From: Candidatus Omnitrophica bacterium CG02_land_8_20_14_3_00__42_8
GTDB lineage: Bacteria > Omnitrophota > Gorgyraeia > Gorgyraeales > Gorgyraeaceae
Direction of reading: 5' to 3'
Assembly: GCA_002780805.1 (NCBI GenBank)
Contig: PEUD01000002.1
Location: 1-26,721, forward strand
DNA: 26,721 nucleotides
Position numbers and translations under genes: made by a program. The notes below the pieces were generated by a model that had not been told where the DNA came from, did no database searches, and saw nothing but the letters and a program-made list of their open reading frames with translations. How positions within the stretch are numbered: the stretch's first letter is position 1; every line of letters begins with the position of its first letter. Shown in pieces: positions 1-26,721 of this stretch.

Positions 1-1
1 T

Positions 2-757
2 TTGCTTCATGGCCTTTAAAACGCTATCGCAAATATCGGTATCATCCGGGCCGCCTAAAATAATAACCTTGGCAGCATATTTTTCTATCAACAAATCAGC
101 GACGCTTGCAAAATTTTCAGCAGGCCACTGCTTAAATATCGCTGTCTTACCCCAACTTGCCCCGCCGCCCGGAATAATCGCTATGATTTTTTCGTTACGA
201 TCAATATGGTTATTGTTTAAAAAATTATCAGCCCATGCCAAATCTTCCTGAGGGATAAAAACATCTAGACTGCGATTGTCATAGCGAAACCGAGGCGCCA
301 CTATACGTAATAAATCTAAGTAATACTCTACTATATGCTTATCATGATAACCGGCAATATCTATTTTATGAGTAAGAAACCTGCCTCTTTTTTTAAAATT
401 ATACCCAATCCTTACCGGCACTCCCAGCATCATTAAAAAAAACGAATACTGATGGCCTAAAGACAAATCTATAACAGTATCAAACTTTTTACTTTTTATT
501 ATTTTTAAAAATTTCAAAAATTGCCTAATGCAATCTATTTTTGAGGCGCGCCAGAGAATCCTGAAATCGCCTTTATCGAAAACAAATATCTCATTTAGGT
601 TCTTATTGCTTGATAAGAACGGCGCAACGCGGCTATTACATATAAAACCTATATAACTATCGGGAAACTGTTTTCTTAAATGCCTTATTAAAGGCGTGGT
701 AAAAATAACATCGCCTATGCCAAAGGGGTTTATTATTAAAATCCTGTCCGTTTTCAT
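2..757 (-). CDS. GT9 family glycosyltransferase (ADP-heptose:LPS heptosyltransferase-like, WaaF/WaaQ type); 3' end runs off the window (252 codons visible)
   Basis: Absent from the ORF track and translated by hand. The ATG at 757 overlaps the upstream TAA (TAATG): MKTDRILIINPFGIGDVIFTTPLIRHLRKQFPDSYIGF...FDTVIDLSLG...PVRIGY...HIVEYYLDLL...IAIIPGGGASWGKTAIFKQWPAENFASVADLLIEKYAAKVIILGG. The GIGDV..TP, hP.G...K.W and ILGG motifs are GT9 hallmarks. No stop before the window edge. Confidence 0.9.
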   Translation of the reverse strand, partial: MKTDRILIINPFGIGDVIFTTPLIRHLRKQFPDSYIGFICNSRVAPFLSSNKNLNEIFVFDKGDFRILWRASKIDCIRQFLKFLKIIKSKKFDTVIDLSLGHQYSFFLMMLGVPVRIGYNFKKRGRFLTHKIDIAGYHDKHIVEYYLDLLRIVAPRFRYDNRSLDVFIPQEDLAWADNFLNNNHIDRNEKIIAIIPGGGASWGKTAIFKQWPAENFASVADLLIEKYAAKVIILGGPDDTDICDSVLKAMKQ

Positions 758-1860
758 TAAAACCCCTTGAATATTTCCAATAAATTCTTCGCTGTCATAT
801 CCCAGCTAAATTCAGCTGCGCGCTTTAAACCCTTTTGCGCCAGGCTATTTCTTAAACCAACATCACTTAATACGCTGTATATCCCATCTGCAATGGAATC
901 AATCTTATACGGATCTGTCAAAACAGCTGCATCGCCTGCAAGCTCAGACATAGATGATACATTTGAAGTTACAACAGGGCAACCGCACTTAAACGCCTCT
1001 AAGATAGGCAGGCCCGCGCCTTCATAAAAAGAAGGATATACGCTTACATCGGCAAAATTGTATAAAACCTTAAGGTCCTCGCATGGGACATAACCGGTAA
1101 ATACTATGTCTTTTTTAAAGCCAAGCTCCTCTGTGAGCTTGAATACATCATCATACATCCACCCTTTCATGCCTGTAATTACAAGGGTTTGTTTTATATT
1201 ATGCCCTGATTTAAGAGCCTTGTAGGCTTTCATGAGCCCATTTATATTTTTTCTAGGCTCAATAGTGCCTATATATATAATATAATTAGTATATATATTA
1301 TACTTTAAAAGCGTTTCCTTGTAAAGATTTTTAGCTTCCTGCGGTAATACGCAAAACTCGTCTCCCACCCCGGGGTAGAGAACCTTTATTTTTTGCCCTG
1401 TCTGTCCGGAATAATGCCTTTTAAGGTCATTGGCAGTACATTTGGTATCAGCCAGTATAACATCGGCAGCAGCCAAAACACTCTTTAATAAATTATCCAG
1501 CTTTTCAAGCACATCTTTTGGGTGGCCCTGCGGAAAAACCTTTGGTATTATATCGTGGACCGTAATTACAAATTTAGCCCCTTTTGGGGGCTTTAAGTCA
1601 TACGCGGATGTATGAAATATATCCGTATTTTTTAAAACAACTGGCGGGCCTAAATTAAAACGGTCTATTTTATGCCGAAAATTCTCACCCGGCAACGCAG
1701 GCGGTTTTTTATCTCTACTGAAAAACCTGATTTTACTATATAAAGCATAATCATTATTTCTGTCGATTTTAGCCAGCGCATTAATTAGATTAAAAGTATA
1801 ATAGCCTATACCTGTCTTCTCTTTTTTTAAAATTGAACGGACATCTATTGCTATATTCAT
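757..1860 (-). CDS. GT4 family glycosyltransferase (MtfB/WbdA-like)
   Basis: MNIAIDVRS...TGIGYYTFNLI; ITVHDIIP; YIGTIEPRKN; YPSFYEGAGLPILEAFKCGCPV (GT4 E-x7-E motif). Start placed at ATG 1860 (GGTGA RBS, 4 bp after the upstream stop) rather than the track's 1902. Confidence 0.92.
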   Translation of the reverse strand: MNIAIDVRSILKKEKTGIGYYTFNLINALAKIDRNNDYALYSKIRFFSRDKKPPALPGENFRHKIDRFNLGPPVVLKNTDIFHTSAYDLKPPKGAKFVITVHDIIPKVFPQGHPKDVLEKLDNLLKSVLAAADVILADTKCTANDLKRHYSGQTGQKIKVLYPGVGDEFCVLPQEAKNLYKETLLKYNIYTNYIIYIGTIEPRKNINGLMKAYKALKSGHNIKQTLVITGMKGWMYDDVFKLTEELGFKKDIVFTGYVPCEDLKVLYNFADVSVYPSFYEGAGLPILEAFKCGCPVVTSNVSSMSELAGDAAVLTDPYKIDSIADGIYSVLSDVGLRNSLAQKGLKRAAEFSWDMTAKNLLEIFKGF

Positions 1861-1864
1861 AACT

Positions 1865-3637
1865 TCACCATAACGCGATATCTGACATTTTTTTAAAAAC
1901 AATGTTATTGCTGCTGCATATATCTATTATTTCTTCATGCGAAGCGTCATTCATGGAAGGAATAGCCAAAAACAACTCGTCTATCTTGTATTTTTTTACA
2001 AGTTGAGGTATGTTATGCCTTGAACCTATTATCGGTACGCCATGTATATTTCTGCCATGTTTTTCTAAATTGTCGTCGATAAAACCAACAGGCATATAGC
2101 TTAATTTCCTATTGTACCTTATACCTCTTAACAGATATTCACCGGCATCGCCTGCGCCCATTATCAAAATCCTTTTGCCTGACTTAGAGTCGAAATTGAA
2201 ATATTCCCTGAACATCCTCATTACAAATCTTGCCCCGGAAGCGGCTGTCAACAACAACAGCCAGTCTATCACAAAGACCGCCCTGGAATAACCCTGTATA
2301 CGAAATAAAAATACCAATGCTATAATGGAGCTTATACAACTAAATGTAACCGCCTTGATAACATTAAAAAGATCATGAAATCCGGCGTATTCCCAAACTG
2401 CTTTATACAGGCCGAAACTGTAAAAAAAACTGAGCTTTATAATAATAATTATAGGTAACGACTCCACGATCAATTTTGCATTAACAGGTACAAGAATGCC
2501 TTCATACCTTAAAAGATAGGCGCCGACATAACTTGCGCTTATAATAAAAAGATCTATCATTATCTCAAACATCTTCTGTTTGTGATAAATCATACCGCCT
2601 AAAGATATATGATTGCCATTTGTATGTTTTTTAGGCTCTGCGGCATAGACTCTGACACGGCTTAAGAAAATACCAAAAAACAACATTAATAACGCGGCTG
2701 CCATAAACAAAACTATTACAGCCGTCACGTTTAATTTTGTATACGCAAAGGCTATCAACCCGCAACACAGGCTTATAAAATACAAAGTCAGCACTGCCCT
2801 GCGCTCTGACATACCCAAAACTACCAGCCTGTGAGATGTATGATCTTTCCCGCCGTCGTAAAAATGCCTGCCGCTTGCCCTACGATTTAAAGTAACTAGT
2901 ATGGTATCAAATACCGGCACCCCTAAAACCAATACAGGAACCGCCAGGGTGCCCAAAATATTGGATGTGCCCCGCCAGGTGCCCATAACACTTATCGCGG
3001 CTATTACAAAACCTATAAACATAGAACCGCAATCACCCATGAAAATCTTTGCAGGATTAAAATTATACCTTAAAAATCCTAAGGCAGCAGCCCCTAAAAT
3101 CAATCCTATCATAGCTGCGCTTGAACCCGCATGAAAACCGTAATGCACAAAAATTATCCCTGCCGATATCACGGTGATACCGGCGCACAAACCATCCATA
3201 TTATCTAAAAGGTTAAAAGCATTCATTATCGCGACAAACCAGAATATAGTGACAAATATATTAAGAAAATCCACCGGTAGCACTTTAAAGCTGATGCCAA
3301 AAATACACATAAATGTTGCTATGATAATCTGCGCAAAAAGCTTTGAATACGGTTTTATGCTGAATATATCGTCTATGAGCCCTGTTATAAATACAGCCGT
3401 AGAGCCTGCCAACAATGGAAAAAACAGGCTATTGCCCCTTTCGAAAATCAAAAACGATATAAAAAAAGATACGAATATCGCTATGCCGCCACATATGGGT
3501 ATAACCCGCTTGTTCCAACGGTCGTTTTTCGGCTTTGCTACAAAGTTATAACGCAGCGCCATCCTCCGGACCAACGGCGTCAAGAACAAAGATAAAAGCA
3601 ATGTTATTAAAAAAACCGGTAGATATTTTACTGCCAT
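1865..3637 (-). CDS. wecA: WecA/TagO-like UDP-HexNAc:undecaprenyl-phosphate HexNAc-1-P transferase fused to a CapD/PglF-type N-terminal membrane + CoA-binding-like Rossmann domain
   Basis: MraY/WecA motifs: GLIDD, NAFNLLDNMDGL, IFMGDCGS, DHTSHRL, with many TM segments (about aa 1-330). C-terminal part: DLFIISASYVGAYLLRY, FVIDWLL, KRILIMGAGDAG, PVGFIDDN, GVPIIG, matching the CapD/WbpM N-terminal module. No SDR catalytic domain follows. Confidence 0.85.
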   Translation of the reverse strand: MAVKYLPVFLITLLLSLFLTPLVRRMALRYNFVAKPKNDRWNKRVIPICGGIAIFVSFFISFLIFERGNSLFFPLLAGSTAVFITGLIDDIFSIKPYSKLFAQIIIATFMCIFGISFKVLPVDFLNIFVTIFWFVAIMNAFNLLDNMDGLCAGITVISAGIIFVHYGFHAGSSAAMIGLILGAAALGFLRYNFNPAKIFMGDCGSMFIGFVIAAISVMGTWRGTSNILGTLAVPVLVLGVPVFDTILVTLNRRASGRHFYDGGKDHTSHRLVVLGMSERRAVLTLYFISLCCGLIAFAYTKLNVTAVIVLFMAAALLMLFFGIFLSRVRVYAAEPKKHTNGNHISLGGMIYHKQKMFEIMIDLFIISASYVGAYLLRYEGILVPVNAKLIVESLPIIIIIKLSFFYSFGLYKAVWEYAGFHDLFNVIKAVTFSCISSIIALVFLFRIQGYSRAVFVIDWLLLLTAASGARFVMRMFREYFNFDSKSGKRILIMGAGDAGEYLLRGIRYNRKLSYMPVGFIDDNLEKHGRNIHGVPIIGSRHNIPQLVKKYKIDELFLAIPSMNDASHEEIIDICSSNNIVFKKMSDIALW

Positions 3638-3642
3638 ACTAG

Positions 3643-4602
3643 TTAACCTTTAAAATACTCTATCACATCCAATATTATATCGTCTAATTTAGATATAGGT
3701 TTATATCCAATCAACTTTCTTATCTTTGATATATTAGGCACTCTGCGGCGCATATCCTCAAAACCCTGCCCATAAATCTTTTCATAAGAAACGCGCACTA
3801 TTTCTGATTTGCTGGCTGTTGCATTTTTTATCATTTTTGCCAGGCCTTCGATAGATACCTCTTCTTCGCTTCCTATATTAAAAACATCCCCTTCAGCATC
3901 AGGACGCTCCATTAGCAACATAACGGCGCCAACAACATCAGACACATGGCAAAAACTCCTTGTCTGCTTTCCATCTCCATGAATTACTATAGGCTTATTC
4001 AACAACGCGCTTTTCACGAAATTCGGTATAACCATACCATACGCATCTGTCTGCCTGGGGCCTACTGTGTTAAAAAATCTCGCGATCACAACCGGCAGTT
4101 TCTTTTCTATAAAATATGCCTGGGCTAAAAACTCGTCTAAACTTTTTGAGCAGGCATACGCCCATCTACGTTTCTTTATAGAACCTAAAATTCTGTTATC
4201 GTCTTCCTTAAGGCTGTGCTCAACATGGCTGCCATATATCTCTGAAGTTGAAGCAATCAAAACCTTTTTCTTGTATTTATTGGCCTTCTTTAAAACAATC
4301 TCTGTGCCTATAACATTTGTCTCTATAGTTTCTATAGGCTTATCCATTATCAGCTTTACGCCCACAGCAGCAGCCAAATGATAAATTCTGTCGCATTTTT
4401 TCACCAATTTATCCATAACATCGCTGTTCATTATAGTGTCCACCGTACAATGAAAATCTTTATTTTCCAGCAGATGTTTTATATTATCTAAACTACCTGT
4501 AGATAAATTATCTATAACATAAACCTCGTCGCCATTTTTAAGCAACGCCTCGCATAAATGCGAACCTATAAATCCAGCGCCTCCTGTAACTAATATCTTC
4601 AT
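3643..4602 (-). CDS. NAD-dependent nucleotide-sugar epimerase/dehydratase/decarboxylase (extended SDR, ArnA-C-terminal/UXS-like)
   Basis: ILVTGGAGFIGSH (GxxGxxG), HLAAAVG, ASTSEIYG, RWAYACSK (YxxxK), RFFNTVGPRQ, GDGKQTRSF, RRVPNISK. Confidence 0.9.
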   Translation of the reverse strand: MKILVTGGAGFIGSHLCEALLKNGDEVYVIDNLSTGSLDNIKHLLENKDFHCTVDTIMNSDVMDKLVKKCDRIYHLAAAVGVKLIMDKPIETIETNVIGTEIVLKKANKYKKKVLIASTSEIYGSHVEHSLKEDDNRILGSIKKRRWAYACSKSLDEFLAQAYFIEKKLPVVIARFFNTVGPRQTDAYGMVIPNFVKSALLNKPIVIHGDGKQTRSFCHVSDVVGAVMLLMERPDAEGDVFNIGSEEEVSIEGLAKMIKNATASKSEIVRVSYEKIYGQGFEDMRRRVPNISKIRKLIGYKPISKLDDIILDVIEYFKG

Positions 4603-5771
4603 AGTAAACCCTTCTCCTTTAATAGGCTATTGTATAAATTCTCTGTGTCTTTTATTAATCTCTCTTTCCTGAAATTCTCATTCACAAATTTTCTGCCGTA
4701 ACGGCCCATCTCTAATCTCTTTTCTCTATCCTCCAACATGCTTAGTAACGCCTTGCTAAAGCCATCAACATCATTGCTTTGTACAAGTAAACCATTTTCA
4801 TTATTTTTTACTATATCTCTAACTCCACCTACATCAGTAGCCACTACAGATTTACCCGAGGCCATTGCTTCTATCAAGCTAACAGGTGTGCCTTCATTTA
4901 ATGAAGTCAAACAAACTATATCCAAATCCGCATATATGTTTTCCAAATCCCTACGCCAGCCTAGAAATACAACCTTGTCTTTTATACCTAATCCTCCCGC
5001 ATAATTTTCAAGTTCATGGCGCAATTCTCCGTCGCCAACGATTATAAACTTAGCATTTAGTGTATAGCGTTTAGCGTATAATAATTTTATTGTATCAAAA
5101 AACATTTTGTGATTCTTAATAGGGACTAACCTTCCCACTATACCGATCAGCAAAACATCGCTGCCAATGCCAAGCTCCTGCCTTAATCTGCCTTCATTTT
5201 TATCTGCTTCAAAAAACTTCTCAAGCTCAAAACCAAGCTTGATAACCGCTACCTTGCCTTTAGAAATAATATTATACCTCACGGAAACATCATTTTCCAC
5301 TGAATTACTTACAACCACAACCTTGTCCGTAAATCTACCTAAAAAGCGCTCTATGGCAATAAATACCTTTGTCGCTAAACCACTGAAATAACCATCAAAG
5401 ATATGTCCATGAAAAGTATGCACTTTGACAGGCACACCCGCTAAAATCGCCGCCAGTCTACCCAGAGTACCTGCTTTTGCTGTATGCGTATGAACTATAT
5501 CCGGTTTTTCCCTGCGTATTATTCTGTATACCTTCCATAATGCCTTTAAATCCTTTAAAACATTTATTTCCCTTGTCAGATCATTGACAATAACTGGCTT
5601 TACGCAGTGTTCCCTGGCAAAGTACTCCATATCGCCTTCATTAACTCCTACGGTACCGGCCACAAGGCACGTCTTAAAACCAAACTTGTCCAGGCCTGCT
5701 GAAAGCAATACGGTATTTATTGCCGGCCCTCCTATATTTAACCTGGCTATTATTCTTACGACTTTTTTCAT
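4599..5771 (-). CDS. GT4 family glycosyltransferase (CapM-like)
   Basis: RIIARLNIGGPA, DIVHTHTAKAG, HTFHGH, VGRLVPIKNH, LTSLNEGTPVSLIEAMASG. Its stop overlaps the next ATG (ATGA). Confidence 0.93.
   Translation of the reverse strand: MKKVVRIIARLNIGGPAINTVLLSAGLDKFGFKTCLVAGTVGVNEGDMEYFAREHCVKPVIVNDLTREINVLKDLKALWKVYRIIRREKPDIVHTHTAKAGTLGRLAAILAGVPVKVHTFHGHIFDGYFSGLATKVFIAIERFLGRFTDKVVVVSNSVENDVSVRYNIISKGKVAVIKLGFELEKFFEADKNEGRLRQELGIGSDVLLIGIVGRLVPIKNHKMFFDTIKLLYAKRYTLNAKFIIVGDGELRHELENYAGGLGIKDKVVFLGWRRDLENIYADLDIVCLTSLNEGTPVSLIEAMASGKSVVATDVGGVRDIVKNNENGLLVQSNDVDGFSKALLSMLEDREKRLEMGRYGRKFVNENFRKERLIKDTENLYNSLLKEKGLL
5050..5077. repeat. Imperfect heptanucleotide tandem repeat, 4 copies (consensus TTAGCGT), inside the GT4 CDS
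   Basis: The plus strand reads TTAGCAT TTAGTGT ATAGCGT TTAGCGT (5050-5077). It lies within the segment YAKRYTLNAK on the minus strand. Confidence 0.7.
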
Positions 5772-5776
5772 AATAT

Positions 5777-7675
5777 TTACAATATATTTTCTTTATCTAT
5801 AAAAATCCTGTGCCAAAGCTCAAGATTCAGCAAGGCCCAGATCTTATCGCCGCTGTTTGACTTATACTGCGACTGGTCATCCAGTATCTTTTTTACATAT
5901 TCTTTTCTAAAGAAACCTCGCCTGACGCATTTATCGCTCAATAATATTTCGTAGCAATAATTTTTAAGTTCCTTGCGGAACCAGTTGTCAATAGGCACGC
6001 CAAAACCCATTTTTCCGCGCCGCAGGATTTCATCCGGCAAAATACCGTTTAATGATTTTTTCAAAATATACTTAAGGACCCCTCTTTTTATTTTCAGACC
6101 TGACGGCACAGAGGCGCAAAATTCCATAAATTTGTGGTCTAAAAACGGGGATCTGGCTTCAAGTGAATTCGCCATTGAAGCAATATCCATCTTGACCAAA
6201 AGGTCTTCAGGAAGATAACTGTTAATATCGGCATAAAGCAGGGAATCCACCACTTCCAGGCCTGCGCATGCCTCAAACAAGCCGTTCATATAGGAAAAAG
6301 GCGGATTTTCATGTTGAAGCATCTTTTTGAAACTATCTGTATATAAAAATTCCTTTTCCCTGTCCCTGAAAATTATAATCCAGTTATAATATCTTTCTCT
6401 TGTCGGCTGGGAAGCGACTGAGGCAAACCTTATAATTTTTGAAAAAAGACGGTTGCTTCTCATCGTATTATTCAGGCCATTACGAAAGGCAAAAGCCATT
6501 GCCTTGCTTATCCCGTGAGGCACTTTTTCAGAAACCCTGGTTGCCATATACCTTATATAACCGGCGAAATTTTCATCCCCGCCGTCACCGTTCAAGGCAA
6601 CGGTAACATCCTGCCTTGTCATTTTCGCGACGTAAAAAGAAGGCAAAGCTGACGAATCAGCGTAAGGTTCATTATAATGCCATATCAGTTTCGGCAGTAT
6701 ATGCATGGCGTCTGGTTTTACTATATATTCACGGTGGTCAGTGCCAAACGCCTTGGCAACTATTCTGGCGAAAGAAAGCTCGCTATGGCTGGCTTCTTCA
6801 AACCCTACCGAGAATGTCTTAACCGGTTTTGACATATTCCTTGCCATCATGGCCACAACAGCGCTTGAATCTATGCCGCCGCTTAAAAAAGCGCCCAAAG
6901 GCACATCGCTTATAAGCCTTACCTTAACTGCTTCCTCAAGGTGCACCAACACCTGCGCTGCGCATTCCTTTTCATCAAGCACTGTTTTTTTAGAAAAATC
7001 CAACTGCCAGTACCTCTTTATTTCAATATTTCCTTTTTGATATAACAAATAATGGGCAGGCTGAAGTTTTTTTATGCCTTTAAACATTGTGCATGGCGAA
7101 GGTGTGTAACCATAAGTAAGGTAATATGGTATCATGCGCAAATCTACATCTGCTTTCACATCGGGATCCTGTAAAATAGATTTCATTTCAGAGGCAAACA
7201 GAAAACTTCCGTTTACATTTGCGTAACATAAGGGTTTTTTCCCTACCCTATCCCTGGCCAGAAATAACGATTTTCTTTTTTCATCCCACAAAGCAAATGC
7301 AAACATGCCGCGCAAATCTTTAAGACAGTCAACGCCTTTCTCTTCGTAAAGATGAAGGATTACCTCTGTGTCTGTATGCGATTTAAATTTATGCCCCTTA
7401 GCTTCAAGGCCTTTTCGCAGCTCAATAAAATTATATATTTCGCCGTTCAGGACCAGCCATAAAGTATTGTCTTCGTTGCTCATCGGCTGACGGCCGGCAG
7501 GCGATAAATCAATTATGCTCAGGCGGCTATGGCCCAGGCCTACTGCCCCGTTTATATAAATCCCCGAATCATCGGGGCCTCTATGCTTGAGCACGCCGCA
7601 CATTGACCGTATAAGGCCTTCCGTCACTGGGCTCGCCGGGTTATTTATATTTATTTTGCCGCATATACCGCACAT
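5777..7675 (-). CDS. asnB: Asparagine synthase (glutamine-hydrolysing) family amidotransferase; by context probably a glycan uronamide-forming enzyme (WbpS-like)
   Basis: N-terminal MCGICG (Ntn Cys2), HRGPDD, GHSRLSIID, NGEIYN, LRGMFAFALWD, ARDRVGKKPL, AFLSGGIDSS, GDGGDENFAGY, SLEARSPFLD, KMGFGVP; 632 aa. Confidence 0.95.
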   Translation of the reverse strand: MCGICGKININNPASPVTEGLIRSMCGVLKHRGPDDSGIYINGAVGLGHSRLSIIDLSPAGRQPMSNEDNTLWLVLNGEIYNFIELRKGLEAKGHKFKSHTDTEVILHLYEEKGVDCLKDLRGMFAFALWDEKRKSLFLARDRVGKKPLCYANVNGSFLFASEMKSILQDPDVKADVDLRMIPYYLTYGYTPSPCTMFKGIKKLQPAHYLLYQKGNIEIKRYWQLDFSKKTVLDEKECAAQVLVHLEEAVKVRLISDVPLGAFLSGGIDSSAVVAMMARNMSKPVKTFSVGFEEASHSELSFARIVAKAFGTDHREYIVKPDAMHILPKLIWHYNEPYADSSALPSFYVAKMTRQDVTVALNGDGGDENFAGYIRYMATRVSEKVPHGISKAMAFAFRNGLNNTMRSNRLFSKIIRFASVASQPTRERYYNWIIIFRDREKEFLYTDSFKKMLQHENPPFSYMNGLFEACAGLEVVDSLLYADINSYLPEDLLVKMDIASMANSLEARSPFLDHKFMEFCASVPSGLKIKRGVLKYILKKSLNGILPDEILRRGKMGFGVPIDNWFRKELKNYCYEILLSDKCVRRGFFRKEYVKKILDDQSQYKSNSGDKIWALLNLELWHRIFIDKENIL

Positions 7676-7676
7676 T

Positions 7677-8648
7677 TTATGAACTCTTTTTTTGCGCTAT
7701 TACAATAATATTGGGGGCGAAAAAACCTATATTTCCGATACGCAATATGCGTTCCAGCAATGAAAACCAGTAAAATACATTCCTTAGCATATAATTCTTG
7801 GCATCCATAGGCCACGGGCTTGGATACTGGTAATAATGGCCCACATATTTATGCCACGCCGGAAGCTGAATAGGCCTGCCGATATATATTTTCTTCAATT
7901 TAAAGCCGCACTCCCCCAGCATTTTTTTCAGTGTATTGTGCGTAAAATGCGTCACATGCTCATATGAATCGAATATATCGTAGTCCTTTGTTTTTCCGGT
8001 TGCCTTTGCCAGCCAGAATTTTAAAATATTATATTTCCCATTCGGCACCTTTATAAATAGTATACCGTCATTTTTTAACACCTTTTTTACATCCGCCAGC
8101 ATTTTTTTTGGCTCTGATATATGTTCAAAAACATCAGTCATTGTAACTACATCAAAATGTTCATCTTTAAATCCAGCCTCATGCAAATAACATGTTTTAA
8201 CATCCAGGCCAAAATACTTGCGCGCCATAGCGGAAAGCGCAGGCGACGGGTCAACTCCGGAAACGTTCCATTTCCTGCCGCGCGTATTTCTTAAAAACAT
8301 GCCCATATTTGTGCCTATATCCAGAAAATTGCCCGAGGGCTTAATTTTTTCTATTTCCCTTAAATCAGTCAGGTAATTCGGATCCCTGTGGCTTTTCGCC
8401 TTGCCTTCAAATATCAGCCTGGCTTCAGCAAAATATTTATTTTCATCGCCCCAGTAATTTTTTTCAGGCTCTTTAACCATCGGATTGGTATAGATAAGCT
8501 TGCAATCATTGCATACGGCAACACCTATCGCGCCTCTTTCGCTGCAAACTTTGGAATGGTTTGCGCTGCCGCAGAGAGGGCATTTCCTTTCAATGACCTC
8601 ATCCACGCTGTAAATCTCTTTTTGCTTTCCGCCTCTTTCATAATCCAT
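7677..8648 (-). CDS. Class I SAM-dependent methyltransferase with N-terminal zinc-ribbon-like CxxC...CxxC
   Basis: CPLC...CNDC...TNP; FLDIGTNMGMFL; GVDPS; FDVVTMTDVFEHISEP; GILFIKVPN; EHVTHFT. Confidence 0.85.
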   Translation of the reverse strand: MDYERGGKQKEIYSVDEVIERKCPLCGSANHSKVCSERGAIGVAVCNDCKLIYTNPMVKEPEKNYWGDENKYFAEARLIFEGKAKSHRDPNYLTDLREIEKIKPSGNFLDIGTNMGMFLRNTRGRKWNVSGVDPSPALSAMARKYFGLDVKTCYLHEAGFKDEHFDVVTMTDVFEHISEPKKMLADVKKVLKNDGILFIKVPNGKYNILKFWLAKATGKTKDYDIFDSYEHVTHFTHNTLKKMLGECGFKLKKIYIGRPIQLPAWHKYVGHYYQYPSPWPMDAKNYMLRNVFYWFSLLERILRIGNIGFFAPNIIVIAQKKSS

Positions 8649-9522
8649 GGCTTGAAACCTCCAAAGCTATTTTATCATTACATAACAGATAATTACAAGG
8701 ATTACCGTCTGTTGTAATGTTTTTCATATTTTTGAGCGTTCCATTTTTTTCATCAATATAGAAATACGAATAACCCTTACCCTTTAATATCTGCTCAACG
8801 TTAACGGCAACCCCGCTGTTTAATATCTCCATTAGCATTGTTGGCTGCATCTGGCCCAGGTAATCCTCTATGCCTTTTAAAACCTCGGGCTCATGCATTT
8901 CAACATCTATTTTCATTAAATCTATTTTGGATATGCCTTTCTGCTTAATATATGTAGAAAGCCTGGCAACCTGAATTTCGGACTCAACAACATCTGTACC
9001 GGCAGGCATCATATTTTTATTTACTGTTACAGAATATACATGATCCGCGTTACTGTCGTATATAACCGCTTTCCCGTCGTAGCTGGACAGCGCCAGCTCT
9101 TCGCAGGTAATGTCATAATTATTCAACCGGCAATTCATTTTCAGCCTTTGACAAACCCTTTTTATCGGCTCAAACGCGTAGATTTTAGATGCGGGATTAA
9201 CAGTCTTGGCAACCAAGGAATACATCCCTGTATTTGCCCCCACATCCAGGATACAATTTGATATCCTGGACAAAGCTATCCACAACTTTATTGATTCTTT
9301 TTCCCAGTTTCCGCTAAGCCCTGACCAAAAAATATCATTCTCAATCTGATAGCCAAAATGGTGTACTTTAAAACTTTTTCCATCCAGGCCAACCTTAAAC
9401 GTGCCTTTAAAATGCAAATGCCTGTAAACAGATTCTGGCGGCTTATAAAAAATTTTGAGCAGCGAAAACAACTGTTTTTTAAAAGGCATAATGTTATAAA
9501 TAATCTTTACTATTTTTTTCAT
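8638..9522 (-). CDS. FkbM family methyltransferase
   Basis: ILDVGANTGMYSL, IYAFEP, ALSSYDG, IDLMKIDVEMHEPEVLKG. Confidence 0.9.
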   Translation of the reverse strand: MKKIVKIIYNIMPFKKQLFSLLKIFYKPPESVYRHLHFKGTFKVGLDGKSFKVHHFGYQIENDIFWSGLSGNWEKESIKLWIALSRISNCILDVGANTGMYSLVAKTVNPASKIYAFEPIKRVCQRLKMNCRLNNYDITCEELALSSYDGKAVIYDSNADHVYSVTVNKNMMPAGTDVVESEIQVARLSTYIKQKGISKIDLMKIDVEMHEPEVLKGIEDYLGQMQPTMLMEILNSGVAVNVEQILKGKGYSYFYIDEKNGTLKNMKNITTDGNPCNYLLCNDKIALEVSSHGL

Positions 9523-9523
9523 T

Positions 9524-10939
9524 TTAATTGATTTTTAAAATCGATAACGCGCTAAGGTATCTTTTTATGTCTTCTAAAGTCCTGATTTTCGATATCCTGC
9601 CCGCTATATAAGAAGGCCGTTTATAAAAAGACGCATAGGCCTGTCTTTGAAAAGATTGGAGCTTATTTAAACCGATGTTTCTATTCACATAGGAGGCCAC
9701 TTTACCTGTAATAAGGTATTTTGAATAATCCGCTTCCAGCGCATCTTCGCCTTTGGCTATCTCGTACAGCCTTGTCCCGGGGTAAGCCTGCGGCAGGTAA
9801 AACGTCGCGTAGTCAATACCGCTTGAAAGCGCGAAATCAACGGTATCTTTGACTGTTTCCTCTGTTTCTCCTGGAAAACCCAAAATAAAAAATGCCCTTA
9901 CTTCCATACCGGCTCTCTTTACCATTTTTATGGCTTCGGACGCGGTTTTAACGGTAATACCCTTGCTGATGGCTTTTAGTATATTATCGTTGCCGCTTTC
10001 TATACCGAAGTCCACTGACCAGCAGCCCGCGGATTTCATATGCTTCAGCATATTGACAGTAATCGTGTTGACCCTGCCGTTACAGCTCCAGAGCAACCCG
10101 TATCTTTTGATTTCATCGCAGAAATCAATTGTTGTTTTTTCATTCATCGTAAAAACATCGTCCCAAATCCTTAATTCCTTTGTTTTGAATTTTTTTGCCA
10201 GCCTGTCCACCTCATGCATTACGTTTTCTATGGACCTTGATTTCACAGAAGGCCCGAAAGCCCCGCGGTCGCAGAATATACACGAATACGGACAACCCCT
10301 TGCCGTCAATATGGACCTTACAGGCGTTCTTTTATAACTTGAAGGCGTCCTTTTATATTTGGATAAAGGCAGATATTCCAACGCTGGAAAAGGCAGCGTA
10401 TCTATGTCCTTCATAAGCTTTCTTGGTGAATTTATATGGCATTTGCCGTCGGGGCTTTTCCAGAGTGTCCCGTCAATGTTATCTGTATTTCTTTTTTCAA
10501 TAATCGCCCTCACCAAGTCCAAAAATGTGTGTTCGCCTTCGCCGTAAACTGCAAAATTAAAAAGATTGCTGTCATTAAGCAGATATTCGCCCAGGCCAGC
10601 ATTCACCATACTGTTTACATGCGGCCCTCCTATAACTGTTATCGCGTCAGGCTGTATCTCTTTAATTAATGATAAATTTTTCTTTGTCGTATACCAGTCA
10701 GGCGTATATGTACTTATCCCAATAATATCATATTTTTCCTTCAACAGAAATGCGCTGAAAGCAGCACTGTCATACCCCTCCGCGAGACAGTCCAGCACCT
10801 CAACATTATAGCCGGCCTGTATTAAGACCGCCGCTAAATAAGCGATGCCTAAAGGCTCTGAAACAGTAAATATTTCATCAATGGCCTTTATTGAGGACGG
10901 ATTATATTCTCTTGTCGTTGTACAAAGTAGTATCTTCAA
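9524..10939 (-). CDS. Cobalamin-binding domain radical SAM protein (class B, BchE/HpnJ-like architecture) #1
   Basis: EPLGIAYLAAVL, DIIGIS, IGGPH (B12 domain); TARGCPYSCIFC (CxxxCxxC); WDDVF; FGIESGN; FILGFPGET; AYPGT. TTG start with an AGGT RBS. Confidence 0.92.
   Translation of the reverse strand: MKILLCTTTREYNPSSIKAIDEIFTVSEPLGIAYLAAVLIQAGYNVEVLDCLAEGYDSAAFSAFLLKEKYDIIGISTYTPDWYTTKKNLSLIKEIQPDAITVIGGPHVNSMVNAGLGEYLLNDSNLFNFAVYGEGEHTFLDLVRAIIEKRNTDNIDGTLWKSPDGKCHINSPRKLMKDIDTLPFPALEYLPLSKYKRTPSSYKRTPVRSILTARGCPYSCIFCDRGAFGPSVKSRSIENVMHEVDRLAKKFKTKELRIWDDVFTMNEKTTIDFCDEIKRYGLLWSCNGRVNTITVNMLKHMKSAGCWSVDFGIESGNDNILKAISKGITVKTASEAIKMVKRAGMEVRAFFILGFPGETEETVKDTVDFALSSGIDYATFYLPQAYPGTRLYEIAKGEDALEADYSKYLITGKVASYVNRNIGLNKLQSFQRQAYASFYKRPSYIAGRISKIRTLEDIKRYLSALSILKIN
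10322..10357. repeat. Two near-identical 15-mers with 21-bp period inside radical SAM #1 (YKRTP twice)
   Basis: AGGCGTTCTTTTATA (10322-10336) and AGGCGTCCTTTTATA (10343-10357); protein KYKRTPSSYKRTPVRS. Confidence 0.6.
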
Positions 10940-10954
10940 TTTTACCTGAAAGTT

Positions 10955-11629
10955 TTATAAATTAAAAACATCCAAAAACAGCCTCCAGAAGAACAAATAT
11001 GCCTTTCTGTAAGTAGGCAACTTGGAAACGCCCCATTTTCTTTCATATTCATGAGTAGCTACCTCTGCGACCCTGTATTTCTTCTTAAGGCACTGCACTA
11101 TCATGTGCTGTTCAACATCAAAATTATTAGCCCTTAATTCAAGTTTCAATCCGACATCTCTTTTTACAGCCCTAAACCCGTTCAGGCATTCAGTGAGATT
11201 TACCTTCCATAGATAATTGATAATCAAGGTTAAAAGCCCCCCGCCAACGCTGCGCAAATACGTATCAATATCGCCTTTCCATTCATCGCTTCCGCCCTTG
11301 TGCCTTGAGCCTATCACCAAATCCGCCTCATTTTTCACTATTGGCTCTATCAACGCCGGAATCTGCGACGGATCATGGGAGCCGTCGGCATCCATAAAAA
11401 CAACTATATCCATTGCTGCTTCTTTTATGCCGACTTTATACGCATCCCCCTTGCCTTTTTTATTGTCAGAAACAACTTTGGCCCCCGCAGAAGAAGCGCA
11501 TTGGGAAGTTTTATCGCTTGAATGCCCGTCTACCACTATAATCTCGTCAGCAAAATTTTTTGCTGATTCTACCAGACGGGATATGCCGCCTTCTTCATTT
11601 TTAGCCGGTATTACCAATGAAACAGTCAT
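10955..11629 (-). CDS. GT2 glycosyltransferase, DPM1-like polyprenyl-phosphate sugar synthase (soluble, about 224 aa)
   Basis: MTVSLVIPAKNEE, VVDGHSSDKT, KKGKGDAY, FMDADGSHDP, DLVIGSR, LNGFRA, FDVE. Start placed at ATG 11629 (ATGA overlap with the upstream stop) rather than the track's 11641. Confidence 0.9.
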   Translation of the reverse strand: MTVSLVIPAKNEEGGISRLVESAKNFADEIIVVDGHSSDKTSQCASSAGAKVVSDNKKGKGDAYKVGIKEAAMDIVVFMDADGSHDPSQIPALIEPIVKNEADLVIGSRHKGGSDEWKGDIDTYLRSVGGGLLTLIINYLWKVNLTECLNGFRAVKRDVGLKLELRANNFDVEQHMIVQCLKKKYRVAEVATHEYERKWGVSKLPTYRKAYLFFWRLFLDVFNL

Positions 11630-12894
11630 AAGCGCCCGCACCTGGATCTATTAAAAAATATAACAGCTCCTATTCCCAGAAGAAACCAAAAATGCCGCAT
11701 GGTCAATATATCAACGCTGAAACCGGCTATCAAAAAAGCTATTACGCCTAACGCGATAATCCTGGCATCTCTTTTAAAAAAGGCATTTTTTATATTAAGC
11801 CATAGAAATAACAATGTGGCAAATAACCCCAATATGCCTGTTTCTGACGCCCACCCCAGATATGTGGAATGTGGATCTTTTGTCTTCCATTCAATATTAT
11901 CGGGGTCAGGCAGCACCTTTTTGGCTTTATCCCAATCCACATAATTAACAAGATTATAATTATACCTGCCAAGGCCCACGCCGACAACAGGATGGTCTTT
12001 CCACATCTTTAAAGCCGCCTCCGATAAAATCAGATATTCTGATTTTTGTGTATTTATTTTAAACGGCTTAAACTCTACCGGAAACACCCAGACAGCCAAG
12101 GTCATAAAAGATAATACAAGAAAAATACAGGCTAAAAATAACGCCGGTATCTTCAGCAAAATATATTTTTTCCCCGGATATAAAATAAATAAGCTCGAGG
12201 CGGCTAATAAAAATACGGGCCCGAGGATCCTGCTTTTAGTCAGCAAGGCTGTAAAGAGATGCAGCGATAATACAAAAATATAAAAACCATAATCCTTGGC
12301 CCGCGCCATCCTGCTTTTTATTATCATAAAAATAAACGTTATGCTTGTTATAAAATATGCGGCAAACATATTAGGATTTTTAAGCGTAGAGCTTGCCCTG
12401 AGATAAAATTGCGCCTGATGGGGAATGCTTGATATTTTGTCAACAGACTGTATTTGCGGCGTCAGGATATTCAAAGAACCTGAAAATAAACCTGCTATAT
12501 AGCCCAAAATCCCTATGACGCACACGACGCTGCTTACCAACACCCACACACGGATACACCTGCACAGATATTCATCTTCTTTTATTAATAATACGGCGGA
12601 AAAATACAGCGCTACTAAATACACTGTTGCCGCGTATTCTATAATTTCCCTGGAATCAAACCCGTTAAAAACCAAGGAAATAAAAAATGAGAACAATAAA
12701 AAAGCCGCGGGCAGCAAAAACGGCACGCTCATTTTATCTTTTGCTTTTATGTGTTCGTATATAAAAAATAACAAAAATACGACAAATAATACATCGCAAT
12801 ATTGTATCTTGCTCCCGATAAAAGGCAGTTCAGGGACCTTCATGACAGGCAGCAATATAATATAGAATAAAAACAGTATTTTACTGATTTTCAT
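11626..12894 (-). CDS. O-antigen ligase / Wzy_C family membrane protein
   Basis: About 10-12 hydrophobic segments; RASSTLKNPNMFAAY, LLTKSR, MWKDHPVVGVGLGRY, DPHSTYLGWASETGILG (the H..Y.....E.G..G motif of WaaL/Wzy_C). Confidence 0.85.
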   Translation of the reverse strand: MKISKILFLFYIILLPVMKVPELPFIGSKIQYCDVLFVVFLLFFIYEHIKAKDKMSVPFLLPAAFLLFSFFISLVFNGFDSREIIEYAATVYLVALYFSAVLLIKEDEYLCRCIRVWVLVSSVVCVIGILGYIAGLFSGSLNILTPQIQSVDKISSIPHQAQFYLRASSTLKNPNMFAAYFITSITFIFMIIKSRMARAKDYGFYIFVLSLHLFTALLTKSRILGPVFLLAASSLFILYPGKKYILLKIPALFLACIFLVLSFMTLAVWVFPVEFKPFKINTQKSEYLILSEAALKMWKDHPVVGVGLGRYNYNLVNYVDWDKAKKVLPDPDNIEWKTKDPHSTYLGWASETGILGLFATLLFLWLNIKNAFFKRDARIIALGVIAFLIAGFSVDILTMRHFWFLLGIGAVIFFNRSRCGRL

Positions 12895-12903
12895 TTGATT
12901 AAA

Positions 12904-12908
12904 ACCTC
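12904..12908 (-). promoter_or_regulatory. Shine-Dalgarno GAGGT for the O-antigen-ligase-like gene
   Basis: The minus strand reads TGA TAA TGAGGT TTTAATCAA ATG; 9-nt spacing to the ATG at 12894. Confidence 0.6.
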
Positions 12909-12912
12909 ATTA

Positions 12913-14757
12913 TCAAATATAACCTTTCACCAGGTAATAGGCTATGCCTAAATATTCATGCATAATGGCTTTTATCTGCTCCAGCCTTACACCTCTGGAC
13001 CTGTCATAAAACTGGCTGTTACTGACAGGGGCATACACCACCCTGACACCGCGGCCTGATTTATCAAATACCGCCTTTGCCCTTCTCATATTATAAGGCG
13101 ACGTGACAAGTAAAACGGTTTTATAGTTATTCTTGTTCAGGATATTTTTTGAAAATATAACGTTTTCATAAGTGCTGTTTGCCTTTTCCTCTAAAATAAT
13201 ATCCTCTGCCGGCACACCCATAGAGAGAGCGAAAAGTTTCATGTTCTGGGCATCGTTGTATATATACGTGTATCCTGATGAAAATATCAACTTATTCGCG
13301 TACCCTTTGTTGCGCAATTCAACGGCATATCTGGCCCTCTCAATAGTACTCTTACCGGGGCTACCTGTTTCTCCGACCCCGCCTCCAAATACCACTATCG
13401 CGTCAGCCTTTTGCGGCATTTCAGAAATTCTTAAAGGGCTTGCCAAAAACCAGATAAAGGGCGTTGTAAACAGTAAAAAATAAACCAGCGCGCAAACAGC
13501 GCCGAAACGAAATACCTTTCTTCTGGCAACCCTGTAAAAATTAACCAGGTTTTCCTTCCACATGGCTTCCATATCCGTTGTTTTTCTCTCAATTTCAGCC
13601 TCTATCAAACTACTCATATTCTCTATGCGCGCCGCCCAGCTGTTCTGGCTGGCAACTTCTATTCTAACCCCTGCTAAAGAATCTTTATTTTCATTAACCG
13701 TTTGCGTAAGATATTTATCAAATTTCGCGCTGTCATCTGCTACATACACAACATTATTGTAAGTCCTGTTAAACGATATAACCTCAGGCAGGGATGTGGA
13801 TACAACCGCCTTACCCATTGCCAAATATTCATTTAATTTTGTCGGATAGACGTTTTTCGTATAATCAGTGATAGCGTACGGGATAATGCATGTATCAAAA
13901 TATTTGATGAATAGCGGCAGTTTCTGGTGGTCTTTTTTGCCCAGGAAATAAACATTCTTGAAAAGCGAAAACAGGGTTATATCAGTCTGCACAGGCCCTA
14001 TAAAAACAAAAGAATATTCCGGGTGCGCCTCTGCCAGGCCTTTCACCAGGCGCTGGTCGATCCATTTGTGCACACCGCCTATATAGCCGACTATCGGCTT
14101 TTTAATGCCAACCAGCTCCTCCGGCATCGGATCCTGCCCAAACAGGGCCTTCTGGAACTTGTCAAAATTTACGGCAAAAGGGAAACTATACACCTTGCTG
14201 TTATATTTAGAACAGTAGTTGTACAATTCCGCAGAGGTCACAAAAACCAAATCCGCTTTTTTTAACAATCTCTCTTCTGAGCGCTTTATCTTTTTAGCTG
14301 AAGCTGAACTGACGGCAAAACTATCAATACAATAATAAATAAATATTTTTTTCTTCAGATTATCCGCTATATCAAGACTTAAAGGGGTCGGCAAAAATGT
14401 CCATACGACAGGATCGCTGAAATTCATCGCCTTCATCCACTTTTCCAATGCGGAAAGGATTAAACGCCTGTTTATCCATCTTACAGCCCTGAGATAAGGA
14501 AACGGAAAAACCAACGGCGAAAATATATACAGGTTATGCGCCTCCTTATTTATACCCCTTGTCCCTTTAAACCAATTCTTAACCCTGTTTCTAATCCTGG
14601 AAAAATCTTTTATGCCCGGGGCCCTTACACCTGTATTTTCAATAAAAAGGACTCTATTGCCGTTTTTAGCAAGGTTGCTCATTATTTCCTGGTGCCCCTG
14701 CCATATAAAATCCCAATCTATGCTGGATATGCAGATAATGTCTTTATTTTTTAGCAT
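12913..14757 (-). CDS. Fusion: TuaH-like GT-B glycosyltransferase + single TM helix + YdcF/ElyC/SanA (DUF218) domain
   Basis: N-terminal: DIICISSIDWDFIWQGHQEIM, RVLFIEN, YYCIDSF, ADLVFVTS, VGYIGGV, FVFIGP, YPTKLNEYLAMGKAVVST. Hydrophobic stretch FGAVCALVYFLLFTTPFIWFLA. C-terminal: ADAIVVFGGG, RARYAVEL, LIFSSG, GVPAEDIILEEKANSTYENV, VLLVTSPYNMRRA, HEYLG. Confidence 0.87.
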   Translation of the reverse strand: MLKNKDIICISSIDWDFIWQGHQEIMSNLAKNGNRVLFIENTGVRAPGIKDFSRIRNRVKNWFKGTRGINKEAHNLYIFSPLVFPFPYLRAVRWINRRLILSALEKWMKAMNFSDPVVWTFLPTPLSLDIADNLKKKIFIYYCIDSFAVSSASAKKIKRSEERLLKKADLVFVTSAELYNYCSKYNSKVYSFPFAVNFDKFQKALFGQDPMPEELVGIKKPIVGYIGGVHKWIDQRLVKGLAEAHPEYSFVFIGPVQTDITLFSLFKNVYFLGKKDHQKLPLFIKYFDTCIIPYAITDYTKNVYPTKLNEYLAMGKAVVSTSLPEVISFNRTYNNVVYVADDSAKFDKYLTQTVNENKDSLAGVRIEVASQNSWAARIENMSSLIEAEIERKTTDMEAMWKENLVNFYRVARRKVFRFGAVCALVYFLLFTTPFIWFLASPLRISEMPQKADAIVVFGGGVGETGSPGKSTIERARYAVELRNKGYANKLIFSSGYTYIYNDAQNMKLFALSMGVPAEDIILEEKANSTYENVIFSKNILNKNNYKTVLLVTSPYNMRRAKAVFDKSGRGVRVVYAPVSNSQFYDRSRGVRLEQIKAIMHEYLGIAYYLVKGYI

Positions 14758-15811
14758 TTTTTAATATACCTATATATTTTTTTGCGTTAATCTCTGCTGA
14801 AAACATTTCCTCAACTGTTTTCCTGCCTGCAAGCCCGGTCGTCCTTCGCAAAGGCACATCCTCTATCAGCCTGGATAGTTTTTCAAACCACTGATCTTCT
14901 GTGGCAGCCAAAAAACCATTTTTCTCGTCTGAAATGAATTCATTGATCATCCCTACCGGAGAAGCTACGACAGGAACGCCTACTGACATATACTGAATGG
15001 CCTTAAAACCCGCCTTACCGTACGCCCACTGATTATCTATTAACGGATATATGCCTATGTCTATACTTTGAAAATCTTCGGCTTCTTTTTCCAGGCTCCA
15101 ATCGTAATTTTCAACTTTTACGCCAGGTACAGAGATATTTTGCTTTGCCCCTACAATCTTCAGAATAAAATCATATTTTGCGCTCAGCCTTTCCATAACA
15201 TTGAATATTATTTTCAGGTAAAAAGCTGTTGTTGGCGAACCTATCCAGCCTATGGTTAAGCGCTCTGATTTTTTTTCGGATACAAAAAACTTTTTAGTGT
15301 CTATTGGCGTAGGCAATATGTGAACCGAATTGTTAAATTTCCTTGCGTATTCCTCCAGAAACCTGTTGGCAACTATAACCACTGAAGACATTTTTATAAT
15401 TGCCCTGGTCTTAGATGGAAATTTCAAAAACCTGTAAAACCTGTTAACAGGGTTATAGTTCGGCAGAAAAATTGCATCGTCAAAATCAAAAATTATCGGC
15501 TTTCCCAACAAATGCATAATCCATTCAAAAACAGGCGGTCCGAACGGGCAGGCTTCACGGTGTATAAATACAACGTCATACCTGTGCGCCCTGATAATAT
15601 CCAAAAAACGTATCAAGATAGCTTTTATAAAATAATCTGTCTTTTTGCAAAAATTGCCCTTTACGTAAAGTATTCCATAAAATTTGTCAAAAGCAAACGG
15701 GCTGATATCATAATCTATATTTTCCGCTTTTAAATACGGAAAATACTGCTCCACCCTGAATCTATTGCTCGGGCCTTTTGAGGAATATGGCACTATAAAT
15801 AATACTTTCAT
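14744..15811 (-). CDS. GT4 family glycosyltransferase
   Basis: MKVLFIVPY, SNRFRVEQY, IIFDFDDAIF, IGWIGS, KAGFKAIQYMSVGVPVVASPVG. Confidence 0.92.
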   Translation of the reverse strand: MKVLFIVPYSSKGPSNRFRVEQYFPYLKAENIDYDISPFAFDKFYGILYVKGNFCKKTDYFIKAILIRFLDIIRAHRYDVVFIHREACPFGPPVFEWIMHLLGKPIIFDFDDAIFLPNYNPVNRFYRFLKFPSKTRAIIKMSSVVIVANRFLEEYARKFNNSVHILPTPIDTKKFFVSEKKSERLTIGWIGSPTTAFYLKIIFNVMERLSAKYDFILKIVGAKQNISVPGVKVENYDWSLEKEAEDFQSIDIGIYPLIDNQWAYGKAGFKAIQYMSVGVPVVASPVGMINEFISDEKNGFLAATEDQWFEKLSRLIEDVPLRRTTGLAGRKTVEEMFSAEINAKKYIGILKNAKK

Positions 15812-17031
15812 TTTGTGAGCTCGCTGTATATCCTGCGATAACTATCTGCGCCCATTTCCAGCGACAGATACTTCCGGGCTACTGCGCGGCACCTGCCTGC
15901 AAGGGTTTTACCTTCCTGCAACAATTCAAATAATTCTTTAATCTTATCCATGTATTCATTTTTATTGAAGTCTTTGATTACCACCCCTACGCGATTATCC
16001 CTGACCAGCTCCTCTGTATCTCCGATTCCGGAATTTATAATAACAGGCTTTCCGCAGGCTAAAAATTCGCCAAGCTTAATAGGGGATGACCCAAATTTTT
16101 TATACGGATTTATAAAAAATATGCCTGCGTCTGCGCAATTCAGTAAAACCGGTATCTCCTCATATAAGGGATGGATAAAATAGGCCTTTTGGCTGTCTAT
16201 ACTGATTTTCTTTTTGTTTAACACCTCTATATCATCCTGCGTCAAAATCAAAAATTTTAAATTCTGATTTTTGCCGGATGCGCATTCAAAAAAATCCATC
16301 ATTTCTTTTATTAAATAAAAAGTGCCCAGCTTGCCGGGATAGATAAACAGCATATCTGCCGTTATACCGTATTTTTTAAGCGCATCTTTCTTACGGATGT
16401 CGCTATAATCCCCGAATCTTTCCATATCAACGCAGCACGGTATAACAGATATGGAGATATTTTTGTCTTTAAAGTATCCTGTATCAGCGATACTGCTTCT
16501 GTGCTTTTCTGTCAGAACCACCACTGCATCGGTTTTACTGAACAGTTTTTTTTCTGCGGCCTTGACAAGGTTAAAAAACACCCCGGCTTCCTTCCACAGC
16601 CCGCCGCCTACGTATTCTTCTGCCAGGAGCCCCCTTGTGTCAAATATAAACTTAAACCCTAATATGCGCGGCAGAAATAAGGCTATAACTCCAGGCGTCA
16701 CGCCCCTTACATGGATAATCCCGAACCTATGCCTGGCCGCTAGATATAAAGATACAAAAAAACCTGTTATTACGTCAAAAAAAGTGGATATTTTATCGGG
16801 ATACTTGTGGTAAACAAGCCATTTCCAGGTAATCCCGTAATTTTTCAGCTCATCGCCTATACGTTTCAGCTCTCCAGGCGTATATTTCTCCAGGTCTTTC
16901 TTCTTTTCAAACGTCAGCAGGACAAATTTATACCCGTCTTTTGAAAGTATTTTAAGATAGGGCGTAACCTGTGATGGCAAAATACTTTCCAGCAGGCCGT
17001 TATAAGAAATGTAAAGGACCTTTTTATTCAT
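15808..17031 (-). CDS. GT4 family glycosyltransferase
   Basis: KVLYISYNG...SQVTPYL, IIHVRG, IFDTRGLLAEE, VIPCCVD, YPGKLG, SSPIKLGEFLACGKPVI. Confidence 0.9.
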   Translation of the reverse strand: MNKKVLYISYNGLLESILPSQVTPYLKILSKDGYKFVLLTFEKKKDLEKYTPGELKRIGDELKNYGITWKWLVYHKYPDKISTFFDVITGFFVSLYLAARHRFGIIHVRGVTPGVIALFLPRILGFKFIFDTRGLLAEEYVGGGLWKEAGVFFNLVKAAEKKLFSKTDAVVVLTEKHRSSIADTGYFKDKNISISVIPCCVDMERFGDYSDIRKKDALKKYGITADMLFIYPGKLGTFYLIKEMMDFFECASGKNQNLKFLILTQDDIEVLNKKKISIDSQKAYFIHPLYEEIPVLLNCADAGIFFINPYKKFGSSPIKLGEFLACGKPVIINSGIGDTEELVRDNRVGVVIKDFNKNEYMDKIKELFELLQEGKTLAGRCRAVARKYLSLEMGADSYRRIYSELTK

Positions 17032-18481
17032 GTAACGACCTGTATAAATCCCGCACTAATTTTATTGCTACGCCGCGAAACTGCGTAGCAAGCATTTTAA
17101 AAAGCCTTATTGGATTATTAAGATTATACTTGATGAAATAAAACAGGTTTATAGGCAGCACGGTTGATATCCTTGCTTTCATATACAGCCTTTCGAATCT
17201 TTTATGAGGCATGTCGGCATAATTAAAATTGAAGCCCTCAGGATCTCCTATGACGTCCCAGCTTGGAACCTGCATGCTTTTTTCCTTTAGCATCTTATAA
17301 ACCGAAGTCCCGGGCAAAGGCATAAACAGATTAAGGCTTATTGTGTTAGGGCGGACTTTCCATAAAAATTTTAACGTTTTATTGAAGTCTTCTTCTGTCT
17401 CCCCGGGGTAACCCGTAATAATATTGCCCTGAAATCTTAAGCCTGAGCTTCTGGTAATCCTAGCTGCCTGTATATTTTTCTCAACCTTAACATTTTTTCC
17501 CATTAGATCCAGTATTCTCTGCGATCCGGATTCAAAGCCGTATTCAACCTGCACGCATCCGGAATCCTTCATCATATCCAGCAATTCCCTGTCAACAATA
17601 TTAGTCCTTAACTGGGCAAACCATTTGATCTTTTTATTAAACTTGTTCTCCTTGAACAGCTCCATAAATTTTTGCGCGCGCGCCTTATCACTCAGAAACA
17701 TATCCTCCGCAAAATAAAGGCCTTCTATGGCATACATATCTATAAGCGTTCTTATTTCCTGCATAACGCGCTGGGGTGAATGAAAACGGACTTTTCTGCC
17801 GTAAAATAAAGGCCCTGCGCAGAAATTGCACTGGTAAGGGCACCCCCTGGCAGTAAATATGGATGTAGAGCGCAGGTTAAGGTTTCTGCTTATATACCTG
17901 CTTGGCCTGGTATAAAACTTCATATCCAATAAATGCCTTGCAGGCAAAGGCAGAGAATCCATGTCCTGAAATAGCGGCCTGTCTGCGTTACTGAATATCT
18001 GCCCTTTATCTCTGTAGGTTAACCCCGATATCAGATCAAAAGGCATGCCGCTTGCCAGATCAAGCATTGTAAATTCGCCTTCGCCTCTTACAACCCCATC
18101 AATATAATCGCAATCCTTCAATGTTGATTCAGGCTCTGCTGTAACATGCGGCCCGCCTGTAATTACTATTCTTTTCGGGTTATGCGATTTTACTATTTTG
18201 GCAACATAAAAAACATCCGATATTGTAGGAGTCGTGCCGCCTATACCAACAATATCCGAATTGATGCTTTCTATGGCTGCCTCTGTCTCTCTGTCAGCCC
18301 TGTCAAAATCCATGCTGTTTTTTCTAAGCAAGGCGTCTCTGTCAATTATATTGACCTTATGGCCGTTTTTTTCCAGGACTGCCGCAATATAAGCAAGGCC
18401 CAAAGGCGGCCAGTACTGCTTATTTTCATCTATAAGGCTTCTTGACCTTGATAATAAAGGGTATATTAAAGATACATTCAT
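17024..18481 (-). CDS. Cobalamin-binding domain radical SAM protein (class B) #2
   Basis: WPPLGLAYIAAVL, DIVGIGG, ITGGPHVT, VVRGEGE; TARGCPYQCNFC; YFAEDMF; YGFESGSQRIL; IITGYPGET; MPLPGT. Confidence 0.93.
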   Translation of the reverse strand: MNVSLIYPLLSRSRSLIDENKQYWPPLGLAYIAAVLEKNGHKVNIIDRDALLRKNSMDFDRADRETEAAIESINSDIVGIGGTTPTISDVFYVAKIVKSHNPKRIVITGGPHVTAEPESTLKDCDYIDGVVRGEGEFTMLDLASGMPFDLISGLTYRDKGQIFSNADRPLFQDMDSLPLPARHLLDMKFYTRPSRYISRNLNLRSTSIFTARGCPYQCNFCAGPLFYGRKVRFHSPQRVMQEIRTLIDMYAIEGLYFAEDMFLSDKARAQKFMELFKENKFNKKIKWFAQLRTNIVDRELLDMMKDSGCVQVEYGFESGSQRILDLMGKNVKVEKNIQAARITRSSGLRFQGNIITGYPGETEEDFNKTLKFLWKVRPNTISLNLFMPLPGTSVYKMLKEKSMQVPSWDVIGDPEGFNFNYADMPHKRFERLYMKARISTVLPINLFYFIKYNLNNPIRLFKMLATQFRGVAIKLVRDLYRSLHE

Positions 18482-19806
18482 TAAGGCGTTTTCTCTTTTC
18501 CTGTTTTAAAACTTAACCCTGCCCCTATTAATATAAAAATAAAGGGCAGGACCATTGACCTGTGCCTGAATAAAGTCCCTACGTTGCCTTCTATAAAAGC
18601 AAAAATCAGCATCATCACAAATATGTATGCAATTATTGCCCCGCCTTCTTTCATCTTATACTTCATAATAAAATACCATCCTGAAAACATGGCAGGCAGT
18701 AAAATATAATATAACAGCATTTCCGGCATAGCCATTATTTGAATCATGCTCGAGATCTCCCACGGAAAAGGAGCCAGCCATGCTATCAACAGCGCTATTG
18801 GTAAAAATACTCCCACATCCGCCGGATTTGTAAATTTCCAATTTTCAAGAAAAGCTGATCCGCCGTATGCCCTGTAACTGCGCATCTCAGATATCCAATC
18901 CAGCATCGAAAGGCTGCCAAAAGGCAGTATCTTTAGCAGGTACGCTTTCAGCACTGTAAAAAACATAAAAATTAGGAACAAAACCAGAATTATAAAAAAT
19001 ATGAATTCCGCCTTTCTGGTTTTCCACAGTGACAGTAAAAAAGACAGCGGAATTGAAATCGCGAAAAACGCAAAAAATAACAGCGATCTGAATTCCTTTA
19101 CGGCAAAGCTAAACGCTATAAACAAGGCAATCAGGTAAAATCTGAACTGTATTTTTAACTGCAGCGCGCTCCATATTAAAACAACAATCAAAAATACGGA
19201 GATGGGTTCTTTAAGATTTTGCACAGACCAGAAAAATAAGGACGGCCAAAATGCCGTTAAAACAGAGGCATACCTTGCGGCCTTTTTGCTGAAAACCTGC
19301 TCTGTTATGAAAAACACAATTACAGCCGTAAGGGAACCTGCCAAACAGTTGATAAGTATCAAAGACATGGGATTCACGCCTGCAAAATAGTAAACTATGG
19401 CATTCCAGAAATCATAACTGCCCACTGTTCCGCTGGCATTAGAAATATCGCTTATTAAATAATTACTGATATAGTCAATATCGTGTATTCCTATTAACCA
19501 CATCCGCAGTATTTTGTAACCATTCTCGGCATAGGGCTGGCCGTCGCCTAATAAACCGTTTCCGTTTAATAAAAAAACAAAATTATACAATAAAAAAGCT
19601 GCTATTATTCTGGTTAAAAATGCCATGATAAAAACGCCTGACAAAAAAATGTAATCTTTCAATTTTTCCTGTTTATGCATGGATAAAAATACGCCTATAA
19701 AAAATCCAAAAATTATAATAAAAACAGGGAAAATATAAGGCCACGGCAAACACATTAAAGCAGCCGATATCACGGCAATAATAAGGAAAACAAGATTTTT
19801 ATTCAT
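18481..19806 (-). CDS. Polytopic membrane protein, putative GT-C fold polysaccharide polymerase/transferase (Wzy-like)
   Basis: About 11-12 hydrophobic segments; loop GDGQPY, WSVQNLKEP, WLAPFPW, GNVGTLFRHRSMVLPF. The pattern resembles GT-C/Wzy-type proteins of glycan loci; the exact family was not resolved by eye. Confidence 0.6.
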   Translation of the reverse strand: MNKNLVFLIIAVISAALMCLPWPYIFPVFIIIFGFFIGVFLSMHKQEKLKDYIFLSGVFIMAFLTRIIAAFLLYNFVFLLNGNGLLGDGQPYAENGYKILRMWLIGIHDIDYISNYLISDISNASGTVGSYDFWNAIVYYFAGVNPMSLILINCLAGSLTAVIVFFITEQVFSKKAARYASVLTAFWPSLFFWSVQNLKEPISVFLIVVLIWSALQLKIQFRFYLIALFIAFSFAVKEFRSLLFFAFFAISIPLSFLLSLWKTRKAEFIFFIILVLFLIFMFFTVLKAYLLKILPFGSLSMLDWISEMRSYRAYGGSAFLENWKFTNPADVGVFLPIALLIAWLAPFPWEISSMIQIMAMPEMLLYYILLPAMFSGWYFIMKYKMKEGGAIIAYIFVMMLIFAFIEGNVGTLFRHRSMVLPFIFILIGAGLSFKTGKEKTP

Positions 19807-19810
19807 TTTT

Positions 19811-22129
19811 CTAGAAATATCTGTGTTTTATAAAATCTAAATAACAAGCCAAGTAATCAAATTTTTCACTACAATAAAGGCATGGCTGACCAATTTTTTT
19901 GAACCGCTTATTAATAATATCGTCCATTATTTGGCGCCTTTTTTCGGATTTCCACAGATCGTAAATTGAATTCTTTAATACATTTCCGTATGTCAATCTT
20001 GTGTTATAATCCAAACAGCAGATATAAACATCACCTTCTGTTGATATAAACATCTTGTCAAAAAAGGCCTCCCCAAGAATACCTGAAGGGCAGCTTATGC
20101 GCCTCTTTTCTTTTGCCTGGTTGTTCCAGCTGTAAAACCATATGATTTCGTCGATACAATCATAGGCCGATAGAAAATCCTTCCAATATTGAATAACCTG
20201 AGGGGAATCGTACGGCGCGTTAATTTTTTTATTTTTTCTTAAATTCATATATCTTTTCGGAGAAAGTATTTCTATGCATACCTGGCAGCTGCTGCCTGCT
20301 TTATTCCTTGCAGATATAAAATCGTGCAGATTTACCTTTACCTTGTTGAAATTAAGCCCGGGCTTACTGTGCCTGTATGTCTCTTCTGAGGCGCCGTCTA
20401 TATTCAGGGTCAGCTTTGACAGGTTGTGCTTAATCAGGAATTCTGAAACATCCCTGTCTACATTCATCATATTGGTATAAAGCACAAGCTTTGCCAAAGG
20501 CAGCCTCTCGCGCGTATATTCAATAATATTTTTAAAATCCGGGTTTAGCAGCGCGTCCCCGTTTTCTCCGAAATTAATGCTGCCTGAAAATTCGTGGCCT
20601 GCCAACTCATCAACCACCTTCTTTACAACTCTCATTGGCATAAATCTTTCCTTACCTGATAAATCTTTTTTATACGGCACAGGGCAAAAAATGCAGTTAG
20701 CCTGGCATTCCCTGCTAAGCATGAAACCGATAAACTTAAACGGCAGATTCATCTTCCTGTTGTATATGCGCTTATTTGACAGCATTAATGCCGGCTCCCA
20801 TGACTTGGCGATACTTTTAATAACATGGTATTTTTTACTGCCCTTCAGCTCGCATTCATAAAACTTCATAAATTGACTGATAATCCTGGCCGGGTTTAAA
20901 ATGTTTACGCCTACTGCTGAAAAAATCAAAATCAAAGGCATAATCGGAACCTGGTACCTCACCTCTCCAAAAAATATCGTATGTATGCCCGCAACATAAA
21001 AAATAGGCAAAAGAACAGGAAGCAGGGTCTTCAGCTTGGCGCGCGATACAAACATCCCCACACCTGCCAGCGCCAGCAAAAACAGGCTTATAATCAAAAG
21101 CAGAATCTTTACTGCCAATACCCCAAACTCTTTTTTTGAAATTACTCCGGCAAAACTGTCCCTGGTCATATAAAATGCGCTTGAATAGCTGCCTATTAAA
21201 AACCTGCCCAGATGTTCCGCGCACAATCGCATATATATAAAAGGGTGTTGGCTTACATTTCTTAACCCCTCTTTAAAAAGCGCCTTATCCAAAAATATAT
21301 GGGATTCGGCTTTATTTAGGTCTAAATCCTTTACCAGGCTTTTAACCGGTTCATATTCTGACAGATTATCCCATTCCAGAAAACGGGCAGGATGGGAATC
21401 TTTCCAAAAAGTGCTGCCTGTGCCTGTAGCCACAGGCACAACTGATTTAAATCTGAAGTGGTTACGCATTGTCCAGGGAAAGATAACCAAAACCGCAGCT
21501 ATGGCGGCTATTAAACTATACAGGCCTATCTTTTTCTTATAACGGTAAGCCAGCGCCAAAAGAAGAGGAAAAATAACTACCAACAGCAGCATTTCCTGGC
21601 GGCACAAAACCAGCAGCCCGAGAAATATGCCGAACAAAATGTAAAAAATCAACGCATCTTTGCGCAAGGCAGTAACCAGAAAATAAAGCGCCGTTAAAAC
21701 CAGAAAACCGGAGATTGTTTCGGTTAAAATAAGGCCGCTGTAAAAAATGAGCGCCGGGTGCAAAACCGATAACACCGATGCGCGCAATGCGATTTTATGA
21801 TCTATTAACTGCTTCGTTATTACATATATCAAAATACAGCAGAAAGCGCCTATAATCGCCTGAAAAATCCTTATAATAAGATAGTTATGACCGAAGGAAT
21901 AATAAAAAAAAGCCAACGTAAACGGGTACAGCGGCGGCCTGTGCGCAGTCAAAGACCCGTCCGGATGGGAAAAACCCTTTCCGTCGGCAATCTGGCTAGC
22001 CAGATTATCATAATCTATGGCATCGGTTGTTATGGGAACCTGGGGCAGATATATTACATACCCAAGGCGCAGTATCAACGCCGCTAAAAATATTAAAAAT
22101 AAAAGATTTCTGGGTTTAATGTTTGACAT
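19811..22129 (-). CDS. Fusion: ArnT/PMT-like GT-C (GT39/GT83-type) membrane glycosyltransferase + C-terminal radical SAM domain with SPASM/twitch extension
   Basis: N-terminal: TDAIDYDNLA, AHRPPLYPF, LILTETIS, PWTMRNH, EVRYQVPIMP with many TM helices. C-terminal: RECQANCIFCP (CxxxCxxC, 20684-20707), LTLNIDG, C...EGDVYICCLD...GNV...IYDLW...CLYC. One uninterrupted frame. Start placed at ATG 22129 (AAGGA RBS) rather than TTG 22153. Confidence 0.87.
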   Translation of the reverse strand: MSNIKPRNLLFLIFLAALILRLGYVIYLPQVPITTDAIDYDNLASQIADGKGFSHPDGSLTAHRPPLYPFTLAFFYYSFGHNYLIIRIFQAIIGAFCCILIYVITKQLIDHKIALRASVLSVLHPALIFYSGLILTETISGFLVLTALYFLVTALRKDALIFYILFGIFLGLLVLCRQEMLLLVVIFPLLLALAYRYKKKIGLYSLIAAIAAVLVIFPWTMRNHFRFKSVVPVATGTGSTFWKDSHPARFLEWDNLSEYEPVKSLVKDLDLNKAESHIFLDKALFKEGLRNVSQHPFIYMRLCAEHLGRFLIGSYSSAFYMTRDSFAGVISKKEFGVLAVKILLLIISLFLLALAGVGMFVSRAKLKTLLPVLLPIFYVAGIHTIFFGEVRYQVPIMPLILIFSAVGVNILNPARIISQFMKFYECELKGSKKYHVIKSIAKSWEPALMLSNKRIYNRKMNLPFKFIGFMLSRECQANCIFCPVPYKKDLSGKERFMPMRVVKKVVDELAGHEFSGSINFGENGDALLNPDFKNIIEYTRERLPLAKLVLYTNMMNVDRDVSEFLIKHNLSKLTLNIDGASEETYRHSKPGLNFNKVKVNLHDFISARNKAGSSCQVCIEILSPKRYMNLRKNKKINAPYDSPQVIQYWKDFLSAYDCIDEIIWFYSWNNQAKEKRRISCPSGILGEAFFDKMFISTEGDVYICCLDYNTRLTYGNVLKNSIYDLWKSEKRRQIMDDIINKRFKKIGQPCLYCSEKFDYLACYLDFIKHRYF

Positions 22130-22997
22130 ATTTCCTTTTATTACTTGCAACAACCAGAATATTGGCTGATAAAATATCCCGTAAAAACGGAATTTTCAAG
22201 ATCGCGGACTCAAAAGAAACCCGCAAAAAATTCAATCTGCTGATAAACCTGTTGCCGAAAGGAAGATAAAATTCGTCATTTTTGTAAAAAAAGTTTATTT
22301 TGCGAAACCCGATATCCCGGCACAATTTTCTTGCTTGAAAAGGCGTAATCTCGCCGATATGGCTTGCGGTCAAAAAAACAGTTTCCATAGATACTTTGTC
22401 ATTAAAAAATATCTTCCTTAATGCCTCGTTAAGCTTCTGATTTATAACAAAAATTTTATTCGGCGTGTATGCTACAAATACCCCTGCCTGCTTTAATACA
22501 TAACCAATTCCCTGCCTTATGCTTTTCTTCTGATTTTTGGTCAAATGCTCTAAAAAATCGGCTGATATAATTTTATCAAAAGAACCTTCCCTGAAAGGCA
22601 ATGACGCGGCATCGGCGCATACAAAATACCTGCGCCCGTTTGAACTATCCGGAAATTGTTGATTTATTTTTTTTGCCACCTTAAGCGACTCCAGCGAATA
22701 ATCAAGCCCTATACATAAACCGGTATGCTTTGCGCAGTTAAAAGTAAACGTCCCTATGCCGCACCCTAAGTCCAGAACGCGCTCTCCTTTTTTAAGGACT
22801 GCGGCAGCGAGAATCCTGTCTACCCTGTGCCTGGAACATTCTCCGTCAGATGCATAATAATCAGCTATTTGTTTTTCTATAGGTATACACAAAGCCACTT
22901 TATCATGAAATGTCTTGTTAAAAATATCAGCAGGTATAGTATCGCGCCTATCATACAGATCTTTCAACATCCAGGCTATATCCTTATTTGTCTGCAT
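22116..22997 (-). CDS. Class I SAM-dependent methyltransferase (Methyltransf_11/25-like)
   Basis: RVLDLGCGIGTF, IGLDYS, CADAASLPFREGSFDKIISADFLEHL, YTPN; AAGGA RBS at 23003-23007. Confidence 0.9.
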   Translation of the reverse strand: MQTNKDIAWMLKDLYDRRDTIPADIFNKTFHDKVALCIPIEKQIADYYASDGECSRHRVDRILAAAVLKKGERVLDLGCGIGTFTFNCAKHTGLCIGLDYSLESLKVAKKINQQFPDSSNGRRYFVCADAASLPFREGSFDKIISADFLEHLTKNQKKSIRQGIGYVLKQAGVFVAYTPNKIFVINQKLNEALRKIFFNDKVSMETVFLTASHIGEITPFQARKLCRDIGFRKINFFYKNDEFYLPFGNRFISRLNFLRVSFESAILKIPFLRDILSANILVVASNKRKYVKH

Positions 22998-24081
22998 TTT
23001 TGTCCTTAAGACCTATCAGGCTTATAAAAAACGACGCCATCACTACCTGTATGCCAAACACCATCAATATAAAGCTGGATAGAAAAAGCTTGGCATCGGC
23101 ATATTCATATGCCTTGCTAAAATTCAAGCCTATCCCTGCCGCAAACAACAGAAAACCCAGCAGGATTCCCTGCTCTAATTTACAATATCTGTAAAACCGC
23201 TTAAAAAACGCTGTCTTAAGCGTATAGCCCTCTGTAAAGGAATATTCGCTGGCAAAAAGCCATAAAATCAATATCTGAAATCCCAAAATTATCCCCAGGC
23301 CACCCAGGCTTATCAATTTAAAATTGTCGCTTAACCCAAAAATGGAAACGCCTAAAATAAAAAGCGCCAACCCAGGCAGCAAAAAAAGATAATTGGGACA
23401 GAATAAAAGTATAAACCTCAAGCTGCGCCACCCGTCAAGAAAAGTCCTTAGCTTGGATTCGCCCTGCCTGGCATCCAGGGTAATGGGTATTTCCGCGCGT
23501 TTTAAATTAAGTAAAGATGACTTTATGACCAGCTCCAGGCAAAATTCCATACCTCTGCTTAAGGGATTAATTTTTTTATAAGCCTCTTTTGTAAACGCCT
23601 TAAAACCGCAATATACATCGGAAAAACGCGCTTTAAACACAAAACCTATAAGCCATGTCAGCCCCGGGTTGCCTATATACTGATGCAGCCACGGCATAGC
23701 GCCTTTTGCTATATGCCCCTTAAACCGGCTGCCGCTTACAAATTCAAACCCGTTGCGCAGCTTTTCTACGAATTTTCCGATTTCCGAAAAATTATAGGTA
23801 TCATCAGAATCGCCTATTATTATAAATTTGCCTTTTGCCTCTTCTATACCCTTCAGGTATGCGCTGCCATACCCTTTTATCGGCTGATTAACTATTCTGG
23901 CGCCTTCCTTCCTGGCCATCTCAATAGAATTATCGCTTGACCCATTATCAGCAACAATAACCTCTCCGCTGATCCCAAGCTTTTCCAGGGCCTGACTTGC
24001 CTTCCTGACGCATATGCCTACGGTTTTCTCTTCATTTAAACACGGCATCACCACCGATACTTCAATGTTATTTTGTTCCAT
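22984..24081 (-). CDS. GT2 glycosyltransferase, DPM1/ArnC/GtrB-like, with C-terminal transmembrane helices
   Basis: VSVVMPCLNEE, VADNGSSD, GYGSAY, IGDSDDTY, VSGSRF, DVYCGFKAF, GMEFCLE, KLRTFLDGWRSLRFILL, then about 4 hydrophobic segments; GAGGGG RBS at 24090-24095. Confidence 0.92.
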   Translation of the reverse strand: MEQNNIEVSVVMPCLNEEKTVGICVRKASQALEKLGISGEVIVADNGSSDNSIEMARKEGARIVNQPIKGYGSAYLKGIEEAKGKFIIIGDSDDTYNFSEIGKFVEKLRNGFEFVSGSRFKGHIAKGAMPWLHQYIGNPGLTWLIGFVFKARFSDVYCGFKAFTKEAYKKINPLSRGMEFCLELVIKSSLLNLKRAEIPITLDARQGESKLRTFLDGWRSLRFILLFCPNYLFLLPGLALFILGVSIFGLSDNFKLISLGGLGIILGFQILILWLFASEYSFTEGYTLKTAFFKRFYRYCKLEQGILLGFLLFAAGIGLNFSKAYEYADAKLFLSSFILMVFGIQVVMASFFISLIGLKDKNADK

Positions 24082-24082
24082 T

Positions 24083-25420
24083 TTATTTTCCCCTCGCTTG
24101 CAGTATTATTGCCAGTTTTTCCCTGATGCGCTGTATAAATCTTCTCATCTCAAGCATCCTGTAAAATTTGCGGTGCATGCTCCTAAGCTGTGCGCGCGAA
24201 AGGCGCTCTGATAATATTATGGCTTTTTCAAAGTTTTCCCTGAAATCCATCTTAAGGCACGACCAGTCCATTTCGTCTGAAACCAGGCCTCTTTTTTTGG
24301 CATAATCCCAGATAGGCGTCCCCGGAAATGGTGTCAGCACATAGACATCGGCATAATGCAGCTTATTTTTCTTTATAAAATTATACGTATCCATCATCGC
24401 GCGTTTTGTCTCAGTAGGATGGCCTATTACAAAACTGCCCACAACGCGTATGCCGGCGTTATTACACAGCCTGACTGCCCGGCGGTTATTCTCTACGCTC
24501 ACAGTCGCGCCCTTTAAATATTTCAACGACTCCGGATTGCCTGATTCCAAACCGCAAGTCACAAACTTTATTCCCATTTCTTTAAGTGCTGACACAATGT
24601 CCTCAGTAAGCAAGTTTGTCCTTATTGAAGCGCCAAATTCTACTTTTTTATCCAGCCCCTTTGATTTTATAAGCTCTTTGATTTTAAAAACTCTTTTTTT
24701 ATCCGCAATAAACAAATCATCCATAAAAAATATCTCTTTAACAGGGTAATTTTTAACCAGTTCCTCTATTTCAGAAACAACATATTCTGCGGAAAAAAAT
24801 CTGACGCGGTTAAAAAAGCGCGTAGAAGCGCAAAATACACAGTCATAAGGGCAGCCGCGCGAACTAAACACATAGGTTGTAGGCCCAATATCCATAAGAT
24901 CCCTTGCAGGCATAGGCAGATCATCCAGATTATTAATCAAAGGCCTTGAGACAGTTTGAACCAAACGGCCTTTATCCCGGAATATAATACCTTTTACTCC
25001 TGATAATACATTAACAGGCAGATCGCGATTCTCAAAATAAAGCTTTACCAGGTCAAAAAATGTTTCCTCGCCTTCCCCGAGAACGCCAACATCTGCTTCT
25101 GACGGCAATAAGTGAGGCAGCGAAGAAATATGTATGCCGCCCATAATTACCTTACAGCCTTTTTCTTTTGCCAGACGCGCATGACTCATTGCCAAATTAA
25201 AATTCTGCGATATCGTTGATATTCCTACAATATCCGGCTTAAAAGAATCTATCTGGCTTTCAATATCCTCATCTATAATCCTGCACTCTATATTAAGCTG
25301 GCCTGCGTTTTTCCTTAAGAAGCTGACGATATAGCCCAACCCAAGCGACGGATATTTGCAGAGCTTCATCTGCTGCTGATAGTCAAATGTATTTATAAAT
25401 AGAATTTTAATCGGCATCAT
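24083..25420 (-). CDS. Cobalamin-binding domain radical SAM protein (class B) #3
   Basis: YPSLGLGYI, PDIVGIS, IMGGIHIS, GVLGEGE; SSRGCPYDCVFC; FFMDDLF; GLESGN; SFVIGHPTET; TPFPGTPIW. Confidence 0.93.
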   Translation of the reverse strand: MMPIKILFINTFDYQQQMKLCKYPSLGLGYIVSFLRKNAGQLNIECRIIDEDIESQIDSFKPDIVGISTISQNFNLAMSHARLAKEKGCKVIMGGIHISSLPHLLPSEADVGVLGEGEETFFDLVKLYFENRDLPVNVLSGVKGIIFRDKGRLVQTVSRPLINNLDDLPMPARDLMDIGPTTYVFSSRGCPYDCVFCASTRFFNRVRFFSAEYVVSEIEELVKNYPVKEIFFMDDLFIADKKRVFKIKELIKSKGLDKKVEFGASIRTNLLTEDIVSALKEMGIKFVTCGLESGNPESLKYLKGATVSVENNRRAVRLCNNAGIRVVGSFVIGHPTETKRAMMDTYNFIKKNKLHYADVYVLTPFPGTPIWDYAKKRGLVSDEMDWSCLKMDFRENFEKAIILSERLSRAQLRSMHRKFYRMLEMRRFIQRIREKLAIILQARGK

Positions 25421-25426
25421 AATGAA

Positions 25427-26563
25427 TTACCCGGAGCATTCCAGATAAACTTTTTCCAGTTTCCCCACATTATTTTCCACGCTGAATAAATCAAGCGCGC
25501 GGCGGCCGGCTTCTTTTTTCATTTCATTATAATCCGCCGGCCTGTTAAAAATTTTCCTTACCGAATCCGCTATACCCCTGCTATCCCTGCATTTTACGTA
25601 TACACCTGCCGGGCCCACCACCTCTCTTAACCCATCTATATCTGAAACTACGACTATCTTTTCCATGGCCATTGCCTCAGCCGCAACCACTCCGAATGCC
25701 TCATATATAGAAGGAAAAACAAACACATCCGACAATTGAAACAATTTAACTATATCTTCCCTCTCGCCCAGAAGAAAAACATTTTTAGTAAGCCCGTTTT
25801 TTGCAATTTCATCCGATAATCTTTGCCTGAGAGGCCCTGCGCCAACGATAAGCAGTTTAAACCGCGCATTTTCCTTGGTCAATATCTTCATGGCCTCAAG
25901 CAGGTATATCTGGCCTTTTTGATTGTGAAGCCTGCCGATATTCAATAAAACAAAATCTTCTTTTTCAAGGCCCATGGCCTTACGTTCAGCCTGAATATCC
26001 AAAGAAGGATTTATTTTCAGTTCTTTAAAATCAATACTGTTATATAAGACATCTATATCTTTAAGCCCCATGTGTTTTTGATAGTCATCTTTTACCGATT
26101 GAGATACGGCTATAAACCGCCTGTTAAACATCCTGCCGGTATACTTATCTATCAGTTTGCGCGCCTTAAAAGAAAACCTGCCGTTGTCTTCGTATGTATA
26201 ATCGGGATTATGCAAAGTAGTGATTATCGTCTTAACGCCTGATAAACACCCCGCAATCCTGCCGTAAACATTCGCATAAAATAGATGCGTGTGGACGATA
26301 TCAATTTTGTTTTCCTTTATAATTTCAGCCAGCCTGAAAACGCCTTTTCGCCAATCGTATGGGCTTTTCATATGTAAATTGTATACAGGTATTTTCAGCT
26401 GTTCCAAGCGGGATGCAATCGGGCCGTCCTCAAAAAGACAGCATACCATCGACTCAAATCTTTTATGCTTATCCATCGCGCTCAAAACCGTATAAAGCGC
26501 TTTTTCAGTGCCGCCTAATTTCAGGGTTTCAATCAAATGTAATATTCTAACGCTTGGTGGCAT
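25427..26563 (-). CDS. GT4 family glycosyltransferase
   Basis: RILHLIETLKLGGTE, DIVHTHL, NIGRLHNQKGQ, FVFPSIYEAFGVVAAEAMA. Confidence 0.93.
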   Translation of the reverse strand: MPPSVRILHLIETLKLGGTEKALYTVLSAMDKHKRFESMVCCLFEDGPIASRLEQLKIPVYNLHMKSPYDWRKGVFRLAEIIKENKIDIVHTHLFYANVYGRIAGCLSGVKTIITTLHNPDYTYEDNGRFSFKARKLIDKYTGRMFNRRFIAVSQSVKDDYQKHMGLKDIDVLYNSIDFKELKINPSLDIQAERKAMGLEKEDFVLLNIGRLHNQKGQIYLLEAMKILTKENARFKLLIVGAGPLRQRLSDEIAKNGLTKNVFLLGEREDIVKLFQLSDVFVFPSIYEAFGVVAAEAMAMEKIVVVSDIDGLREVVGPAGVYVKCRDSRGIADSVRKIFNRPADYNEMKKEAGRRALDLFSVENNVGKLEKVYLECSG

Positions 26564-26720
26564 ATAATATTATGATGTTTCCAAATTTTAAAGGCACAGT
26601 AAATTTAGCCAAAAAACCGCTAAGGCCATCCAATAAATGAAGTATGAATTGGTTAGATAAATTAACACCCCATAAAGATGGCACATATCTGATATCCAAA
26701 GAACCCCTGGTGGAAATATT
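26547..26720 (-). CDS. C-terminal 57 aa of a gene entering from beyond the window; possibly a methyltransferase tail
   Basis: Translated by hand and absent from the track: NISTRGSLDIRYVPSLWGVNLSNQFILHLLDGLSGFLAKFTVPLKFGNIIILYATKR*. TAG at 26549-26547 overlaps the next start by 17 bp, fitting the operon packing. The tail resembles the C-termini of the class I MTases in this window (weak evidence). Confidence 0.6.
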   Translation of the reverse strand, partial: NISTRGSLDIRYVPSLWGVNLSNQFILHLLDGLSGFLAKFTVPLKFGNIIILYATKR

Positions 26721-26721
26721 T

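Follow-up and report, generated by a model that had tools for sequence, protein, structure and literature searches.

What do radical SAM enzymes with a B12-binding domain do inside a bacterial gene array that otherwise appears devoted to building surface sugars? The question is posed by a 26.7-kb contig (the window, meaning the whole stretch of DNA that was analysed) from the 1.14-Mb genome assembly, 75% complete, of an uncultured groundwater Omnitrophota bacterium, probably of the class Gorgyraeia. We found no literature that places class B radical SAM enzymes in the assembly of O-antigen or capsule and no publication describing such a combination of B12-domain radical SAM enzymes (here rSAM1, rSAM2, and rSAM3) and glycan genes.

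A co-oriented array of glycan genes

All 21 open reading frames of the window share the minus strand, with intergenic gaps of -38 to +18 bp (Table 1). Together they include seven GT4 glycosyltransferases, two GT2 enzymes resembling polyprenyl-phosphate-sugar synthases, two GT-C-type membrane proteins, a Wzy_C protein, a WecA-like initiator (119 bits to the WecA model, under its cut-off), three methyltransferases, and AsnB. An earlier note on this DNA had described the radical SAM genes as packed with glycosyltransferase and membrane-transferase genes in one operon, and this description holds, the neighbors being of the GT4, GT2, GT-C (PMT_2), Wzy_C, and methyltransferase types. Taken jointly with the explanation of the enzymes given below, we consider it probable that the window covers the greater part of a single variable, operon-like surface-glycan locus of the LPS, O-antigen, or EPS type.

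Table 1. Features of the window, listed against the direction of its coordinates
Feature	Coordinates	Strand	Evidence
GT4_a glycosyltransferase, first complete gene of array	25427..26563	-	Glycos_transf_1 135 bits, Glyco_transf_4
rSAM3, B12-binding-domain radical SAM enzyme, 445 aa (P0003)	24083..25420	-	PF02310 55.5, PF04055 91.9 bits
GT2_a, polyprenyl-phosphate-sugar synthase-like GT2	22984..24081	-	PF00535; four C-terminal membrane helix candidates
MT_a, class I SAM methyltransferase	22116..22997	-	Methyltransf_31, _25, _11
GT-C (PMT_2) and radical SAM-SPASM fusion, 780 aa	19811..22153	-	PMT_2 53.6, Radical_SAM 50.1, SPASM 39.1 bits
PMT_2-like membrane protein, second GT-C candidate	18481..19806	-	PMT_2 26.4 bits (at cut-off); 10 helix candidates
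rSAM2, B12-binding-domain radical SAM enzyme, 485 aa (P0002)	17024..18481	-	PF02310 75.2, PF04055 87.4 bits
GT4_b glycosyltransferase, rSAM2 partner	15808..17031	-	GT4 domains; 8-bp overlap with rSAM2
GT4_c glycosyltransferase	14744..15811	-	Glyco_trans_1_4 47 bits
GT4, one membrane helix, and DUF218 fusion	12913..14757	-	DUF218 98.5 bits, Glyco_trans_1_4; helix candidate 420-438
Wzy_C-domain membrane protein (polymerase or ligase)	11626..12894	-	PF04932 52.5 bits; 10 helix candidates
GT2_b, short soluble polyprenyl-phosphate-sugar synthase-like GT2	10955..11641	-	PF00535 92.6 bits; directly upstream of rSAM1
rSAM1, B12-binding-domain radical SAM enzyme, 471 aa (P0001)	9524..10939	-	PF02310 63.7, PF04055 95 bits
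FkbM-family methyltransferase	8638..9522	-	Methyltransf_21 61 bits; TIGR01444 97.7 bits, over cut-off
MT_b, class I SAM methyltransferase	7677..8648	-	Methyltransf_23 81 bits
AsnB-type glutamine amidotransferase	5777..7675	-	Asn_synthase 347 bits, GATase_7
GT4_d glycosyltransferase	4599..5771	-	Glycos_transf_1 141 bits
NAD-dependent sugar epimerase/dehydratase	3643..4602	-	GDP_Man_Dehyd 192, Epimerase 184 bits
WecA/MraY-type initiating phosphoglycosyltransferase with C-terminal CoA_binding_3	1865..3637	-	Glycos_transf_4 113, CoA_binding_3 60 bits
GT4_e glycosyltransferase	757..1902	-	Glycos_transf_1 118 bits
GT9 (heptosyltransferase family), truncated by contig end	2..757	-	Glyco_transf_9 51.8 bits

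The earlier note was right to count three B12-type radical SAM enzymes but overlooked a fourth, of the SPASM type, which is fused to a GT-C domain. In this protein the GT-C part spans about residues 1 to 417 and the radical SAM-SPASM part about residues 450 to 780, with a CX3CX2C motif at residue 483 and seven more C-terminal cysteines; the fusion frame is upheld, gap-free, by contigs from three runs, and nearly all relatives encode its halves as two distinct proteins. The second GT-C candidate has a homologue upstream of rSAM2 orthologues in three related loci (L018, L020, and L024). Both GT2 enzymes have DPMS (5mlz) among their best solved relatives, joined by ArnC for GT2_a; GT2_a matches AglJ (121 bits), Dol-P-hexose transferase, PpgS, and ArnC models, all under cut-off, and GT2_b matches AglJ (138 bits) and PpgS (78 bits).

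Domains, families, and fold of the radical SAM enzymes

The three B12-type enzymes lie exactly where the earlier note had placed them, and the translations contain every motif that it had read in them (PLGxAY or SLGxGY near the N terminus, GGPH or GGIH, RGCPYxCxFC, ESG, and PGT). Each carries PF02310 (Pfam gathering cut-off, 32.1 bits) and PF04055 (cut-off, 29.5 bits) well above threshold, with a single CX3CX2C motif (residue 216 in rSAM1, 214 in rSAM2, and 190 in rSAM3) and no membrane helix candidate. Pairwise identities of 29 to 32% and placement in three separate supported clades mark them as divergent paralogs, as had been claimed, and their divergence appears to be old. rSAM1 is 79% identical to a protein of Candidatus Gorgyraea atricola. 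Among the homologues of rSAM3 at 48 to 50% identity are records from Patescibacteria, WOR-1, and Thermodesulfobacteriota.

None of the three reaches a curated NCBIfam cut-off. HpnJ is the best model for five of the eight paralogs in the genome and trails BchE by 2 to 7 bits for the other three, but its scores of 104 to 213 bits (208 for rSAM1, 213 for rSAM2, and 137 for rSAM3, for which BchE gives 143, also under cut-off) compare with a cut-off of 577.6. A search of 13 genomes of the genus turned up no squalene-hopene cyclase, and the neighborhoods of these genes are rich in glycosyltransferases (see below); the contrary pattern named in the earlier note, clustering with characterized non-glycan enzymes such as HpnP or HpnJ in neighborhoods not so enriched, is thus not what we observe.

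An AF2 model of rSAM2 (pLDDT 91) finds its best fold match in MgmA/QCMT (PDB 9CCB; E 3e-25, TMt 0.74), the glutamine C-methyltransferase of methyl-coenzyme M reductase, which is also the best sequence match among solved structures (profile, 120 bits). The two share the Class I architecture of B12-radical SAM enzymes, but MgmA acts on a protein, the present host is no methanogen, and the paralogs score only 95 to 134 bits against TIGR04014 (cut-off, 360). Second in both fold (PDB 6FD2; E 1.4e-24, TM 0.71 and 0.76) and PDB sequence comparisons is AprD4, the radical SAM 1,2-diol dehydratase of apramycin biosynthesis, which has a sugar substrate and binds no cobalamin; the predicted fold is equally near this cobalamin-free enzyme and cobalamin-dependent MgmA. 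Against the rSAM2 family profile, the AprD4 match is confined to the radical SAM half (167-401). The cobalamin-bound domains of TokK, CysS, and OxsB, by contrast, can be aligned with the N-terminal domain of the family, including GGPH; at the place of the lower-axial W76 of TokK the family has a proline, part of a T-T-P loop, which speaks neither for nor against cobalamin binding. Cobalamin is available to the host, in which a riboswitch precedes a TonB-dependent receptor adjoining a FecCD/ABC transporter, but NrdJ, which 10 of 12 congeners possess, accounts for B12 import in the genus, so that import lends no specific support to cofactor use by the three enzymes, whose dependence on cobalamin is putative. 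A complex prediction for rSAM2 with GT4_b scored 0.00, which counts neither for nor against their pairing.

Conserved pairs and fusions with glycosyltransferases

Eight B12-binding domains occur in the genome, all in B12-domain radical SAM proteins of glycan loci. Three of them fall within this one contig, and the six contigs with such enzymes, which make up 5.6% of the assembly, carry 16 of its 36 GT1/GT2 domain matches, so the co-location exceeds chance. Fusions join the two kinds of enzyme directly: elsewhere in the same genome, a B12-domain radical SAM enzyme follows a GT4 in an 828-aa protein (contig C69) and another precedes a Bac_transf phosphoglycosyltransferase (C59), relatives contain rSAM2-GT4 fusions (P0023, P0029, P0098, and L023), and in a congener the partner is an HpnK-like YdjC deacetylase.

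Gene pairs are also conserved. In five of six informative loci, the gene immediately downstream of the rSAM2 orthologue is a GT4_b orthologue (33 to 51% identity), with GT4_c kept after it in L021 and L023, and rSAM1 orthologues are directly preceded by an 81%-identical GT2_b orthologue in L047 and by a 232-aa GT2 in L036. The order GT4_a-rSAM3-GT2_a-MT_a is retained in L037 (GT4_a 72% and GT2_a 79% identical); the partners of rSAM3 orthologues otherwise differ from locus to locus. The GT4-helix-DUF218 architecture is found again in L002, L036, and contig C109 of the host, and the AsnB-type amidotransferase in L001, L002, and L036. Homologues stand in glycan-type neighborhoods in other Omnitrophota, an unclassified bacterium, WOR-1, Patescibacteria, Thermodesulfobacteriota, and Helarchaeota, and similar loci hold orthologues in four phyla besides Omnitrophota; the distribution is patchy. 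These pairs, fusions, and neighborhoods in five phyla strongly suggest a link between the radical SAM enzymes and surface glycans, in agreement with the assembly system that the earlier note envisaged.

Proposed role and alternatives

We consider it probable that these radical SAM enzymes are tailoring enzymes of a surface-glycan assembly line, in which the three soluble class-B-type enzymes and the SPASM-GT-C fusion would each provide tailoring steps. Each would act on the cytoplasmic side of the membrane, next to a specific transferase: rSAM2 may be teamed with GT4_b, and for rSAM1 and rSAM3 the partner would in each case be a polyprenyl-phosphate-sugar-synthase-like GT2, the product of which would supply the GT-C enzymes. 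Cleavage of SAM would yield a 5'-deoxyadenosyl radical, which would take a hydrogen from an unactivated sugar carbon, the sugar being already on, or about to join, a polyprenyl phosphate or diphosphate carrier. By analogy with GenK, GenD1, and MoeK5, cobalamin-mediated C-methylation would be the likeliest outcome, at somewhat less than an even chance if the glycan role is granted; failing that, the reaction might be a ring rearrangement like that of HpnJ or a dehydration like that of AprD4. The earlier note also named cross-linked sugars among the conceivable products and evasion of phages or predators as a conceivable benefit, both of which are speculative.

GenK, GenD1, Fms7, and MoeK5 are cobalamin-dependent radical SAM C-methyltransferases of sugar carbons in aminoglycosides and moenomycin. 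They resemble the window enzymes in superfamily, domain order, and presumed sugar-carbon target, but belong to secondary-metabolite clusters of Actinobacteria, whereas the window enzymes are found in surface-glycan loci, where their paired or fused partners are Leloir, polyprenyl-phosphate, and GT-C transferases. In the ArnC-ArnD-ArnT pathway and in that of DprE1/DprE2 with arabinosyltransferases, a polyprenyl-phosphate-linked monosaccharide is tailored before GT-C transfer: a GT2 makes the lipid-linked sugar, it is edited at the cytoplasmic face, and a GT-C enzyme uses it outside. Gene order suggests a similar arrangement here, where two DPMS/ArnC-like GT2s each adjoin a B12-type enzyme and two GT-C candidates are present, although in the known pathways the editing is done by a deformylase and by an oxidoreductase pair rather than by radical SAM enzymes. 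According to a 2026 review, C-methylation is the commonest chemistry of characterized class B enzymes and every group characterized so far includes C-methyltransferases, but methylases and non-methylases are indistinguishable by sequence.

Tailoring might instead proceed without cobalamin, a degenerate Rossmann domain serving a structural role while the enzymes carry out radical 1,2-diol dehydration (deoxygenation) or sugar epimerization. The near-equal fold match of AprD4 is consistent with this, as is the position of AprD4 and ArsL inside the class B similarity network although neither binds cobalamin (2026 review); we nevertheless regard it as unlikely, given the partial coverage by AprD4, the strong PF02310 matches, AprD4 model scores of only 79 to 104 bits against a cut-off of 500, and the lack of an AprD3-like reductase adjoining any of the three. 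HpnJ-type ring contraction, turning an amino sugar on a lipid-linked acceptor into a carbocyclic, cyclitol-like residue, draws on the HpnI/HpnK/HpnJ module of hopanoid side-chain biosynthesis (bacteriohopanetetrol cyclitol ether), in which an amino sugar, once a glycosyltransferase has added it to a lipid-anchored acceptor, is remodeled by a B12-domain radical SAM enzyme. That order, HpnI, HpnK, HpnJ, is on record, but HpnJ is known from genetics only, with its chemistry unproven (PMC13459092). The congener's fusion combines HpnJ-like and HpnK-like halves (its deacetylase type acting before HpnJ), and two paralogs on other host contigs adjoin polysaccharide deacetylases; the window, however, is a WecA/Wzy-type locus that lacks a deacetylase, the paralogs reach about a third of the HpnJ cut-off or less, and the tree places the YdjC-fused protein apart from rSAM2 and rSAM3, on a long-branched lineage, all of which makes ring contraction distinctly unlikely.

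Targets other than sugars fit less well. GT4 enzymes also make glycolipids, and HpnR and rSAM_ladder_B12 (91 to 133 bits) are among the model matches, so the substrate might be a polyprenyl carrier, glycolipid anchor, or membrane lipid, as for HpnP, HpnR, and the ladderane and GDGT enzymes; yet all lipid-modifying models fall far under their cut-offs, the window and related loci contain no lipid-synthesis genes, and the genus, as noted, yielded no hopene cyclase, leaving this reading improbable. There is very little chance that the enzymes modify amino-acid side chains in RiPP or glycoprotein maturation. PMT-type GT-C enzymes can glycosylate proteins, and the weaker matches include class B RiPP methylases (ApyD, TIGR03975), but TIGR03975 gives 72 to 116 bits against a cut-off of 281.85; moreover, with the widest gap at 18 bp there is no room for a precursor peptide gene, no peptidase or peptide exporter is encoded in the window, and the fusion partners are a GT4, a phosphoglycosyltransferase, and a sugar deacetylase rather than RiPP recognition elements.

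Glycan tailoring thus remains the explanation that we favor. The placement of these enzymes in a sugar assembly operon, together with the fusion of their relatives to sugar-transferring enzymes, points to an unstudied radical chemistry on surface sugars.

A glycosyltransferase array with radical SAM enzymes

The window is the whole of contig C115 in a 1.14-Mb metagenome-assembled genome (152 contigs, 75% complete). Its source is metagenomes of groundwater and aquifers, and the stretch occurs almost identically in at least 24 runs. Homologs of its proteins are mostly labeled Omnitrophica or Omnitrophota, and the closest named relative for one of them is Candidatus Gorgyraea atricola (79% identity). 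All 21 long open reading frames lie on the minus strand with intergenic gaps of -38 to +18 bp, and they bring together several parts of a Wzx/Wzy-type locus, namely an initiating phosphoglycosyltransferase, seven GT4 and two GT2 glycosyltransferases, and a Wzy_C protein. No Wzx flippase was found within the window; Polysacc_synt genes are present on contigs C102 and C109 of the same genome, where they adjoin other genes for radical SAM enzymes with a B12-binding domain (B12-rSAM). The GT4-membrane helix-DUF218 fusion of the array recurs in loci L002 and L036 and on C109, and the WecA-like transferase carries a C-terminal CoA_binding_3 domain. The 158 bp 5' of the first gene contain nothing but the end of an open reading frame that runs off the contig; this 57-codon frame, entering from outside the contig, shares 17 bp with the start of the first GT4 gene, and the operon therefore continues upstream. 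Gene order in the related locus L037 suggests that a B12-rSAM gene, a GT4, a GT9, and a Wzx lie there. Joining C102 to the window, as L037 also suggests, was rejected, the contig ends having no overlap.

Features of the array in transcription order, followed by features elsewhere in the same genome and in relatives
Feature	Location	Coordinates	Strand
GT4 (GT4_a)	window, position 1		-
rSAM3	window, position 2	24083-25420	-
GT2 (GT2_a), C-terminal membrane helices	window, position 3		-
Class I methyltransferase (MT_a)	window, position 4		-
780-aa fusion, GT-C (PMT_2) + radical SAM-SPASM	window, position 5	19811-22153	-
PMT_2-like protein, 10 helices	window, position 6		-
rSAM2	window, position 7	17024-18481	-
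GT4 (GT4_b)	window, position 8		-
GT4	window, position 9		-
GT4 + DUF218	window, position 10	12913-14757	-
Wzy_C protein	window, position 11	11626-12894	-
Short GT2 (GT2_b)	window, position 12		-
rSAM1	window, position 13	9524-10939	-
FkbM methyltransferase	window, position 14		-
Class I methyltransferase	window, position 15		-
AsnB	window, position 16		-
GT4	window, position 17		-
NAD-dependent epimerase/dehydratase	window, position 18		-
WecA-like initiating transferase	window, position 19	1865-3637	-
GT4	window, position 20		-
GT9, truncated at contig end	window, position 21		-
Frame entering from beyond contig end	window	26547-26720	-
Wzx, rSAM, polysaccharide deacetylase, methyltransferase, GT4-DUF218	own contig C109
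Wzx, methyltransferase, glycerophosphotransferase, GT9, GT4, rSAM	own contig C102
N-terminus of further B12-rSAM-like protein	own contig C102	1-168	-
GT2 immediately 5' of rSAM	own contig C132
828-aa fusion, complete N-terminal GT4 + B12-binding radical SAM	own contig C69	L010:1388-3874	-
Fusion, B12-binding + radical SAM + Bac_transf polyprenyl-phosphate phosphoglycosyltransferase, running off contig end	own contig C59	L008:2-1765	-
758-aa B12-radical SAM + YdjC-like fusion	congener G207, contig C9	L026:2313-4586	+
675-aa GT2 + Radical_SAM fusion	Ca. Gorgyraea atricola	L036:11433-13460
462-aa methyltransferase + GT2 fusion	Ca. Gorgyraea atricola	L036:15633-17021
B12-binding domain match in giant protein	congener G203	C4:18056-18406

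The earlier note had described three B12-dependent radical SAM enzymes interleaved with glycosyltransferases as a candidate surface-glycan tailoring system. The three open reading frames are exactly where it placed them, encode proteins of 471 (rSAM1), 485 (rSAM2), and 445 (rSAM3) amino acids, and contain the motifs that it listed, among them GGxH and RGCPxxCxFC. Each has a PF02310 match followed by a PF04055 match above Pfam cut-offs, a single CX3CX2C motif, and no membrane helix candidate. The count of three holds for proteins with a B12-binding domain, but the array encodes four radical SAM domains, the fourth being of the SPASM type. Pairwise identity among rSAM1, rSAM2, and rSAM3 is only 29 to 32%, and a maximum-likelihood tree with 66 homologs placed them in three separate supported clades, each enzyme having its closer relatives in other genomes rather than among its paralogs in the window. 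The second match to rSAM3 in a protein atlas was a 68-member B12-binding radical SAM cluster with very similar features, in which the commonest labeled taxon is Uroviricota (tailed phages); matches in this atlas bore generic cluster names only.

The fourth radical SAM domain is joined to a GT-C transferase. Contigs from three independent runs span this fusion gap-free with four to five substitutions, so that its reading frame is not an assembly error. The fusion appears to be lineage specific, and none of the best 150 library representatives spans both halves. In L037 a 64%-identical GT-C stops once its last helix is complete, with a methyltransferase gene next in line, and protein P0408 combines a GT-C of the same family with a class I methyltransferase. 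The SPASM enzyme itself has relatives that are fused to a GT4 (P0430) or a methyltransferase (P0386). Hydropathy topology is too crude to fix the number of GT-C helices; a Lys/Arg-rich junction after the last of them suggests that the rSAM-SPASM domain would be cytoplasmic, as does the presence of a methyltransferase at the same place in relatives, as a separate gene (L037) or fused (P0408). The best NCBIfam models for GT2_a and GT2_b are AglJ, Dol-P-hexose transferase, PpgS, and ArnC, and the best solved relatives are DPMS for both and also ArnC for GT2_a. By these matches the two proteins resemble polyprenyl-phosphate-sugar synthases, which supply donors for GT-C enzymes.

Glycosyltransferase partners across genomes

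The glycan context of these enzymes extends beyond the window, as all eight PF02310 matches of the genome are B12-radical SAM proteins in glycan contexts, and the six contigs that carry them hold 16 of the 36 GT1/GT2 domain matches on 5.6% of the assembly. Another GT4 gene follows the fusion on C69, and PilM/N/O genes lie upstream of it; the fusion on C59 is preceded upstream by a polysaccharide deacetylase-DUF3473 gene, a methyltransferase, and a GT2. Directly downstream of the rSAM gene on C102, the end of the contig codes for the beginning of another protein, with the N-terminal pattern P-x-x-L-x-Y-L-A-G-x-L and then I-D-V-D-I-I-D, and the genome therefore has at least nine genes of the B12-rSAM type.

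Specific pairings recur in other genomes. A GT4_b ortholog (33 to 51% identity) lies directly 3' of the rSAM2 ortholog in 5 of the 6 loci having downstream sequence, a short GT2 lies directly 5' of the rSAM1 ortholog in L036 and L047, and L037 keeps the order GT4_a, rSAM3, GT2_a, MT_a, and GT-C. More distant rSAM3 orthologs have varying neighbors (a methyltransferase, a short GT2, or a further rSAM). Fusions of the rSAM2 family with GT4 were found in P0023, P0029, P0098, and L023, and proteins P0351 and P0234 join relatives of rSAM3 and rSAM1 to a class I methyltransferase. The predicted complex of rSAM2 with GT4_b scored 0.00, which we count neither for nor against the pairing. The rSAM1-ortholog locus of Candidatus Gorgyraea atricola (L036) also contains two further fusions (see the table) and three GT2/PMT_2 pairs. 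In WOR-1, Patescibacteria, Thermodesulfobacteriota, a Helarchaeota archaeon, and an unclassified bacterium, every homolog is surrounded by genes for GT2, GT4, Wzx, Wzy, methyltransferases, and PMT_2.

The distribution of the enzymes is patchy: among 200 sampled genomes of the phylum, orthologs of rSAM2 (E value of 1e-100 or better) were found in 9, those of rSAM3 in 7, and those of rSAM1 in 2, and none of the three was found in two sampled genomes of the same genus. The number of B12 domains ranges from 2 to 23 across 13 genomes of the genus. This patchiness and spread of copy number fit a variable surface-glycan locus built of exchangeable cassettes. One B12-binding domain match, in congener G203, falls within a 5973-aa open frame.

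Family assignment, fold, and cobalamin

Comparison with characterized enzymes was made by NCBIfam cut-offs rather than by a tree or similarity network with GenK, GenD1, MoeK5, and HpnJ, and none of the eight paralogs reached a curated cut-off. HpnJ was the best model for five of them and stood 2 to 7 bits behind the best (BchE) in the other three. Against HpnJ (TIGR03471; cut-off 577.6), rSAM1, rSAM2, and rSAM3 scored 208, 213, and 137 bits and the other five paralogs 104 to 180; in the same order, the three scored 166, 178, and 143 against BchE (TIGR02026; cut-off 481), 96, 134, and 118 against the MCR glutamine C-methyltransferase QCMT/MgmA (TIGR04014; cut-off 360), 90, 104, and 79 against the AprD4 diol dehydratase (NF033070; cut-off 500), 115, 116, and 72 against RiPP class B C-methyltransferases (TIGR03975; cut-off 281.85), and 63, 89, and 73 against B12_rSAM_oligo (TIGR04295; cut-off 400). 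Within the reach of the cyclase searches, hopanoid synthesis is excluded as a role: neither this genome (75% complete) nor any of 12 congeners, of which 10 are 90% complete or better, yielded a squalene-hopene cyclase (TIGR01507), in a search in which no control genome reached the cut-off either. A role in RiPP maturation was rejected because the array, as far as the contig reaches, has gaps of at most 18 bp and so leaves no space for a precursor gene; a peptidase and a peptide exporter are also absent.

The AF2 model of rSAM2 (pLDDT 91, pTM 0.91), the one enzyme to which this fold assignment applies, has the predicted arrangement of a Rossmann domain on a partial TIM barrel, like TokK, OxsB, TsrM, and QCMT. 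Its best fold match in Foldseek was MgmA/QCMT (E value of 3e-25), a cobalamin-dependent Csp3 methylase, followed by AprD4 (1.4e-24), a cobalamin-free sugar diol dehydratase, and then by TsrM, CysS, OxsB, and TokK, with MgmA and these four spanning 3e-25 to 1e-18. As AprD4 illustrates, a fold of the class B type (radical SAM with a B12-binding domain) does not require cobalamin. The rSAM2-family profile aligns in its N-terminal domain with the domains that bind cobalamin in TokK, CysS, and OxsB, with GGPH shared between them, and matches AprD4 in the radical SAM half only; this pattern gives moderate support to predicted cobalamin binding. Lower-axial and stacked residues were set aside as a way to separate methylases from non-methylases: the lower-axial Trp76 of TokK aligns with Pro85 in a T-T-P loop, in an alignment of ~17% identity.

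A riboswitch (67.5 bits) lies directly 5' of genes for a TonB-dependent receptor and TonB, beside FecCD/ABC genes, and by these genes the cell has access to cobalamin. CobS and CbiB were not found in this genome (75% complete), nor were MetH, NrdJ, and QueG. Among 13 genomes of the genus, 10 have the riboswitch and 2 have CobS, and the MetH activation domain was found in none; of 12 congeners, 10 have the B12-dependent NrdJ. The last result explains B12 import without a glycan enzyme, and we therefore dropped import as a sign of cobalamin-using glycan enzymes, so that only availability remains. In three congeners (G200:C26, G205:C15, and G206:C145) the NrdJ match is split in two within a single frame of ~1200 aa, compared with ~770 aa in the others, a pattern that suggests an insertion, such as an intein, in this ribonucleotide reductase.

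Proposed tailoring of lipid-linked sugars and its implications

We propose that these enzymes would tailor lipid-linked sugars at the cytoplasmic face, each radical enzyme being coupled to one transferase. As a DPMS/ArnC-like GT2 adjoins rSAM1 and rSAM3, the substrate of these two would be a polyprenyl-phosphate monosaccharide, later transferred by GT-C; by analogy, this scheme would work like ArnC-ArnD-ArnT or DprE1/E2. For rSAM2, the GT4 fusions of its family suggest that the substrate may be the sugar added by GT4_b to the growing lipid-linked chain. On C59 a paralog is fused to a phosphoglycosyltransferase, which fits action on carrier-linked sugars.

C-methylation would be the likeliest chemistry on priors, because a 2026 review reports C-methyltransferases in every characterized class B group. 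Two other chemistries have support. An HpnJ-like rearrangement is supported by the congener fusion L026, which would be an HpnJ-like and HpnK-like single chain in a genus in which no hopanoid cyclase was found; the best NCBIfam model for its YdjC-like domain is HpnK, at 185.5 bits versus a cut-off of 232.6. An AprD4-like dehydration is supported by the fold match of the rSAM2 model to AprD4.

What is known here is the superfamily; the subfamilies are unnamed, and their coupling to surface-glycan assembly is undescribed. To our knowledge, radical chemistry on sugars has been characterized only in antibiotic and hopanoid pathways. Literature searches that combined class B radical SAM enzymes with O-antigen, capsule, polysaccharide, or LPS brought up nothing relevant. 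The 2026 review describes a class B network of more than 100 groups, most of them unexplored. In a preprint on Omnitrophota genomes, radical SAM and GT1 domains come up solely as domains that co-occur in giant proteins.

We consider it possible, with slightly less than an even chance, that surface-glycan biosynthesis in uncultured anaerobes (Omnitrophota, Patescibacteria, other candidate phyla, and some archaea) has a widespread and unrecognized layer made up of class B radical SAM enzymes. On this reading the enzymes, fused to glycosyltransferases or docked on them, would act on polyprenyl-linked sugars by radical C-H chemistry, whether C-methylation, deoxygenation, or a ring contraction that forms carbocycles. 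The cells would display C-branched or carba-sugars so far unseen in envelope glycans, made by exchangeable cassettes of a transferase and a radical enzyme that would diversify fast between species. The patchy distribution fits fast-evolving surface variation; a link of such variation to phage or predator pressure is speculation. If this reading is true, bacterial and archaeal surface glycans would include radical-made sugars, and this could help explain up to 23 such genes in the 0.9- to 1.8-Mb genomes of the genus. It would also provide testable enzyme-substrate pairs, namely rSAM1 with the polyprenyl-P-hexose from GT2_b and rSAM2 with the product of GT4_b, and would open the uncharacterized part of the class B network to functional assignment via partner transferases.

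What the first reader, a model, noticed from the sequence alone, without database searches (positions are those of the whole stretch)
12913..14757. Membrane-spanning fusion of a TuaH-like glycosyltransferase with a YdcF/ElyC/SanA (DUF218) domain
Seen: a GT-B domain (about aa 1-390), a charged linker, one hydrophobic helix preceded by RVARRKVFR (positive-inside), then a complete DUF218 domain. Known: ElyC and SanA are N-terminally anchored envelope proteins with periplasmic DUF218 domains, linked genetically to envelope integrity and undecaprenyl-phosphate-dependent pathways; their biochemistry is unresolved. Inference: one polypeptide places a cytoplasmic GT and a periplasmic DUF218 on opposite sides of the membrane. 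This is Rosetta-stone evidence that DUF218 acts on lipid-linked or exported glycan (tailoring, carrier recycling or sensing).
Basis: partly seen in the sequence, partly recalled or inferred. Interest (0 to 1): 0.7.

Follow-up and report, generated by a model that had tools for sequence, protein, structure and literature searches.

The report
Glycosyltransferase fused to periplasmic DUF218/Upr domain
This is a real, widely conserved membrane protein that joins a cytoplasmic sugar-adding enzyme to a periplasmic DUF218 domain, a family newly reported to cut glycans off their lipid carrier, but this copy has lost one of the four catalytic residues.

Summary
It has a GT4-type GT-B domain (aa 1-373), a long charged helix, one TM helix (aa 417-442, strongly positive N-flank) and a complete DUF218 domain (aa 452-604, Pfam E 4e-28). 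It is not an assembly artefact: more than 240 distinct full-length homologues exist, and relatives occur in 417 places in species-representative genomes. These are mostly Omnitrophota, with some Acidobacteriota and one Nitrospinae, always inside polysaccharide gene clusters. The window's own genome carries a second fused paralogue and no stand-alone DUF218.

The new point is in the catalytic site. Most fusions keep that tetrad, but the window protein and its sub-clade have Asn in place of His. This change arose at least 15 times and is nearly always to Asn. After it, the catalytic Thr drifts. The window's domain is therefore probably a non-canonical or non-hydrolytic binder of lipid-linked glycan.

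First readers of this scan noted the same fusion in at least seven other genomes.

The parts
12913..14757 (-). Whole gene: 614-aa bitopic GT4-TM-DUF218 (Upr-like) fusion protein (P0001)
13639..14757 (-). aa 1-373: cytoplasmic GT-B glycosyltransferase domain. It is GT4-like, and TuaH is the nearest named model.
   Evidence: Pfam Glyco_trans_1_4 at cut-off. TuaH model at 113 bits against a cut-off of 550. Foldseek matches to MshA, PimA, BshA, WaaG and PglA. Invariant residues across the family include R45, R54, G224, G227, K307 and E310.
13510..13638 (-). aa 374-416: long charged helical stalk linking the GT to the membrane. It ends in RVARRKVFR.
   Evidence: The AF2 model has one continuous helix at 374-430. 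Sequence.
13432..13509 (-). aa 417-442: single transmembrane helix with predicted N-in, C-out orientation
   Evidence: Hydropathy peak of 2.1; N-flank 6 K/R, C-flank 2. Across 256 family members, mean K+R is 4.5 on the N-flank and 1.8 on the C-flank. The helix superposes on the TM anchors of SanA and ElyC.
12946..13404 (-). aa 452-604: DUF218 / Upr-like domain, predicted periplasmic
   Evidence: Pfam E 3.8e-28 over the full model length. The genome search reports the same coordinates. Domain model pLDDT 92.4. Foldseek matches to ElyC, SanA, YgjQ and YdcF.
13171..13173 (-). Thr529 codon. It is equivalent to the catalytic SanA T125, ElyC T165 and YgjQ T132.
   Evidence: Alignment A1; E. coli numbering checked; codon checked
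13090..13092 (-). Asn556 codon. It occupies the position of the catalytic His (SanA H149, ElyC H189, YgjQ H156).
13081..13083 (-). Arg559 codon. It is equivalent to the catalytic Arg and is invariant in the family.
12955..12960 (-). His600-Glu601 codons. Glu601 is equivalent to the catalytic Glu (ElyC E240) and is invariant. His600 is invariant in the Asn556 sub-clade.
11626..12894 (-). Downstream gene: 422-aa polytopic Wzy_C (O-antigen polymerase or ligase family) protein
   Evidence: Pfam Wzy_C E 6e-14
14744..15811 (-). Upstream gene: GT4 glycosyltransferase, overlapping the fusion's start by 14 nt
1865..3637 (-). Candidate pathway initiator in the same strand-run: polyprenyl-phosphate HexNAc-1-P transferase family (PF00953) with a CoA_binding_3 domain. 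It would make the C55-PP-sugar linkage.
   Evidence: Pfam Glycos_transf_4 E 1.6e-32

Best explanation
Shown: the gene encodes a single-pass inner-membrane protein. A GT4-type GT-B glycosyltransferase is joined by a rigid helical stalk and one TM helix to a DUF218 (Upr-like) domain. The protein sits in a lipid-carrier-dependent surface-glycan cluster that includes a PNPT initiator, many glycosyltransferases, a Wzy_C protein and a GT9 heptosyltransferase.

Inferred from topology rules and homology: the GT faces the cytoplasm and extends a C55-PP-linked oligosaccharide. The DUF218 domain faces the periplasm and engages the C55-PP end of the same glycan after it has been flipped.

For the fusion family at large, which keeps the Thr-His-Arg-Glu tetrad, the domain is most likely a pathway-dedicated C55-PP-glycan hydrolase. 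It would release or proofread the glycan and recycle the carrier, tethered to its own assembly line.

For the window protein and its sub-clade, the catalytic His is Asn and the catalytic Thr has become dispensable. I therefore infer that the canonical hydrolysis is lost or strongly altered. On this reading the domain works mainly as a binder of lipid-linked glycan in the same pocket, where Arg559, Glu601 and His600 stay invariant. It would hold, hand over or sense the carrier-linked intermediate and couple that to the cytoplasmic GT through the stalk.
For: - Architecture and folds.
- Conservation of the fusion.
- Topology: the positive-inside rule holds in 240 of 256 members. The TM helix plus domain superposes on SanA residues 2-197 and ElyC residues 40-251. 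Longer relatives add a methyltransferase or a second GT at the N-terminus.
- DUF218 as a C55-PP-sugar hydrolase with essential T, H, R and E: bioRxiv 10.64898/2026.10.14.759067. The T/H/E triad is also needed for SanA function in PMC12176290.
- Tetrad in the window protein: T529, N556, R559, E601.
- Tetrad in 242 distinct fusions. The His was replaced in at least 15 independent changes, and 135 of 138 non-His residues are Asn. Thr is kept in 103 of 104 His-type rows but is lost in 60 of 138 non-His rows. In independent pairs, Thr loss follows His loss in about 6 of 11 pairs and never the reverse (p about 0.03). R559 and E601 are invariant.
- The domain is as conserved as the GT domain within the Asn clade.
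- Context is always polysaccharide genes.
Against: - No experiment exists on any member of this fusion family.
- Topology is predicted only.
- His-to-Asn is not His-to-Ala. Asn could still hydrogen-bond the diphosphate, and the window protein itself keeps Thr529, so residual or modified hydrolysis is possible.
- The tree is a FastTree of sequences sampled around the query, so the counts of changes are approximate.
- The AF2 inter-domain arrangement is uncertain (pTM 0.66). I could not inspect side-chain geometry, for example whether His600 reaches the site.
- The donor and acceptor of the GT are unknown.
Confidence: 0.5

Rival explanations
1. The window protein is still an active C55-PP-glycan hydrolase (release or proofreading factor), like ElyC/UprB. 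Asn556, perhaps helped by the invariant His600 next to Glu601, would replace the canonical His.
For: - Thr529, Arg559 and Glu601 are present.
- The domain is under strong conservation.
- His600 is present in 136 of 138 non-His556 rows.
- The replacement is almost always Asn, which suggests selection for a functional side chain.
- The cluster has a PNPT initiator that would make the C55-PP-HexNAc bond that UprB cleaves (preprint).
Against: - Alanine at any of the four residues abolishes UprA activity.
- In the Asn clade the catalytic Thr is replaced by Ala, Ser, Val, Ile or Asn in 60 of 138 rows, which is hard to square with the same chemistry.
- The link between Asn556 and His600 has no independent phylogenetic support (p = 1).
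Confidence: 0.33
2. Both domains are cytoplasmic. The DUF218 part is YdcF-like (a soluble SAM-binding type), and the hydrophobic helix only anchors or dips into the membrane.
For: Like YdcF, the protein lacks the catalytic His. YdcF 3CA8 is the only solved structure matched. JGI annotations call relatives 'SAM-binding protein YcdF'.
Against: - A 26-residue hydrophobic helix has a strong K/R excess on its N-side only, and this is conserved family-wide.
- Membrane-anchored ElyC, SanA and HI_1701 models match better than YdcF, and their TM helices are included in the superposition.
- The NCBIfam ElyC model is the best DUF218-side hit.
- Most fusions keep the full periplasmic-type tetrad.
Confidence: 0.05
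3. The fusion is an assembly or gene-calling artefact that joins two genes.
For: None was found. The contig is from a fragmented, 75%-complete MAG.
Against: The same end-to-end architecture and length occur in more than 240 distinct proteins from many independent assemblies, including closed chromosomes. A second fused paralogue sits on another contig of the same genome.
Confidence: 0.01

Closest known systems
ElyC / UprB (E. coli b0920), a DUF218 = Upr-like C55-PP-glycan hydrolase
   Same: A membrane anchor is directly followed by a DUF218 domain. It is the closest E. coli paralogue (30% identity over the domain). The ElyC model is the best DUF218-side NCBIfam hit, and Foldseek gives E 1.5e-8 and TM 0.68. 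Thr, Arg and Glu align. ElyC is associated with a Wzy-type, C55-PP-HexNAc-initiated glycan pathway.
   Different: ElyC has two TM helices and no cytoplasmic enzyme domain. The window protein scores 30 bits against an equivalog cut-off of 205, and its catalytic His189 equivalent is Asn.
SanA / UprA and YgjQ / UprC (E. coli)
   Same: They have the same N-in single TM helix followed by a periplasmic DUF218 domain. The model of aa 400-614 (its residues 8-212, i.e. about aa 407-611 of the protein) superposes on SanA 2-197.
   Different: Identity is 18%. The SanA model scores 15-18 bits against a cut-off of 363. These proteins have no fused GT and keep the full Thr-His-Arg-Glu tetrad.
YdcF (E. coli, PDB 3CA8)
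   Same: It shares the DUF218 fold and is the only solved relative (E 4e-6). It also lacks the catalytic His.
   Different: YdcF is soluble and cytoplasmic with no TM helix. It also lacks the Thr. It is reported to bind SAM, and its function is unknown.
TuaH (B. subtilis teichuronic acid GT) and GT4 retaining GT-B enzymes (MshA, PimA, BshA, WaaG, PglA)
   Same: They share the GT-B fold. TuaH is the best NCBIfam model for aa 149-383 (E 1.6e-32). The genomic context is a lipid-linked polymer pathway.
   Different: The score is 113 bits against the TuaH cut-off of 550. The N-terminal 150 residues do not match the TuaH model. None of these enzymes carries a TM helix and a periplasmic domain.
His-type GT-DUF218 fusions in Omnitrophota, Acidobacteriota and Nitrospinae (for example L031, L055, L065)
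   Same: They have the same architecture and length at 29-57% identity and sit in the same kind of clusters.
   Different: They keep the canonical Thr-His-Arg-Glu tetrad. About 40% of all the fusion loci examined, His- and Asn-type, have a DUF4330 gene nearby (usually directly downstream), which the window's genome lacks.

Membership tests
DUF218 / Upr-like (PF02698) | Match to the Pfam DUF218 model above the gathering score | tested here: met
   98.5 bits against 27.6, covering model positions 1-133 of 133 at aa 452-604
DUF218 / Upr-like (PF02698) | Rossmann-like alpha/beta fold shared with YdcF, ElyC and SanA | tested here: met
   Domain model pLDDT 92.4. Foldseek gives ElyC E 1.5e-8, SanA E 1e-7 and YdcF 3CA8 E 4e-6.
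DUF218 / Upr-like, periplasmic type | Membrane anchor directly before the domain, with the domain in the periplasm | tested here: inconclusive
   The TM helix and positive-inside rule predict an N-in, C-out orientation. The TM helices superpose on those of SanA and ElyC. No experimental topology exists.
DUF218 / Upr-like, catalytic type | Conserved Thr-His-Arg-Glu catalytic cluster (preprint 10.64898/2026.10.14.759067) | tested here: not met
   The window protein has T529, N556, R559 and E601, so the His is replaced by Asn. Asn is found in 116 of 122 close relatives.
DUF218 / Upr-like, catalytic type | Hydrolysis of the C55-PP-sugar phosphoacetal bond | not testable with these tools
   Needs an enzyme assay on lipid-linked substrates
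ElyC equivalog (NF007794) | Score above the NCBIfam equivalog cut-off | tested here: not met
   29.5-32.4 bits against a cut-off of 205
SanA equivalog (NF008092) | Score above the NCBIfam equivalog cut-off | tested here: not met
   15-18 bits against a cut-off of 363
TuaH equivalog (NF047676) | Score above the NCBIfam equivalog cut-off over the full length | tested here: not met
   113 bits against a cut-off of 550, and only aa 149-383 match
GT4-type GT-B glycosyltransferases | GT-B two-Rossmann fold and the Glycos_transf_1-type C-terminal domain | tested here: met
   Foldseek gives MshA E 2e-16, with PimA, BshA, WaaG and PglA also matched. Pfam Glyco_trans_1_4 scores 27.0 against a cut-off of 27.0.
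GT4-type GT-B glycosyltransferases | Canonical E-x7-E donor-binding motif | tested here: inconclusive
   Read from the sequence by eye: E310 is invariant, but the residue 8 positions before it is Asn302, so the first Glu of the motif appears absent. No structure-based alignment was made.
YdcF-type cytoplasmic DUF218 | Soluble protein without a TM segment | tested here: not met
   One strong TM helix lies directly before the domain

The most novel reading that the evidence does not exclude
The Asn556 sub-clade, which includes both copies in this genome, has turned a lipid-carrier hydrolase into a non-hydrolytic periplasmic sensor or holder of C55-PP-linked glycan. This module would control the fused cytoplasmic glycosyltransferase through the 57-residue stalk-and-TM helix. 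The result would be a one-polypeptide trans-membrane feedback device that matches cytoplasmic glycan assembly to the periplasmic carrier load. The conversion evolved repeatedly, with at least 15 His-to-Asn changes.
Probability: 0.15. Interest if true: 0.8.

Novelty: new variant of a known kind. Interest (0 to 1): 0.45.

Why it matters
The Upr-like (DUF218) family has just been proposed as the long-sought set of enzymes that release envelope glycans from undecaprenyl diphosphate. An open point in that work is how paralogues with overlapping in-vitro activity stay pathway-specific in vivo. A large natural family in which the periplasmic domain is covalently tied to a cytoplasmic glycosyltransferase of one gene cluster gives one answer, namely physical tethering to the assembly line. 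It also gives an experimental handle, because one protein reports on both faces of the membrane.

The recurrent His-to-Asn replacement, followed by drift of the catalytic Thr, is a natural mutagenesis series. It can test the proposed mechanism and may reveal non-hydrolytic DUF218 functions. In Omnitrophota the fused form is the main full-length DUF218 protein, and 90 of 150 sampled genomes have no DUF218 match at all. This bears on the claim that the family is near-universal.

Tried and rejected
- Sequence searches of the PDB with the protein and with a family profile of the C-terminal part found nothing significant. Only a fold search found YdcF.
- The search for related loci with the most diverse alignment, A3, failed because no stretch was conserved enough. 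It worked with the smaller alignment A4.
- The listing of cluster members gave no organism names for distant fusion clusters. Taxonomy was taken from record titles instead. Titles such as 'uncultured Planctomycetia' or 'Eubacteriales' are automatic labels and were not checked.
- I looked for split forms, meaning a stand-alone TuaH-like GT next to a TM-DUF218 gene, around nine stand-alone DUF218 genes of the phylum. No GT homologue lay within about 6 kb. The stand-alone proteins whose motif I read are ordinary N-terminally anchored forms, and most keep the canonical His. There is thus no split-gene support in this sample.
- The downstream neighbour is not conserved. It is Wzy_C in the window but an unrelated PMT_2 protein in Ca. 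Gorgyraea.
- A link between Asn556 and His600, which would suggest migration of the catalytic residue, has no independent phylogenetic support (p = 1).
- DUF4330 adjacency does not separate His-type from Asn-type fusions (26 of 56 against 5 of 21).
- I found no paper describing the GT-DUF218 fusion.
- I did not run complex prediction, read mapping or the metagenome scans. Conservation already answers the artefact question, and no binding claim is made.

Full report
**The observation.** The minus-strand ORF at 12913-14757 is a single 614-aa frame. It lies within an unbroken run of minus-strand genes that fills the 26.7-kb window. Pfam finds a complete DUF218 domain at aa 452-604 (E 3.8e-28) and a group-1 glycosyltransferase C-domain at aa 222-346, exactly at the cut-off. 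NCBIfam's best models are TuaH for aa 149-383 (113 bits against a cut-off of 550) and ElyC for the C-terminal part (about 30 bits against a cut-off of 205). Hydropathy shows one strong peak at about aa 417-442. The 19 residues before it hold six K/R and one acidic residue, and the segment after it holds two of each.

An AlphaFold2 model built on 56 homologues (pLDDT 86.9) shows a GT-B fold, then one helix running from aa 374 to 430 with a kink at the TTP motif and continuing to aa 442, then an alpha/beta domain. Foldseek places the N-terminal part among GT4 retaining enzymes: MshA, PimA, BshA, WaaG and PglA. A separate model of aa 400-614 (pLDDT 92.4) matches the predicted structures of ElyC, SanA, YgjQ and HI_1701, with their membrane helices included in the superposition. 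It also matches the crystal structure of YdcF.

**Not an artefact.** A word-indexed search found more than 120 full-length proteins of 613-617 aa at 58-76% identity, all carrying both Pfam domains. Those with names come from Candidatus Omnitrophota. An exhaustive search of 50%-identity representatives found dozens more full-length clusters down to 29% identity, as well as stand-alone GTs of about 390 aa.

In species-representative genomes, 417 stretches encode a relative. The best 80 are nearly all end-to-end fusions; three are cut short by a contig end. They come mostly from Omnitrophota, including closed chromosomes, with some from Acidobacteriota/Vicinamibacterales and one from Nitrospinae.

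The window's own genome is 1.14 Mb and 75% complete. It has exactly two DUF218 matches, and both are GT fusions. The second (P0122, 65% identical) sits on another contig in a second polysaccharide cluster with a Wzx-type flippase. In a sample of 150 genomes of the phylum, 60 have a DUF218 match. Most strong full-length matches lie in frames of 614-714 aa, which is the size of the fusion.

**Context.** The window encodes a surface-glycan assembly line. It includes:
- a GT9 heptosyltransferase;
- a PF00953 polyprenyl-phosphate HexNAc-1-P transferase;
- an epimerase/dehydratase and an AsnB-type amidotransferase;
- methyltransferases;
- three B12-radical-SAM enzymes;
- several GT4 and GT2 enzymes;
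- two PMT_2 (GT-C) proteins;
- a Wzy_C protein directly downstream of the fusion.

In 77 related loci the immediate neighbours are also polysaccharide genes, but they vary. The gene directly downstream carries DUF4330 in 24 of 65 loci. DUF4330 is a small N-terminally anchored domain of unknown function. It was not found in the window's genome. Longer relatives add a second GT, a methyltransferase or a CE4 deacetylase at the N-terminus.

**Topology.** Across 256 family members there is typically one hydrophobic segment, at about two-thirds of the length. The mean K+R count is 4.5 in the 15 residues before it and 1.8 after it, and the N-side exceeds the C-side in 240 of 256. A nucleotide-sugar-dependent GT-B must face the cytoplasm (established knowledge). 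The TM-plus-domain unit has the same layout as SanA, ElyC and YgjQ, which are predicted to have periplasmic domains (PMC3879167; PMC12176290). The opposite-sides arrangement is well supported as a prediction. It has not been shown experimentally.

**What DUF218 does.** A bioRxiv preprint of 15 October 2026 (10.64898/2026.10.14.759067) reports that SanA (UprA), ElyC (UprB) and YgjQ (UprC) hydrolyse the bond between undecaprenyl diphosphate and the first sugar. ElyC acts on the C55-PP-GlcNAc unit shared by ECA and O-antigen. [quoted passage not shown] An earlier paper also found the Thr/His/Glu triad essential for SanA function.

The preprint contains neither the word 'fusion' nor 'fused'. No paper I searched describes the GT-fused architecture.

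**The catalytic site.** I aligned the domain with the four E. coli paralogues and checked the published residue numbers. The window protein has Thr529, Asn556, Arg559 and Glu601, so the His is replaced by Asn. Its paralogue has the same replacement.

In 122 close relatives, position 556 is Asn in 116 and His in 6. Position 529 is Thr in 71, Ala in 41, Ser in 5, Val in 3 and Ile in 2. Arg559, His600 and Glu601 are invariant. In 47 distant fusion clusters the canonical residues dominate: Thr in 42, His in 42, Arg in 47 and Glu in 47.

On a FastTree of 242 distinct fusions, the His was replaced in at least 15 separate changes, and 135 of 138 replacements are Asn. Thr is kept in 103 of 104 His-type rows but lost in 60 of 138 non-His rows. 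In phylogenetically independent pairs, Thr loss accompanies His loss in about 6 of 11 pairs and never goes the other way (median p about 0.03). Because T125A abolishes UprA activity, the Asn-type domains are unlikely to run the canonical reaction.

These domains are nevertheless as conserved as the GT domain, so they retain a function in the same pocket. His600 next to Glu601 might compensate for the lost His. The association has no independent phylogenetic support, and I could not inspect the side-chain geometry.

**Mechanism.** For the fusion family as a whole, I think the likeliest role is a pathway-dedicated C55-PP-glycan hydrolase tethered to one of its pathway's cytoplasmic glycosyltransferases. 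That would explain how Upr-like paralogues stay pathway-specific, which is a question the preprint leaves open.

For the window protein I give about 0.5 to a non-canonical role, either non-hydrolytic or much altered: holding, handing over or sensing the carrier-linked glycan. I give about 0.33 to retained hydrolysis. A cytoplasmic YdcF-like reading gets about 0.05, and an artefact about 0.01.

**Standing.** This is a new variant of a known kind. The domain family and its chemistry are known as of the preprint. The fused architecture is present in databases under generic names such as 'ElyC/SanA/YdcF family protein'. First readers of this scan have noted it in at least seven other genomes. What this report adds is the breadth of the family, the predicted trans-membrane coupling, and the recurrent degeneration of the catalytic tetrad in the clade that holds the window gene.

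Noticed in passing
window:19811-22153 (-): A 780-aa ORF joins an N-terminal PMT_2/PMT (GT-C, polyprenyl-phosphate-sugar-dependent) membrane domain to a C-terminal radical SAM plus SPASM domain. This is an unusual fusion of a periplasm-facing glycosyltransferase with a cytoplasmic-type Fe-S enzyme.
   Followed up: no
window:9524-10939, 17024-18481, 24083-25420 (-): Three B12-binding radical SAM enzymes are interleaved with glycosyltransferases in the same operon. Related loci and the paralogue's cluster also carry them. This was also flagged by another first-reader note (e1-5302816).
   Followed up: no
window:1865-3637 (-): A 590-aa protein joins a PF00953 (MraY/WecA-type) phosphoglycosyl transferase domain to a C-terminal CoA_binding_3 domain. 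It is the likely initiator of the lipid-linked glycan.
   Followed up: no
L008:4708-6561 (G000 contig C109): This is a second GT-TM-DUF218 paralogue (617 aa, 65% identity, also Asn at the His position). It sits in another cluster with a Wzx-type flippase, a B12-radical-SAM enzyme, a CE4 deacetylase and a methyltransferase. No stand-alone DUF218 was found in this 75%-complete genome.
   Followed up: partly
L031:6008-6508 and 30 other loci among L009-L088: A DUF4330 gene (PF14221) lies near the fusion in 31 of 77 related loci, usually directly downstream on the same strand. The example read (L031, 166 aa) has an N-terminal TM helix. It may be a periplasmic partner. It was not found in the window's genome.
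   Followed up: partly
G148:C1:88131-88541, G079:C16:25875-26294, G127:C6:23471-23680 and about 25 others: Partial DUF218 matches (model positions about 1-104) lie inside giant open frames of about 1,000 to 39,687 aa in other Omnitrophota genomes, mostly family f25. Given the new lipid II and C55-PP-glycan hydrolase activity of DUF218, these could be cell-envelope-attacking modules of giant proteins.
   Followed up: no
L052:6585-9833, L072:2227-5247, P0127: Longer forms of the fusion add a methyltransferase (1082 aa), a CE4 polysaccharide deacetylase (1006 aa) or a second GT4 domain (995 aa) at the N-terminus.
   Followed up: partly
L008:6618-7454 (+): A partial ORF, cut by the contig end, shows a Transketolase_N match at aa 8-132 followed by an HRDC domain at aa 210-276. 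This is an odd combination.
   Followed up: no

Follow-up and report, generated by a model that had tools for sequence, protein, structure and literature searches.

A gene on the minus strand of a contig from an uncultured groundwater bacterium of the Omnitrophota encodes, within one polypeptide, a polytopic GT-C glycosyltransferase and a radical SAM enzyme with a twitch domain. The open frame is unbroken, both folds are recognisable and the conserved residues of each half are intact, while the same architecture recurs in a second lineage, where it is under selection. Our preferred reading, to which we assign a probability of about 0.55, is that the protein (P0001) would be a bifunctional inner-membrane enzyme, with a radical SAM domain that tailors a lipid-linked sugar and a GT-C domain that then transfers it. 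An earlier note on this DNA knew of no characterised protein that combines these domains, and our literature search likewise yielded no description of the architecture.

The fused gene occupies 19811-22129 (-) of the window (the whole 26,721-nt stretch of DNA that was analysed) and runs from the GT-C domain through a linker to the twitch radical SAM domain. It is one unbroken frame of 772 aa plus a stop, as the earlier note had read it, and all the motif coordinates quoted there proved correct when rechecked in P0001. Translation from a TTG further upstream, at 22153, would lengthen the protein to 780 aa. The AF2 model of the whole protein has a mean pLDDT of 90.8. As the window stems from a MAG that is 75% complete and split into 152 contigs, one could suspect an assembly or sequencing artefact, with a stop or an indel missed at the junction. 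Nevertheless, the cluster of P0001 holds 19 deposited copies from four sources (NCBI, JGI, ENA and Logan), at least 99% identical, and 19/19 are fused. At least 24 runs from groundwater or aquifers contain the stretch, and the per-run contigs of four aquifer runs that span positions 20300-21400 contain no other letters, no gaps and no stop at the junction, one of them crossing it at a depth of 80; these are assembled contigs, and some of the runs may be the source of the present DNA itself. The fusion is genuine and not an assembly error, and an artefact at the junction is extremely improbable.

The N-terminal domain (residues 1-410; 20900-22129 (-)) was delimited using Pfam, hydropathy, AF2 helices, Foldseek and positive-inside counts. 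By Pfam score and polytopic fold, P0001 is a member of the GT-C PMT_2 (GT39/GT83-like) group, in agreement with the ArnT/PMT-like assignment first made for this half: PMT_2 matches residues 64-217 with 53.6 bits (cut-off 26.1), PMT scores 42.2 bits (cut-off 22.7), and the Foldseek matches are the GT-C enzymes STT3, AglB, PglB and ALG9. The domain is intact, with all family-conserved residues present. In the family alignment, the first periplasmic loop carries the motif D36-x3-Y40-D41 (22007-22024 (-)), with D36 conserved in 28, Y40 in 29 and D41 in 23 of the 29 rows, which would provide the putative catalytic acid(s). Further GT-C motifs are R64PPLYP, T136E137, P218WxxRN and R391YxxP, and the R-P-P-x-Y-P element presumably corresponds in position to YFEKP of E. 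coli ArnT. P0001 thus has the PMT_2 match, the GT-C fold and an acidic first-periplasmic-loop motif in common with the ArnT/PMT enzymes (GT39-GT83 type; PMT_2). However, it scores far below the cut-off of the ArnT equivalog (NF009784 in NCBIfam, 20.4 bits vs 567) and has 10 predicted TM helices with no C-terminal periplasmic domain, whereas ArnT has 13 and ends in such a domain.

The predicted helices lie at about residues 9-27, 85-103, 113-131, 134-152, 158-176, 179-196, 201-219, 337-355, 369-387 and 393-411, with residues 220-335 forming a large predicted periplasmic loop and no hydrophobic segment beyond residue 411 (maximum KD19 0.99). With an even number of helices, both termini fall on the same side of the membrane, predicted to be the cytoplasmic one. 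Across 28 homologs, short predicted cytoplasmic loops carry on average 1.8-2.9 K+R, compared with 0.1-1.1 in short periplasmic loops, and this charge distribution predicts a cytoplasmic location for both termini of P0001. The tails of the stand-alone GT-C relatives and the linkers of both fusions are also K/R-rich, and the fusion of a GT-C of this family to a SAM methyltransferase (P0076) agrees with the same orientation. The earlier note had assumed a cytoplasmic C-terminus, and the topology prediction places it there, a location that suits an Fe-S/SAM enzyme.

The C-terminal half begins with a radical SAM core (residues 460-650; 20180-20752 (-)) that carries the CxxxCxxC motif at 20684-20707 (C475/C479/C482) and a GENGDALLNP SAM-binding motif. 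Pfam Radical_SAM (PF04055) matches residues 472-603 with 50.1 bits (cut-off 29.5), and the beta/alpha core is modelled by AF2 at pLDDT above 90. A twitch (truncated SPASM) domain follows (residues 675-772; 19814-20107 (-)), delimited by alignment with relatives and with BtrN; Pfam SPASM matches residues 690-753 with 39.1 bits. Its cysteines are arranged as C680 (20092), 23 residues, C704-C705, G715N716 and C750xxC753 (ending at 19871). C680, C704, C750 and C753 are invariant in an alignment of 26 relatives and are candidate ligands of an auxiliary [4Fe-4S] cluster, and C704, C750 and C753 align to the auxiliary-cluster cysteines of BtrN. C705 is an extra cysteine, nearly invariant in the family. 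A full SPASM domain, with two auxiliary clusters and seven cysteines including Cx2Cx5Cx3C, was rejected on cysteine counts: beyond C750xxC753 there is only the non-conserved C762, 8 residues on, and neither the x5C nor the x3C element.

The earlier note had likened this half to BtrN-type twitch enzymes, and comparisons by profile and by fold agree. The family profile matches BtrN with E 2.9e-30 (the next match has E 1e-12), and Foldseek ranks BtrN first, followed by DesII. On the basis of sequence and model, residues 460-772 are best described as a BtrN-like radical SAM enzyme whose twitch domain is of the single-auxiliary-cluster kind. BtrN (PDB 4M7T/4M7S) is the 2-deoxy-scyllo-inosamine dehydrogenase of the butirosin pathway, its substrate is a carbohydrate-like cyclitol, and it is the best solved relative of P0001 by sequence, profile and fold, sharing the CxxxCxxC core and the one-cluster twitch. 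With about 16% identity, the likeness is one of fold and cluster layout only. P0001 has about 60 extra residues between core and twitch and an N-terminal helix extension, and its near-invariant Cys705 is a Phe in BtrN. Their settings also differ: BtrN belongs to an aminoglycoside cluster, whereas P0001 lies in a surface-glycan locus with its radical SAM domain covalently tethered to a membrane protein.

A C-terminal domain that matures peptides or proteins (RiPP type) or a cofactor, with no relation to sugars, would be compatible with weak sub-threshold NCBIfam matches to spiro-SPASM, tungsten-cofactor maturase, WgkB and mycofactocin maturases, and with the presence of CteB, SuiB and anSME among the Foldseek matches. 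However, all these NCBIfam scores are far under the family cut-offs, the full 7-Cys SPASM motif is absent with one auxiliary-cluster set conserved, and in the profile search every peptide maturase lies about 18 orders of magnitude behind BtrN. Nor is a gene for a precursor peptide evident, and the surroundings are devoted to glycan biosynthesis throughout. We consider a maturase highly improbable.

The two domains are joined by a basic linker (residues 411-459; 20753-20899 (-)), defined by alignment, AF2 and charge counts. Only residues 419-433, the one stretch that AF2 models with low confidence, are disordered, and stand-alone relatives carry a homologue of the linker helix 434-459 as an N-terminal extension. 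Stand-alone GT-C relatives end 8-31 aa beyond TM10, and P0033 has a 27-aa lead ahead of the homologous 'FEP'. Judged from these ends, the junction at residues 420|421 corresponds to the stop of a former GT-C gene and the start of a former radical SAM gene. Accordingly, the in-frame ATG at 20867-20869 (-), pointed out in the earlier note by its position 20869 and equal to M421, probably marks where translation of the ancestral stand-alone radical SAM gene began.

A second in-frame ATG, M449 (20783-20785 (-)), is preceded by GGGAG 9 nt upstream and is, from its sequence context, a possible internal translation start for a separate 324-aa radical SAM protein. This raises the question of whether translation from M449 or M421 yields most of the radical SAM enzyme as a soluble protein of its own, the full-length fusion being minor or non-functional. 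The GGGAG and 9-nt spacer resemble the better Shine-Dalgarno sites of the operon, the ancestral gene probably started at M421, and products of 324 or 352 aa would fit stand-alone relatives of 332-362 aa. Nonetheless, a Shine-Dalgarno motif is weak evidence in an operon where most genes have no clear one, and P0182/P0184, a second pair of fused proteins, retain the fused frame and a conserved linker across a long divergence. Among the sequencing runs listed for the stretch, none was shown to be an RNA run that contains it. Main production from an internal start is, in our judgement, improbable.

In both domain trees, the nearest relatives of each half of P0001 are stand-alone proteins, which indicates that its fusion is young. 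The closest GT-C relatives (62-64% identity) have no radical SAM partner and carry in that slot a methyltransferase gene that overlaps the 3' end of the GT-C gene. We had considered this downstream gene as a split radical SAM gene, a candidate rejected since it encodes a class I methyltransferase. In P0076, a GT-C of the same family is followed within one protein by a class I SAM methyltransferase. The P0001 lineage itself offers no evolutionary depth, all 19 copies of the fused gene being at least 99% identical.

The architecture is rare. It was found in two genomes of the same genus, G000 and G006, the latter among 60 relatives searched, and only three sequence clusters with a GT-C and a radical SAM domain were found. 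No further case was seen among the matches listed in a 400-genome scan of the phylum; the ESM Atlas has no such cluster with at least 50 members; a word-indexed search with region 455-772 for other long proteins with the domain returned only its own cluster; and a scan of genome contigs for close relatives confirmed none. A young and rare fusion in this lineage tempers the rating of strongest single-gene lead that the earlier note had given it.

Without depth in its own lineage and with closest GT-C relatives that have no radical SAM partner, the fusion could be a recent, essentially neutral read-through joining two independently working enzymes of one glycan pathway. In that case, a nucleotide sugar or an Und-PP-linked repeat unit, and not the GT-C donor, would be the substrate of the radical SAM domain, with membrane anchoring as the only gain at most. 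The position of the junction, exactly at the old gene boundary, speaks for such an event, as do the stand-alone nearest relatives of both halves, the near identity of the fused copies and the methyltransferase gene that occupies the slot in the closest GT-C relatives. A single change would suffice, since the genes of the operon overlap or lie 1-18 nt apart. Moreover, most fusions of the radical SAM family have a cytoplasmic partner (GT4, GT2, methyltransferase or B12-radical SAM).

The main evidence against a neutral event comes from the second GT-C::radical SAM fusion. P0182 and P0184, 72% identical to each other, are found in other Omnitrophota and are located in the positional homologue of the P0001 locus. 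P0182 comes from the same genus as P0001, but the two proteins share only 24% identity end to end. Strongly supported branches separate them in both domain trees, each having its own stand-alone nearest relatives. A single ancient fusion family is rejected, because both trees place P0001 within groups of stand-alone proteins and far away from P0182. Where all homologs might have been expected to be pairs of separate genes, independently fused ones thus exist. As the P0182/P0184 fusion is unrelated to that of P0001, these phylogenies indicate that the architecture arose at least twice. Between P0182 and P0184, dN/dS is about 0.09 and pS 0.70, and selection maintains the architecture in this second lineage at near-saturated synonymous divergence. 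The purifying selection acts on both halves. That separate events have joined the same pair of families speaks for a functional link, and SAM-using tailoring enzymes recur as partners of the GT-C C-terminus. In the light of this, neutral read-through in the P0001 lineage is possible, though we doubt it.

The gene for P0001 belongs to a Wzy-type O-antigen/LPS-like glycan locus. Upstream of it, a class I SAM methyltransferase gene (22116-22997 (-)) overlaps the start of the fused gene by 14 nt, preceded by a GT2 (22984-24081 (-)) and a B12-binding radical SAM enzyme (24083-25420 (-)), forming the conserved block B12-rSAM / GT2 / MT / GT-C. Downstream, a second and very divergent PMT_2 GT-C (18481-19806 (-)) starts after 4 nt, and another B12-binding radical SAM enzyme (17024-18481 (-)) follows both GT-C genes. 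The GT2 resembles polyprenyl-phosphate hexose synthases and is a candidate maker of a lipid-P-sugar donor; its best NCBIfam matches (AglJ, Dol-P-hexose transferase, PpgS and ArnC) all fall below cut-off, and its syntenic homolog in L001 carries GT2_TM_C. With this enzyme two genes upstream, a polyprenyl-phosphate sugar is the candidate donor of the GT-C domain in the periplasm. Family scans of the window identified no flippase gene, and no GtrA-type flippase was found in the own genome (a MAG 75% complete), which has three Wzx-like genes on other contigs.

Returning to the bifunctional enzyme that we favour, we propose that loss of the stop between two adjacent genes (junction 420|421) would have created the fused gene. 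The GT-C catalytic loops would face the periplasm and both termini the cytoplasm, where the BtrN-like domain would be tethered to the inner face by the basic linker, which spans about 50 residues and would be flexible near the junction. Besides the CxxxCxxC cluster, this domain would have a single auxiliary [4Fe-4S] cluster in its twitch part. It would abstract hydrogen from a sugar carbon and either turn the carbinol into a ketone, which is the reaction of BtrN, or epimerise it, possibly with Cys705 as the H-donor. Sugar epimerisation with a Cys H-donor is known from the related twitch epimerases HygY and NeoN, as cited in PMC10991966.

The domain would act on a sugar or glycan intermediate of the pathway that is polyprenyl-linked and sits in the membrane, most plausibly the polyprenyl-P-hexose from the GT2 at 22984-24081. 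A separate flippase would then turn the tailored sugar over, and the GT-C domain would add it to the glycan in the periplasm. More specifically, radical chemistry might take place directly on the polyprenyl-phosphate monosaccharide at the cytoplasmic face, with the GT-C of the same polypeptide using the product in the periplasm, a version that we advance only tentatively. The role of the fusion would be to keep a soluble Fe-S enzyme on the membrane beside its lipid-linked substrate, 1:1 with the transferase, and not to pass intermediates through the protein. The earlier note went further, proposing that a reactive intermediate is channelled across the membrane; this idea finds no support, and no flippase was identified in the window scans. 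When the two domains were docked as separate chains, the score was 0.00, which weighs neither for nor against the proposal.

Known pathways offer a precedent and an analogy. In three-component Gtr-like or Arn-like systems, a synthase, a flippase and a GT-C act together, and P0001 has the synthase-like GT2 at hand. In the Arn pathway, ArnD deformylates Und-P-Ara4FN, so that a lipid-linked sugar is tailored on the cytoplasmic face before flipping. Mycobacterial DprE1/DprE2 oxidise decaprenyl-P-ribose to a keto intermediate and so epimerise it to decaprenyl-P-arabinose, the donor for GT-C arabinosyltransferases; the analogy is functional only, these being separate flavin/NADH proteins with no homology to P0001.

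Omnitrophota glycan loci contain very many radical SAM enzymes, and we know of none with a known substrate. A radical SAM enzyme covalently tethered to a GT-C in two independent lineages provides a Rosetta-stone clue, suggesting that at least some of the radical chemistry of Omnitrophota takes place at the membrane on lipid-linked sugars, and not on soluble nucleotide sugars, and hints at radical editing of lipid-bound surface sugars by these bacteria. If the more specific version, with direct chemistry on the polyprenyl-phosphate monosaccharide, is true, P0001 would become the first proven case of a radical SAM enzyme that works on a lipid-linked sugar donor, and a physically coupled 'tailor-then-transfer' enzyme across both membrane faces, and the radical-SAM-rich glycan loci of Omnitrophota would be explained. 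Confirmation would extend bacterial surface-glycan biosynthesis by a reaction class and the GT-C family by a new domain architecture; were the fusion a neutral accident, the two halves would represent an ordinary neighbouring pair of tailoring genes. P0001 offers a defined test case for this, with one polypeptide and an adjoining polyprenyl-P-sugar synthase for candidate substrates.

The twitch radical SAM family is linked to glycans and extends well beyond the fusion, being present in 228 of the 400 sampled genomes of the phylum. In other relatives, the GT-C and radical SAM families share large loci, usually 10-30 kb apart. The other fusion partners of the radical SAM family are GT4, methyltransferase, B12-radical SAM, GT2 and cytidylyltransferase, and the ESM Atlas has clusters for the GT2 and cytidylyltransferase combinations. 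The GT2, GT4, methyltransferase and B12-radical SAM fusions of Omnitrophota involve the same twitch subfamily and lie in radical-SAM-rich surface-glycan loci; however, their partners are all cytoplasmic and soluble, in contrast to the polytopic partner in P0001, with its predicted active site on the opposite side of the membrane. That most fusions of the family are with cytoplasmic enzymes speaks against our reading, as it fits nucleotide sugars or a growing Und-PP-glycan as substrates just as well as the GT-C donor. Finally, one stand-alone radical SAM relative sits between wzm and wzt.

The fused protein P0001 is encoded by an uninterrupted frame of 772 codons at 19811–22129 on the minus strand. 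Pfam families PMT_2 (residues 64–217, 53.6 bits), PMT, Radical_SAM (residues 472–603) and SPASM (residues 690–753) all match it above their gathering scores. Each motif and coordinate that the earlier note had read from the sequence was recovered by script: D36xxxY40, R64PPLYP, T136E137, P218WxxRN and R391YxxP in the N-terminal half, a CxxxCxxC motif at C475/C479/C482 (20684–20707, minus strand), and, on the same strand, C680 (20092) followed after 23 residues by C704-C705, then G715N716 and C750xxC753, ending at 19871. Mean pLDDT is 90.8 across the full-length AF2 model, with residues 419–433 as the sole low-confidence stretch; P0001 is one polypeptide with two intact, confidently folded domains.

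To rule on a missed stop or indel at the junction, a concern of the same note, we compared the contigs of four runs (four samples, four studies; one at depth 80), which show no substitutions and no indels across 20300–21400, a comparison of assembled per-run contigs in which the window itself may derive from some of these samples. Of the groundwater or aquifer runs of 2014–2018, at least 24 contain the junction region. The 90% cluster of P0001 holds 19 members from NCBI, JGI, ENA and Logan, on contigs of up to 33 kb; its 15 aligned members are 99–100% identical and all carry the fusion, two of them being copies of 618 aa that lack the N-terminal 154 residues. The fusion is not an artefact.

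Foldseek matched the GT-C half to STT3, AglB, PglB and ALG9, and a GT-C fold is confirmed for the predicted model. Since all the positions conserved in 28 family members (D36, Y40, D41, R64, P66, Y68, P69, E137, R177, P218, W219, R222, N223, H383, R391, Y392 and P395) are present in P0001, this domain looks catalytically intact. By analogy with ArnT, residues 66–80 would form a juxtamembrane helix; orthology to ArnT itself was rejected (20 bits against an equivalog cut-off of 567). Hydropathy and the AF2 model give 10 TM helices, and hydropathy detects no hydrophobic segment C-terminal of residue 411. Over 28 homologs, short loops assigned to the cytoplasm carry 1.8–2.9 K+R on average versus 0.1–1.1 in short periplasmic ones, and the tails of stand-alone GT-C proteins (8–31 residues) are rich in K/R; on this basis both termini of the GT-C domain are predicted to be cytoplasmic, where the earlier note had needed the C-terminus to be, and the radical SAM domain is predicted to lie at the cytoplasmic face. 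Two arrangements agree with this topology: P0076, a GT-C of the same family with a class I SAM methyltransferase fused at its C-terminus, and the closest GT-C relatives, P0003 and P0004 (424 aa, 62–64% identity), whose 3' ends are overlapped by 17 nt by a methyltransferase gene (L001:8001-9681 and L002:199-2251). The slot after a GT-C of this type appears to be kept for a tailoring enzyme that uses SAM in the cytoplasm.

Among solved structures, the whole of P0001 matched only BtrN, the 2-deoxy-scyllo-inosamine dehydrogenase (E 5e-8), with M460 aligned to its Met1. A profile of 26 relatives reached BtrN at E 2.9e-30, followed by CteB (1e-12) and by DesII and anSME (~1e-8), and Foldseek ranked BtrN first for the radical SAM half (target TM-scores 0.68 and 0.77). 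In the family alignment C680, G699, C704, D707, G715, W726, C750 and C753 are invariant and C705 nearly so; the auxiliary-cluster cysteines of BtrN align to C704 and C750xxC753, and the SPASM motif Cx2Cx5Cx3C is absent from P0001. Judged from these conserved cysteines and the missing motif, the C-terminal layout is that of a twitch with one auxiliary cluster, as had been proposed, and P0001 has the cysteines required for two Fe-S clusters. Unlike BtrN, P0001 has the additional conserved Cys705; a cysteine donates the H atom in two twitch epimerases, NeoN and HygY (PMC10991966, citing Besandre 2021).

Stand-alone GT-C relatives stop 8–31 residues past TM10 (P0003 and P0004, 10 past), and P0001 continues from F420 straight into M421, encoded by an in-frame ATG at 20869 on the minus strand. 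Stand-alone radical SAM relatives have an N-terminal extension to which residues 442–459 of P0001 are homologous; among them, P0033 (362 aa, 46% identity) has a 27-residue lead ahead of the homologous 'FEP'. Because the ends of the former and the leads of the latter meet here, the junction reads as the former stop/start boundary of two genes, with the ATG at 20869 as the likely ancestral radical SAM start codon. Translation may also begin internally at M449, which has GGGAG 9 nt before it.

In an exhaustive HMMER search over 1.84 billion cluster representatives, the best relatives of either half were single-domain proteins: P0032 for the GT-C (55% identity) and P0033, P0034 and P0037 for the radical SAM domain (42–46%). 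Of the full-length stand-alone radical SAM relatives, P0033 comes closest; its gene is flanked by wzm and wzt in an ABC-transporter-type glycan locus that also contains three FkbM methyltransferase genes and one TagF-like gene. The twitch family occurs in 228 of 400 sampled genomes of the phylum, commonly in multiple copies, and is fused to GT4 transferases (P0098, P0183, P0186), to a class I methyltransferase (P0054) and, on either side, to B12-radical SAM domains in Omnitrophota proteins of 843–1515 aa; GT2 and cytidylyltransferase fusions appear in ESM Atlas clusters. The P0183 gene (L020:2211-4382; GT4, GT-B fold, plus twitch) lies directly 3' of a stand-alone PMT_2 GT-C gene (844-2163). 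In the B12 chains the twitch is linked to either one B12-binding radical SAM domain or two, with up to three CxxxCxxC motifs per polypeptide (L024:1365-3896, L027:4069-8064, L028:589-5136, L029:2463-5600, L031:1307-4033, L017:840-3683). P0189 (1275 aa, source name Clostridium botulinum) combines methyltransferase, hexapeptide-repeat, GT2 and radical SAM-SPASM domains, and glycan-enzyme/radical SAM fusions therefore also exist outside Omnitrophota.

The GT-C fusion is rare, with three clusters found. Besides P0001, the two-domain architecture that the earlier note suggested searching for is present in P0182 (746 aa, from the genus of P0001, 24% identity end to end) and P0184 (747 aa, 72% identity to P0182). 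In the radical SAM tree P0001 and six stand-alone proteins form a 100%-supported clade, and in the GT-C tree it groups with the stand-alone P0003, P0004 and P0032 (96–99% support), both distant from P0182, itself a long branch in either tree. The most economical reading of these trees is that the fusion arose twice independently. That of P0001 is young, and this shallow age would suit the main rival explanation, a neutral read-through joining two independent neighbour genes. Against it, the architecture recurs, and the P0182/P0184 fusion is old and maintained by selection: synonymous sites are near saturation (pS 0.70), and dN/dS is ~0.12 in the GT-C half and ~0.07 in the radical SAM half. Both loci are positional homologues of the P0001 locus, adjoining the conserved AsnB/GT4/epimerase/phosphotransferase end. 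A DegT/DnrJ/EryC1 sugar aminotransferase gene is close to P0182 and P0184 (L034:528-1655, L033:5789-7084), recalling BtrN (oxidation) and BtrS (transamination) of butirosin biosynthesis; the window has none. A 492-aa ORF upstream of P0182 (L034:1658-3136), without a Pfam match, overlaps the start of the fused gene by 1 nt.

Taken as a whole, the window, a complete contig of a 1.14-Mb MAG (75% complete), is an O-antigen/LPS-like surface-glycan locus. All 25 long ORFs are on the minus strand, with intergenic gaps of -38 to +18 nt, and the order of transcription is GT4, B12-radical SAM, GT2, class I methyltransferase, the fusion, a second GT-C, B12-radical SAM, GT4, GT4, GT4-DUF218, Wzy-like, GT2, B12-radical SAM, FkbM methyltransferase, methyltransferase, AsnB-like, GT4, epimerase, WecA-type phosphotransferase, GT4 and GT9. 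The GT2 at 22984–24081, two genes upstream of P0001, has polyprenyl-phosphate hexose synthases as best matches (AglJ, Dol-P-hexose transferase, PpgS and ArnC, all below cut-off).

Mechanistically, the radical SAM domain would act on a membrane-bound intermediate linked to polyprenyl, oxidising or epimerising one of its sugar carbons, a separate flippase would then move the tailored lipid-linked sugar across the membrane, and the GT-C domain would transfer it in the periplasm. Lipid-linked sugars are likewise tailored ahead of GT-C use by ArnD in the Arn pathway and by DprE1/E2 in mycobacteria. The channelling of the intermediate through the protein, as first proposed, found nothing in its support; when the two domains were docked, no signal emerged in either direction. 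A GtrA-type flippase was not found in the 75%-complete MAG, and its Wzx-like genes are on contigs other than the window.

Both domains belong to known families, and their combination is not described in the literature searched, including a recent Omnitrophota genome survey. P0001 extends glycan-enzyme/radical SAM fusions to a membrane GT-C with its active site on the opposite face, offering a concrete clue to a lipid-linked substrate. Also in the window, both on the minus strand, are a 614-aa GT4-like protein with a C-terminal DUF218 (YdcF/SanA-like) domain at 12913–14757, and a 590-aa WecA/MraY-type phosphotransferase (Glycos_transf_4) with a C-terminal CoA_binding_3/WbaP-N-terminal-like region at 1865–3637; the latter is conserved at the same locus end in two other Omnitrophota (L033:16429-18207, L034:14434-15376).
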